Part shown: positions 1 to 64,000 of the stretch, piece after piece | Position numbering within the stretch: the stretch's first letter is position 1 | Layout: each line of letters opens with the position of its first letter | From: Fistulifera solaris | Lineage: Eukaryota | NCBI GenBank assembly: GCA_030295235.1 | Contig: AP026167.1 | Location: forward strand, 1 to 64,000 | DNA length: 64,000 nucleotides | Direction: 5' to 3' | Translations under genes and position numbers: made by a program | Notes under the pieces: generated by a model | Told to the model about the DNA's origin: nothing | What the model saw: only the letters and a program-made list of their open reading frames with translations | Databases searched by the model: none

Positions 1-438
1 CCTAACCCTAACTCCTAACTCCTAACTCCTAACCTCCTAACCCTAACCCCAACCCTAACCCTAACCCTAACCCTCAACCCCAACCCTAACCCTAACCCTA
101 ACCCTAACCCTAACCCTAACCCCAACCCTAACCCTAACCCTAACCCTAACCCCAACCCTAACCCTAACCCTAACCCTAACCCTAACCCTAACCCTAACCC
201 CAACCCCAACCCTAACCCTAACCCTAACCCTAACCCTAACCCTAACCCTAACCCTAACCCTAACCCTAACCCTAACCCTAACCCTAACCCTAACCCTAAC
301 CCTAACCCTAACCCTAACCCTAACCCTAACCCTAACCCTAACCCTAACCCTAACCCTAACCCTAACCCTAACCCTAACCCTAATCCTAATCCTAACCCTA
401 ACCCTAACCCTAACCCTAACCCTAACCCTAACCCTAAC
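1..438. repeat. Telomeric repeat tract (CCCTAA)n, equivalent to TTAGGG; left chromosome end
   Basis: About 70 tandem CCCTAA units from base 1, with variant units (CTCCTAA, CCCCAA, TCCTAA); ends abruptly at ...ccctaacgctg. Confidence 0.98.
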
Positions 439-3400
439 GCTGAAAAATGGCTCTTCACCAGACTTCAAATTACTATTGGTCAATCAAAACAAGGGTTCTG
501 ACAGTAAAACTTCTTCCTTTCTCACTCACAAAAATATAAGTGTCAACTTCATCATGCAATTGCTGTCAATTAAGTCTTTATTTTACATCTTTTACTTCAC
601 TTCAATGTCGGATGCCAAAGTGCTGTACCTTTTTGACAGAATTTACTCATCCATGTATGCTTCATTGGCAACCAAACTCCACCATGTACCACGCCTTATT
701 CCGCTGATGACGCCTGTGATTTTAAATTCTTATGGATGACATGGAATGTGTCGGTACAATCCAAAAGAGCACTCATTTGGGGTGCTCTTCGTGCATGGTG
801 TGATTTTTGAGACACCATAACTCCCCCAAAAATCGCTCAAACCACCCGCTTCTTTTCTCATCCTCCCTTCATGCCCACAATGTATCTCATGCGCACCTTT
901 AACATCTGACAACATCAATTTTTCCGACATACAAATGCGTTTTCTTCAAGCCAACTGGCATGACAATGGTCAATGGTACCATAGCCGCGGAGTGTGAAGG
1001 ACAGACTGCAGCATTTTGGAACTGTTGGTGGGTGTGAAGGTCATCCTGCGCAACCACGAAGTGTCTCACCAGGTACTCGTACTGATAGTAAACGCTACAA
1101 TGACACTTGACGCTTTAGGAGTTCTTACAACAATTTTCCTGTAAGTCAGTGATGATGGCTGTTTCTCTTACAAAAGGAAAAACAGAACGGAACGGGACGT
1201 CTCCTTCAAAGTAAATAATGTAGTTGGTGCCACTTCATAATTATTTTATTACTCTTTACTTCACAATGGACGACAGGTATAACTGTTTTTTAAAGAACAC
1301 AACGGAACATCTGCTTTCCACCTTCAATGTGACGTTATGCAGCATAAAGTACTGCTTGTGGACCGGGCAACTCTATTGGCTGTGAAATATATACTGGCCC
1401 CCCTGCCCAAACCACCAACCACTGAAGCTTTGCCGGGGCTGTTTTACTGGGTGAAGTTCTCACTGGTTGTCTTTGCCGTGAACAAAGTTGTACCCCTTTG
1501 CTGTCTCCCCACTTGACAACAAAAGTTTTACAGGAAGAACAGAAGCTAGAGGACACCGGGACATTAAATTTCACTGGTAATTCGCTTTGTCAAAAAAAAG
1601 GAGAACCAACAAAACACTGCAACATTGCAATGCCTGCTTGGCTGGTATTATATCCGTTTCAGACTTACCATTTAAGAAATAAAAACCCGGGTGGACAAAT
1701 AGTAAATCTTCTGTTCTTTTGATTGCCTTCCAAGCAATTTTCTTTACTGGTGATTCATTGGCCAAATAAAGGGAAGCAAAGGAACACTGGAACATTGAAC
1801 TTCCTGCTTGGCTGGTATAATATCCATTTCAGACTTACCAGTTAACATAAAAACCTGGTTCACAAATAGAGAATTTTTGTTCTTTGTGATTATGCCCAAG
1901 CAATTTTCTTAACTGGTTATTCATTTGTTGCCCCCCAAGAAGTGTTGCAATTGCATGTGCATCCATTGGTACCACAAAAGAAAAAAAACAGAATCGCTGC
2001 ATTCATCATCCATTCAGGTAAGGAACATCCATTTGTTTGAAACTTCCCACCATGCTACCCTTTCGCGAATCCATACAAGAAGCAGCGAAAGCAGCTTCCT
2101 TCACCACGTAAGGCCCTCTGCTCCGCTGCTTCCCTTTGAGGTAACTTATCCTTTCATCACTGTCCATGTCGAAATGATCCGACATGTTTCTGTGGTGCTT
2201 GTCAGAGACTCATGGAGCAGGAAGACCCCAGTTCTGTGCTCGCTTTCCCTCCCCCGCGTGAAAACAGATTGCTTCAGCGCCAACGGCATTTCTGCTGCTG
2301 ATCACGTGGTTGTCTTTACAGGTACTGTTGGAGCTCTCTGTTTCGGTGCTAGAGGCAGCTGGGGAAGAGAATCCACCCCAGGCTCATCGTCATGTGAATG
2401 TTGTTCGTGATCTAACCCTTCCCCTTGCATTGTGCTGCAGCGCATAAGCCACTATGGGCCAAATGCCAACGGCAACGCAGGCCCTATCCTTGGTCCGTGC
2501 TGACACGCATTCAAAACATCACTTTGGAGCCGGCTAATGCCCATGCCGCAGAGTCGCCAACGGTGGGATGTTCCCGACAACCAACAGATCTCCAATGCTT
2601 ATGCAAATGGTGCTCTCAATGAACTTGCTGGTATTGGGATGGATGTTGCATCGGTTTGCACTACCATCAATGACCTTTTCTCTGCTGTTGTTGCATCCTG
2701 CTTCTTGACGGCACTTTCAAATATTGGAATCCATCGCCTCTCGTGATGCTGGAAACATTGCTCCTCGTGGATGAGACCCGTCCCAACTCCAGAAGCTTTG
2801 CCACAAACTACAAGGCTAACATGCTGTTCGCTCCACTCATGGCAACCGACAAAAGATTTCCACCTTGAACTGTCGCAATGGGACCGAGTTTTACTACAAC
2901 GCAGAATGGTCAGAAAATCAGCAATCCATCTTTCTGGGAGGACCACGCCAGTATCAAGCTGCAAGGCGGAGGGAACTTTTCCAGCATTGAAATTGGTGCA
3001 TTTGTTCCTGAGTGGTCAATTCCTGAGGCGGATATGCAGGAACATAAGCTGGCAATGACTTGGATGGCGGAAAATGGGCCTGTCTTTCCTAACGGCCAGG
3101 TGTTCTACTTGAGTTTGAAGCAAGAGTATGTCACTGTCTTTATTCGCAACATGCAGAGTCCCCTTGTTGCGGCTGCCCGAATGAAGGCTTCTTCCCTGTT
3201 TTTGCTGCAAAGAACCTCCTTGTGCAGAAAACAGAAAACTTTGGCCTCAATGGCGCCCAGTTGACAACAATTAACATGCAGCCCAGGTCCTATCTTGCCC
3301 TGATTGGTTTCTCCAAAGGCTTACAAGGATGACTTACAGATCATTGCCATCAAGAATGACAACAATGAATTGATGGTCTTGCCCAACAACAACGCCCTGA

Positions 3401-3580
3401 GCAGCCGTGATTCGTTCTCTCCTTCTTGCATTTCCTTCATATTACATCCAACATTGCATTTCTCTAGGTAATCGGTTTTTACATAACTATTCAATGCATT
3501 TTATCTTACTCCAACATTTCCTTCTATTCCATCTTCCTTACTCCCTTGTTACTGGTTCCTACTTCCTATTTACCTAGTTC
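439..3580. other. Telomere-associated subtelomeric block, CpG-poor, containing decayed ORF remnants
   Basis: CG is visibly rare and TG/CA common compared with sequence after 3705; only short broken ORFs, no recognisable protein. Confidence 0.5.
1613..1927. repeat. Diverged tandem duplication, period about 170 bp
   Basis: aacactg.aacattg..cctgcttggctggtat.atatcc.tttcagacttacca...caagcaattttc..actgg..attcatt occurs at 1613 and again at 1783. Confidence 0.8.
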
Positions 3581-3702
3581 TAAGTTCCTTTTTCCAAGTT
3601 CCAAGTTCCATATCCCAATTTCCAAATTCCTAACCCTAAGTTCCTTTTTCCAAGTTCCAAGTTCCATATCCCAATTTCCAAATTCATAACCTTAACCCTA
3701 AC
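3581..3702. repeat. 56-bp tandem duplication ending in interstitial telomere-like motifs
   Basis: taagttcctttttccaagttccaagttccatatcccaatttccaaattc at 3581 and 3637, followed by ctaaccctaa and taaccttaaccctaac respectively. Confidence 0.85.
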
Positions 3703-4053
3703 TCGGGGCAAGACTCTAGTTGAAGTTCGCTCCTCGTCCGGCTTTGTCGCGCGATTGTCGCGCACATTCTCCGACGGTCGAGATACGTCTACGTCACTCG
3801 TCTCACCAGAAATCTGCGAACGACGCCATGGTCGTTGTCGGCCTTTTTTCTTTCAAGCCTCTCATCACGCTTACGATTCTGGGATCCTCGTCGTCTTGTG
3901 TCATCCATTGCAAGTGCACGCAACACACACTTCAGCAGTGTCTCTCTTTTAAACCGACATTTACGCCAGGATAATAATATTCTTATTGTTATTCTCTCGG
4001 TTCTTCCTCTCTACATTTCAATTAAGTCGATTCGTAGCAATAAAGCCGTAAAA

Positions 4054-5590
4054 ATGAAGTTGACGTTTGTATTTGCCTTGTTGGCTGCGTCGGCGCAAGC
4101 TTTTGCTCCGCAACGCGCTGTTCGTATCTCTCCTTTGACAAAGCAATTCGAAGGCCGAACTTCTGCCGAGCTAGGAACTCCTTGTGAAGATGAATGTGCG
4201 CTCGAATCTTTTCCCAATCTTCCCGAATCGGTGCATCCGGGTGTTTTGAGCGGAAAGGCCATGATGGATTTGCTTAGACATGCGAAAGAGAACGGTAAGT
4301 GAAGACGACATGAAAGAGACAGAGAGAGAGAAATATAGACAGGGAGTTTTATCGAATACAGCAGTGACTTGCTAAGTTTCATTTGACTCGCTTGTGGTTC
4401 GTCTGTTGCCATTTTGTCGATTGAGGAGACGTTTGATTCGCCGTTCGATCTTGCCTGTTGCTGTCGAGGCTTTATGAAAGTTCTTCACTCATCTCTTTTA
4501 TTTCTCTCTCATTCGTCTTCGCAGGATACGCCATTCCTGCCGTCAACTGCGTCACTAGCTCTAGTATTAACGCCTGTTTGGAGGCCGCTCGCAAAAACGA
4601 TTCTCCCATTATCATCCAGTTGTCGTCGGGAGGATCGCAGTTTTACGGAGGAAAAGGACTTGATAACAGCAACTATCGTGCGGCGATTGCCGGAGCTGTC
4701 AGTGCTGCCTTTCACACGCGCACGATGGCCGAACAATACGGCGTTCCTGTCATTTTGCACACGGATCACTGTGCGAAGAAACTCTTGCCGTGGGTCGATG
4801 GACTTTTGTCGGCTTCCGAGCGCTATTTCAAAACGCATGGCGAACCGCTCTTTTCCAGTCACATGATCGATCTCTCTGAAGAGCCCATCGAGGAGAACAT
4901 TGAGATTTGCCAGGATTACTTGAGGCGAATGAGCAAGTTGGGTATGTTGCTCGAAATGGAGTTGGGTATCACGGGAGGAGAAGAGGATGGTGTCGATAAT
5001 AGTGATCGTCCTATCGACGAGCTTTATTCGAAACCGGAAGAAATCTACCAAGTTTACGAAGCTTTGACGCCCATTTCGAATATGTTCTCTGTCGCGGCTG
5101 CTTTCGGTAATGTGCATGGTGTTTACAGTCCGGGCAATGTTAAGTTGGAGCCCAAGATTCTGGATCGAGCGCAAACGTACATTTCCGAGAAGCTCGGCGA
5201 TAAGGCGCCTGCAGACAAGAAGCCGGTCATGTTTGTGTTCCACGGTGGATCGGGCAGTGATGTCAGCGATATTCAGGAAGCCATCGGCTACGGCGTCATC
5301 AAGATGAACATTGACACCGACACGCAGTGGAGTTACTGGGAGGGCATCAAAACTTCGAGGAAAAGTACCACGATTACTTGCAGTCCCAGATCGGCAACCC
5401 CGACGGCCCAGACAAGCCCAACAAGAAGTACTACGATCCTCGTGAATGTCTGCGAGCGGCTGAAGTCAACACGGTTAAGCGCTTGGAAATGAGTTTCGGA
5501 GATTTGAAGTGCAAAAACATTTTAGGATTGGGCGAGGTTTCGGATGCCAAGAACATACTAGGACCCCGACGCGGTGGTCTTCCGGTATAA
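4054..5590 (+). CDS. fba: Plastid-targeted class II fructose-1,6-bisphosphate aldolase; exon 1 4054-4294, intron 4295-4524, exon 2 4525-5590; apparent 1-nt deletion in the A-run at 5349-5352
   Basis: Class II motifs PAVN, HTDHC, SSHMIDLS, EMELGITGGEEDG, AFGNVHGVY, FHGGSG, KMNIDTD, PNKKYYDPR; signal peptide ending AQA-FAP; GTAAGT...GCAG intron joins ENG/YAIP in frame; one extra A restores GIKNFEEKYHDYL. Confidence 0.95.
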
Positions 5591-5739
5591 AGCAACGGAA
5601 ACATGGATGCAACTGCTTCTAAGAAATATCGCTCACATCAGTCAGAATTAATTTATTACGAGTGTTAGTCGTTAGCGTTACGGTGGCTTTCTCCAAAGGT
5701 TTGAATGATTTCTTTGTTGACTGTAACACGTAGGCGTTC

Positions 5740-6185
5740 AACATTTCCGGACGCTTTCGTTCGTGCCATTTCTTGTCGACTCGTCCGTGGTCAATATAAT
5801 AATTAAGATTATCGCATATTTTTCTCGGAGAGCTGAAAAGGATTTGCATCGCGTATAGACTCACACAGCACATCCACGTTGATCCGTCTCCAATTGCCGA
5901 TGCCACAAGCATTGGTTAAACTGTCGCAAATTGTTTCACCATAAGCAACGTACCATTATAGAAGCGACCTAGCGAGTCGAGCTGATGGTGAGCCGTTCGA
6001 GTGTCTTTTCGGCAGAACCATCTTGTATCTTGTATTGCAGTCATGCAATTTCGGCAAAGGAATTGCGCCGGTTCTTCCAGAAAGAGACAAATTGGCAACG
6101 TTGATTGCGTCTTTGCCGGCCGAAAAGCCTTTTGTTCGATCAAAGGCAGTTTCGTGGGAATGTGCTGCAGTATTGGGTCATCCAT
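5740..6185 (-). pseudogene. Family A copy with a large internal deletion (N-terminus joined to C-terminus)
   Basis: MDDPILQHIP..EQKAFRP..LPICLFLEEP runs directly into LGRFYNGT..*PMLVASA, which matches the family C-terminal motif. Confidence 0.6.
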
Positions 6186-6271
6186 CGTCTACGTTTTCTA
6201 TTCTTGTGAAAAATACTAGTTTTGAACTGATTAAACGTTTTGTTGCAAGCAACAATTCTGTTTCTTTGGCG

Positions 6272-7830
6272 CTAGTCCAACGACACGACCACGCCTGTGC
6301 CGCTCATTAGCTCACAAAGCATATCCGTATGAAAGGACAGCAGCTGCGCTGAGTACGGAAAGTCCGACGAAGCGCATTCTGTCACGGCGGCCGCCACCAA
6401 CGATGGCCGAAGAGATGTAGGCTCTTTTGCGATCTTTGTAAATCGGGTATAGATGTAGTTATGCGCATAAATTTCGGCCGATGGAGGACCCATTTGTGAT
6501 CCTTTTGCCCTCTTTGTCGGTGAACAATGAGATTGTGTTTACGGAGAGCAACCGCCTCCAGAGCGGAATAATAGGGCCGGCAGGCGAATTCATTATCATC
6601 AACTTCTGACTCCCTCGTCAACCGGGTGGAAAGGGATGCAATGTTACCACACGCAATCGCTCGCTCTCGGCGATAGTATCAAGACATTATTCAAAGGGGA
6701 ACCCAAAGAGAAGAGAAAAGGGGTGTTGCTGAGTGTAAGATGGGTCAAATTGTTATTTGCACTCAAGGCAGCAATCAGTGCCCGAACGACAGGTTCCGGG
6801 TCATCAATTGCTAACGGCGGGTGAAAAGGTGGAAATGAAGAATATCGTGGAGTGTCCAAGCACAGTCGTTCAAAATGACCTAAATGGGCCACACGGGTAA
6901 TAAACGCGACCAGCTTTCCTCCGCCTCTGTCGTCTATTGCGAAGCCACTTGAAAGTCACAGAAAGATCTTTCGTGACTATATCGAGAAAATCCAAGTCAT
7001 GTGGACGGATAATAGAGATTCGACTCTCGTAGTCTAGAGTTTTCACCTTCGTGGAGAAAGGGGTAAAGTATTCATCTAGGTCAGATATTTGAGTCGTGAG
7101 TTTCTCGATTACATTGTCAAGATTCAAAAGTTGTTTCAAGCCATAGAAAGGCATCCCTTCAAGGGTGCCGCCTTTAATTGATAATGAACCGAAAGAAGAT
7201 TGTCGGCTCTCCAATGCATCAACGAATGCGGCGCCTTCATCCATGAAAATTGGAAAGCATCTCTCAGACGTCAAAATGAAATTAAAAGATACGATCTCGT
7301 AGCCATGACCCTGGCTTGCTCTGGAGTCCAAGGCCCTGTTTGCAACTCAATTTTACGGGTAGGATTCGCGTCGAAAATTTGCTCAAGCTGTTTCGGTGAG
7401 AAGGCGGCAACATTGAAGTACCGACTTGCGCCCTCGCGAAGACAACCTGTCGCCCTTCACATATTCGATGTGAAGCGATGCTTCCGGATGCTTGGGATGC
7501 TTTAAAGACCAGAACCATGTAGCCGTCTCGGCGACATCTTCATCCGTTCTGCCGAAAATCGCGCAGCAGAGCCTTTGCACTTTGTTTACGTGTCGAATCG
7601 AAAAAAATACACCTCGACGATCATTTAATCTAAAGGAGCCGCGAGGACTATTCAGAACTCGAATGATGCTATTACCGCCGCGCAGAATTAAAATTTCGGG
7701 GTTTAAACATTCTTCCCAGTTGAAATCATCAAGAGAGCTCGGTTCACGCGCAATTTTGTACATCGGGACGTTGCATTCAAGGAAGCCGTGCGTCTCTTTC
7801 GGAATCAGCTCCACTACATCCTGACGTCAA
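6272..7830 (-). pseudogene. Family A (LRR/RNI-like) copy with several frameshifts
   Basis: ELIP, REPSSLDDFNW, IFGRTDEDVAETATWFWSL, AFVDALESRQSSFGSL, PFSTKV, NLTHLTL and FHTDMLCE are spread over 5-6 ORF fragments. Confidence 0.8.
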
Positions 7831-8311
7831 AAGCCAAAAAGCATGTTTAGAATGAACATAGACTATGTTTTTATCGCAACTGCGAGACGCTTTGTCACGA
7901 CTCCATTTTAGTCGCGAATGTATCACAATAATCTTTATTCATTCGTCTTTTGACGGCCAGACCAATTTATAGTTATAATGAATTCGTTTCTTTGACTGCG
8001 TTAATAAGCCTTTAATTGTCTAGCTTACTAAGTCAATACCCGAAGCAGCATTACCGTACACTGCTTGTCAAAAATTAATGGGAATCATGACCGTCAACAC
8101 TCGCAACAATCCAAAGAGCAACAAGACTCTATACGTTATCAGCCAAGACCGAATTTCAGTAATGAATCGTTATTGGACACGTCGAGCCTTTTGAGACCTT
8201 TCTTGACATGGGATTCCTTATAAACTAGATTTTTCAACTTTCAACTGCTATGAGCCTAATTTGTCACGGTATGATCGCGCTCCCGATCAATGATTGTGCG
8301 TAAGTTCAAAA

Positions 8312-8868
8312 CTACCAGAATGTCTGTATGCCCGAAAACACCGACGATTCCAGAATTTCTGGAAAGTATCCACAATGTATGTATCTGTATGCCTGAAAAC
8401 ACAGATGATTCCAGAATTTTTAGAACGTATCCAGAACGTCTGTATGTTCGAAAAACCGACTCCACAATTTCTGGAAGCATCCAGAATTTCTGTAATCTCG
8501 AAAAAGCTCTTCCAGAATTTCTGGGAATTGTCCAAAATGTCTGTATGACCGAATTCAGCGTTTCCAGAAATTCTGAAACTAATCCAGATTTCACTTCGAC
8601 TAAGAACACCGATTCCAGAATTTCTAGAAATACCCGGATTTTTCAAGCATGAGCACCTTGAGGCGCTTCTTGAGTACTTTTTGATCGTCGGCCATGGTGC
8701 CAGATCTGGAAAAAAACCAAAATGTCCACATGCCCGAAACCACTTACTTCAAAATTTTTGGACCGTATTCAGAATGCCCGAAAACACCATACCTTTTGAA
8801 TTTCTGGAACGTATCCAGAATGTCTGCTTGCCCGAAAACACAAACTCCAGAATTTCTGGAACGTATGC
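8312..8868. repeat. Degenerate minisatellite with near-palindromic core TTCCAGAATTTCTGGAA
   Basis: Repeated ccagaatgtctgtatgcccgaaaacac..gattccagaatttctggaa units of variable length; at least 8 core copies. Confidence 0.85.
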
Positions 8869-8896
8869 CACTTTGATTCAACAAGGAAATACAGAC

Positions 8897-10593
8897 TTAA
8901 ACTTTTCGAGCTGCTTTCTTCCCAACGAACGGTGACAAGGTCGTTCTTTCTCGTTTCGAACGAACAGTACCTTGAGAGTGGCTAGCTGAGTCAGTTAATC
9001 CATCATCCAATTCAGGCTCTGAAGCGACAAAATCTTCCCAATTAACTCCCTGTATTGATTCAAACAACACATCAGGGTGATTGGAGAGTAACAGCGCTGT
9101 GTTCTGGAAATTCCTGGATCCGCTTCCCGTCAAGGCCTTAAGGACCAGTAATGATCGTAATTCTGATTTTTCTTTTGTAAGCTTTGCGGAGCCGTTGTAA
9201 AATTTATTTAACGCGTATAGCACATCGATGCTAGACCCATTCGTGAAGATGTTTCCTTGATGATCACAAATCTCGATCTTCCGATTACGCGACAGTAAGC
9301 GCTCGAGCAAAGAGTAGTCTGGCGGGAGCGACTCATGGGAGCTATCGTCATTTCCTGAATACGTATTATAGTCCGGTGGATAATCATGTAAAACTATTTC
9401 ACGCAGTCCGCTGTGTACCTCCAAAGCTTGAAATACAGTTTCCAAATTGGGAGCCTTATCGAAAAGGAACAGAAATGCCCGCAAATCCAAATAGATGAGC
9501 TTTGTGTTTTTATTGATCATATGAATCAGTGCTTGTACAACGAGCGGTTCATCCCCCTCTTGTAGCCGATTCCAGTAATTAGAAAACGAAAAATCCAACC
9601 GCAAGAAATGTCCCAACCCCGCCAGTCGATTCAAAAACGCAACAACAAGCGTACCCGCTACTCGCCTTTCGACGTAATCAAAGTTGATTTCAAGATTCAG
9701 ATTTTCTGTTGTAATTTCGAGTGAACTGAAGTCTTCTGGTTTCATATCTTTTGCATGGATTTTGTAGTCCAAGCAGTTCACATGGGCCATCAAAGGAAGA
9801 AAATGTAGCTCTTCTTCGAGAACAGGAAGTTTGAGCGTTTTGATTTTGTTCTCCAGTGTCAATAGTCGGTGTAGATTGAGGCGAATCATGGGCATCTTGT
9901 CTGTAGGACACCTAAAATCGAGCATTCCAAAGGGTGATTGTTGATTCTCCTCCAGTGCATCTACGAATGAAGCCCCTCCATCTGAAAACCCCAACCCGTC
10001 GCGCGCCTCCATGAGAATCATGATGACAGGGTAAGACCGTGATCCCAAAACATGGCCCTGCTCTGCCGTTATTACACTGGTAGACAAGCAAAGGCACCGG
10101 GTGGGGTTCGAGTCGAGTACTTGAGCTAGCTGCTCTGCTCGAAGAGAAGCAAAATTGAACTTCGGCCCATAGGGGCGCTCAACATAATCGCTTTTGCAAT
10201 AATGATCGATTCGCAATAACGCACCCGTGATTTCCGGATGCTTGAGTGACCAGAACCAGGTGGCGGTTTCAGCGATTGCAGCATCCGTTTTACCGTAAAT
10301 GGCGCAGTTTACTGCATGACGACCGATTTTGTTGAGAAAAACGTGACACATCGTTCGTGATATTCTTGATGAGCGTAAGATCCCACGCACAAAATAGTCC
10401 CATTATCGCGCCACAAAGTGAGCGGATATCCGTTTCCAAGATCAAGTTCTTGAAGATCGATCGGTTCTCGAAGCAATCTGTGCAAAGGCAACTTCTCTGC
10501 AAGAGACGCCAATCGATAGGACTTTTGCTCTGCTGTATAATGTTCCTTTTCAATACATTTAAACAGAGCATCATTGTTGTTGCTTTGCTCCAT
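8897..10593 (-). CDS. Family A protein, about 565 aa; one homopolymer frameshift at 10337-10341
   Basis: ORF MEQSNNNDALF..WRDNGT..ERCVTFF joins LNKIGRHAVNCAIYGKTDAAIAETATWFWSL if one T is added; full motif set; basic C-terminus RSKRER..KKAARKV. Confidence 0.85.
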
Positions 10594-10981
10594 CTTCGTT
10601 GCAGATGATAACAATGATCGCATTCATTCAAGTCGTTGCTGTAATTGTTGATGCGAAATAATGCGACCCCGCATCGCCGCGTTTTTTGACGTGACTGTGT
10701 ACCGGTACGATCCGGAAGTGGATCTGACGCCGTCAGACGTCAGCTAAGGACGACGACTCATGTAAGTAACTACTCCGTTTACTTATTACTTATTGAAAAT
10801 TGTCAAGTAGTTACAGCAGAAGACAACGACTCAATAAAATATGTCCCTATTGAAAGACCGTGGACCAAGGTCGACAAAAGCAATAGAGTGATTGCACAAG
10901 AATTGGGCTCCTATACGGTTACGCAATAACTACGTAATAAGCATTTCTCAGGCAGGAAGATACTTAAAAATGCATCTACTG

Positions 10982-12529
10982 TCATTCATCTTGCAGGGAA
11001 AAACGAGTCATTGACATTGAGGTTTGCAGGAACTCGCACAGCATGTCCGTGTGGTTCGATAGCAAAAGTGAGGTATACTGAACGTTTTGTGAAGCGCTTT
11101 CCGTCAATGCAGTTGCCACGAACACCAATCGAAGTACTTGAGTTTCTTCCAAAACTTTTGCTGAACCATTAAAAAAGGAATTGAGCGCGTATAGCTTGTC
11201 GATGCTCGACCCGTTACTAAATTTTCGACCATGATAATCACAAACGGTAATTCTGCGGTTACGCGAGAGTAGCCGCTCTAGTGAAGAATAGTCCCATTCT
11301 CGCGGATCTTCGGAATTGTCTTCTGCGTTGGAGTAATATCCAGGTGGGTATGTGTGCAAAACGACCGTACGCAGTCCAGGGTGCTCTTCCATAGCTTCAA
11401 AAACAGCTTCCATGCAAGCGTCCGTATCAAAAAAGAGACGGAATGTTTCCCATATTCAAATAAGATAGATTTGAATTGCCGTTGACTGCGTTTATTATTG
11501 CAGGAACCACAACCTGATCGGCATTTGAAACTCGACTAAGATGCCAGAAGATGTCTTTATCGAATAAGAAACTCAATCTTTCGAAATGACTCAATCCAGT
11601 TATTCGATTCAAGATTGATGCGAGAAGGAAATGCCAGGTAGTACCTTCAGCACTGATTTGTAGCTTGAGCTCTTTCATCACCATGTCGAGTGACTCAAAA
11701 TCTTCGGGACTGAGGTCTTTGGCTTTGATGGAATAAACTAAAGTGTTTACCTTGGCCGCAAACGGTAGTAAAGCCATTTCGTCGCTTAAAAGACCTAATC
11801 TGAGTTCATCGATGATGTAATCAAGCTTTAGTAGTCGCTCCAGATTCGATTGGCTCATTAGCAATGCATCTTTCAGACAATTAATATCAAGAGAGCCAAA
11901 GCTAGATTGTCGTTTCCCGAGTTCATCTACAAACGCCGTTCCATCATCTTTGATCCCCCGAGCTCTACGTTCCGATGTAAGCCTCAAGTTCAAAGGATGA
12001 GGCCGAGTTGCTAGGATAACCAGTTGTTGTGTAGTCAACCAACTCGCTGTAAAACTGACACTTCTTGTCGGATTTGAGTCAAGAATGTGAGCTAGCTGAG
12101 CTGTTGAAAGAGCCGCAAAACTAAAGTTGCGCCTTTCGTCGTGAGACAAATGACTTCCGGTAATCAGATTTTTCACTGAATCAGAATGCGGAAGAGACCA
12201 GAACCAGGTTACCGTCTCAGCGATTGTCACATCCGATGTGCCGTATATCGCGCAGTTGAGTCGACGCTGGCTAACTCTATCAATCAAAAACTAACATAAC
12301 GTGCTTCTTCAAACTGCAGAGAAGGTTTGTCGCACACGCAAATGACAGTCTCGTTATCGCGCCAGATTACAATGTCGCGATTCGTTACCCAGTCAAATTC
12401 TTCGAGATGTGTCGGTTCTCGCAGCAAACGAAACATTGGCAGGTAGTCGGCTCTGTAGCCCAACTTGAATCCTTTTTGCGTGAAGAGTCCTTCTCTCGGA
12501 ATGAGCTCTAATAGCGGATTGTCGTTCAT
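10982..12529 (-). CDS. Family A protein; frameshifts at homopolymers 12286-12290 and 11429-11434
   Basis: MNDNPLLELIP..IWRDNET / IYGTSDVTIAETVTWFWSL..PFAAKVN / LLSRNR..NGSSIDKLYALN..LLSNHTD in three consecutive ORFs. Confidence 0.8.
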
Positions 12530-12919
12530 TTTTGATCAAGTTTAATGATAGTAAAGTATAACAATTCATTCTTTATTTTCAATGAGTCTTTTTATCGCAA
12601 TTATTTGCTGAGACAAATTGCTGCAAATACTTGTAATTGCGTACCAAGTACGGAGTAAAATACAGCGGACAGCGGGCACCTCGTTCGTTTTCGACTCAAT
12701 TGAACTTCAGTCCCGTACTGTAAATTGTCGCCGGACCAGCCAGAACATGCTAACAGTAAATGTATCGGTGTTGTGATCCTAACCTTGCTGTATTAATGAA
12801 TTTAAGGGGTGATTGATTGCGAAGGAAAATGTTGAAGGAGATAGGAGACTGTCACTCTTTCACCCCGATCATCCACAACCTGGACATTCAGGTTACGAGT
12901 CAGCAAATCCCCCAGCGCC

Positions 12920-13380
12920 GAATAGTACGGTTTTCAGGTGACCTCATAATCATCAACTTCTGATTTGTCGACAGGAGGGAAAGGATGGAAAGTAATGACG
13001 CACAAGCTTTCTTGCTCTCCGAGAGCATGAAAAAGCTTGTCCAAGTGGGGACGGGTGTGTCAACTCGGAGTTGCTGTTTATTGAACGAACTAGTGCTTCT
13101 GCAGCAGACGTGGCGTCAATCTGCCGACTGCTACCTACCAGTGAAAGATTAACCCAGCCACCCGATGAAAGAGCGAACTCAGTAGACCACCTATATCATC
13201 TGCCTCTCCCAGACGTAGTGTCAACTTGAGATTTTCCGTGACAATGTGCAAAGAACATTAGTCGTCTGGTTGAATGTGATCAGCTTTTAATTGGTATTCG
13301 CGAGCGTTGACGTTAGTGGAGAAAGGCATCAGAACAAGTGTTTTGTCCAGGTTGCTGCAAGGGTAGTTTGCATGGTATTT
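12920..13380 (-). pseudogene. Degenerate family A fragment
   Basis: Manual minus-strand translation gives LMPFSTNVNAREYQLKADHIQPDD* and HLDKLFHALGEQESLCVITFHPFPPV. Confidence 0.6.
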
Positions 13381-14199
13381 TTCTTCAATGTAACCTTGTG
13401 AACGCGTTTCATCAAACTTTTCTTCCCCGCCATTCTGAATTTAACGTTTCTGTGATATGTAGGAGACAAGGAAAGCTAATGAGATACTGCAACACTCAAT
13501 GGTGAAAGAGTACGAAGTGAATGCGAAGCAATGCGCAAATACAATGACAATGGTGCACTTCTTGCGTCGTTCTCGATTGCGCTTGTTAGTAAATGTATGA
13601 ATCGATTCTTTCAAGCAACAATAAACAATAAGGATACTACAAGATCTCAGTTCTTTCCTTTAACTTGATAAGCTGTGATGGTATTTTAGACGAGAAAGAA
13701 AATTTAGCCCCTTTCTGCTATGCTCTTAGATCTGTAAAATTCAGATAGTCAATTCTTTTCATAGATACACGCCCACTGTGTAGGCGCGAATCAAGCTGAC
13801 TGCATTTCAGTCATGAAGTCGAAGTTTTCGCATGCGCCGAACTGCGCATTTATTGTCTTGTTGCCACCACGGACCCACGGTTAGGGCTCTGAAGAAGATG
13901 TCGTACTATTGCAAAGCTTGCCGGGATGGAATCTATACCGGCTGCCACGACTTTGTTTCGCTCGCTACGCAGTATGTGAAGCGCAAAACCAAAATCCGCA
14001 GTCCTCACATTCTGCCAAGGGCTGAACAGAATAAGGCTTGACTGGGCTACACTTCACATAAATGGAATCTTTAAACTTTCATATGCATAGCTCTCATTCT
14101 TCATAGTAATTTTCCATCGCGTGAAAGCAAAGTAAATCTTTCTCATGGGTAATCAACCTGCTTGTTCCGTAGCTTAGTAGATTGTCAGCTGCTATTCAC

Positions 14200-15895
14200 A
14201 GCAAACTTAAATGCTGTCTTTTGCGTTTCCGGCGGTCGGTTCCCTGAAGAGAAGCAACCAAAGCAGCCATATCTGTTTCCTCGACCACCGGTCCGGCAGC
14301 ATCAACATCGCTATCATCACCTAGAAAAGCACCGTCAAGTAGCTCGCAGCATGTCGGTGTGAAATGCCATTAACTGTGCGGAGTACTGGTAATCTGCCGA
14401 GGCGAAATCTATCAAGGCCGTTGCTACCAGCAACGGTCGAACAGATGTAGGCTCTTCGCAATCTTTGTGAATCGGGTATAGAAGTAGTTTCGGCGATAGA
14501 TTTCGTCCAATGGGTGTCCCATTTGTGATCCTATTGTCGTAACAACCCAAAAAGATGAGGTTGCGGTTTCGGGAAAGCAACCGCTCCAGCATAGAATAGT
14601 ACGGTTTGCATAGCCTTTCAAAATCAACATCTTGGTTAAGAGTATGATACACAGGAGGAAACGGAAACAACCTCACTGTGTGTAGCATTCCGTGTTCTTC
14701 GATGGCCTGAAGCAACTCCTTCACTTGGGTGTCAAATTCAAGCTCAAATGAGTTAGTGCAGGGTTGCCGTTGATTGCTCTGATGAGTGCTTGCACAATAG
14801 ATGCCGCCGCTGTGGAGTCTACTCGCCGAGTATCGATCTACGGATATCCCCAATCTCTTCAAATGTCGCGAATTGCGTCACCCTGTTGCAGAATGAAATC
14901 AGTAACGCCTCCAGATGATCCGACGAATCCACCTGGAACTTGATGCTGAGATCTTGCATAGGAACATTTAGGGTGTCCAAATCATTTGGCCTAATCCAGT
15001 TAGCATGCACCCGGTAGTCCAGTGCATTCGCCTTCGTGGAGAAGGGAAGAAATAAGTCTTCCGGGTAGAGAAGCCCAATTGTAAGCGTGTTGAACATGTC
15101 CTCATGGTTGACAATCCGTTCGAGGTTTGCGCGGCTTAAAGACATCTTATCGAAGCTATCGTCACCCACAGTGAGAGACCCAAATCGCGATTGGCGTGTC
15201 TGTAGATGGTCAAGGAACTGGGAAACATCATCTTTAGGACCGATACCAGTCCAGCCTTGACGTACTTTACCGAATTTCAAATTCAGAGGAAACGGTTGTG
15301 TCGCCAAAATCCTGGCTTGCTCTGGACTCCAGCAACCAATTTCGAGCTCAAGTTGCCGCTTCGGGCTGGACTGTAGTATGCGAATTAACTGATCCTCTCG
15401 TAGGGCAGCGAAATCAACGATGAATGGAAGATTGTGTTTATCATCCAGCAGGCACTTGTTGAATCGCAGAGATGCTTCAGCATGTTTCGGATGCTTGAAA
15501 GAGCAGAAAAAAGTCGCCGTCTCTAAAATAGCAGCGTCTGTTTTACCAGAAACCCCGAAATCCAAGTAAGATTAATGGTCGTAGTAAGCTTCGCCCAAGA
15601 AGACTGAAAAGGCAAAGGTGCGTCTCGTGACGCAAAATTCTCTTCGATAATCATCCGTAACGAAAGTTAATGTTTCATTTTCGCGCCAGATGATCATGTC
15701 AGGGTGTTCACGATTCAAGTGTTCGCGCCATTCTATTTCCCCTAGACTTTTCGGTTCTCGAGTAAAGGTGTAAACAGGTCCGTAATCGTCTCCAAGAAGT
15801 TCAACAGCGAACTCCTTTTGTCTCTCGGTGAGCTCTTCATCAGGAATGAGAACCAAAAGGGCTTTCTTGTCGACTGTTTGCTGCTGCGCTTCCAT
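14200..15895 (-). pseudogene. Family A copy closely related to 47003-48664; in-frame TAA at 15572 plus frameshifts
   Basis: MEAQQQ..LVLIPDEEL..IWRENET, then DH*SYLDFGVSGKTDAAILETATFFCS, FAALREDQLIRILQS, LLSRNR, FHTDML. Confidence 0.8.
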
Positions 15896-16379
15896 TTATC
15901 ACTGAATTGGCTGCAATTGTTGTTAATTAATATACCCAGTCGGGAAGAACTCCTATTAGTTTATTAATGAAAGAACAATAACTGCAACCGCCGGCAACGA
16001 GATGTCATCATGATGATGTGATGTGACACGAAAGATACACGAGTATTTTTGTCAAAACCGATCAGACGAGATAACTATCTCTATTATACAGAGTGTAGAT
16101 CATGTGTACCTGGTAGAGATCATAAAGCAGAGCTGAGGGACCCTTTTGCGACCGAATGCATGTCCATAGCACGTCGATGAATGAATAGGGATCCAAATGG
16201 AAAATGCCTCGCCCCTAGTCATGATCTGCAACCCTTTGATGTTATATGCAGCCAAGTCCACGGAGCTAAGAAATTAAAACTGAATGCAGCTTTAAAAAGC
16301 TAGGCGTCATACCAGGTGATTGATTAGATCCCACGTACACCTGTTACTTTTAGATACGAAACCATGCACTTTGCGTCAA

Positions 16380-17480
16380 AGTTCACTCTCTTTGCGTTTC
16401 GGGCGACCATTTGCTTGATGAAGCACATCACCAGCACGCACGTCTGTTTCCACGATCACTAATTCTGCAGCAGTAGTTTCGTTATTGCCATCTGAAGTGA
16501 CATTATCTAAAAGCTCACACAGCATGTCAGTGTGCTATGTCATCAACCGCACGGTGTATTGAAAATCTGCCGAAGCGCATTGTGCCAAGGCAGTTGCTAC
16601 CATCAGCGGTCGAACAGATGTAGGGTCCTCCACAATCTTGGTGAATCGCGTACAGATGTAGTTCTTAACATAAATCTCGTCGATAGTGGTGCCATTATTT
16701 GTGATCTTCGTGTCAAAAACATCCAGGACCAATAGGAGTGTATTGCAATCAAGCAATTACTCCAACATATAACAGTACGGCTTACTCAACCTTTTAACTT
16801 CATCATCATCGATTCGAAGCTGATTCAGAGGGGGAAAGGTTCCAACCTAAGTATGCGTAGCCCTTTATGTTCTCCAATGGCCTGAATCAACTCCACGATG
16901 TTAGAACCCAGCGCAAAAAACAATCAGACTCAAATGTCTCATCGGAGGATTGCCGTTGAGTGCCCTGATTATCCCTTGCATCATCGTTGATGCCGTTGTT
17001 TCACTCATTCGCTGACTGACATGCTCTAGTGATATTTCCAATTTTTCGAAATGCCCCAACTGCGTGACTCTATTGCAAAATGAAATCAGTAGCTCCTCCA
17101 AATGGTCTGCTGTGTCTACTCGAAAGGTAATGCTGAGATCTTTCATAGAAAGTTTCAGTGCGTCAAAGGTTTGCGGTGTAAGCCAGTTGGCATGAACCTG
17201 GTAATCGAGTGCATCCGCTTTAGCGAAGAATGGACGAAGCATGCAATCACTATAAATCAACCTAATTGTGAGCTTATCGAAAGTTTCCTTCAGGTTGATG
17301 ATCCGTTCAAAATTATCACGACAAACGACATACGTAGTACTATAATGAAATGACCATCGTCAACGGCGAGAGACCCAAAGCGTGACTGTCGTCTTTCTAG
17401 ATGATTGATGAACTCGGTCCCGTCATCTTTAGCGCCCACACCGGTCCAGGTCCAGCCCTCATACGCCCATTAACCAAACT
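16380..17480 (-). pseudogene. 5'-truncated family A copy
   Basis: WTGVGAKDDGTEF..RQSRFGSL, PFFAKADALDY, LGHFEKL, NNGTTIDEIY, SADFQY. Confidence 0.75.
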
Positions 17481-17751
17481 TCAGGAGTGACCTGCTCGTG
17501 AAAAAACTCAATTGCAGTCCCGGGTAAAGTTCATCAACCTACAATTCTTTATCTGAACGTAATTCCGAGAATGCTATGCGTACTTTGTATGGAAATAAAA
17601 AAATCACAATATGTAAGTGATAAAAAATTCTTTTCGTCGTTGATGATGATCTGGACCGGGAAACTGCATAAGTAGCCCATCATGCGATCACTGGGCCAAG
17701 AAATATAGAAATGAGACGTGAAGCGAGACACCAGTGAAACAATAGCATGAT

Positions 17752-19296
17752 TTAACTTGTGCCATCGACCATTTCGAATAGCAAGTCCGTGTAAATTGAG
17801 AGTAAAAGTCCCAAATATTGGAAGTTTGCAAAGGCCCTTTCCGTTAGCACTCTCCCAACCAGCAAATGCCGCACTTCGTCCGATTCTTGAATCAATTTCT
17901 CTGACCCACTATAAAAATGATTCAAAGCATACAATTTTTCAATGGTGGTTCCATTCGATATCTTCTCGTCCGTCGAGTCAAGTACGACGAGGTTGCGGTT
18001 CCTCGAAAGCAATCGCTCCAACGCAGCATAGTATGGTTTACAAAAATGTCCATACTCATCTTCCGTCATCCCGTCCAAGATATTAGGAATATATGGTTCC
18101 AAGTTTATGACGCGTAACGCTTCGTGCTTCTCGAACGAATGAAAGATAGCGTCGGAATGGGGACCCTGGGAAAATAAGACTCCAAGGTCACCCAATGCCA
18201 GATGTGTCAATCGAGGATTATTGTTAATTGCATGAATCAGTGCTTGAACCACAGATTCGGTGTCATTCATCATTCCACGTTCTTTTAGCGAAATGCCCAA
18301 GTGTTCAAAATGACCTAGTTGGGCGATTCGGAGGAAGAAGGCAACGAAGAGCACACCCGCGTCATCGTCTTGTCTGAACGAAGAAATGGATAGATGGATG
18401 CGTTTCATCGCAATGTCGAGTGAGTCGAAATCATTCGGCTGCATTGCGGAGTGAGTTATTGTATAATTGAGTGCCTTTGCCTTGGCAGAGAAGGGAAGAA
18501 GGCCCAGTTCTTCATTCAAAATACCCAGCGTGAGCTTCTCTAGCAAATCCAATTTAATAAGCTCTTCAGTGAAAGCGCGATCGATAAAAGTATTGTTACC
18601 TCGAGAGAGATCCAGAGAAAGAGACCCAAACGAAGATTGGCGGTTCGCAATAGTCTCTATTAAATAACCACCGTCATCTTTCGAATAATCGTCCCACTGA
18701 ATGTCTCCGGCCATGATCAAGTGCATCGGAAAAGACCGTGACGCTAGAATAACAGCTTGTTCGGGAGTCCACGTTCCCGGTTCAAACTGGAGTTGTCGTC
18801 TCGGATTTGCTTCAAGTATCTGAATCAGCTGATCGGCTTGAAGGCAAGCAAAATCGAATTTGCATTTGGCCTCAAAGTCAGGGGAGATGAATGCATGCGC
18901 TGATCCGCAGCGCCGCTTGTGCATGTTCCGGATGTTTCAGTGACCAAAAGAAACTCATCGTCTCGGCAATCGCGGCGTCGTTCGTTCCGTAAATGACGCA
19001 ATTCAGATTCACTTTTCCGACATTATCGAGTTGAAAGAAAACGTTTCGTCCTCGAATCTCAGGTCCCCAGTACGGCCCATAGATGACACAAATAAAAGTC
19101 TCATTTTCACGCCAAATAGCGTGATAACGGTAATTTTCCCAGTCAAATTCGTCGAGACGAGTCGGCTCGCGCAAAAATCGGTATGTGGGTGTATAGCCGT
19201 TTAGCAACGCGCGATGCAGTTCTTTTGTCTCTTCGACAACTTATCTCTTGGAAGGAGCTCCAACAGCCCGTCCTTTTTTTGCTGTTGCGACGCCAT
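17752..19296 (-). CDS. Family A protein; homopolymer frameshifts at 19223-19226 and 18881-18884
   Basis: MASQQQKKDGLLELLP.., REPTRLDEFDW..IWRENET..IYGTNDAAIAETMSFFWSL, then a 390-aa ORF with LLSRNR..NGTTIEKLYALN..NFQY. Confidence 0.82.
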
Positions 19297-19669
19297 CTTA
19301 AAAGCTAGTTCTTCTCTCTGTGGAGGAAGAATTGAATGACAAAGAATGATTATTTCATCATCTTTATGATGACAATTGATGAAGAAAACGACTAGAAAAC
19401 GACAAGACTTAATGAATGAATGAGCGTACTAGGTACCTGGTACCGGTACCGGTAAGGCACATCTGCTTACAAGTATATTGATGTTTCTCTTCCGCCTATA
19501 TCCCGAAAGTGTACTCGTTGACGTGACCCCGACGCCGTTTTGCAGTTTGTACTTCACTATCCGCGCAGATCCGCGATTTAATCACAGCTACAAACCTAAA
19601 GGGAACCTGCAAAGTCAGGATCTTGGTGTTTAGCAAGGTAAAGCTACGAAACGAAATAATAACAAGCTT

Positions 19670-20410
19670 TTAGTTAGATTCAATGTAGATAAATACGGAA
19701 TGAACGAGAGTTTTCATATTGAACTCTTGTCCATGTCTTACTGTTCTCGTTTTCCGCTTCAAACTTGCACTAGTAAGACCTGGACCATTGAAGGCATGCA
19801 AATTGGATTCCTCTAATACGAAGCCTGCAGCATAAGTCCCTTCCTTGTCTAGATTTAAATCAGTAAACAGCTCTGTGCCGGTGTGATCTGCAACTAAGAG
19901 CCCTTTGTATTGGAAGTCTGCCGATGCACTTTCTGTCAAAGCTAGTCCGAATAATGGTAGTAGCATTTCTTCCGACTTCTGATTCTTTAATTAGCCCCAC
20001 CGATCCATGATAGATCTTATTCGAAGCATAGATTTTGTCAATGGTGGTCCCATTAGTGATCAACCTGTCCATAAACCGAGAACGGTAAGGTTGCGGTTTC
20101 GCGTAATTAATCTCTCAAGCGCAGAATAGTAAGGCTGAGATTGAATCTCATACTCCTCACTTTCGGGAATAGCATCGACTTCTGGATAGCTATCCAAGTT
20201 AATGGTACGCAGTCCATCGCGTTTTGCCGCGAGAGTTCACCACTTCGATATTCCGATTGCGCGAGAGTAACCATTCTAATGCAGAGTAATCACCTAGACT
20301 TGCATACTTTGGTGGGTATTGAACACAAAGTGTGCGAAGAAGCCCGGTATTCTCTTCCAGTGCCTGAAAAATATTCTCCAAATGTGGTTCAAATCGACGA
20401 CTTACCATTA
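19670..20410 (-). pseudogene. Two abutting family A C-terminal fragments
   Basis: PHLENIFQALEE..LEWLLSRNR at 20199-20408 is followed by a second LRTINL..LERLITRNR..NGTTIDKIY..SADFQY..HTG segment. Confidence 0.7.
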
Positions 20411-20511
20411 ATTGAAGGTCGAATTAATAGGGTCCTGTGCTCAAGAATCTGATCCCCACAAAGAAGATACGAACCATGCAAAAGCTGTATCTAGCGTCCT
20501 TTGTACTCTCA

Positions 20512-21990
20512 CTACTCTTCGACGAAAAAGATGTGGCGACTCTTGTTCAAATTGTTGAAGAATAACCTGGTAAAGTCCAATACTTTATCGATATCGAGCC
20601 ACTTCTTGCTGGAAATGTAGTCTCTATCAATACATAGCAAAAAGACCCCTATCATGTGGCTCAAAATTCTCCGCTTTATGGGAAAATCGGATGATTTGAA
20701 TCTGCCCGCGGTCTCACTCCCTGGTTTGCGTCGACGCAAATAATTGGCTTTTGCGTTTATGAACTCCAGTAAAATGGACCCAACCGCAGCAAAGTTTACA
20801 GGAAGATCCATAGAAAAGCACGTGCTAAAGCGTCACTTCCAAATTCCAGCTAGAACATCGGAGCGCCTTTTCGTTGTTATACTCTCAACGTCTGGATTCT
20901 CCGAACGGTTGCTTCGCTGATTAAGTTTCAGCTCATTTAACAATCTGAATTCGTTTAATACAATGCAGCGATACAAATTGCTATACTCTTCGGGAAGTAT
21001 GTCGTCCATCGTTCTGGCAAGGTTAACAGATGTTAAGCATTCCTGATGAGGAGCAATACAACGTACGGCGCAATGTCACCCTTTACCTCTTGCTACCGCC
21101 AGGCCCAATAACGAAATTGATCGAGAACTCATCTAACTTTACCGAACGCTCACGAGCGAAGAGATTAGCTCATCTAGGATTCATTCCAAACGCCATCCAG
21201 AAAGTTTCGCAGCAAACTCCCTTGTCCGGTTTTTTCTTCTCCCCATACGGCTTTGATATCCTTATAAATCATGTCCAAATTCGTCAAAAATGAATATTTA
21301 ATTTCGGATCACGAAGCCGAAGTCCGTTGTACAAGTGTAGTGCCGCCTTAACTGGCCTATTGAATCGATAGTCGCTGTTCCTAGAGGCACGTTGCGTACA
21401 AAAGATATCGCCCTCCAATAAGTGGGGACCACAATCCAAGGAGCTCCACCTGGAGTGAGTACGCTCCGTCCTTCAAGTTATGGTAGAATGGGCCGGGATT
21501 GGCAAACTGCTGAAGGCTACAAAACATATTGACATTGGCGTAAAAAAACAGGAGAATTCTTGGGTGATTTGTTTCGATCCGCTGCCACCCGCATCTGCTC
21601 AAACAGCAAATTGTAGGAGCGCTTGGCTGATCCAGCAACACGAGCCAGATTGCCGTCTTTTTGCAGTACGAAAATTGACTTCGGTTTCTCCATATATAGC
21701 ACAATACAAATAATCTTTCTGGTCATGATTCGATAGCAGCAAGAGCAAATGGCGTTCCGAAAAATGGTTCGCAATGATTGTTGCTTAAAAAATTGATTGA
21801 ACCATTCTCGCCAAATGCAACTATCTAAATAGTTTTGACAGTCCAGAAATTCGTACAGGGGAGCTGCAGAATAATCGTCCCCGTTGTCGGCCAACGAAAG
21901 TGGCATTTGTCCCGACGACATGCGTTCACGGAGAATGAGCTGCAGTAAGAGACTGCGATCGTTCGGCTCTTCTTCTTCTGCTATGTTTTG
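20512..21990 (-). pseudogene. Fragmented gene of unknown function, not family A
   Basis: Consecutive minus-strand ORFs 21517-21921, 21381-21704 and 20512-20811 with protein-like composition; no motif recognised. Confidence 0.3.
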
Positions 21991-22657
21991 CGTGAGATTA
22001 ACGGCAAGAGTCGTTACGAGATTTCAACGATAAACGAGAAGAAATATGATGCAAAACTCGAGCAATGCAAGGAAAAGAAAGAACAGTGAGTCGTCGCTGA
22101 ACTAAAAAGAAACCGAAGTTTCCTAGTCGAGTAATATCGTCATCAAGACATCCCTCATATTCCAAGACATCGATATTCCGGGGACAAGATAATACTCCGT
22201 ATTCTTTTATTCTCTTCAAGTGAAATGATTGTACGACTAGAATCATCATAACGACATTCATCGGCACATCGACGCGTAACGGCCGATCTGTGATTTTCGT
22301 GTTCCTGTTTTCGCGGGCTTTTTACTATACCGTAGGTAGTAGTCTTGAGGGTCGCTGATTGCTCGATTTCGTTTTTACGTAGTCTCCATGACTGAAGCTG
22401 TGGGTCGTGAATATGTTCATCTCACACTTTGAAAGTATAGTGCACCTATCTAGTACTGGACTGAGTGTTAACATTATTTTTAATTAGGAAACGCGAAAGG
22501 ATCTTCAAAACGCCGCAAGCCGCAAGCCGCAAACGAAATTACATAGTCACACCCGTTTTCACGATGAATAACAACGAATGAGCCTACTGTGACTATTAAT
22601 TTTCGTTTTTGAGATTTACTATCCTTCTTTTACTTTTCAATTAAAACCGAGGAATAG

Positions 22658-23607
22658 ATGAACGACATTCCGCTATTAGAGCTTGTTTCGAGAGAAAAAT
22701 TCTGCGCAAAAGGGTTATAAAATCAGCCACCAGGCAAAGATTGACGTGCCCGTGAATCGTTTGCTGCGAGAACCGAAACATCTTGAGGAGTTAGAATGGG
22801 AAACGAATCGCGAAAAGATTATTTGGTACGATAACGACACAATCATTTGTGTATGCAGTCGGGATTGGTTGCTATGCTAGGTTTATTATGGAGAAGGTCG
22901 GCCAGCATTTTCTACCTGGCGCTATTTTCGGTAAATCCGATGCGACTATCGCCGAGATGGCGACTTGGTTCCGGTCGTTTCCATGTTCATGACAAGTCAA
23001 ACGCCTTATTCTTGGCGATTATCCTAGTTCTGATAGAAGACGCCATTTTGACATCGCGATCTTTTTCGCTGAGCAGTTTACGCAGATACTCGGTTCAAAT
23101 CCGACAAGATGCGTTAGTTTTATCACCAATCAATTGACCACGGATCAAAGCGTTCTCTTAGCTACACGTCCTTATCTATCGGATCGTAGCTGAACCTTTA
23201 CGCTACTGATGAAGGGCTAAGCGATGAAGGAACGGCAGTTGTAGATGCTCTGGAGAATCGACGACCTTCTCTTGGCTCTCTAAAGCTGAGATCACCTAGC
23301 GATTAGAGCGACAACTGCGACTAGATTCTATCATCGATAAGTTTAAGCTGGACTACCAGCTTGAAGATGTTGTCTTACCACTCCATTCACTGCGATGGTG
23401 AATGCTTTGGATAACGACACTAAAGCGAGACACCCCCGACCCAAAGACGTTAAGCGGCTCGATATCGTGACGAGAAATCTCAGTCCTGCTATCAAGGTGG
23501 AAGGCGCTGCCCAGTGGAGCCAGTTACTGATATCACTCATGAATCAAATCGCCTGTCTGGATCATTTCGAGAGTTTGAGTTTCACTATTTCGCCACTCGG
23601 ACTGTAA
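22658..23607 (+). pseudogene. 3'-truncated family A copy; duplicate of the 26384 copy including upstream DNA
   Basis: ATGAACGACATTCCGCTATTAGAG start, REPKHLEELEW, IWYDNDT; several stops and frameshifts; upstream actatcc.tc.tttacttttcaa shared with ~26345. Confidence 0.8.
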
Positions 23608-23965
23608 AAGGCGATTAAACCTGAAACGAAGGCAACTTCACTTCGCGACTCGTGCGTTTTCATCGAGTGAAGGGTCAAACGTCGTTTTCCGCTTTGAGAT
23701 ATAACTTGGATAACTTTAGAGGCGCGTCAATTGTTACAAGGCACCACCATCATCATCGTCGAAATTCATTACAAAGAGGGAGGATGGTAAAAACGCAGTG
23801 TTGCAAATCAGCCATGGAGCTTCAAGCAACGTTGTGGATTAATCAACAACAAAGCTCTTTCTTCAAGCAGCAAAAAGAACAAACCCATCTGCTAATAAAT
23901 ACTGATTAGGTAAGAGATGTGAATTAGTGAATTGTCTAATTATCTTCCTTTGCGGCTCGATTCAA

Positions 23966-25596
23966 CTATTTCAAGTCGGATGAAGTAATATTGTCCACCA
24001 ACTCGCACAGCGTATCGGTGTTCATGGACAACGTTAGCCCAATGTATTGAAAATTGTGTGACACTCTTTCGGTCAGCGCCGTTGCAACATAAAACACCCG
24101 CAACTCTGTATTAGACACTTTTGTCAGCTGTTCGGATCCTTGATAGATGTGATTCACTTCATACAACTTGTCCAAAGTTGTCCCATTGGTAATTCTGTTG
24201 CCGGACGGATTAAGTACAGTAATGTAGCGGTTGCGTGAAATCAAGTGTTCCACCCAGGAAAGGTCAACGTGGCGTACGCGATAAAATTCACCGTCTGAAT
24301 AGTCGTCACTCTCTACGTCGGAATCACCATAATTGTAGTTTGAAGCACCATCATCATTATCATCATCAACGGACCAAGGATTTAAATAAATGGTACGGAT
24401 TCCTGGGTGCTCCTCCAGGGCCCGGAATATACGTTGGAGGTGGGGAGTCCAATTCACTGCGTCACAGCACCCATTAAGATTCAAATAATTTAAACTTGGA
24501 TTGGCAATAATGGCATTTATCAATGCATCCACAACAAGAGGCATATCCTCGTCAACGTTATCTTCAATGCTATCATTAAGGCAAACGACAGCAAAGGACA
24601 ATATCTCAATGTGACCCGATTCCGCCACTCTATCAAAAATGCAGCTAAAACTTTATTCCAACCCTTCCAATGTCTGAAATAGAAGTTCAGGCGGATAGCA
24701 CGCGCCAAAATCTTGACTGAGTTGAAATCTTCAAGCTCGATATCTTCTGCAATACAAGTGTAAAAGAGTTCATTTGCTTGAGCAGAGAACGGCAGCAAAA
24801 CCAATTCTTTCTCTCTGCCAGTTTCGATTCTCAACTTTTCAAAAACTCCGACCTGAAAAAGGCGCTTCAAATTGTCATGGCTAAATGCCACAGACAGAAT
24901 TCCCCAAGTCAAATATAAAAAGCCGAAGGAAGATCGTCGCTTCTCTAATGCCTCAACAAATGCCGTTCCCCCATCGGCCAATGTAGGAGCTCCCGACACA
25001 TTATGGCTATTGGTGAAGTGCAGATTCACCGGAAAAGATCGTGTTGCTAAAACAACCGACTGTTCGGGGCTCCAAACTCCCGAAGCGATTTCGAATTGAC
25101 GTTTTGGGTTTGCATCGAGAATGCGAGCTAGATGTTCGGGTTGAAGGGCAGTCAAGCGAAAATGATGAGGAGGCTGATTCGTGTCATCGTTGAGAAAAGA
25201 TTCAAAGATTAATTTGCTTTCTCCCGAGTATGGTAAAGAGCAGAGAAAGGCGATAGTATCCGCAATTGCGGCATCCGTCTTGCCGAAAATAGTGCATTGG
25301 CAAACGAATTTGTTGTCCCATTCCAGCGTCAACCACACCTTTCGTTCCTGATTATTGAGGAAAACGCCTGCTATGCAAATGATCGTTTCATTGTCACGCC
25401 ATATAGTAAACGGGCAAAGTGCAGTGTTATAATAGCTTTTCCAGACAACTTCGTCAAGAGAAATCGGCTCTCGCACAAATTGATAAACAGGAAGCGGAAA
25501 ACTGCTTTTGATCGGTCGGAAGAACTTCTGCTGAGGAGAAAGTATTTCTTCGGGAATACGCTTTAGCAAAGTAGAAATATTGTTATACCAGCTCAT
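23966..25596 (-). CDS. Family A protein, about 540 aa; homopolymer frameshift at 24635-24639
   Basis: 358-aa and 220-aa ORFs join as AAFFDRVAESGH if one T is added; all family motifs present; acidic insert DDDNDDG..ESDDYSD. Confidence 0.85.
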
Positions 25597-26383
25597 TTCT
25601 TTTTGTTTCTTGGTTCATTTCGTTCTATGTTTAACAAGTGGATGAGAGGATGAGAGAAGTGAGAAGTGAGAAGAATGATCATGATCGTTTTTTTGCTCGT
25701 TGAGTCTTTTAACCGATCCGAACACGATTTATGTTTAGTAAATACAACAACCGCCAACTCCAACAGCCAAACCTGGTAGAACTCAAGACTCAAGACCAAA
25801 CACACCAAAATGCCGATTGTTTCCAGAAACGAGAGATGAGATAGATACAGTAATAGTCTCTCTCTGGACGAGGACTATTGGACGAGGAAGGAGGAAGACT
25901 CGGAAGTCGGAAAGCAGGGATGCAACCGTCAGAAGTTGCTCAAAAAAATTCTCGACGTGATCATCTTACTCTCTGGTCAAATAAATGTCTTCTTTGCTTG
26001 TCTTCGGTTCTCTTGTCTATGTTACTAGTCAACATAGACGCACTTCAAGTGCTCATTTAAACTGAGAAGTGAGAAGTGCCTTGTACTTGTAAAATGATGT
26101 TGAAGGCTTTGACTGTGTAGTAAGAGCCAATGCAGTTGAACTAGGAGTTTGAACGGAGGTTATGATTTATGATCTCTAGTTCGGAAAAATTCTTAATCAC
26201 TCATGACTCATGACTGGATATATGGTCGGATACTTTAGTACCGCATATAGCTAAGTAAGAAACGTGAAAAGATCTTCAAACACCCGATGAGAAATGCATG
26301 ATGGTGATCATAAGTTGCTGTTATTATAAGTAATATTATAAGTAACTATCCCTCCTTTACTTTTCAAGGAAAGCCAAAGAGAG

Positions 26384-27900
26384 ATGAACGACAATCCGCT
26401 GATAGAGCTCATTTCGAGGGAAGAATTTTCCGGTTAAAAGGGCATCAAAATGGGCTGTAGGGCCGATTATGATGTGCCGATGTATCAACTGCTGCGAGAG
26501 CCGAAGCATCTTGAAGACTTTGATTGGGAAAAAAATCACGAGAAGATTATTTGCTGTAATAACGATACTGTCATCTGCGTGTGTGATCATGCCGGCTCGC
26601 ACTTTGATGAAGTACGCTATGCTAGCTTTATTATGGAAAAAGGCGACCGACATTATCTGCACGGCGCTATATTCGGTACAACAGATGCGGCTATCGTGGA
26701 GACGGCGACGTGGTTCTGGTCTCTTCCATGTTCAGGACAAGTCAAACAACTCACTGTCGGCGAATCCCTATTAGCTGATAGAATACACCATTTGATGTCG
26801 CGACCCTTTCAGCAGTGCAGTTCACGCGGATACTCGGTTCTAATTCTACACGATGCATCAGTTTTATCGTCAGTAACTTGACCGCGGAGCAAAACGTTCT
26901 CCTAGGAACGCGTTCTTACTCTTTGAATTTGGAGCTGAACCGTTACACTACTGATGAGGGGCTAAGCGATGAAGGAACGGCCTTTGTAGTTGCTCTGGAG
27001 AATCGCCAACATTCTTTTGGCTCTCTTCGGCTTAGTTCTCCTAGCTTTAAACCTGTGATGAATTGATCGAATCTGGAGCCACTACTGCGACTAGATTCTA
27101 TGATAGATAAGCTTGGCCTGTGTTTCATGAACGAGGATATCGTTTTGATTCCTTTCGTGGCCAGGTGAATGCTTTGGACTACGATATTAAAGCGAGGCAC
27201 ATTCGACCCGAAGATTTTGAGGGGCTCGATATCTTGACGAAAGATGTCAGTCTTGCTATCAATCTGGAAGGCACTCCCCAGTGGAGTCAAGTATTGATGT
27301 CAGTCTTAAATAGAATCGCCAGTCTGGGTCATTTCGAGAGTTTGTGCTTCACTATTGATCATTTCAGTGGGCTGCATTAAAGCTTGGATTTTGATCAGGC
27401 TTTAGTAGCTGTACTGGTCAATGTGATAACCAGCAATCCGCACTTGACTTCCTTTGAGTTCAAGAACATCCATGCTCTTATTGACATGGCTCCCCACAAA
27501 GAGACTATCTTTCAAGGTGTGGAAGAGCACCGCGGACTACGCACCGTGGCTTTTAATACCTTTCCACCCGATCACAGTATAATCGCAGAGTTAAATAACG
27601 GCCCCGAATATAGTCGTCAACAAGACCAATGGTACTCCTTGCTTGGGCAGCTGCTCTCTTGTAACCGGCGCATTAATGTCTGTGATGATCGCGGCATTAG
27701 ATACACCAACGGTTCCAGCATTGACAAACTATATGAGCTCAATGATTTTTATAATGGCTCCTTCGAGTTGTTGAAAGAATATTCTACCGCTTTATGACCT
27801 CTTTTTGTCGCGATGGCATTGACGGATGGCGCATCGGCAAACTTTCAGTATGCTGCTTTGTTGCTCTCGAGTTTTTGCAAGACGAAGTAACGATTGACTC
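26384..27900 (+). pseudogene. Family A copy with in-frame stops and frameshifts
   Basis: MNDNPLIELISREEFSG*KG.., IFGTTDAAIVETATWFWSL, RQHSFGSL..VMN*, LGHFESL..LH*, LLSCNR..NGSSIDKLY. Confidence 0.82.
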
Positions 27901-28058
27901 ATTAGTGCGTGACTAGTGGCGCAATACTTATCAAAAAGGCTTTCTTTAAACCAGGAGGGGTACGAAAACGAAAGCAGATCCTTAATATCGTAAGACCTGG
28001 GTGACTTTGAATGAACGCAGCCGTAAGTTAATAAAGACACTGCTACAAATCATGCTAA

Positions 28059-29790
28059 TCACTTTTCATTTTTTGTTCGTTTCTTAGAAGCACGCGACGG
28101 CTGAGTCCTCGTGGCGCGTTTCACACTAGCAGTTCGGTGCGATTCTCTACGTTTTGCAACTGACTGAGTGGTAAATTTTCGTCGTGAGGGCGGCTTCATT
28201 CGATGCTCCTCTTGTTCTGTCGCAATTTTGAAAAGCTGACATAGTATATCGGTGTGATCGGATAGCAAGCATGCTGTGCGACGGAAGTTCTTGGACGCGC
28301 GTTGAACCACAGCGGTGCACATCAGCATCGGTCGAACGGAAATACAGTCTTTCACCAATCTTTCCGAGCCATGGTAAAAGCGATTTTGGTAAATTTCAGC
28401 TATTTTGGACGAATGAAAGGTAAAGCACCGGTGGTTGAAAATATCAAGCACCGTGATGTTTTCGTTTCGCAAAAGCAATTCCTCAAGAGGCGCGGCGTAT
28501 CGGTCACGGACTTCCTGGCGAAGATTCTTCATGTTTGTAGGATACTCGCGGACGGACAAGATGCGCATACTCGCGTGTCGTTCAAGCGCTTTGAATAGAG
28601 ACTTCATATGTGGACACAGCTCCACTTTCCAATTCATCTCACTCAAATCCACACAGGTGAGCGTCGGATTGGCACGAATCGTACGTGTGAGCGCATCGAT
28701 AAACGCTCTTACTCTGGCACGTGAATAATTGGGCTCTTCGAAAAATGGCTCATCGCCATCTTCAAAATCCCAGCGGTAGTTCATTGATAATCCCAAACGT
28801 TTGAAATTGCCTAGTGCGGACACACGATTTAAAAACGAGATAAGACGACCATCCCAATCTTCATGATAATGGTCCAGATAGAGTCTGAGATCCAGATCTT
28901 TCGTCACAATGTTGAGCGAATGAAAAGCGTGCGGTGGAATGTGTTTGGCATCCACTTCGTATTGCAGAGCCTTTACTTTGGCGGAGAAGGGCAACAACAC
29001 CAGCTCTGGGTCGAGGGCACACAGCGTCAATTTGTCCAGAACGTCGAGTTGAAACAAACGAATCAAGTTGTTACGGCTGAATGGCAACAGATTTTGAGGG
29101 AAGTTGATGGCGAGGGAGCCAAACGACGTCGTTCGTTGTTCGAGTGCGTCGATGAACGCCGTTCCGCCATCTTGAAAGGCCCAGCCGTCGGTGGTTTCCT
29201 CGGATTGAGCCAATGTCAGGTTCAAAGGAAACGGACGCGTCGCTAGAATAACCGATTGCTCGGGACTCCAATTTCCCAAGCGAAAATCAAAGTGCCGTTT
29301 CGGATTGGCGTGTAAGATCTTTGCTAGCTGCTCGGGTCGAAACGCGCGAAAATCGAATGTGTATGTCGTGTCGTATTCAAAGCCGGCATACAGTTTCAAA
29401 CGAGTACAAATGCTGTCTCCCTTTTCCTTGAGGGAACACAAAACGGTAGCGGCCTCGGCCAGCGCCTCATTTGATTCACCGAAAATGACACACTCCAACT
29501 CGTATTTGGGGTCACCGTCGTGTTCGATATTCAATGACAACGTGCGTTTGTCGTCTCGATCAAACGAAGAACCCGAAAAAACATACGAGTGCTCCACATT
29601 CCATCCAAATAGCGAGACAGCGATACTTGGGCAATTCCAAGTCTTCGAAAAAGTCTGGCGCGCGTACGAAATGGTACACTGGAATGTAATAAAATCCGCT
29701 CGGTTCCGGTCGGAGTTTCTTTTGTCGTTCGGAAAGCAAATCATCTGGAATACGCTCTAAGACACGAACGTGATGCGACGCTTGCTGCAT
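28059..29790 (-). CDS. Family A protein, about 575 aa; homopolymer frameshift at 29576-29581
   Basis: MQQASHHVRVLERIPDDLLSERQKK..CF joins SGSSFDRDD; 561-aa ORF carries all motifs; basic tail KRATRTQPSRASKKRTK. Confidence 0.85.
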
Positions 29791-30329
29791 GGTTATCTTG
29801 TCTGTGATGTTTCTATTAAGAGAAAAAATGACAGTGTTGTTGTTGGATTGTAATGAAAGCGATGCATGAGAGGAGACGACGACCATTAACTCGAAACGAT
29901 CGGCGACCAAGAAAATCGCCAGATTTTGAAGGTGTTTTCCTACATATTGGACAAACAAACTTTTGTGTGCCGGAACGACCTTTCCACTTTTGACACTCAG
30001 GATTGACATCATCGAGTCATGTACGCTGTTACTTCACTATGTATTGTATCGAAACGAGGTTTGCTAGCTTGTATTTACGTTAAATGCAATCAATTTCAGC
30101 GTTATAAATACCGTTCTAATCTCTTTTAAGCTCTTTTAAGAGAAATTCGGCTGACTCATCAGATTCATTCTTCGATTCAAAACGTTTGGTACCAGGTATA
30201 ATTTTTCTGAGAGGGTAACCTCCGCAAACAAACAATATAGTTTAGCGGGTCGCTTCTCTAGCATTGTAGAGTCCGGTCAAAACCGATAATGTACAAATTT
30301 TAGCAGGTATTTTCACAAAGATACGCAAT

Positions 30330-31320
30330 TATTCAAGTAGCCGATCTAGCTGCTTTCTTTGAACTTCCTGTCGGCTGGACTCTCCTCCGTTTCGCCGCTG
30401 CGGTTCGACGAGATTCAGAAGATCTTGCGACCGCTCTTACCTCTTCAACAACTTCTACACGAGTACAAGTCACCGTGTCCAGATCCACCTCAGAAAACAA
30501 ATCGCGACATGAACAATTGTGTGTATTGAAAATTCGCCAAAGCCGTTTCCGTTAAAGCCGTTACAATGAGATACAATCGCGTTACTATCTGCTGTGTTTT
30601 CAACAGCGACAATGATCCACTGTAAAAAGTCATTGAGCACGTAAAGTTTATCAATGGTGGTTCCATCTGTGATCCTCTTCCCAAATTCTTTCGATTGCGG
30701 GACAGCAGTTTCTCGAGCCAGATATACTGAAAATTGTTTTGTGGATAGACATCTCTGCTCTTGTTGCTGATGTCCACAGCAAATGTTTGTAATGCGGTGT
30801 GCTCCTCGATTGCCTCTAAAGTACTTCCCAAATGATCGGTCCAATCGAAACACCTAAAATAACCACTCAAATCCAGGTACGTCAATTGCGAATTGGCGCG
30901 AAACGCCCTCACCAATGCTTCGGCTACCTGCGCCACCAAAGGAAAAGAAAATATAAGCGAGCAGCTAAAGACGAAAGTCAGGCTTTCGAAATTCATCTGA
31001 ATCTCCATGAGTAAAAATTTTACAATTGAGATCTGCGTTCTGAATCTGCGTTTCGAAGTGCTAACAATTTCTTCACCAGCATCCAACAGTGTTTCCTCCA
31101 TCGCTACAAAAGCGACAGTGTGATCGAGATCTAGGCCATGAATAAACTCACATAATGCGTCGGTATGATTGGAGAGCAGAATCGCTGCGTACTGAAGATT
31201 CCCCATAACTCGATTCAGTAACGCCTCCACCACCATCAATGGTCTCAAAAATGCGGATTCTTTCAGAAAAGCGCTGTCGATCACCTTTATCTTGAAGAGC
31301 TCATCAATACTAGCTAGATC
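30330..31320 (-). pseudogene. Two fused family A C-terminal fragments
   Basis: SIDELF..NLQYAAILLSNHTDALCE..SKRRFRTQ runs into FESLTF..NSQLTYLDLS..LEKLLSRNR..DGTTIDKLY. Confidence 0.7.
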
Positions 31321-33025
31321 AAGAGGAACGTTTTGGGCCTTCACTTGTAAGGACCGTAACCTTTCGGATACGTGAAAGTAGCTGGTCGAGCCAGGAGTAC
31401 CTTGAATCCTCCGGATGTCATGGGCAGGAGTTCGCAACAACAGTTTGCAGCCTTGAGTGTTCCTCTATTGCTAGCAAAACGACTGACAGGTGTGTATCAG
31501 CCAAAGATACGCCGTGCACACTTTACTAAGAGTTCAGCATACCAGGTAGCGGGGCAGGCGATGACACTCCAGGGACTCCAGTGCGAGATCAGTAAGATTC
31601 CTTATAGTCGATCTAGTAGTATCGCAAAACACCACTATAATCTTATTCAGATGAATAAACGGGGTCAAAACAAAAATAGCCACTTAACTACATGCCCGTA
31701 TTATAGTTCCAAATTGGCTAAAAAGTACAAAATGGTTATAAATATATGTAGACTGGTATTTCTGAACTCTAAGATTTTATAGTGAGTTTTTGTCCTTGTC
31801 AATTGAAGTCACAAAATTTTGTATAGTAGCTTCCTACTCACTCACAAATTGCTGCCTGCAGCCGAAAAAATGGTTGTCGAATTGTTTATTGTTGATCGAT
31901 GGAAGGAAAAGTCAAAAGTCATTCCTTCGTTTTGTTCAAATTATGGCAGCCATTTCCAAGTCAATACAAAGCGAACAACATCAAGATTCCGAGCACTTTC
32001 GTCGTCAATATTCGAATGTCACTCGCCTCTACAGCTGTCGGACGTGATTGCAATCATAAGCAATCATCATGCAAGCCTTTCATTCCACCGAATGCACTCT
32101 ATAAGGATCTCACTGTTGTGTCAACTTTAATTTTCTCAAGAGTTTGGGGTGATAGATCAACAACGATAATTTCATTCATCCGCCTTCTAGGAATCGCCAA
32201 AGTCGGGTGAACTCCTACTCGAAAGGACTGTTGTATCCTTTTTTCAGGGGTGAGAGAGCAAAATGGTTCCAGTGCGGACGACTAGTCTATTTCTTTATCT
32301 TATCAGGCGTGTCTCGCCAACGGTTGCTAAGATGCTCGACGGCCACCATAATACAGCCACCAACCGATTGACTCTTCTCAATCGTTTGTCACACATGTAG
32401 TGCAGCATTCTCTGCAACGAAGCGGCAGAGCGGATACGACGTCTTATCCCCCTTCCAAGTTCACGGTTAAACACGGTCGGGCTCGGTTTGGAAATGCACC
32501 GATGCTGCGAATCTCTCTAAAGTGATTGATGCGACAGTCTCGGATTGTCTCCAACGTTCGTGTCAAATGCAGGGGTAATACCAGATGATCACCGCGTCGG
32601 CAACCCAATCAACTTCCAGGAAATGTTTGCATTCATAATCCTGTTGTGATTCATGGAGCAGCAAGGGCTGGTAGACCCTTCTCGCCAGTAGGGACCACTT
32701 TGTTTGTCATCCAATCACCATTGAACACCATTCAAACTTCTGGAAAAAGCCACGGCAAGTCTAACAACTAAGCACTCCTAATTGATTACTGTCGCTTCAT
32801 CCGACATATACATTTCAAAGGTTCATTGCTAGGGGGATGATAACCTCCCAAAATATGGTTCACTCATAACCCTCTAAAGCCTTTGAGACAGGAAACCTCC
32901 TAGCACGTTTCAAATACTAGGTTTGGTGTCTGTCAATACTAAGATGTAATGCTACTTCAAAAGATTAAGGGAAAGCATAATATTATTGTTTCTACTGTCG
33001 TACAATACCACTCAAATGGGCTACT

Positions 33026-33230
33026 GAGGGTTTGGATTTGGGTTAGGGGGCTAAGGTTGTTGTGGGTTAGGGTTAAGGGGCTGAGGTTGTTGCGGGTTAG
33101 GGGGCTGAGGGTTTGGATTCGGGTTAGGGTTAAGGGGCTGAGGTTGTTGCGGGTTAGGGGGCTGAGGGTTTGGATTCGGGTTAGGGTTAAGGGGCTGAGG
33201 TTGTTGCGGGTTATTAGGGGGCTGGGGCTG
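33026..33230. repeat. 57-bp coding tandem repeat rich in GGGTTAGGG
   Basis: Unit starts at 33064, 33121 and 33178; encodes the 19-aa repeat NPQQPQPLNPNPNPNPQPP on the minus strand. Confidence 0.85.
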
Positions 33231-35191
33231 GGGCTGAAGCTGTGGCTGTGGCTGTGGCGGATGATAGTGTCGATAACATGTGACGGCAATACCACCAGTC
33301 ACAGCGGCACCAATAACCGTACCCAAGGCACCAATGACCGCAATAACTATATCTTCACGACTTGTCGGCGGTGCTACTGGAGGGCTAGGTACAGTTGCTA
33401 CCGTGGGAGCGGAAATATTTACCGGGGCTGCGGTTGGAGCGGTAGGCTTTACCGGGGCTACCGTAGGAGTTGAACCTACCACCGGTTTCAGTGCTACGGG
33501 CGAAGGGGAAGCCATTACCGGAGCTACCGTAGGTGGGGTAGTGGTCATTTCAGGGGCTACCGGAGATAGGAAAGGAGCACCGGTGACACAGCCGCAGCAT
33601 ACTCGCTCTTGAAAAGGGCGCCCTTCTGTATCAGTATTGGCATTTAAGTTCGTTGGATACAAACTAGAATCTGAACATTGTGTCGCAATTGTCTGACCCA
33701 GATCGTCGATGCTGCAATCAGTGCACCGAGCTCCAAATCCTCCCGAAGCGTAACGGTATGAGTCCAACTCGCATGAGCTAATCCTGAATGCTGGGCAAGT
33801 TCCCACGGAACGAAGAGCCAACAACCTTATTGCCTCATCGACGTCTTCATCTTCCAGGGCAATTCGCAGCGCTTCCAGGGCGATGTCAATCGCTGCCACA
33901 CCAATAAAGAGTGGTGGTGACTTGGTACGATCGTAGACAGGAGCCGACACTGTGGTTCCCAGGATATTCGCTGTCCGGAATATGTAAGGTTCGACCCAAG
34001 CAGTAAAATATTGATTTTCTGCATTACCCAAGCCCAACGCAAAAAGTAAGTAATAGCTCGCCAGAGCTTCGACAATTCTTCGTCACTTTCAATCTTGGAC
34101 CATATTCCAAATTCAGTCAAACAGGCCAGCTCCGAGGGAAATGCGTGGACATTTTGATTTTCGGACTCATCCGCAATGGAATATGTGAAAAGTAGCACCG
34201 GTTTGCCTGTGACTGCAGTCGTCTGACTGATTCGGTTCTGCACCATAGTTTTGACATCAGCTGGGACGATACCGTCCGGTTCTGTCATGACTCCATCAGT
34301 GAAGAATAAAATACCGGAATTGCAACTGACAGCTGTACCATTTGTGAATGAGTTATCCAGAATATCAAAAGCCGTGCTTAGGCCATCCAACATATTGGTA
34401 CCTCTTCCGGTTCCTATGTTGTCGATGCTGTCTTTTAAAATTTTTTTGATTTCGTCAGTGGCCGCGTAAAGCAAGCCTTGATTAGCCACGACGGTCGTTG
34501 CCGCATTGAAAAAGACTATCGCAACTCGATCGCTCGTCGATAACGTATCAATGACGCGTTTGGCGGCTTGTTTCATGAGGCCTAAGCGGATTTCATTCAT
34601 CGAGCTCGAAATATCTAACACCAGCACAATATTCTTGGGGCCGGAGCTTCCTGCGACGTACCAGGGTCGCCCTGTGTTGTCATACGTTCCACAACCTTCG
34701 GAGGGAAATCCAGGAAGAATGCGGAAAGCCCCTTCCCTGGTTCCGAAATAAGAGGCGCGAGGGCTAATTCCTATTTCATCCCAAAACGCTTGGTCTTCCT
34801 GGATTCTCTGAGTGAGCCAGTCATCCATGAAACGACTGTAGCAAATCGCTTCGACGATCAGCGGGTCTGCCGGAGTCGCGTTGGGTGAGATGCGGTAGTT
34901 GCTTGTCGTCAAATCCTCCAACCCCGCGCATCCTGCGCCACAGGTATCTGTCCAGAATTTGGAAGGAGCCGAACACGTTAGATTCGGTAGCGCTGATTTG
35001 CACTCATCGTAATTCGCTGCCCCACACGTAGTCAACGAAACACAGCGATCCAGGTACAGCCGTTCGATTTCGTCGCGATAGGCCAGAACCATGCTCTCCA
35101 TCTTCGCAGTGACTTGATCAAACCGAGCCGTGTTCAGTCCGAAGACTGATCTTATCAAAAAGAAGAGTAAGAAAATGAGTCTTCTCATCAT
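33051..35191 (-). CDS. Type-I membrane VWA-domain protein (alpha2delta/CACHD-like VWA region) with Cys-rich region, PTVAP stalk, TM helix and Pro/Gln/Asn tail; about 713 aa; frameshift at ~34076
   Basis: Signal peptide MMRRLIFLLFFLIRSVFG; RPWYVAGSSGPKNIVLVLDISSSM (DxSxS), GTNM, FFTDG; one extra A gives EEIVEALASYY..WVEPY; TM IVIAVIGALGTVIGAAVTGGIAV. Confidence 0.85.
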
Positions 35192-36604
35192 GCCTATTAG
35201 CTTGGTTTATTCTTTTACAACGCAAAGCAGAGTCGTAGAGGAAAATGAGCGACGGTAAGTGAGCGAGTGAGTGAGTGAGTGATGAGGGTGTGTGGCCGAC
35301 CAATAAAAGGTGCGTGAAGATGCGGATACAAAAATATCTAAAAAATTGTTGAAGAATCCGTGTATCTTGCGTGAGCTTGGCGTGCCCATCTCTTCACGCT
35401 GTCTCTCACAGAGACAAAAGGAAATAATGACAAAATAAATAATAATGGTAACCGGTTCGTACAATCCGTTGTCAAGTGCTTTGTAAGGTTACAATGAGTT
35501 CACCGCTCCCCGCTCCCCCATTCCTACTTCCTACTCTCCCTCCGCTCCCTTGCTTCCTCCACATGGTAAACTGTACGACCACTTTTACTTATTCCTATCA
35601 CTCAAAGGAGTATAATCCTTTGTATCACTCCTCCCCCTGTGCATATTCTCGACTGTCCGAGATACATGTAAAGACAGTACATATGATACACGCCAAGGCT
35701 TTGCTGCCATGTCAGTCCCGAGTGCGGTGAAAACGTGACAGAATATTGTATGGTACCTGGTACAAAAGCTACAAGTGCCGGAACTTGGAATAAATTATCG
35801 CCTCCCGCCTCCGTAGCTTATTATTTTCACTTTCAGAGTAAAAGTTTATGAGAGGGAGCGCGTACAAAATGTGCAGCGACACGGATCAGCTTTTCGTGAG
35901 ATTTACGTGTAAGGTCTTACTGTGACAAACAATAAGAAACAAGTGAAATTGAGCATCGGTACAAGTGAGTACCTGGTATCGATATAATATATAATATAAT
36001 AATAAAATCTTAATTTTGTCGATTGAATGAAATTTTCAGTTTCAACGGGTTTATATGAGATACGAGTTTTGCTGTCGAAGATTTTTGGCCGCGAAAATTT
36101 TCTGGTTTTCTCGCGGATGTGAGCTCAATCTACTTTTTAACTTATCACAGAATTGTCTGTCTACAGAGTCTCTGTCTTTAAATTTAAGAAGCAATATTTG
36201 GTACTCGTGACTCGTTGCATGGAGTGTACACATCTTACCTGGTAGCTCGTTTACAAAGAACTTTTACCAAGATTTGGTGAACAATTTATGGGTACTAGGT
36301 ACTAGGTAGTGAAAAGATAGTTTGCCCGTTTGCCCTGTCATTCACCTTACTGGGAATCCCAGGTGCATGGGGCGGTTGGCGGTTTTGTCACTTCACTACG
36401 AGGTACCACGTCCACTGGACATGACGACATGACCATGTCAATGTCTCTGGTCAAGCAAAGGAGTACTCCGTAAATGTTACACATACTCCTTTGCGTCAAG
36501 TGCAAGTGCTGCACAATCGGATCCCAAAGATACAACGTAAAACGGTATTGAATTATTCACGTTTTTTTTGTGATTATAGTCTCTGTGATGAGAGAAATGC
36601 TGCA

Positions 36605-36668
36605 CGTTGAAATTCTGCCTCTTGTACAAGATTCTACGTAGCATCTACGACGAGGCAGAATTTTAACG
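36605..36668. other. 17-bp inverted repeat (1 mismatch) with a 30-bp spacer
   Basis: cgttgaaattctgcctc at 36605-36621 and gaggcagaattttaacg at 36652-36668. Confidence 0.7.
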
Positions 36669-36841
36669 CCGTTTCCGTATCAAGCAAGATACGGAGTAGA
36701 AATCCTTCAAGAATCCACGACTCATGAAAGATGATGATCAAAGCTTGACACCCGCAACCCTTGCATGAAACAAGTCTCATAATTTTTCTTCGTTGTCCCG
36801 TCCCTTTTCGACTTGATAAGCAGCACAAGCTTACAGGAACG

Positions 36842-37171
36842 ATGATGAAAGTATTTCTTTTACTTTTTTTGACAACCTGCAGATGCGTGACAAGTGATCC
36901 TTCCCTACGTTCGCCAGCATTTGCAACGCCTGCCTCTCCTGTTCCTGTGGTTGCACCGATATTGTCGTCCCCTCCTTCGCTGGTGCTTGTGGAGCCGTCT
37001 TCGTTTCCGGCATTGCCAGTAGATGATGATGGAAGCCATGGAGGTGATGGAAATGATAGTGGTGTGTGTCGTTTTGGTATATCCAAGCAAGGATGTGTGA
37101 CCTTATTTGTCGTCAGTGCAATGCTTCCTTTGGTGTCCATCATGTGTGGCAAATGGTACTTGTATTATTAG
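36842..37171 (+). CDS. Small (109 aa) protein: signal peptide, Pro/Ser-rich stalk, Gly/Asp linker, C-terminal TM helix
   Basis: MMKVFLLLFLTTCRC, PASPVPVVAP, PVDDDGSHGGDGND, CVTLFVVSAMLPLVSIM; upstream DNA resembles that of the 59342 gene. Confidence 0.55.
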   Translation: MMKVFLLLFLTTCRCVTSDPSLRSPAFATPASPVPVVAPILSSPPSLVLVEPSSFPALPVDDDGSHGGDGNDSGVCRFGISKQGCVTLFVVSAMLPLVSIMCGKWYLYY

Positions 37172-37439
37172 TACATGAAATAATTCAGACAACCCTAGCA
37201 CGGAGGCAGAATTAAATTTATTATTTCAGGCAGTGCGATTGGAGAGGATGCTAAAATAATACAATTGTTTACCCCCTATATAGTATCACACAAAAGCTAA
37301 TAATGCAAACATCATATGAACGATCCTTCTCATTGCGTTCGAACAGCAAGTAACCACTACAGGCTTTTTCCTACGTCAACGTCCATTCAGGACAGAAAGT
37401 CAATCTGACATGCACTTCCACAAATATTTCAGTACGGTG

Positions 37440-38000
37440 ACTGAAGATCAACACACTGTACGGATAGATTGGCGACAGGAACACATGTTCCGCTTTCAGC
37501 ACCCCCATCGTGAATGATTCAACCATCCAGTCCAGTTCCAAAAGGCGTTCCAAACGCGTGCGGCGGCCAACAACCATGTTGTCGTCTTTCCCACACGCCA
37601 TACCCAGGCAACCAAAGCGTAACTGTACCGTTGTCTTGTCATGGAGACCACTGCTCGTGTTGAAGTGTGCCTTGACGAATTCCAATTTCAAGGGAAAAGT
37701 AATGGCCGCCGGTATTAAAGCCTGCTCAGGTCTCCAGTTTCCTACTTCGAGCTTCACCTGATTCGGATCTCCTCTACATTTAGTGCAAAACGAACTCTTC
37801 AATTGTTGAAATCTCTATCATTTCTGACAAGCAAGAGGCGCCATTTATACGTCGCTGCCCTTTTTGGCAGAGCCGCACGCAGATACTTGACACTCATCCA
37901 ACAAGACTTGTCAGCTTTACAGCCCATTAGTTTTTTTTCACAACACAACTCGTTCTCTCGTAGGAACACAGACAAAGCTTTGTTGAGGGTCTCGAAAAAA
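37440..38000 (-). pseudogene. Degenerate family A fragment
   Basis: LEVGNWRPEQALI..FPLKLEF..RFGCL..LERLLELDWMVE. Confidence 0.6.
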
Positions 38001-38251
38001 CGGCAATCGCCCTGTGAGTTGTTGGATATTGTGTCTCTGCGAGTAAATCGGTGATGAGTCGTTGAGAATATTTGGAGCGTCTATTTGAACTCGATTGTAT
38101 CATCAATTCACCTCAGATAGGATTCCTGGACGAAAAATTGCAATTTCACCATTTGGTGCCAGGGTAAAGGGCGATTCAGTGATGCATTTAACTGCACCAA
38201 TTTGATGAGTAGCTTCAAAAAGCATCCAGTCTCTGTATATCTACTAGTGCC

Positions 38252-39884
38252 TTAGCATTCTTTTCGAGCTGCCTTCTTAACGTCACGTGGCAGATGGACA
38301 TGGATTTTGCGTTTGAAAACATTCTTGGGAGTAGATTCTGGACGAATCGAGAGCGATACGGCTTCTTCAGCTCCCATTCCCTCAGTATCAAAATTGATAT
38401 CGACTATGATCTCGCACAGAATATCCACATGATTCGATAACAACAATGCCGTGTACTGAGCATTGTGTAAGCCGCTCTCCAGCAAAGCCGACACCACTAA
38501 CAATGGTCGCAAATCGGACGACTCATTGACTAGCTTTGCCGACCCACAATAAAAATCGATTGAGCGCATAGATTCTGTCGATAGTGGTACCATTGGTTAT
38601 TCTCTTGCCGCTGTGATCCAGTACTGAAATGTTCCGTAATCGATAAGAGACCGCCCTGGTCTGGAGTCATCGAAGTAGTAATCGTTGTCATTGAAGGTCA
38701 GTATGCGAAACGTACGGAGTTCTTTGTGTTCTTCCATAGCATACCAAATAGCCGGTAAATGATGAGCCATATCCACCCAATCTAATCGAAAACCAAATGC
38801 GTCAATAATGGATTTGCATTGATAAAACTGATCAACGCATCAGCAATACGAGCTGTAACCTCGACTGTTGCGAAATCTTCATAATGCACATTACAACTCA
38901 AGGCCAATTCCAAATTAAACTTTGTAAAATGACCTAAAGTGGTCATACGATTCAACATTGCAATCAAGAACTGATCGCAGACTTCCCAGACGTCCGAACA
39001 GACGTTGACACTCAAATTTTTGCCGGGATATCAAGAGAATGGAAGTCTTCCGGTCGGACACACCTTGCGTCGAAGAAGTAGTCGAGAGAATTCACCTTGG
39101 CAGAGAATGGCAGGAGAGCTTGGTCCTTATACACAGACCTAATTTTGAGCTCATCCAACATTTCAAGCTGATAAAGACGTTCCATATTTTCCCGAGTGAG
39201 CATGCCGAATGCCACGTATCCAAGACAGAGAGAACCAAACAGAGACTTTTGTTTTTCGAGTGCTTCGATAAAGGCTGTTCCACTATCAGTAAATGTAACG
39301 AAGCCACTTTTACTGCAAAACGTCAATCGAAGTGGATAGGGTCGCGTTGCCAGAACAACGCCTTGTTGCGCTGTCCATGTTCCTTCATCAATACTGATCG
39401 CTCGTTGCGGATTTGCATCCAAGATCTGAGCGAGTTGTTCCGGGTGAAAAGCGGCAAAGTCGAAGGCCCGGTCCTCGTCGAACCTGCGATATCCGATCTC
39501 GAGAGCGGCCTGGCCTCTCCCAGAATGCTGTAAAGACCAGAACCATGCTGCTGTTTCAGCAATAATAGCATTCGATGCACCGTAAATGGCACATTTTAAT
39601 CTTTTCTTGTGTTTTCCGACATCATAGAGAGCAAAGAATAGCTTTCGCTCTTGATAAAGCATATCCGCAGAAGCGCTGAAGCATACAATCGTCCCATTTT
39701 TCCACCAGATCGACATGCAGTGACGAATTTCCGGAAGAATTTCATCGAGAACACTCGGTTCTCGTACAAATTGGTAAATCGCAATACCAAATCCGTGCGT
39801 TTCTTTCTCGCGAAATGCCCTTTGCTCGGGTGAAAGTCGTTCCTTCGGAATGAGCTCGAGGAATTCTTGTTTAATTTCCTCCAT
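38252..39884 (-). pseudogene. Family A copy with several frameshifts (39017-39021, ~38790, ~38550) and a probable short deletion near 38640
   Basis: MEEIKQEFLELIP..IYGASNAIIAETAAWFWSL..PFSAKVN; LGHFTKF..NPLLTHL; NGTTIDRIY..LLSNHVDILCE..KRKIH..KKAARK. Confidence 0.75.
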
Positions 39885-40054
39885 TTTGCGATCCTAAACG
39901 TTGATTCAATCTCTGTTTCGCAAATTGTTGCCCTCGGCAAAGAAAAGACGATTATCAAGGCTCCAACTCTATTGAAGTGGTCGCGATGAATGTCAACAGT
40001 GCTTATTGCAAAATAATAAATATCAAAGTAAAAAAGCGTGCACGCCGCATCGTT

Positions 40055-40083
40055 AACCTCCGGGTCTTGACAAACATGAGTCA
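40055..40083. promoter_or_regulatory. Conserved upstream element AACCTCCGGGTCyTGAC-n5-TGAGTCA, copy 1
   Basis: 24/29 identical to 46555-46583; both lie about 170 bp upstream of a family A ATG. Confidence 0.55.
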
Positions 40084-40569
40084 CACTATCATGCGCTGGT
40101 TCTCTATAATAATACTCCGTAGTTGATTTTGTATCGAACGATATCAATAAATATTTTGCGTTATATCCATTATCTTTCTTTCCGCGACGATTAAATAATT
40201 AGTAAAAAGAATTCGCAGTGAAGATGAAAGCGCAACAGCAAACTATCGACAAGGAAGCCCAGTTAGTTGTTTCCTCGCTTCTTGAAGAGAACTACGGATC
40301 TATTATTTATAGCGTTTACTCGAAAGCCAAGCAACCATGGTGAAATCGGATGGTTAAAATATTTGAATTCCGAATATTGCGTTACAGTGCTTAATGAGAG
40401 AATTGAATCGGCACGACGAGACATTCGTCCTTATTGCATTTTCGATTCAGCATGGCGAAGTTCTCCCTTCAAATAATCATCGGGAACACAAAAAACAACG
40501 TATACTTTAAAATTGTACTCATTCTTCCAGTGACTGCTTCTTGACTCGATAAAGAGGCTGGCGGCTGAG

Positions 40570-40915
40570 GAAATCTTACTAGTCTATGCTGGAAAGGTTA
40601 CTCGATTGCATAACTTCTTTGGGTTTCGGACTTTTCTGGCGAGAGCATCACGAATGGGAACACCATCGAAGAGACCTACGTTATGAACAACCTCTATACG
40701 CGATTCACAATCATTGCGAAGGAGCCTATTTCGGTGTGACCATTAAAAACACGACGTTGCACATTGCACACTGACATGTTTTGCGAGCTTCTTGATGGTG
40801 TGATTCTAAATAGCGATAATCATATTTTGACTGCTGCAGGACCAGTGATCGAGTAAACGGAAATGTGTTCTTTTGATGCGTCGCATGAGGCAGCTGCTAA
40901 TCTGAAGCGCAACAG
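40570..40915 (+). pseudogene. Family A C-terminal remnant
   Basis: MLERLL..ITNGNTIEETYVMN..YTRFT..HTDMFCELLD; similar to 16380-16750. Confidence 0.6.
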
Positions 40916-41222
40916 GGGGAAGTAAATTTGATGCATGAACGAGTCGATGTTATGTTACTGACGTTTTCGTTCGTGACCTGCGTTTCCCACTTTTGGAGAT
41001 AACTTTTTGCGGCGCGTTGATTCAACAATACGATCAATGGCAGCTTAATGTAATTTAAGTCGAAACGCCATTGTTTTCATAATCAGAAAGAAAAGCGACA
41101 TGCAATAGAACGAGTAAAAGTTAAGAGCTGATCCACAGCAAAGTCGTAAGGCATTGCGAAACATTAAATAATCGAATGAGGGGTACTGGAGCCACGTGAA
41201 TAACTTTTCCGAAAAGTAACAT

Positions 41223-42780
41223 TCAAGGAGGCACTTCCTCCAGATTCGTACCATCTACTAATTCCCAAAGGACGTCCGTATGTTGAGACAACAGCAGACC
41301 CGTATACTGGAAAGATGCGGAAGCCTTTTCCAACGCCACCGCGAAGAGCACTGGTCGCAATTCTACCGACTCCTCCGTCAGCGACAAAGATCCATTGAAA
41401 AAATAATTCAATGCATAAAGCTGATCGATACTGGTCTTGTTGGTGATCTTCTTGCCGTCCCTTTTTATAACTGTGACGTTTCGGTTGCAAGAAAGCAAGC
41501 GTTCCAGTGCCAGATAGAAATCTTGGCATGTATCTTGGACTTCCATGTCATCCAATATGATTGTACGTAGCTGTTTGTGCTCCCCAATGGTATGATAGAG
41601 AGATTCCCAGTGGGGAGCATGCTGGAAGCGCTGGTCAAAGTCGTACACTTTCAAATACCTCAAATTTGGATTGCTCTTTATAGCACCAGTCAACGCTTGT
41701 ACACACGATTCCATGTCATTCACCCTCTCGTAACTCCGTATAGAAATGCCCAATCTTACAAAATGGCCCAGCTGAGCCACTCGATCGAAAAATGCGATCA
41801 ACCAGTCACTCAGGTCGTCCTCTTTTGCGAATAAAACCATAGATCCAAGTCGTTTGTCACAATAGTCAGCGCTTCGAAATCGTTTGGCTGGATGTGACTG
41901 TCTATGACCCCGTAACTGAGTGCATTTACCTTGGCAGAGAATGGAAGAAGGACAATCTCTGGGTCGAGACCGTAAATTCTAAGTTTATCGATGATCCAGT
42001 CAAGTTGCGTCAACCGTTCAAAATTGACGCGATTCATTCGAGTGCTATGATAAAAGCCCCTCCAATTTCCAGCGAACCAAAGGAAGATCGTCGTTCTTCC
42101 AAACTATTAAAAAACTCAGTGCCGTCCTCGTCCTTGTTTGCCGTGTTACCCAAATCGCCATGATCCCCAAAAATAATTTCCAAAATTAAAGGGAAAGTTC
42201 GTGTCGCCAATATCTTGGCCTGTTCGAGACTCCAGCTTCCTACTCGGAGCACTAATGTGCGTGTCGGATTCGATTCCAAGATACGAATCAGTTGTTGTGG
42301 TCGAAAGGCGGCAAAATCAAAATTTCCACGCACTTCTCCAGCGCACAATCCGTGTTGAAAGATGTCTTGAACGTACAGCGGGGCTCCGCCAAAATCGAGA
42401 GACCAGAAAAAAGTCGCCGTCTCGGCGATGGCTTCGTCCGTTTTGCCACAAATTGCACCGTACGCTTGGTCATCGATTGTAAAATAGAGGCTGCGATGTT
42501 TCATTTGAAAACGATAGTAGGATACATTATATAGGAGAAGGAATGTTTCATTGTCACGCCATATAATAGGTTGCCAAACCAGAATAATGTGTAGAAGATC
42601 ACCGAAATGCTTTGGATCACCGAGATGCTTTGGCTCACGAGAAAATTGAAAAATTGGGACTTCAATTTCATCGAACAAGTCTTTTCGGAATTCCTTTTGT
42701 GCAAGAGAAAGTTGATCTTCCGGAATGGGCTTCAAGAGAAGCTCTTTGTTGTTATGAGTCTGAGTTTGCGTCATGTGCAT
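41223..42780 (-). CDS. Family A protein, about 520 aa; homopolymer frameshifts at 42057-42060 and 41823-41826
   Basis: Three consecutive ORFs join with single-base additions (GGGFYHSTRMNR and SQKEDDLSDW); full motif set. Confidence 0.82.
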
Positions 42781-43129
42781 TGATGGATTTACTGTTTCTT
42801 GTCAGCGTTTCTATTTTCAGCTTCTATTTTAGATGATTCAAGTATTATTACCTTTCAAATAAATATATTGTGGCTCACGCCTGGGAGGCGGAAAAGTTAC
42901 GCTGCACGGTACGGAGCAAGAAGTACAAGTACAACGCACTACCAGGTACAGTACCTGGTAGCAGCAGACGGAGATAGTCTTACCAGTACTTTGTAGGCTA
43001 CTTACTAGAGGAGTGATGAGTGTAACGTAAGAAATCCAGCAAACTGTCATACCGGTAGCGCCTGACAATAACTAGAGAAATAGTATGGTAACGATGTGAA
43101 TGTGAGGAAAAAATAACGGAACCTGGTGT

Positions 43130-43870
43130 GTTGCGGCACATCAGCTACATTAGGCAGGCAGCAGGCAGCACAACCACTTGCACTTGCACGCAATCGAATA
43201 TCAAAGTCAACTGTGTATTCATCGATAGATATTCGCGTGGTCATGGCAGCCAATGATTTTGTCGTTGATTTAGACCTGTTTAAAAATCTCGATCAAGTAT
43301 TGTTAGCGGAACATGTTTTTCCAGAGAAATACAGCGCCACGTCACAAAAATGATTGAATAGTTTAATTGATTGATGAGATCCAGCAAAGATTTGAAAGAT
43401 GTTTCCTGAGACACGTCCTATACTGAGTAAAGCAAGCTCGACGTCATTTAGATACTCCATTACTGAGGGAGTATGGCCAATCGGAAGGTCAACAATGGAA
43501 CACTTTGGTCGGTCCTTGGCATTCTTGCATCGCTTGCAGATAGAGAGGGTGACAACTCCTTTGGGTTTTGTGACTACGCTTCTTGGCGATATAGTAAGCT
43601 TTGTAATAGCCTTTCTGTCCTTTGAAGAGAGCTTAAACACTGCTATGGAGGAACCGAATACTCTTCGTGAAAAAATGTCTTGAAGCACCAGGAATATTGG
43701 TCTTCTTTTGCCATTCCCTTGATAAAAAAGAATCCTTAGAAATTACGTCGGGAGTTGGCTTCGTGGAGAAGAACGTCGCTACACGCAACACGCTTTTATC
43801 ATTGCGCTTTGCAAATATCCGTCGCTCTCTGTGTGCAACCGTAATGAGGTTCGTACTTTGCACTCCTCTT
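43130..43870 (-). mobile_element. Probable Helitron Rep/helicase-associated fragment (DUF6570-like), degenerate
   Basis: CKRC..PKCSIVDLPIGHTPSVMEYLNDVELALLSIGRVSGNIFQIFAGSHQSIK matches, from memory, the CxxC..P.FSIAN..IG..P..L..L...E pattern N-terminal to Helitron Rep-PIF1 ORFs. Confidence 0.5.
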
Positions 43871-44843
43871 TGATATCATTTAGTCTTCTCTGAGATACCA
43901 TGATAGGCATTCAATATTACGACGTCAATTTGAATACTTATTGTTTTAGCCTTACAGTGTGCCGCAATGGCGGTGACAACTCGTGTCGGGATTTCGTCCT
44001 TTGTTGACGTGTGTCGTGCGTCGCAACGTAATAGGCGGCGAGATTAAGTGCAACGGTCCTACAATTCGGCCCTACAAAGAATACAAGAATAAAAAATTGG
44101 CGACCACATCGAGCGACTCTGTATATCAAATACGTGCTCCAGGAGAAGATAATAAAACACATGGGAATTAACGGAAACATAATTTGTACTGTTAAAAACT
44201 CTATACCTCCTTTGTGTAGACATTTTTATCAATTCATTTTCTCGTCGGTAGTATACTGTGCTATTTTTTTATTTTGAAATTTTGACTGTGGCATAACCAG
44301 AAGCTGGGATGCCTGTAGCGAGGTCATTAGCATACATTGCGCCAGAGGGTAAGTCCTTAAGTCCTAATTTTTGGCGAGAAATGGCCCCCCCTCAGACTCC
44401 CCCCCAATGTCAAAGCGAAAAGTGGAACTTTTCGGATACAGCATAGAAAGTGAAGACGCGAGCGTTGCTGTCGAGTCACGAACTTACGGGGCACGACTTT
44501 GGTGAACGAGTGCAGCGGACAACGTATCATTACCACTGCGGAACCTATAAGATAGTCTAGCCTAGGCGGGGAATTCACATGCAAAAGAACTTATTTCTAT
44601 AAAAGATGAACAAAATTGATTCACCAAGTGGCAAAGAATTGGCACCAATACGTAGTCGGATGGAGGAGCACCAAGAGGCACGCGAGTAGGTTATCTCGAC
44701 GACTCTTGTGTGAGTTTGGCAGCATTATTCATAGAACGCGTCGTCATCAAGGATATCATCAAGATCTATTTCACGTTCATTGATAACATCATTGACCGAA
44801 AGGAGCAAGGAACTTTCGGCCTCAATGTGAGCAGCTACCGGCA

Positions 44844-46386
44844 TCACGTGACCACTATTGGGACCAAGTTTCTTCTTTTCAACGGCGTCGCATGGATGAT
44901 GGAAGTGGGATCATAGGGCAACAGGGCATCATCATTAGTACCATTCACAAGCTCACACAATACATCCGTGTGATCTGACAACAACAAGGCCGTGCGCTGA
45001 AAATTGGCAGAAGCACTTTCCATCAAAACCGTCTTCATTACTCTCGATCGCCAGGAACTACAACACTCTTGGATCAACTCCTTGGATTCGTGAAAAACTG
45101 ATTCAGCGTATAAACCTGATCTATGGTCGTTCCATCGGTTACTCGTTCATCGCGATGATTTACGACCGTCACCCGGCGGTTGCGGAATAACAACCGCTCT
45201 AACGACGCGAAATGTACTACCGTCATTTTTCCGCTATTCACGCGAAATGTTCGTAGGTTTGGGTGCCCCTCCATGGCCTGAAACAGAATCGTCAAGTAGG
45301 GAGTGTACTCCACTGCATACCGATTCTTCGATAAATCCAAAGACACCATACTCGGATTGTTTTGCAGGACACGGACAATGGCTGCGGCAATCCATGCCAT
45401 TTGGGTGTAATCTACTTCATGCCAGAGATCAATCTCGAGACCCAAGTGCTCAAAATGTCCTAATTGTGCCACGCGATCGAGAAACGTGACGATCGAATCG
45501 GACCAGTTTTCTGTGCGGGTAATGTGAATCGATAAGGTTAACTCTTTGGCAACAATAGGAAGTGTCTCAAAGTCCGTCTTTTCGATTTCATAATCGTCGA
45601 TCCGGTAATTGAGAGAATGTACTTGAGCTTGGAATGGGAGAAGGGCATCGGGGCGAAACATGTAGAGCTCGAGTTTCTCCACAACGCGCTCCAGTTGTAA
45701 GAGTCGCACATAGTTTTCAGTCGTAAAAGGGTTGCGACGATTGAAATGCAGACACAAGCTTCCAAAGATTGAGGTTCGTTGTTGGAGTGCATCGACAAAG
45801 GCCGTCCCACCGTCCGTAAAAGAAAATCCACCGTGAATGGTGCTAGGTGTATACAGATGGATTTTGAGAGGACCCGGGCGTGTCGCCATTCGGATGGATT
45901 GTTCGACTGTCCAAGTTTGGAATTCAAATTCCCAAACGCGATGCGGATTCACATCCAAGAAAGAATCCATTTGATCCTCTCGAATTGAATCCACGTCAAA
46001 ATTAAATTGCATCGAATCGGGTTCGGAATTCTGCAGTGACAAAACAAACGTCGCCGTTTCCGCAATGGCGGTTTCATTGAAGCCCATAATCGAAAAAATC
46101 GTGTGCTGTGAGGATAGGTTTGTTGAATCAGCCTACTTGTTGAGGGTACGTAGATCGATCTAGTGAAAGCCACCTCAACAACAATCACAGTCTGATTGTC
46201 ACGCCAAATACAGAATTTCGTACAATTACAGCTCAGCAACTCGTGTAGATGAGTCGGTTCTTGAACGAGTCGATAGATTGGTAGATGATTGCCGTCTTCC
46301 GAGGAGGATCGCTTCTTGATTGAAGATACTAATGCGTTTTGCTCCGAGGAAAGCTGTTGATAGGGGATGAGTTGCAAAAACTCCAT
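44844..46386 (-). CDS. Family A protein, about 515 aa; homopolymer frameshifts at 46093-46098 and 45093-45097
   Basis: MEFLQLIP..IWRDNQT / GFNETAIAETATFVLSL..LLFRNR..DGTTIDQVY / SANFQRTALLLSDHTD. Confidence 0.82.
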
Positions 46387-46554
46387 TTCTTTTGCCTTTC
46401 GTTTTGCGATATAAACGAGGGGTGTCGAAGTGAAGCAGGTTGTGAGAGCTTCTTCGTCAATTAAACTAATTAGATCGACGTATCGTTGTTTTAATTATCT
46501 TGAAAAGAATGACAACAATAATAATGCGCCGCGTTTTTGGCGTTTGTCGTTACA

Positions 46555-46583
46555 AACCTCCGGGTCCTGACTGAACTGAGTCA
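46555..46583. promoter_or_regulatory. Conserved upstream element, copy 2
   Basis: aacctccgggtcctgactgaactgagtca, 169 bp upstream of the ATG at 46386. Confidence 0.55.
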
Positions 46584-47002
46584 TGAATTAGATCTTTCGA
46601 AAATAATCTATCGTCGTGTACTTCATGAAGCCCTAAGCACGTCTATATCTTCGTAAAACAGATCCGTGAAGATAATTCTAGCAAATAATACCATTTGCAT
46701 TGCATGATGCGAGTATTTTATTTACATCAATTGTTGCGGATCTTTCCGCTTCTTGTCTGTCTTTACATAGCATGCACGTCTGAATGTCCAGTCATGCAGC
46801 CTGAAGAGAAACAAAAATAATGCAGTTAGCACTTATCTTCAACCTTATTGTGATTTTGCCATATTTTTTTTTGCACGCCCGCCCTCGTCTCCTATTTTTA
46901 TGTTGCTGTCATGCTGCTTCGACGACTCTTGTCTGCATTATCCCCATTTTTCACGTCTAGAGACTAATATCTTACCATAGAAGAAGAGAGGATTTTAGCT
47001 GA

Positions 47003-48664
47003 ATGGAGGAGCAGCGAGTAGACGAGAAGGAGGAGGAGGAACCGCTGCTAGTTTTCACTCGTGATGAGGAACTTTCGACAAGGCAACAAGAGTTCATTTC
47101 AAAATTGCTAATACACGCCCGCTTTTCTTCTCACTGTGCAATATACACGTTAACTCGAGAACCGAGCAGTTTAGATGATATAGATTTTCGAAAGTATGGA
47201 AATTCAATAAAAATCTGGCGCGACAATGAAACGTTCCTATCGATTCAAACCGCTGTTGCCTGTCGTCGAGTTTTCTATGATAAAGCACAATTTCCTTTTT
47301 CAGTGTTTCTGGGTCCCAATATGAGAGACCGGTTATACGGTACAGTGTATGGTACAACGGATGAGGCTGTCTTGGAGACGGTGACGTTTTTCTGCTCGCT
47401 TCCTCATTCGAATGTTGCCGAGTCAGTTCTTTGCATGAGCTATAATTTGATCGATACCGCAATCAACCTTCAAAGTGTGGTTGACTTTGCTGCCCTCCGT
47501 GAAGATCAGCTAATTCGCATACTACAGTCGAACCCGAAGCGGCAACTAGAGCTGGAAATTGGTAGCTGGAGCCTTGAACAGGCCAGGATTCTAGCGACAC
47601 AATCGTTTCCTTTGAATCTCAAGTTTACGAAAATCCGGGAAGGTTGGACTGGTATCGGTCCCAAAGATGATGGTTCCGAGTTTATTAATCATCTAGAGAT
47701 ACGAAGAACATGCTTTGGCTCTCTCACTGTGGGTGACCCTTACTCCCAAGGAACGCCACTGCCGATCAGCCGCGAAATGCTGGAACGGATCCTGAATCTG
47801 GAAGGGAAGATTGATACACTCACAATTGGCTTGCTAAATCCTGGTCAAGTTCTCCTTCCATTCTCCGCCAAGGTGAATGCACTTACCTACAAAGTGAAAG
47901 CCAACCACCTTCAGCCAAGCCATTTTGATACGCTGGACATTGCGACCAAACGTCTGGACTTGATTGTTCGGGCAGATAATTTGAGAGATTTGATGGATGT
48001 TTATATTTCATTCTGTGACCGAGTATCGGAGCTGGGTCACTTCGAAAGATTGGCTTTTAATCCAAAGGCTTTGCGGGGAAGCGACGCCATCACGGTATCG
48101 CATCTTGCACAAGCCTTCAGTAAGGCAATTCGTGGTAATTCCAATTTGACTTGCTTGTATATAGGCGTGATCGAACTTCTGCCCTCGTCGGACTCCCAGT
48201 TGATCGATTTGTTCAAGGCTCTCGGAGAGGCTGAAAAGCTACGTACAGTTTCATTACATCGCTTTCCTCTCGTGGAATATTATTCAGATGTAGAAGATTA
48301 CCACCGACTATGTCAACCTTTCTATTCGCTATTGGAGCGATTACTTTCCCGGAACCGCAAAATCACCGTTTTAGATATTGATGGCGAGAGAATTACCAAT
48401 GGAACGACGATCGATAAGATTTATGCTCTCAACTTCTTTTATAATGGAGCGGCAAAACTTTTAAAAGAGTCCACGGCAAGACGATCATCACTGGTGGTAA
48501 CGGCCTTGACAGAATCCGCTGCAGCAAACTTTCAGTACTCGGCGCAATTGTTGTCCTTTCACACTGACTTGCTATGGGAATTCTTAGAGGATGCTTTTCT
48601 AAGTGACGATGACAACGTTGATGCTGCAAGACCGGTGTTAGAGCAGTCCGATTCGAACCACTGA
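47003..48664 (+). CDS. Family A protein, uninterrupted 553-aa ORF (used as the reference copy)
   Basis: Complete ORF with REPSSLDD, IWRDNET, YGTTDEAVLETVTFFCSL, PFSAKVNAL, LGHFERL, NLTCLYI, LLSRNRKITVL, NGTTIDKIYALN, NFQYSAQLLSFHTD. Confidence 0.92.
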   Translation: MEEQRVDEKEEEEPLLVFTRDEELSTRQQEFISKLLIHARFSSHCAIYTLTREPSSLDDIDFRKYGNSIKIWRDNETFLSIQTAVACRRVFYDKAQFPFSVFLGPNMRDRLYGTVYGTTDEAVLETVTFFCSLPHSNVAESVLCMSYNLIDTAINLQSVVDFAALREDQLIRILQSNPKRQLELEIGSWSLEQARILATQSFPLNLKFTKIREGWTGIGPKDDGSEFINHLEIRRTCFGSLTVGDPYSQGTPLPISREMLERILNLEGKIDTLTIGLLNPGQVLLPFSAKVNALTYKVKANHLQPSHFDTLDIATKRLDLIVRADNLRDLMDVYISFCDRVSELGHFERLAFNPKALRGSDAITVSHLAQAFSKAIRGNSNLTCLYIGVIELLPSSDSQLIDLFKALGEAEKLRTVSLHRFPLVEYYSDVEDYHRLCQPFYSLLERLLSRNRKITVLDIDGERITNGTTIDKIYALNFFYNGAAKLLKESTARRSSLVVTALTESAAANFQYSAQLLSFHTDLLWEFLEDAFLSDDDNVDAARPVLEQSDSNH

Positions 48665-49089
48665 TGCCTCTCATCAGCCGAAACAAAAAAGTGAGCTATA
48701 AGACTCCGCGCACAATATATACTTAGTTTTGTTGTTAGCACCGCGAGAATAGGCAAATGTAAGACCACGAAACAATTATGTTTTGAGGAAGTTGTTACTT
48801 CTGCGATTGTATTGCCATTGCATATTCTGAAATAACGCTTCCCTACTGTTAGCATTTTACAACGTTGCTCATATGTCCTTGTTACAAAGCGCCCCTCTCA
48901 TCAATTTCGTATGCTTCCCAGCAATCCACGGTTTCAATCCTCATTCGTTCAACATGGCCTTATTCGGTCACTCGATTCAAAAGCGCAATAAGATGTATAT
49001 CCATTTCTATGCGAATATCCTTTGCCGCAATGTTGTAAACTTTAAAATCATCCGTTTTCGTCTTCTTCATGTGGATTTTGTGTAACGCA

Positions 49090-49720
49090 GCGTCTCTACC
49101 GTGGCCACGAACGGAAGTAGCACCAGTTCGTCCAAGATCGACATGGACCGTTTCTCGAAGACATCGAGATGTTAAGAGTCATTGCAAGACCAAGGTGTCA
49201 TTCAAAGGTAAATTCTTGGGATCATAAGTAATCGATCTGCAAGGCACCAAATGACACCGCCGTCGGGCCCGTGTGTCCACAAAAGCCGCTCTATTATCGA
49301 CAAAGAAGAAATCGTCGACTAGGCTCGCCATGCTTTTATCTTTCAAGAGAGGGAATGTAGGAAACCTCAGTCTCAAATGACAGCCGTGACGCTGAAACAA
49401 CCGACTGCACCGTCCCGTTCGAAATGTCAAGATCCGTTATGGATTTGCGTCCAATCAAAGGATTGCTTAATAGTTTTTGGTAACCAAATGGAGATCCTCC
49501 GTGAATGTTTCTATGAGTCTTCCGCAAAAGATGGTCAAGGGGCCACACGTTGCGGCGATCCGTTGGTGGAAACGCCTTTTTGTTGCGAAGATCGCCGTTC
49601 GTTCAGAATACATTCGAGTTAATCGCCCATTTCTTGTTTAATGATTTCGACATTCCTTCGATTTCTTTTACCGAATAATGAGAACCAAAGCTCGCTTAGG
49701 AGTGAAGGTTGCAGCCTAAA
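49090..49720 (-). pseudogene. Degenerate family A fragment
   Basis: AIL*LDANP*RILTFRTG and FFFVDNRAAFVD remnants. Confidence 0.5.
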
Positions 49721-49904
49721 CGATCCGCAAATTCTGTTGTGTTCGATTAGGGAAAGGATCAATGCGGATGATGTGTAGCAATAATGAATCGCGAGACGAT
49801 TTTTTCGAGGCGGCCATGTCATCGTCGTCTTGCTTCATATTAGAAAGATCGGTCCGACTACTACGTACGAGGACGATGAACTCGAGCTTCACGGGCGAAC
49901 GCAT

Positions 49905-51490
49905 TTAAGTTGGACCTCCGTGGTCAACGGCAAGGCCACTTTCATCTTGAATCAGTTCGCACACCATATCCGTGTGATGCGAAAGGAATAATGCACGGCG
50001 CTGAAAGTTTTTCGACTGGTTGCTTCCCATCATCGCCATTGCCACCAAAAATATTCGCACAGAGCTACACTCCTTCTTGAGCTCATCTGATTTGCAATAA
50101 AAGTCATTTAGGGCATAGAGCTTTTCGATTTTGGGCACATCTGATTCGGAGTGAAACACATTGATCTTACGATTCCGCGACAACAGTTTCTCGACCCACA
50201 AAAAATCCGGATCTTCTGATGGGTACTTTTTTATTATGAAGATACGCAATCCTTCGTGATCCTCCATCGCTTGGAACATACACCGCATGAAGGGATCCCA
50301 TTTAACTTCACAGGAACGACTGCTAAAATTGAGGAGCGAAAGTTGTGGATTGAAACGAATGACACGAATCAAAGCCTTTGCGACACGATTTATTTTGTCA
50401 AAGGACTCAGCGAATTCCACACTGCGCTCCTCATCTATTATGTCGGCGAATGCAAAACTCAAGGCTTTGAAATGGCCAAGCACGGCAAGTCGATTCAGAA
50501 ACGATACAAGAAATGCATCCCAGTCTTTTACGCTTTTCATGTAGAATCGAAAGTCAATATCTTGCGCCACAATGTCGAGAGAATCGACGTCGGCCCATTG
50601 AAGGTTTTCGCGTGGATATGATAGCTTAGTGCATTCACCGGAGCAGAGAAAGGAAGCATAACATTTTCCTCGTCTAATAAGCCTTCAACGACGAGCTTTT
50701 CAAACATGTTCGTGAGTGTAAAAAGCCGGTTGATGTTTGCGCGGCTGAAAGGTAAAACACTCTCCTTTTCCATCTGGAACTCAGTAGCAAATTGTCCAAA
50801 ACAAAATTCACGCTTTTCTAGTGCATCGAGAAAAGCCGTTCCGCCATCACTGAAACGAAAACAATTATCCCTTCCCAAACGAGACGCGCCTAGTGTCAAA
50901 TGCAAAGGATACGGTCTCGATGCTAGAATGACCGACTGCTCGGCACTCAAGGCTCCCGATTCAACGTAATAGTTTCGCGTAGGATTTGCGTCTAGTATGT
51001 GGGAAAGCTGATCTGGTTCAAGAGCGCACAAATCGAAGTTGTCGCATTCACGGTGCGGATCTTTAACAGTACCAATACGAAGCGAAACGATATATCCTCC
51101 CGATTGTTTTAAAGACCAGAAGAAGGCCGCCATCCCGGCAATTGCAGCGTCAGATTTACCGTAAATCCAACCCAATAGAAAAAGATGTTTGTTTCCACCA
51201 TGGAAAATAAAGCTAGCGCTTTTCTCCTGAAATGGTCTACATCGATAGTGAACCATGTTCATGGCGATCGAAAGACAAAGAATGGTTTGATTGTCTCGCC
51301 AAATTAAAATAGAGTCATCTTTTTCCCAGTCAAACTCGTTTAAATCCGTCGGTTCTCGCAACAATCGATACAAAGGTAAATTGCTCTCAGGATTCCGCCG
51401 AAAGGCTCTCTGCTCCGGCGACATTTCATCTGGCGGAATGAGTTCAAACAGCGGCGAAGAATCATCATCATTCATCGTTTCTGGCTCCAT
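49905..51490 (-). CDS. Family A protein, about 528 aa; homopolymer frameshift at 50605-50608
   Basis: MEPETMNDDDSSPLFELIP..IWRDNQT..IYGKSDAAIA; one extra A gives HAKNLQWADVDSLDIVAQD; LLSRNR, NFQRRALFLSHHTD. Confidence 0.85.
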
Positions 51491-52438
51491 TTCACACAAT
51501 AGTCCGCAACAGACCAGCAGACAATGGATATGTAGATTATAATAAGGAAAGATGAATAAGAAAATAAGAAGAAAAGAAAAAAGAGAAACGAAAACGGAAG
51601 CAGTATTCTAAGAAAGAGCGCAGCTGTGCGTCCTTGCGTTGTACGCGGAGTATACCGCAGTATCGTACTGGATTCCTTTGTACTTTGTAGACTGCTGGAT
51701 GTCACGAGAACGCAGCTCTGCTGGGGTACATTTTGTACGGGGGCCTACTTGTACATGCGTGATTTCAGCGCGCGACGCATTTATGGGACTGAAACTGGTT
51801 TGAGTCTCGAGTAAAAGGGCGCCTCTTCCACTCTATTTTTTTCTTTTTGCGAAAAACTTCAAAGCATCATTGAACTCCAAGACCGATGGTATCAATATCC
51901 TTCTCGTTATGATCTGCAATGATGATGGCTATGTGATTTATTATAGGATGAAGCCGAATTTTATTGAAGATCAATATCAGGGTATGCTGCTCAGATTTTC
52001 TCCTCAAGAGAAGACTCCTCCTCAGCCAACAAACTTTCCGTCTCCTTTTTACTGTTCGCTGGATGGAGGTACCTGGTGAGATTCACTTCCATTTTGGTGA
52101 CTCGTTCATCAAAATAAAAATGCGAATATCATAAATCATTACGAAAATTTTACACTCGTCCTGAATCCTGAAATATGTCCGTTTCTCGCCAAGACTAAAT
52201 ATTCAGTCATGAGTCACGAGTGCGCATTCTTGCTCGCCACCCTATCGCTACCCGCCACCCAGTAACGAAACGACTAGCAGCTATTTTTATTCCTGCGATC
52301 AATGCAAAAATGCACAAACAATAATGAGTCTCAACAACAAAACGCTTCTCGAACAATAATACATAATACCATTTCCTTTATCCATTTTCGTCTTGCTGCA
52401 GTACAAACTACAAGTCTTTTTCTCTCTGAAACATCCGA

Positions 52439-54019
52439 ATGGATCAAGAAAATCCTTTATTATTCCTCGAACTCATTCCCGGGCATCGCTTGACGGCGCG
52501 GCAAAAGAAATTACAAGCCGTCATATCATGGGCAGTGCAAGGACTTTCACCGATTTACCGCTTTCGGCGCATCCCGACGCATATTGCCGACTTGAAGCAA
52601 AACGACCGCAGTACTATTGCCATCTGGTGTAGTAATAATGAAACTCTTCTTAGTCTGAATGATCACGGCTCCATGGGTGTCAAACATTGCAACGTAGCCA
52701 TCGACCAAATGAAGGTTGCGATATACGGCTTTTCCGATGCGGCCATTGCCGAAACAGTCTCCTTCGTTTGCTCTTTAACATTTTCAGAAGACCCAAGTAG
52801 TCTCCGTATCGGCTCCGGGGATGGACGTAGCAATTTTAACTATGCTACGATTGCGCTGGCTCCGCTCTTGGATGCGAACCCACCGCGAAATTTGGATTTG
52901 CAGATTACCAATTTGACAATCGAGCAATCGAGAGATTTAGCGACACGACCGTATCCTTTGAATTTGAATTTGAATCTTAAGGAATTTTGTTTTTCGTTCC
53001 AAGACGGCGGAAATGCCTTTGTCAATGCGTTAGAGCATCGAACAACGCCTTTCGGGTCGCTGAGCATGACCTTGGGGAACAATGTGACACCTCCTGGCAT
53101 CCATCACAACAACGTTTTACGACTCTTTCAAATGGAGAAATTCGACAGACTTTACGTCTCGAATCCGGATCGAGACTGCGTCCTTCCCCTCCCTCGCCGC
53201 CAAAGTAAATGGGCTAGAATGTTACATTCACGCCAAGGATATCGCGCCATCCGATTTCGATTCACTCAACATTGTCGCCAAAGACTTGAATGTGAAGTGG
53301 AATTTGAGTCATGCGGGCAACTGGAGTGACATTTTGATAGCATTCTTTCATCGGTTGGCTACTTTATGTCACGTAGAGAAGCTCGCGTTTTCGGCCGCAA
53401 ACTGGGTCGCCATCCATGTGTTTGGACATGACGCCGTGGCGCCGGTTGCCGCGGCCTTGGTCCGCACCATTCACTCCAATCCAGCGTTGCAACATTTGGA
53501 ATTGAGTCATGTGCCAACGATCGGCTTGGATTGGACGTCTCATATGCAAAGTATATTCCAAAGTCTGGAGGAGCATCCCAGCATCCGCACCTTGATTGTG
53601 AGTGAGGTGATTCCGTTCCGAGATACACGCACGGACGAGGAACGTGAAGAGTACTTTTCGTGGCTCGAACATTTGTTGTCTCGCAATCACTACCTCACCG
53701 TATTGGATACTTCTGGGCAAAGGGTCACGAATGGATCGAATATCGACAAGATTTATCGGGATCGGTACTATCATCTAGCGGCGACCAAAAGTGCATACCA
53801 ACACTTTCGTCATACGGTTCACTTGTTGTCGATTCTTCACACCGATGCCTTGTGCCAGTTCATGGAAAATGTCGATCCGGGTGGGGCGTTGCTTCGCAAT
53901 CTGTGTTGGAGAGTGAGGCACAGCTCCCTGCACCAAACAGTCCTACGGTATTTCTCAAACGTAAATTGACAATGCAACCATCGGGTGATGAAGCGAAAAA
54001 GGTTCGAAATGAGAGTTGA
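52439..54019 (+). CDS. Family A protein; frameshifts at 53186-53189 and ~53890 and a shortened C-terminal region; possibly a pseudogene
   Basis: MDQENPLLFLELIP..IYGFSDAAIAETVSF; NPALQHLEL..LLSRNH..NGSNIDKIY; tail LKRKLTMQPSGDEAKKVR. Confidence 0.7.
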
Positions 54020-54169
54020 GCCTCGTTGCAGAAGAGCATTGTTGCCTTGCGTTGTCTAGCTCCTCTCAGTAGATAGTAGTAATATAATGCAAATTTACAT
54101 TACTTGACACCTAAAGCGACGACTACTTACTACTTTTTCAATCCGGATCTTAGTTCCAAGGTGGCGCAA

Positions 54170-54830
54170 AGACCTACCGTTCTCTTTTTCGTTTCAAACG
54201 ACCCGATCGATGTGATGCATCAAAGCTGAGCGCTGTGCTGATTTCGTCCATGGTCGTTTCCTCAAAAGCACCTAGTTCAGCAAAATCCAACCTCTCCATA
54301 TATTCGCACAACGTGACCGTATGATCAAACAACAAGAGCGCTGCATGCTGAAACTTTTCCCGCCGTGCGTTTCGTTAAAGCCATTGGTACTAAAAGTGAT
54401 CGCACTTCGGTAGGCGCCTCGAGCAAGGACACGGATCCATTGTACAGTCGGTTGAGTGCATACAGTCGGTTAATGCGACGTCCGTTCGAGAGCGTGTCGC
54501 CCGATTCATCCAGTACTTCCATACTTCGGTTCCGCGTAAGCAACTTTCTCATCCAGGGATAAATGTTCGTCGTTGGTGGTTGACCTTCAACGACCAGTGT
54601 GCGCATACGTTTGTGCACTTCTAACGCCTTGAACACACCCTTGAAATGAGGAAGTCCAGTCAATGTTCCCATGATCTTTGCCCAAGGCCAAATGTGTCAA
54701 GTTCGGATTGCCGTGGATGACGCGTATCAGTGCTTCGGCTACCGGTGCTACTTCAGAAGCATCCGGAAGTTGGTTCGAGTCCGAGAAATCATCATCATGG
54801 TCGAAATCTTCCTCCGCATCACTCTCCAAG
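54170..54830 (-). pseudogene. Family A C-terminal half; 5' part deleted
   Basis: VAEALIRVIHGNPNLTHLAL, LLTRNR..NGRRINRLYALN; abuts a duplicated promoter block. Confidence 0.75.
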
Positions 54831-54839
54831 TCATTTACT

Positions 54840-55070
54840 CATCTTGTTTCTTGTTTCCTCTTGTTATGTTTTATCGGAAGAAACAAACAAACAAACAAAA
54901 AAAGCCCAAAAAAATTCAAAGAATCTCAATGAACGTCCGACTCAACGTCCGGGACTGAAATAATGTTCACTCGTGTGGTTGTATTTGTAAAATAGAAAGA
55001 TGTCGTACCAGTAGAGAGATAAGAGCTTTCCGTACGTTGCCTCATTTTTTCGTCTGCCCGTAAGCCGAGA
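54840..55070. repeat. Dispersed duplicate of the intergenic block at 62165-62390
   Basis: Identical core acgtccgggactgaaataatgttcactcgtgtggttgtatttgtaaaataga plus matching flanks (ttttcgtctgcccgtaagccg). Confidence 0.9.
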
Positions 55071-55339
55071 CGAAAAAGATCTTACGATTCGCGCGCAGTG
55101 AGATAATAATGAATAATGACTCTTTTATTGCGGACTTTGTCATTGCGATCGGAACGAATGCTAACTCGTTTTGTGCTATTATTCCATTCCACAAACAATC
55201 AAAGGAAAGCAACTCGCTTGCATCTTTAATTGCAATCTCCCAGCGAATTTTTTGCTTTGGAACGGGAATTTTGTTGCCCTGTCAAGTCCCTCGTTTTGGC
55301 CACGCGGCCGTATCCTTTCCATTAGGGATTATCTTATGT

Positions 55340-56710
55340 GAGAAAGGGCGACTTTAATTTCAATGACAAAGGAAAAGCATTTGTCAACGTAATCGAGAAG
55401 CGACAATCTCCATTTGGATCACTTCGTATTACAGGAATGCATCTTCGTAGCGCTAACCTGGAGCGTCTCTCGGAAATAGTGGGGATGTTCGATAAGATTT
55501 TTGTCCAATGAGGCAGGGAAATTTCGGCTTCAAAAACAGGGGGAAAGCATTCGTCGATGCGCTCGAGCAACGGAAATCTACATTTGGGTCGCTGGGATTC
55601 GATGGAATGCCTTTCAGTAGGCCGAATTTGGAACGGCTTTTGATATTGGAAGGGACGTTCGACAGGCTCTCGCTCTCTGTACCTAAAGAGGATTTTGTTG
55701 TTGATGCTTTCTCCGCCAAGGGGAATGCTTTCCATTACACAGTCAACAACAGAGCCAGAAGATTTCCATGATCTTGATATTGTGACAAGAAATCTCAGTC
55801 TTAAAATTGTCGTAAAAATCGGAAGGGGAGCGCTTCCGGTACTGGTGGCGTTCTGGGACGAGGAGCAGAATTGGGGCATTTCGTGAGTCTGACTTTGTCG
55901 ATCTATTCCTCGGTCATCTTTCGTTCCATGATATGCTTCCGACAAGTTGTATACGTTCGTGTATAATGGGCCGGCCGACTTCCTTCGACCGCTACGTATG
56001 GCAGTGGAGCAACACAAACAAGACGGAAGTAAAAGAAGACGCATTTGATGATAGAAAGCAATCAACTGATTCCTTATTCGCTTGCATGCATTCACGCGAA
56101 AATTCAACACCATTTCCTAAAGCGAAAGAAACATGCGCAGAGCCCCTCAATTGACAGCTAAAGAGACAAGAGCCCTATCGATCGCCCGCTTCTGACTTCT
56201 CAATATCGAGTCTGTTGCAAAACGCCAGCTGTTTGAGCTCGTTATTTCGCCCATTTCAAGGAAAAAGCAGCAATCTTTTTATTGCTCACAAGACTCAGGA
56301 GTTCAGAAGTTCAGAACCGTTCCTTGTAGTCTACTTCGACATTTGAAGCGGAGCAAAGAAAGGTCGAGGATTGGGTGTTGAAGCTCATTCCGGAAGAAAG
56401 AACAACTTTCTTTTTGGCAAGAATGACCTTACAATCCCTGTGTACCGATTCTGTCGCAAGCCGAGGGATCTTCCGGATCCTTGTTGATGGGCCAGTGCTT
56501 CGACCGAAAGTGCGTAACCAACACTTTCGTCGTCACATTTGCTGTCCGATCACACCAACATACTTTGCGGAGCTTGTATTGATCGAGACGATAGCTTGGC
56601 CTATGCAAAACAATTTCCACCTCACCTATGCTACGGAAGGATCCAGTGAAGTGAATCCTCAGATCCATTGTCACCTACCATGCGATGTTACAAAGAAACG
56701 GAGAAACTAA
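55340..56710 (+). pseudogene. Cluster of family A remnants
   Basis: Two tandem GKAFV..LE.R.S.FGSL segments (55360 and 55530), FSAKGNA, LDIVTRNL; LKLIPEER at 56375; HCHLPCDVTKKRR tail. Confidence 0.65.
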
Positions 56711-56850
56711 AGGCAGCAACGAAACATGAAAAACATAGTGCGATGTACGACTTTCAACTTTGGAATAACATGGAATTGATTGTTACGCATGTCATGTTGG
56801 CCGCTTTCTATCATGCACTCTCATCTCTACAAATGCAATATCAGAATGGT

Positions 56851-57732
56851 TTAGTTGCAGTGATCGCCGAACCACTCCCACACCCACCTAGATCCGTTGC
56901 AGCAGAAATTGCATGAAGTGCCAGCAAGACAGCGCGTATTGGCACCGTAGCAGCCAGTCTTACCAAGGAGATAGATCCCAACAGCTCCCCAGTTTGCGTT
57001 CTTGGCACAAAACCATCCGGAGGAAAGCAAACCGCGCTGTTCCAAGGAGTCGCCCGCGGCAGCACAGCAGCCTTCCCAGCCACTGTAGACTTGCCCTGCC
57101 TCAAATCCGGCGCTGCTAGAGATAACCTTGCCGTCATTCCCAAATCCAAACGAAGTCAAGCCGAATTCACCTCCGCATCCCATGACCTGTTCGAAGGTGG
57201 CATCATTACTGAAGCTTCCAAGTGTTATGGAATAGTCATCGCCGTACACAGCTGTGCAGGTCCCTCCATTGCCCACACAGCTGCTCGCCCCTTCGACCGT
57301 AACCTCGCCTGTCTCACTTTCCGTAGAGTACTTGATAGCGCGGCAGCCGCCGTTTGCCTTGCAGTCAGCAATCCACTCGTCACAGGCCCACGAGCCATCG
57401 ACGGTCTCGTGGCCCCACCAGATATCCACCGACCCCCGGAAGACGATTGGATCTTCCTGGTAACAATTCCAACGGGTAGATGCGATGTAGGGACTTTCTA
57501 CTTGTTCGGATCCGTTTGCACCAGCCCCGTCAACGCATCCATTGGCAGCGGGGTCGAAGCCAGCCTCAAGTGGAGAGCACTTCAGCACCCCACCGGAGTA
57601 ACTGCCTGTGCAGCACGACGTTGCCGATGCGCAATCCGAGCTTGTCGTGCAAGGCTCCCAATCGGCGACTTGAGTGAAAACTGGCTTCGAGGCGATCGCC
57701 ATGGTAACGAGAGCAAGTGGTGTGATCTTCAT
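56851..57732 (-). CDS. Secreted Cys/Trp/Gly-rich multi-module protein, 293 aa
   Basis: Signal peptide MKITPLALVTMAIA; modules WEPCTTSSDC..CCTGSYSGGVLKC..NGCV, WNCY..IWWGH..WACDEWIADC..GC, and CLAGTSCNFCCNG..W..WFGDHCN; uninterrupted ORF. Confidence 0.85.
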   Translation of the reverse strand: MKITPLALVTMAIASKPVFTQVADWEPCTTSSDCASATSCCTGSYSGGVLKCSPLEAGFDPAANGCVDGAGANGSEQVESPYIASTRWNCYQEDPIVFRGSVDIWWGHETVDGSWACDEWIADCKANGGCRAIKYSTESETGEVTVEGASSCVGNGGTCTAVYGDDYSITLGSFSNDATFEQVMGCGGEFGLTSFGFGNDGKVISSSAGFEAGQVYSGWEGCCAAAGDSLEQRGLLSSGWFCAKNANWGAVGIYLLGKTGCYGANTRCLAGTSCNFCCNGSRWVWEWFGDHCN

Positions 57733-59341
57733 GATGCCGACCTGAAGGAAAGATCGAAAAGTCGATTAGCGGCTAGACAACTGTATTTGAAGGATGTCGA
57801 GCGGGAAAGGGGGGCGTTTTGAGATTGTTTTTCGTTGAATTGCACATCTAGGATTTTATCTGTAACTCCGTACCTAGTTTGGGAAAACTTGAACGACGAT
57901 GGCGTGGGACAACGATGTTGGACAAGCGTTGTTTCTTTTTTTATGAGGAGCGGAGAGCAACAAGGTTCGAACATCAGCAATCATCACCAAGATCTGATTC
58001 AGGTCGTGCCGTCAAGTTAGATTCACGGAATACCATCATAGGTAGGCTTACATTTTACATTTTACAGAAATATTGGTTCTACCCCACCCCAATACCGTAT
58101 TTCGTAGCTCCCGCATACAAGACTTACTAGGTGACTTGTGCAGGCCAAACAAGCTTGACATATTTATTGAAGACAAACACCTCTATAGAGACTAGTCCGC
58201 TTTCACTGCGAGACAGGAGGAAGTCCGATTCCGAGCTTCGAGTGCATCATCGCGCGCGCGATCATCATTTCTAATTTCTACCGTTCGTTTTGCGTTTTGG
58301 CAATTGGCATCGTCAATCGTCATTCAGGTCTTGTCCACGTCATCGGCATGGCGTACTCTGTCGTTCATAGTCACGTTTTAACTTTGAAGGTCCAAGATCC
58401 AACTGAATTTACCTCTGTGGTTGGACACTTGACTTGTGCTTGTGGCAAGTGCCAAGTTCATTCATTCGTGCCAAAAGTCGTTGACCAAAAACCAAAAGGA
58501 TCAAGTATCAAGTGTTAACTCTCAAGCTAGCTAGAAGCTCTAGACAAGAAAGAATGTATGAATGCTGCAACGCCTAACGATGCCAAGTGCGAAGTGCCAA
58601 GTGCCTCTCGACTCCCGACACTCGACAGATACTCTACTCTATCCTACCTGTACAGTAGAGGTTTTCTCTAATAGTTCTATTCTCTACCAATATGTCTAAT
58701 CCATCCATTCGTGTCAAAATCTACAAAGTGCCGGAATGGAATAATATATGTGACAAAATGAAAACAACAATTGAAAATGCAGTCGAATGTCAAAATGGCA
58801 TTCAGATTTTAGGAAATTAGGAATAAATATTTAGGATTATTTGTGTTTTGTCCTTAATTCTGCCTTCTGCCTCCAGTTAGCTGGTACTAGTGTAGTACAA
58901 AGTACTGGACATGGTACAAGATGATGATGATTCATTCTACGTCATCGTCGCACTTTCACCTGTTGCCTGTTGCGTCTAGCTTGGCGTCTGCGCACACTCC
59001 TGCTTTTTATTCGCCATCGTCCTGCGCACCTCGATTTTTTTGGAGATTGGGATAGTTTTTATTCGTGAAAAAAAAGTTCCGTTTTCCCCGCGTGTTTGTT
59101 CTTTGAGAAGAATCCAGCTTTTGACAAATCGAACTCAACAGCTGCATTCTACTCTTACAAATAAATCAGAAGCATCGGGTACGTTCGTCCCGGAAAACTC
59201 TTTACAGTTGACAGAAATGGATTGTAGAAAGCGAGAAATCGTTCGGTTGTCCAAAGTAAAAGCGGGAAGACCTATACTTCTCTTAGTGATCAAGCTTGTT
59301 AGTCTAACGTCTTCTTTCTGCCCCTTATTGTTGACAGGTTT

Positions 59342-60112
59342 ATGAAGATCTTTGCATTACTGCTCCGACATGCTGCAATTGTTGTGGCAATCTTCGCAGA
59401 GATAGCCCTTGTACAAAGCATCAATCCAGACACTTGGAAGCTTTGCACGACAAGTTCGGAATGCCCTCCAATAGATCACTGCTGCACGCCGAAGTACTCG
59501 CACGGGGTATTGAAGTGCGCTAATTTTTCCGGTCCGTTTGACTTTAATTCCAACGGATGCGTACCTTTCACCACTCCCACGCCCCATCCAACGCAGTCTC
59601 CTACGCCGTCTCCCACGCCACTTTCGACGGTTTTCTTGACGCTGTCTCCCACGCCCCATCCAACGCCATCTCCCACACCAATTCCGACGCCGTCTCCCAC
59701 GCCCCATCCAACGCCATCTCCCACACCAATTCCGACGGTTTCCTCGTTGCCTGAACTAGTCCCTCTCAATACCGCTTACACTAACGCTACGGTAGCACCC
59801 AAAATGACTTTCACTCCTACGGTAGCACCTATTGTGCCAGTGGGAGACGGTGGTACTGATAGAGCTTCTAGTGGTGATGGCGGAGGCGGTGATGATGATC
59901 CAAAAGTGGGAATAATCGTTGCGGTCATCGGTGCCACCGCGACAGTTCTTGCCGTTTGGGTTGGTAAAGAGACATACCAACATAATCAACAGGCGGCTGT
60001 TGCGGCCGCTGCAGGTGCTCAGGGCGGTGCTGCGAACCCTGGTGGCCAAGAAGGACCACCGCCCCCTACTAACGTAAACACAAACACAATTCATTGTTTT
60101 GTGGTATTGTAA
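59342..60112 (+). CDS. Type-I membrane protein, 256 aa: Cys-rich head, PTPSPTP stalk, TM helix
   Basis: Signal peptide; [29 protein letters not shown]-rich repeats with a 48-bp unit near 59640-59740; [20 protein letters not shown]. Confidence 0.85.
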
Positions 60113-60289
60113 GACAGTTACGGACAATAATATTTTATACTTTCCCTTAATCTTTCGAAGTAACACTAAATCTTAGTAATACAAGTAGAATGAAAATCCT
60201 GTAGCAATCTTTCATGTATCTGTTTAGGGGGTTTGGGGTCGTAAAACTTTTGTCTTATGTCGCCTGCACGAGTCAACTACTAAGTCTTA

Positions 60290-60890
60290 TTGTTTTCGCA
60301 ACACGCGGTGCAGATTCTCGCCACTCAAGGGCATCATTGTTTTCATGAAGAAACAATTACCAAAGTGAACCTTGCGTTTCATGAGCGCCTTTGCAAACGC
60401 GTTTCCATCATCTTGAAACACAACATCGTCGTCTGTCACCGGCGTTTCATCAATATATAAGCAACGAAACGAATCTGTCGCTAGCACTCGAAAATCCTTT
60501 GCCGTTCACGCGCCTGTTTGTAAATGCAATATATGTGGGCTGGGCTTTCAAAATATGCGCTAACTGTTTCGGTTGGAAGGTTTTCCAATCAAAAAGTGTC
60601 GACCTCGAATATACAACACGCCCCTTCCGATTTCTATAACAATTTTGAGACCAAGATCTTTTGTTACAACATCAAGCTCTTGGAAGTCTTCTAGCTCAAT
60701 CTTTCTGGTGTCGACTGTACAATACAGAGCATTCATCTTGGTGGAGAAAGCACCAACAACAAAATCCTCTCTAGGAACAGAGACCGAGAGCCTTCAGCAA
60801 AGCGACAAAGCGAGCTTTGCGTTTCGTGAGCGCCTTTGCAAACGCCTTTCCATCATCTTGAAACACAACATCGTCGCCTGTCACCTAAAA
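60290..60890 (-). pseudogene. Rearranged family A remnants with an internal ~69-bp direct repeat
   Basis: FQDDG.AFAKAL.KRK is encoded twice (60372-60440 and 60817-60885); 60620-60790 is the inverted homolog of 55665-55830. Confidence 0.7.
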
Positions 60891-61120
60891 CTGATTTAGA
60901 TGCCCTTTTATACAGGACTTCCTCTTGGATTGAAAAATATCTGATGTCCGCGCTTGTTCTGTCCTGTTGTTCTTTCCAACGAATGTGTTTGCTTTGTGGT
61001 TAGTTCGCCATGCAGAGAGATAATCGTAGTTGAATTGAAGTCGTCTTTCGAGTTTTACCGAAAATGGATATTTGATAGTACATTCCTGATGTATGGCGTA
61101 CAATTGCTCAATGTCTTCCT

Positions 61121-62102
61121 TCATCCGTGTCTTTCTTGAAGTTCGTAAGCGGTGATCTCTGCTTCTAAAATGATACTTGAAATGAGTAAGTCAGCCCAGT
61201 CATGGACGAGATCCAATCTGAATGCAATGTCGAGATCTTTTGCAAGAATGGGAAGCTTTTCAAAATCACTGGGCATCAAACATTCGGCATGCACTTTGCA
61301 CGAGAAAGCGTTGACTCGCGCCGAAAACGAATCCAGAATTTCTTCTTTTCGATACAACGCACCCATCGCTAGCTTATCGAACATGTTATTTTGTTGCAAT
61401 AGACGTCGAATACTGGTCGAACATGCCTGTTGCAAATCGGGACGGAAGAAACTACTCGTCGACGACATGTGAAGTGATCTGAACGAAGATTGTCGTCGTT
61501 CCAGCGCTGCGACAAATGCCGCTCCTTTATCTTGAAAACAACAAAATCCATACGGTCCATCGTCGTCGAGTTTCAGTGTCATCGTCTAGGGTCTCGTGGC
61601 CAAGACAACGGATTGCTCGGCCGTCCACGTTCCACATCGCAACGATAACTGTCGATGGGCATCCAAAATGGAGGCGAGTTGCTCGGGCCGAATGACGGCA
61701 CAATCAAAACAAAATTCGTTTCGACGACTGTCCATTTCAATGACGATTTGCTTCGATTTGACAGACCCAAGGAAAGTAGTCAGCGTCTCAGCAATCGCTT
61801 CGTCCGCTTTTTCCGTACACGACACTTTCGGCTTGAGAACGCCGAAAACAAACGTGTCGCTCTTGAAAGACGCGATCGGCATTTTTGGATAAACAAAGAA
61901 AGGTCCCATTGTCTCGCCATATGCAAATATTGTCATCCAGCTGTTGCCAATCAGGTTCTCGCAATAATCAACATTGATAAATGGGTAACGTCTCACACCG
62001 AATAGTGGCGGTCGGTACGGTCGAAAGGCTTTTTGTTCGGCTGACAATTGATCGACAGGAATGAGTTTTAAGATGTCTTTGTTTGTTGGTTGGTTGAGCC
62101 AT
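61121..62102 (-). pseudogene. 3'-truncated family A copy with an in-frame stop
   Basis: DILKLIPVDQLSAEQKAFR, DEAIAETLTTF, WTAEQSVVLATRP*TMTL, AFVAALERRQSSF, FSARVNA. Confidence 0.75.
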
Positions 62103-62164
62103 TGGAAAATACAAAAGTCAATGGAGTTTCTGTGAGAATAATATTAACTTATGAAGTCATATCT

Positions 62165-62390
62165 CATCTTTTTTTCCTTTGGTTGTTTCGAAGCAACAAC
62201 AAAAAAAGTCCGCGAAAAAATTCAAAACGAATCTCCATACCTGGAAATAACGTCCAACGTCCGGCTCCACGTCCGGGACTGAAATAATGTTCACTCGTGT
62301 GGTTGTATTTGTAAAATAGAGAAATGTCGTACCAGTACAAGAGTTTTCCTCCCGTTATTGCCTTATTTTTCGTCTGCCCGTAAGCCGTGA
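62165..62390. promoter_or_regulatory. Intergenic block of a divergent family A pair; duplicated at 54840-55070
   Basis: Lies between ATGs at 62102(-) and 62522(+); near-identical copy at 54.9 kb. Confidence 0.55.
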
Positions 62391-62521
62391 TTGTGACGAG
62401 AAAGACCTTTCCTCTTTATGGGTCTCGGTTTGCAGCAAAGTGGCGAACAAACAATAATAACAAAAAAACATCGACACATTAGTCGATAACTGCTCATGCT
62501 TTTAACTTGAAACTCAACAAA

Positions 62522-64000
62522 ATGGAACCAGAGATAGAACGAGAGAAGTTCCTCTTGGAGCACATTCCAGAAGAACGGCAATCTGCCGCGCTAAAATCGT
62601 TTCGACCAAGGTCGTGTTCTGGTCGAAATTAAAAATGTATCGATTTGTGAAAGACCCCCGTGATCTTATAGGATTCGAGTGGAGGAGATGCTCGAAAACT
62701 GCTATATGGCGAGACAATGGGACGATCATTTGCCTCGGTGGTGCCGGTTTTGAGGCATATCTGGATCGATACTTTTTCCAAAGCAGGGGATTATCACTTC
62801 AAGGGCTCTATCTATCTACGGTAAAACAGATGCGGCAATTGCCGAGACAGCTACGTGGTTCTGGTCGTTACAGCGTCCAGAAGAAAATTCCTATCTAGAG
62901 ACTTTCATTATGGACGCAAGGGAGGATCAAATCTTTGATTTTGCTGCCCTACAGCCCGAGCCATTGGCGCGTATCCTCGACTGCAACCCAGCACGTAGAT
63001 ATGCGTTCACAAAAGGAAGTTGGAACACGGCACAATCCGTCATTCTTGCATCAAGGCCCTATTCTTTGAAGTGGAAATTCACCGAGGACTCCTTTGCTTT
63101 TGAAGACGACGGCACAGCGTTTGTTGATACGCTAATCAATCGACACTCTTCGTTTGGGTCGCTGCATTTTGACTGCAAAATTGATGATATGCCTTTGAGC
63201 CGCCAAAATTTTAAACGCCTCTTGAAACTTGGCAATTTTGATAAGCTCAAGCTCAGGTACCTTGACGAGGAAATGATTCTTCTTCCCTTCGCTGCCAACG
63301 TGCATGAGCTTACCTACGTGATCAATGCACGAGATTTTCAGCCGAAGCATATCAAATCTTTGAACGTCAAAACCAGGAAGCTCAAATTAGGCATAGGATT
63401 GGACGACGTAGTTGATTGGGATAGGATTCCTGTTTCCTTTTTGAATCGTTTCAGCGAAATCGGCACTTTCGAGAAGCTGCACTTCAGCGTTAATTCTTGG
63501 GACCTACGACAGCCCATTGACGTAAACAAAGTAACGTCCATTGCTGAAGCAATAATTTCAGTCATAAAAGCGAATCAATGCCTAATGCACTTGAATTTGA
63601 GTCATTCTTACTACACCTTTGACTGGCTTCCTCACTTGCAGAGTATTTTTGAGGCCGTGGGAGGTCACGAGTGTCTACGTGAGCTTATTGTTCCTGATTA
63701 TCCTGAGCAAGAAGATCCCAACTATTCCTGGCTGAAGCGCTTGCTTACTCGTAATCGAAGTATTATGGTATTGTATCATAAAGGCGACAAGATCACTGAT
63801 GGATCCAGTATCGACAGGCTGTATGCGTTGAATCGATGTTATCGTGGATCGGCAGCACTAATGAAGGAGGAGTCTATATCCTTGCGACCACATCTTGTAG
63901 CGGCAGCATTACAGAATAACGCGTCACGGAAATTTGATCATGCAGCATTATTGCTTGCCAACCACGTGGACGTGCTATCCGAATTTATGCACGGCGCAGA
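62522..64000 (+). CDS. Family A protein running off the window end; two 5' frameshifts (~62610 and ~62780)
   Basis: MEPEIEREKFLLEHIPEER; MYRFVKDP..IWRDNGT; open frame IYGKTDAAIAETATWFWSL..PFAANV..LLTRNR..DGSSIDRLYALN..LLANHVDVLSE to base 64000. Confidence 0.82.

Follow-up and report, generated by a model that had tools for sequence, protein, structure and literature searches.

The chromosome end described here probably carries an old, syntenic subtelomeric tandem array of an LRR adaptor-like family in which each paralogue is individually maintained, a reading to which we give a probability of about 0.6. The window (the whole 64,000-nucleotide stretch that was analysed) is the end of chr10 of the H subgenome of Fistulifera solaris; where a named protein is identical to a window copy, it is a hypothetical protein of Fistulifera solaris chr10-H, and window loci are 98.6 to 100% identical to FisN_10Hu408, FisN_10Hh407, FisN_10Hh404, and FisN_10Hu401. 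A (CCCTAA)n telomere repeat, read directly at positions 1 to 437, marks the chromosome end about 5.6 kb from the array start, which bears out the telomere linkage proposed for this array from the letters.

A family HMM, made from an alignment of 22 family proteins, gave 86 matches between 6060 and 63995 in a six-frame search of the window. They chained into 35 pieces and merged into 29 loci, of which 15 are near full length (HMM span of at least ~450 of 546 positions) and 14 are fragments, in agreement with the 28 to 30 copies, about 15 of them near full length, counted by the sequence-only reading. Because the top segment E-values reach 1e-180 to 1e-210, a chance origin of these matches is excluded. 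The array extends from ~6.06 kb to the window end, and 29,137 of the 58,261 bases from 5740 to 64000 (50%) lie under family matches; an array start at 5740, as given earlier, had to be corrected, since the earliest detectable family sequence is a weak match at 6060, followed by the one at 6296. Most copies face the telomere, as claimed (11 of the 15 near-full loci are on the minus strand). The anchors quoted earlier also recur in the family consensus, where we recovered IWRDNET, YGxTDAAIAETAxFFWSL, DDGTAFxxALE.RxSSFGSL, LLPFSAKV, LGHFE.L, LERLLSRNR, NGTTIDKLYALN, NFQY, and LLSxHTD. The fully open copy at 47003-48664 aligns collinearly and without gaps to the genome, as do the annotated models, so the family genes are intronless, again as proposed. 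Three genes unrelated to the family lie within the array or beside it, namely an aldolase, the VWA/Cache gene, and a Cys-rich secreted ORF. Contig depth over 44.0-44.7 kb and 58.7-59.3 kb is 3 to 6 times that of the surroundings, which points to some dispersed repeat inside the array. The loci are as follows.

4437-5489, aldolase gene, non-family
6060-6182, minus strand, fragment
6296..7775, minus strand, locus 2, family copy, degenerate (5 segments, non-homopolymer frameshifts, 67 HMM positions absent)
8903..10581, minus strand, locus 3, family copy, FisN_10Hu408, single frame break at an A5 run, 98.6% to P0040
11006..12529, minus strand, locus 4, family copy, FisN_10Hh407, 2 frame breaks, both in A4/A5 runs; 1 nt is skipped or read again in the annotated model
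12850..13356, minus strand, degenerate fragment, HMM 253-444
14347..15871, minus strand, locus 6, pseudogene, 1 in-frame stop and 2 frameshifts
16409-17451, minus strand, fragment
17758..19296, minus strand, locus 8, family copy, FisN_10Hh404, single frame break at a 4-base homopolymer
19841-20396, minus strand, fragment
21677-21769, minus strand, fragment
22704-23589, plus strand, fragment
23978..25596, minus strand, locus 13, family copy, FisN_10Hu401, 1 frame break at an A5 run; full-length 559-aa counterpart P0174 elsewhere
26471..27875, plus strand, locus 14, pseudogene, 3 in-frame stops and 2 frameshifts
28059..29769, minus strand, locus 15, family copy, 561-aa ORF, 1 N-terminal frame break; counterpart FisN_10Lh400 (80%)
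30502-31411, minus strand, fragment
33054..35206, minus strand, VWA plus Cache/PDC-like protein, FisN_10Hh399, non-family, embedded in the array
37476-37760, minus strand, fragment
38264..39884, minus strand, locus 20, family copy, 4 frame breaks, 1 without a homopolymer; counterpart FisN_10Lh398
40617-40733, plus strand, fragment
41235..42780, minus strand, locus 22, family copy, 2 frame breaks with homopolymers available; counterpart FisN_10Lh397 (79%)
44925..46392, minus strand, locus 23, family copy, 2 frame breaks (45092, 46092); counterpart FisN_10Lh396 cluster (74%)
47003..48664, plus strand, locus 24, family copy, sole uninterrupted full-length ORF (553 aa), the modelled protein; intact 553-aa orthologue P0001 (89%) elsewhere
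49079-49168, minus strand, fragment
49941..51490, minus strand, locus 26, family copy, 1 frame break at a T4 run; intact 523- and 528-aa counterparts (94%) elsewhere
52439..53966, plus strand, locus 27, family copy, single frame break at 53191 in a C-run
54246-54763, minus strand, fragment
55239-55853, plus strand, fragment
56851-57732, Cys-rich secreted ORF, non-family
60299-60875, minus strand, fragment
61178-62083, minus strand, fragment
62617..64000, plus strand, locus 35, family copy, 1 break near the N terminus; extends past the window end

The family proteins are ~510 to 575 aa long, and AlphaFold models divide them into a conserved N-terminal alpha/beta domain (a 145-residue region, about residues 15 to 145), irregular LRRs, and conserved C-terminal helices. 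In the full-length AF2 model of locus 24 (pLDDT 77, pTM 0.76), strands and helices alternate from ~165 to 460, giving about 10 LRR units of the ribonuclease-inhibitor type (10 strand-helix units at residues 181-457) with an irregular strand-to-strand spacing of 21 to 40 residues. All 50 VIA matches obtained with this model, as well as the top Foldseek matches, are LRR proteins. The best VIA match is ribonuclease inhibitor (4per_A, Z 14.8, 319 aligned), followed by the NLRP3 LRR (9dh3_D, Z 14.7), RanGAP (1k5d_C, Z 13.7), and NOD2 (Z 13.4), on a scale where repeat proteins can score Z ~13 through arrangement alone; Foldseek placed COI1 and NLRP7 on top (E 1.6e-4 to 4e-4). The AlphaFold and Foldseek check that had been suggested for 47003-48664 thus returned an LRR horseshoe, and the model supports the earlier reading that the family proteins contain an RNI-like LRR solenoid. 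Weak profile matches to PDB LRR chains (E 0.024 to 0.25, RSP15 the best at 0.024) and Atlas neighbours that include RanGAP/LRR_TMOD-LMOD clusters were found as well. Across 127 aligned members, conserved and variable sites alternate at strand positions (entropy deciles 6, 0, 7, 1, 8, 5, 8 at residues 293-299) and the most variable blocks come after strands.

At the Pfam level, none of 45 members matches an LRR model at E<=0.1, no family is common to more than one of the 45, and NTPase, TIR, death-fold, kinase, and F-box matches are absent from all 45, while NACHT/NB-ARC was found neither in these nor in 12 long members. As to F-box/LRR (FBXL) and other cullin-RING substrate receptors, the LRR parts of Skp2 (Z 11.7), Rad7 (Z 10.8), and ZYG11B (Z 9.7) were matched, through the LRR alone. 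For the N-terminal domain no fold match was obtained, P-loop folds included (top Z 3.7; E 0.53 at best in Foldseek). By a crude hydropathy screen, the 107 full-length members include 9 with a TM-like segment and 2 with a signal-like N terminus, from which the family proteins are predicted to be soluble and intracellular. Two familiar LRR classes were considered and rejected: an extracellular LRR receptor-like protein or kinase does not fit the hydropathy counts and the missing kinase domain, and an NLR (NACHT/NB-ARC-LRR) does not fit proteins whose only part outside the LRR and C-terminal helices is a 145-residue domain without a P-loop match.

The family comprises 484 clusters at 50% identity; both orientations occur, and members lie on chromosomes 2, 7, 10, 13, 18, 20, 26, and 28. 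All named members are from Fistulifera solaris (17 of 30 looked-up clusters carry an organism name), and the family seems, judging from these sequences, to be a lineage-restricted diatom family. The names returned are "hypothetical/uncharacterized protein" or blank, with the sole exception of an automatic JGI label (YggL, DUF469 family) on P0162, and we found no description in the literature searched. With these uninformative names and no shared Pfam family, it is right to call the family uncharacterised, as the sequence-only reading did.

The array is old and stably inherited, and a fast-diversifying repertoire is not supported. Window paralogues share 35 to 47% of their amino acids, and the best long DNA self-matches of the window reach 67 to 73% over ~1 kb; none exceeds 80% over more than 200 bp, and no sign of recent duplicates or gene conversion was seen in the window. 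Each copy can be matched one-to-one to a collinear counterpart, either on homoeologous chr10-L or in another assembly, at 74 to 94% identity, with a locus order collinear with FisN_10Lh396, 10Lh397, 10Lh398, and 10Lh400. The embedded VWA gene, which serves as a local divergence yardstick, is 86 to 87% identical to its counterpart and falls within the family range. In the tree, 9 window loci each group with a counterpart taken from a different chromosome or assembly (SH-aLRT 99 to 100), 8 of these pairs having short tips on long stems and the ninth (locus 27 with P0066, 48% identity) a long tip, and the window label requires 14 changes for 15 rows. Among 18 listed differences between locus 24 and its intact orthologue P0001, 10 are nonsynonymous and 8 synonymous, a crude count from an incompletely listed set, implying that this pair would be under purifying rather than positive selection. 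Ongoing duplication, ectopic recombination, or conversion of the var/VSG type was rejected on the paralogue identities, the lack of long DNA self-matches above 80%, and the collinear orthology. Birth and death, as proposed earlier, holds over a long time-scale, where fragments and some real pseudogenes attest it, but not as a recent process.

Part of what looks like decay in the array has another source. It might be thought a gene graveyard, with most copies neutrally drifting pseudogenes and no more than one or two still functional, given that 1 of 15 near-full loci is uninterrupted as written, that ~14 loci are only fragments, and that at least 4 of the 15 carry in-frame stops or non-homopolymer frameshifts; we regard this as unlikely. 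Independent X1 contigs differ from the window by 9 indels and no substitutions over 15.9 kb, all 12 listed indels are located in homopolymers, and 7 are common to X1 and X2 contigs. Locus 27, whose break at 53191 is a window assembly error, becomes a 526-aa ORF (296 aa before) when the read-supported indels are applied. Applying the indels also takes the ORF of locus 23 from 337 aa up to 454 aa; there X1 and X2 agree that the break at 45092 is an error, and the break at 46092 is gone in X2 only. Within 44-64 kb, the part covered by this contig and read check, two of five frame breaks are thus proven assembly errors and a third vanishes in X2; the T4-run break of locus 26, however, persists in the X1 contig. 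Most single breaks elsewhere fall exactly on A4-A5, G4, or T5 runs, loci 13, 15, 20, 22, 23, 24, and 26 each have an intact full-length counterpart, and paralogues at 35 to 47% identity keep motifs that neutral drift would erase. The window sequence therefore carries homopolymer-length errors, and sequencing error accounts for some of the apparent decay; since frame breaks disappear and long ORFs return in the independent contigs, many of the "broken" copies are probably intact, while a minority of the near-full copies and the ~14 fragments are real pseudogenes. Inferences of gene decay from this assembly accordingly need read-level confirmation. Far less probable still is that the family belongs to a mobile or selfish element, as transposon-, virus-, or Starship-like cargo, and was amplified at chromosome ends. 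Multiple copies, the presence of both orientations, the occurrence on several chromosomes, and the dispersed repeat within the array would suit this, but reverse transcriptase, integrase, and transposase domains are absent from all 61 non-family ORFs that reach 90 aa, so that the known TE-encoded product named earlier as a refutation was not found; 1 of 45 members has a chance-level rve match (E 0.036), no relative was found in the viral contig collection, and the high divergence of the copies and their synteny between homoeologues also speak against it.

Somewhat less likely than the graveyard is a diversifying, immune-like repertoire of intracellular sensors, whose LRR surfaces would be under diversifying selection against viral, bacterial, or parasite molecules and whose location next to the telomere would favour variation or variegated expression. 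A large multicopy family beside a telomere, with a predicted fold nearest to NLR LRR domains and ribonuclease inhibitor, pseudogene fragments left by long-term birth and death, and its most variable sites at exposed strand positions and loops, is what such a repertoire might look like, and locus 24 departs from its orthologue more often in the LRR (35/295) than in the N-terminal domain (11/165). The resemblance to contingency or immune repertoires drawn by the sequence-only reading is nevertheless not supported: the paralogues are ancient and their orthology is one-to-one and collinear, with recent duplicates and gene conversion both unseen; divergence is like that of the neighbouring VWA gene; the crude 10:8 count is, per site, well under neutrality; and the 45 members show no NTPase, TIR, death-fold, or kinase module, nor does the family show a typical signal peptide or TM segment.

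On the preferred reading of individually maintained adaptor-like paralogues, the predicted fold and its conservation suggest that the LRR horseshoe would offer a protein-binding surface. Exposed strand positions and ascending loops differ among paralogues, which may give each a separate binding partner, though such variability is expected in any LRR family and is no proof of paralogue-specific ligands. The invariant N- and C-terminal modules could link all paralogues to a single shared partner or machinery, as happens in families of adaptors or substrate receptors, and purifying selection would maintain each paralogue individually. A bolder version, which we think improbable and slightly more so than the diversifying repertoire, is a diatom-specific, NLR-independent intracellular recognition system, in which fixed ancient paralogues with different LRR surfaces feed through their shared modules into one signalling or degradation machinery, and chromosome-end chromatin controls expression under viral, bacterial, or parasite attack. 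If it were true, paralogues this old and conserved would have more in common with a germline-encoded pattern-recognition panel than with an arms-race repertoire that evolves rapidly.

We know of no well-defined intracellular recognition or adaptor families in diatoms, most of whose lineage-specific genes are unannotated. A family of 484 clusters with no Pfam model, a divergent predicted LRR, and an N-terminal domain without structural relative, arranged in a subtelomeric array conserved on both homoeologous chromosomes of an allopolyploid, is therefore a tractable entry point to the roles of orphan LRR proteins in diatoms, to subtelomere organisation and regulation, and to the fate of duplicated arrays after allopolyploidy.

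RNI-like LRR proteins have regular 28- to 29-residue repeats with an LxxLxLxxN/C signature recognisable by LRR profiles. The present family shares with ribonuclease inhibitor, RanGAP, and the NLRP/NOD LRRs the predicted alpha/beta horseshoe of concave parallel strands and convex helices, but it differs in its irregular 21- to 40-residue spacing, in lacking a sequence-level LRR signature (0/45 in Pfam), and in adding C-terminal helices and an N-terminal alpha/beta domain without fold match; the NACHT/NB-ARC module of NLRP/NOD is absent. Plant and animal NLR clusters, var, and VSG are likewise clustered, multicopy, and telomere-proximal with pseudogene fragments, whereas the diatom family has no nucleotide-binding domain or surface targeting, shows neither recent duplicates nor gene conversion, and diverges no faster than its VWA neighbour. 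Trypanosome LRRP/ESAG8 are, like the family, intracellular rather than surface LRR proteins, and ESAG8 sits in a telomeric expression site; the organisms are unrelated, the diatom is free-living, and no sequence relationship was detected. The excerpted text of PMC3605285 names LRRP among conserved subtelomeric gene families, with its two ESAG8-like LRRP genes chromosome-internal, and gives ESAG8-type proteins a RING motif and a nuclear localisation signal, whereas our 45 members have neither RING nor another shared Pfam domain. An Atlas neighbour cluster labelled PRAME C-terminal (score 0.83, a lead only) directs attention to mammalian PRAME, thought, in the excerpts of PMC1262708, PMC3037382, and PMC8170798, to work via protein-protein interaction. 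PRAME expansions are recent and reported under positive selection (PMC1262708, in excerpt), while the duplications described here are ancient, with one-to-one orthologues. The likeness is that both are large, lineage-specific tandem families of intracellular LRR proteins of ~500 aa.

The window starts with a (CCCTAA)n telomere tract (positions 1 to 437), and no Pfam-recognisable ORF was found between 440 and 4400. From about 6.06 kb through the window end, a single protein architecture is repeated. We ran a family HMM of 22 proteins (alignment A1) on all stop-to-stop six-frame segments of the window and obtained 86 matches, which were chained into 35 pieces and merged into 29 loci, 15 near-full-length and 14 fragmentary. 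Family sequence takes up 29,137 of the 58,261 bases of 5740 to 64000, and 11 of the 15 near-full loci lie on the minus strand, with transcription toward the telomere. The sequence-only reading had placed such an array from 5740 onward; the HMM loci bear out its existence and move its start to nearer 6060 to 6296, and the motif anchors quoted for it are conserved columns of the family alignments. The genes are intronless, the annotated models and the open copy at 47003 to 48664 (locus 24, 553 aa) being collinear with the DNA. Because F. solaris models of the FisN_10H series match copies in the window, we assign it to the end of chromosome 10 in the H subgenome; this pennate diatom is an allopolyploid.

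Annotated features of the window
4437-5489, plus strand: class-II fructose-bisphosphate aldolase ORF, 351 aa stop to stop (Pfam E 1.5e-73)
8903-10581: locus 3, identical or nearly so to the hypothetical protein FisN_10Hu408
11006-12529: locus 4, identical or nearly so to the hypothetical protein FisN_10Hh407
17758-19296: locus 8, identical or nearly so to the hypothetical protein FisN_10Hh404
23978-25596: locus 13, identical or nearly so to the hypothetical protein FisN_10Hu401
33054-35206, minus strand: VWA and Cache/PDC-like gene inside the array, FisN_10Hh399, annotated at 713 aa

The aldolase ORF is the last recognisable non-family gene ahead of the telomere. Between family copies lies a Cys-rich ORF (56851-57732, minus strand, 293 aa) with a signal-peptide-like N terminus and no Pfam match. 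Another F. solaris locus holds a paralogue of the VWA/Cache gene under the name voltage-dependent calcium channel alpha-2/delta-2.

In the window sequence as it stands, the ORF is uninterrupted at just 1 of the 15 near-full loci. The breaks in FisN_10Hh404 and FisN_10Hh407 are bridged in the annotation by skipping or re-reading one nucleotide, so the annotators evidently took them for sequencing errors. We compared Logan contigs of four sequencing runs with positions 44001 to 64000. X1, from the same organism, shows an even depth of about 17 to 22 across genes and spacers, from which we infer that it is DNA; X2 is an independent metagenome run, while the X3 and X4 contigs are short and patchy (11 and 2 of 30 bins), such that an RNA origin is indistinguishable from low-coverage DNA; among the runs listed for 44500 to 54000, none is RNA. 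Among the records listed, X1 differed from the window over 15.9 kb by 9 single-base indels and no substitution, and all 12 listed indels fell in homopolymer runs of 3 to 7 bases. Seven indels are common to X1 and X2, two of them exactly on frame-break junctions, at 45092 in locus 23 (44925-46392) and 53191 in locus 27 (52439-53966). When the indels agreed by both runs were introduced in silico, the locus 27 ORF grew from 296 to 526 aa (HMM positions 8 to 513) and the 337-aa ORF of locus 23 reached 454 aa, or 554 aa with one further X2-only indel. The break of locus 26 (49941-51490), at a T4 run near 50605, was still present in the spanning X1 contig. Against independent contigs from the organism itself, homopolymer-length errors number about one per 1.8 kb in 44001 to 64000 and, by implication, in the whole window. 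According to the accessible part of the F. solaris nanopore preprint (10.1101/2021.11.10.468027), the earlier assembly was produced by pyrosequencing, an origin that fits the homopolymer error pattern; the preprint's own telomere-to-telomere assembly has 44 chromosomes, with telomere repeats on 82 of 88 ends.

Loci 3, 4, 8, 13, 15, 22, 23, 26, 27 and 35 carry frameshifts only; the permissible interval contains a homopolymer run of 4 or more bases, which in several of them coincides exactly with the junction. Homopolymer error behind every frame break is ruled out by loci 2, 6, 14 and 20 (6296-7775, 14347-15871, 26471-27875 and 38264-39884), which contain in-frame stops or homopolymer-free frameshifts; judged from their sequences, these four and the 14 fragments are probably real pseudogenes. 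These comparisons show an array in which genes that are probably intact stand beside a few real pseudogenes and numerous fragments, and in which the homopolymer artefact exaggerates the apparent gene decay; we expect at least 9 of the 15 near-full copies to be open. Conclusions drawn from ORFs in this assembly need to be verified against reads. The VWA/Cache gene also reads as two ORFs that overlap (33054-34082 and 33830-35206), a split that may be another such error.

The contig comparison also revealed that depth at 58675 to 59341 and 44001 to 44667 is 3 to 6 times that of the surroundings in X1 and X2 alike (in X1, 115 versus about 18 and 67 versus about 20), and because of this elevation we place a dispersed repeat there. 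The ORF beside the former stretch (59303-60109) is acidic and proline-rich, and its PARP match is at chance level. X1 contigs also show two deviating forms around the 5' end of locus 35 (62617-64000), at 62615 to 62700 and 62826 to 62874: one skips 84 bases and the other goes back 49. Structural variation is one possible cause, cross-mapping of a paralogue or homoeologue another.

Intact copies have no Pfam match, and over 45 family members (E<=0.1) every matched Pfam family occurred in at most one member. The 12 longer members (593 to 1379 aa) showed no additional Pfam domains, their surplus length consisting of repeated family units (2 to 3 matched stretches). At other loci (P0022, P0023, P0099, P0111 and P0131, family proteins from the database), some models of 975 to 1379 aa hold two or three units, either as genuine tandem fusions or because gene prediction merged adjacent copies.

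An AlphaFold2 model of the 553-aa protein of locus 24 with a 22-row alignment (pLDDT 77, pTM 0.76) comprises a beta-rich N-terminal region (strands at 68 to 117, helix at 120 to 131), ten strand-helix units at 181 to 457 with strands spaced 21 to 40 residues apart, and C-terminal helices. The top Foldseek matches against the PDB were all LRR proteins: COI1 (E 1.6e-4), NLRP7, NLRC4, NLRP3, CARMIL and ribonuclease inhibitor. A VIA search, independent of Foldseek, returned chicken ribonuclease inhibitor (Z 14.8 over 319 aligned residues), NLRP3 (Z 14.7), axonemal LRR proteins (Z 13 to 14.7), RanGAP (Z 13.7) and NOD2 (Z 13.4). A profile search of PDB sequences gave weak LRR matches (RSP15, E 0.024; NLRP5, E 0.25), and the ESM Atlas neighbours were a 108-member Bacillariophyta 'hypothetical protein' cluster followed by RanGAP and LRR_TMOD-LMOD clusters. 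The fold matches of the predicted model therefore back the RNI-type LRR solenoid that had been proposed from the sequence. Modelled alone with a 45-row alignment (pLDDT 80, pTM 0.77), the N-terminal 165 residues had no convincing structural relative in VIA (best Z 3.7, none at or above 5) or Foldseek (best E 0.53) and no usable match in the ESM Atlas; they form a novel domain which, together with conserved C-terminal helices, flanks the predicted LRR fold.

An alignment of 127 members shows conserved core positions alternating with highly variable exposed ones along the LRR strands, and variability is greatest in the loops after the strands. Conservation is seen in the N-terminal motifs and, toward the C terminus, in LERLLSRNR, NGTTIDKLYALN, NFQY and LLSxHTD. 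Screened crudely by hydropathy, 107 full-length members included 2 with signal-like N termini, 9 with TM-like segments and 10 with strongly basic C-terminal tails; the family's products are therefore, most likely, intracellular and soluble.

When 1.84 billion representatives were searched exhaustively with HMMER, 484 family clusters emerged at E<=0.001, including 154 at E<=1e-30. An organism-named member was present in 17 of 30 looked-up clusters, and in all 17 it was F. solaris, while the VWA gene found named matches from other diatoms (Epithemia, a Bacillariaceae MAG) in the same database; on these names, the family looks lineage-restricted. Several other contigs bear three to five members apiece, which points to arrays there too. 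Metagenome_contigs, scanned with a single protein and with the tighter alignment A2, gave no confirmed relative, and a word-index profile search added nothing to the members found by the earlier protein search. The family is not a mobile element: of the 61 window ORFs outside the family that reach 90 aa, none has a transposon-type domain, and the viral_contigs scan produced no relative, so the TE-encoded product that the sequence-only reading named as its possible undoing did not appear. Full-text literature searches found no description of the family or of any subtelomeric LRR family in diatoms; the accessible part of the nanopore preprint is free of the terms 'subtelomer', 'leucine' and 'gene famil', PMC8147415 is free of subtelomeric, leucine-rich or gene-family terms, and the LRRs mentioned in the accessible part of PMC5485032 are of receptor-kinase type only. 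The family and its array are real and previously undescribed.

Protein identity among the window paralogues is 35 to 47%. The best long DNA self-matches reach 67 to 73% over about 1 kb, and none above 80% extends beyond 200 bp within the window. A one-to-one counterpart elsewhere exists for most near-full loci, in some cases a model of the homoeologous chromosome 10-L (FisN_10L).

Counterparts of window loci, with identity
Locus 4: P0110, 81%
Locus 13: P0174, sharing a 90%-identity cluster with FisN_10Hu401
Locus 15 (28059-29769): FisN_10Lh400, 80%
Locus 20: 10Lh398 cluster, 91% over 287 aa
Locus 22 (41235-42780): FisN_10Lh397, 79%
Locus 23: 10Lh396 cluster, 74%
Locus 24: P0001, 89%
Locus 26: P0067/P0172, 94%

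The order 396-397-398-(VWA 399)-400 on 10L equals loci 23-22-20-VWA-15 toward the telomere, so the two homoeologous chromosome ends carry the array in collinear form. In a quick-search IQ-TREE tree of 47 rows, whose long branches make deep nodes unsafe, nine window loci each paired with a counterpart (SH-aLRT 99 to 100); eight of these pairs are short tips on long stems, and the ninth, locus 27 with P0066, has a long tip and 48% identity. With 15 rows labelled 'window', the label has to change 14 times over the tree; the copies in the window are thus not grouped together. Chromosome 28 copies are nested among window lineages in this tree, and chromosomes 2, 7, 13, 18, 20 and 26 carry further named members. 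These data show that the paralogues are ancient and were kept one-to-one and collinear between the homoeologous ends.

The counterparts of the VWA gene are 86 to 87% identical, inside the family range of 74 to 94%, and the family is therefore not conspicuously faster-evolving than its neighbour. Among the 18 differences listed between locus 24 and X2, 10 are nonsynonymous and 8 synonymous; all 10 nonsynonymous changes match the P0001 residue, so P0001, an intact 553-aa ORF, is the orthologue of locus 24 in the X2 lineage. This implies purifying selection on the pair, with an omega of very roughly 0.3 to 0.5 as a crude estimate from those 18 differences, the paralogues being saturated. Locus 24 and P0001 differ at 60 positions: 11 in the N-terminal domain (165 residues), 35 in the LRR (295 residues) and 14 in the C-terminal part (93 residues).

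We favour a reading, with a probability of about 0.5 to 0.6, in which the paralogues are binding adaptors: the LRR surface of every paralogue would bind its own partner, and the invariant N- and C-terminal modules would tie all of them to one common partner or machinery. The sequence-only reading had instead likened the array to a contingency or immune-receptor repertoire. We do not favour that explanation, because recent copies, accelerated divergence, a signalling domain and surface targeting are all lacking. The fold was rightly anticipated from the sequence, and the evolutionary and functional analogy to such repertoires is overstated.

Pfam over 45 members and the N-terminal fold search detected neither an F-box, a BC-box or an NTPase nor any further module of the substrate-receptor or adaptor LRR families; the binding-adaptor role proposed here would be functionally like that of those families. 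The nearest analogues of the family are trypanosome LRRP/ESAG8 (PMC3605285) and the mammalian PRAME family.
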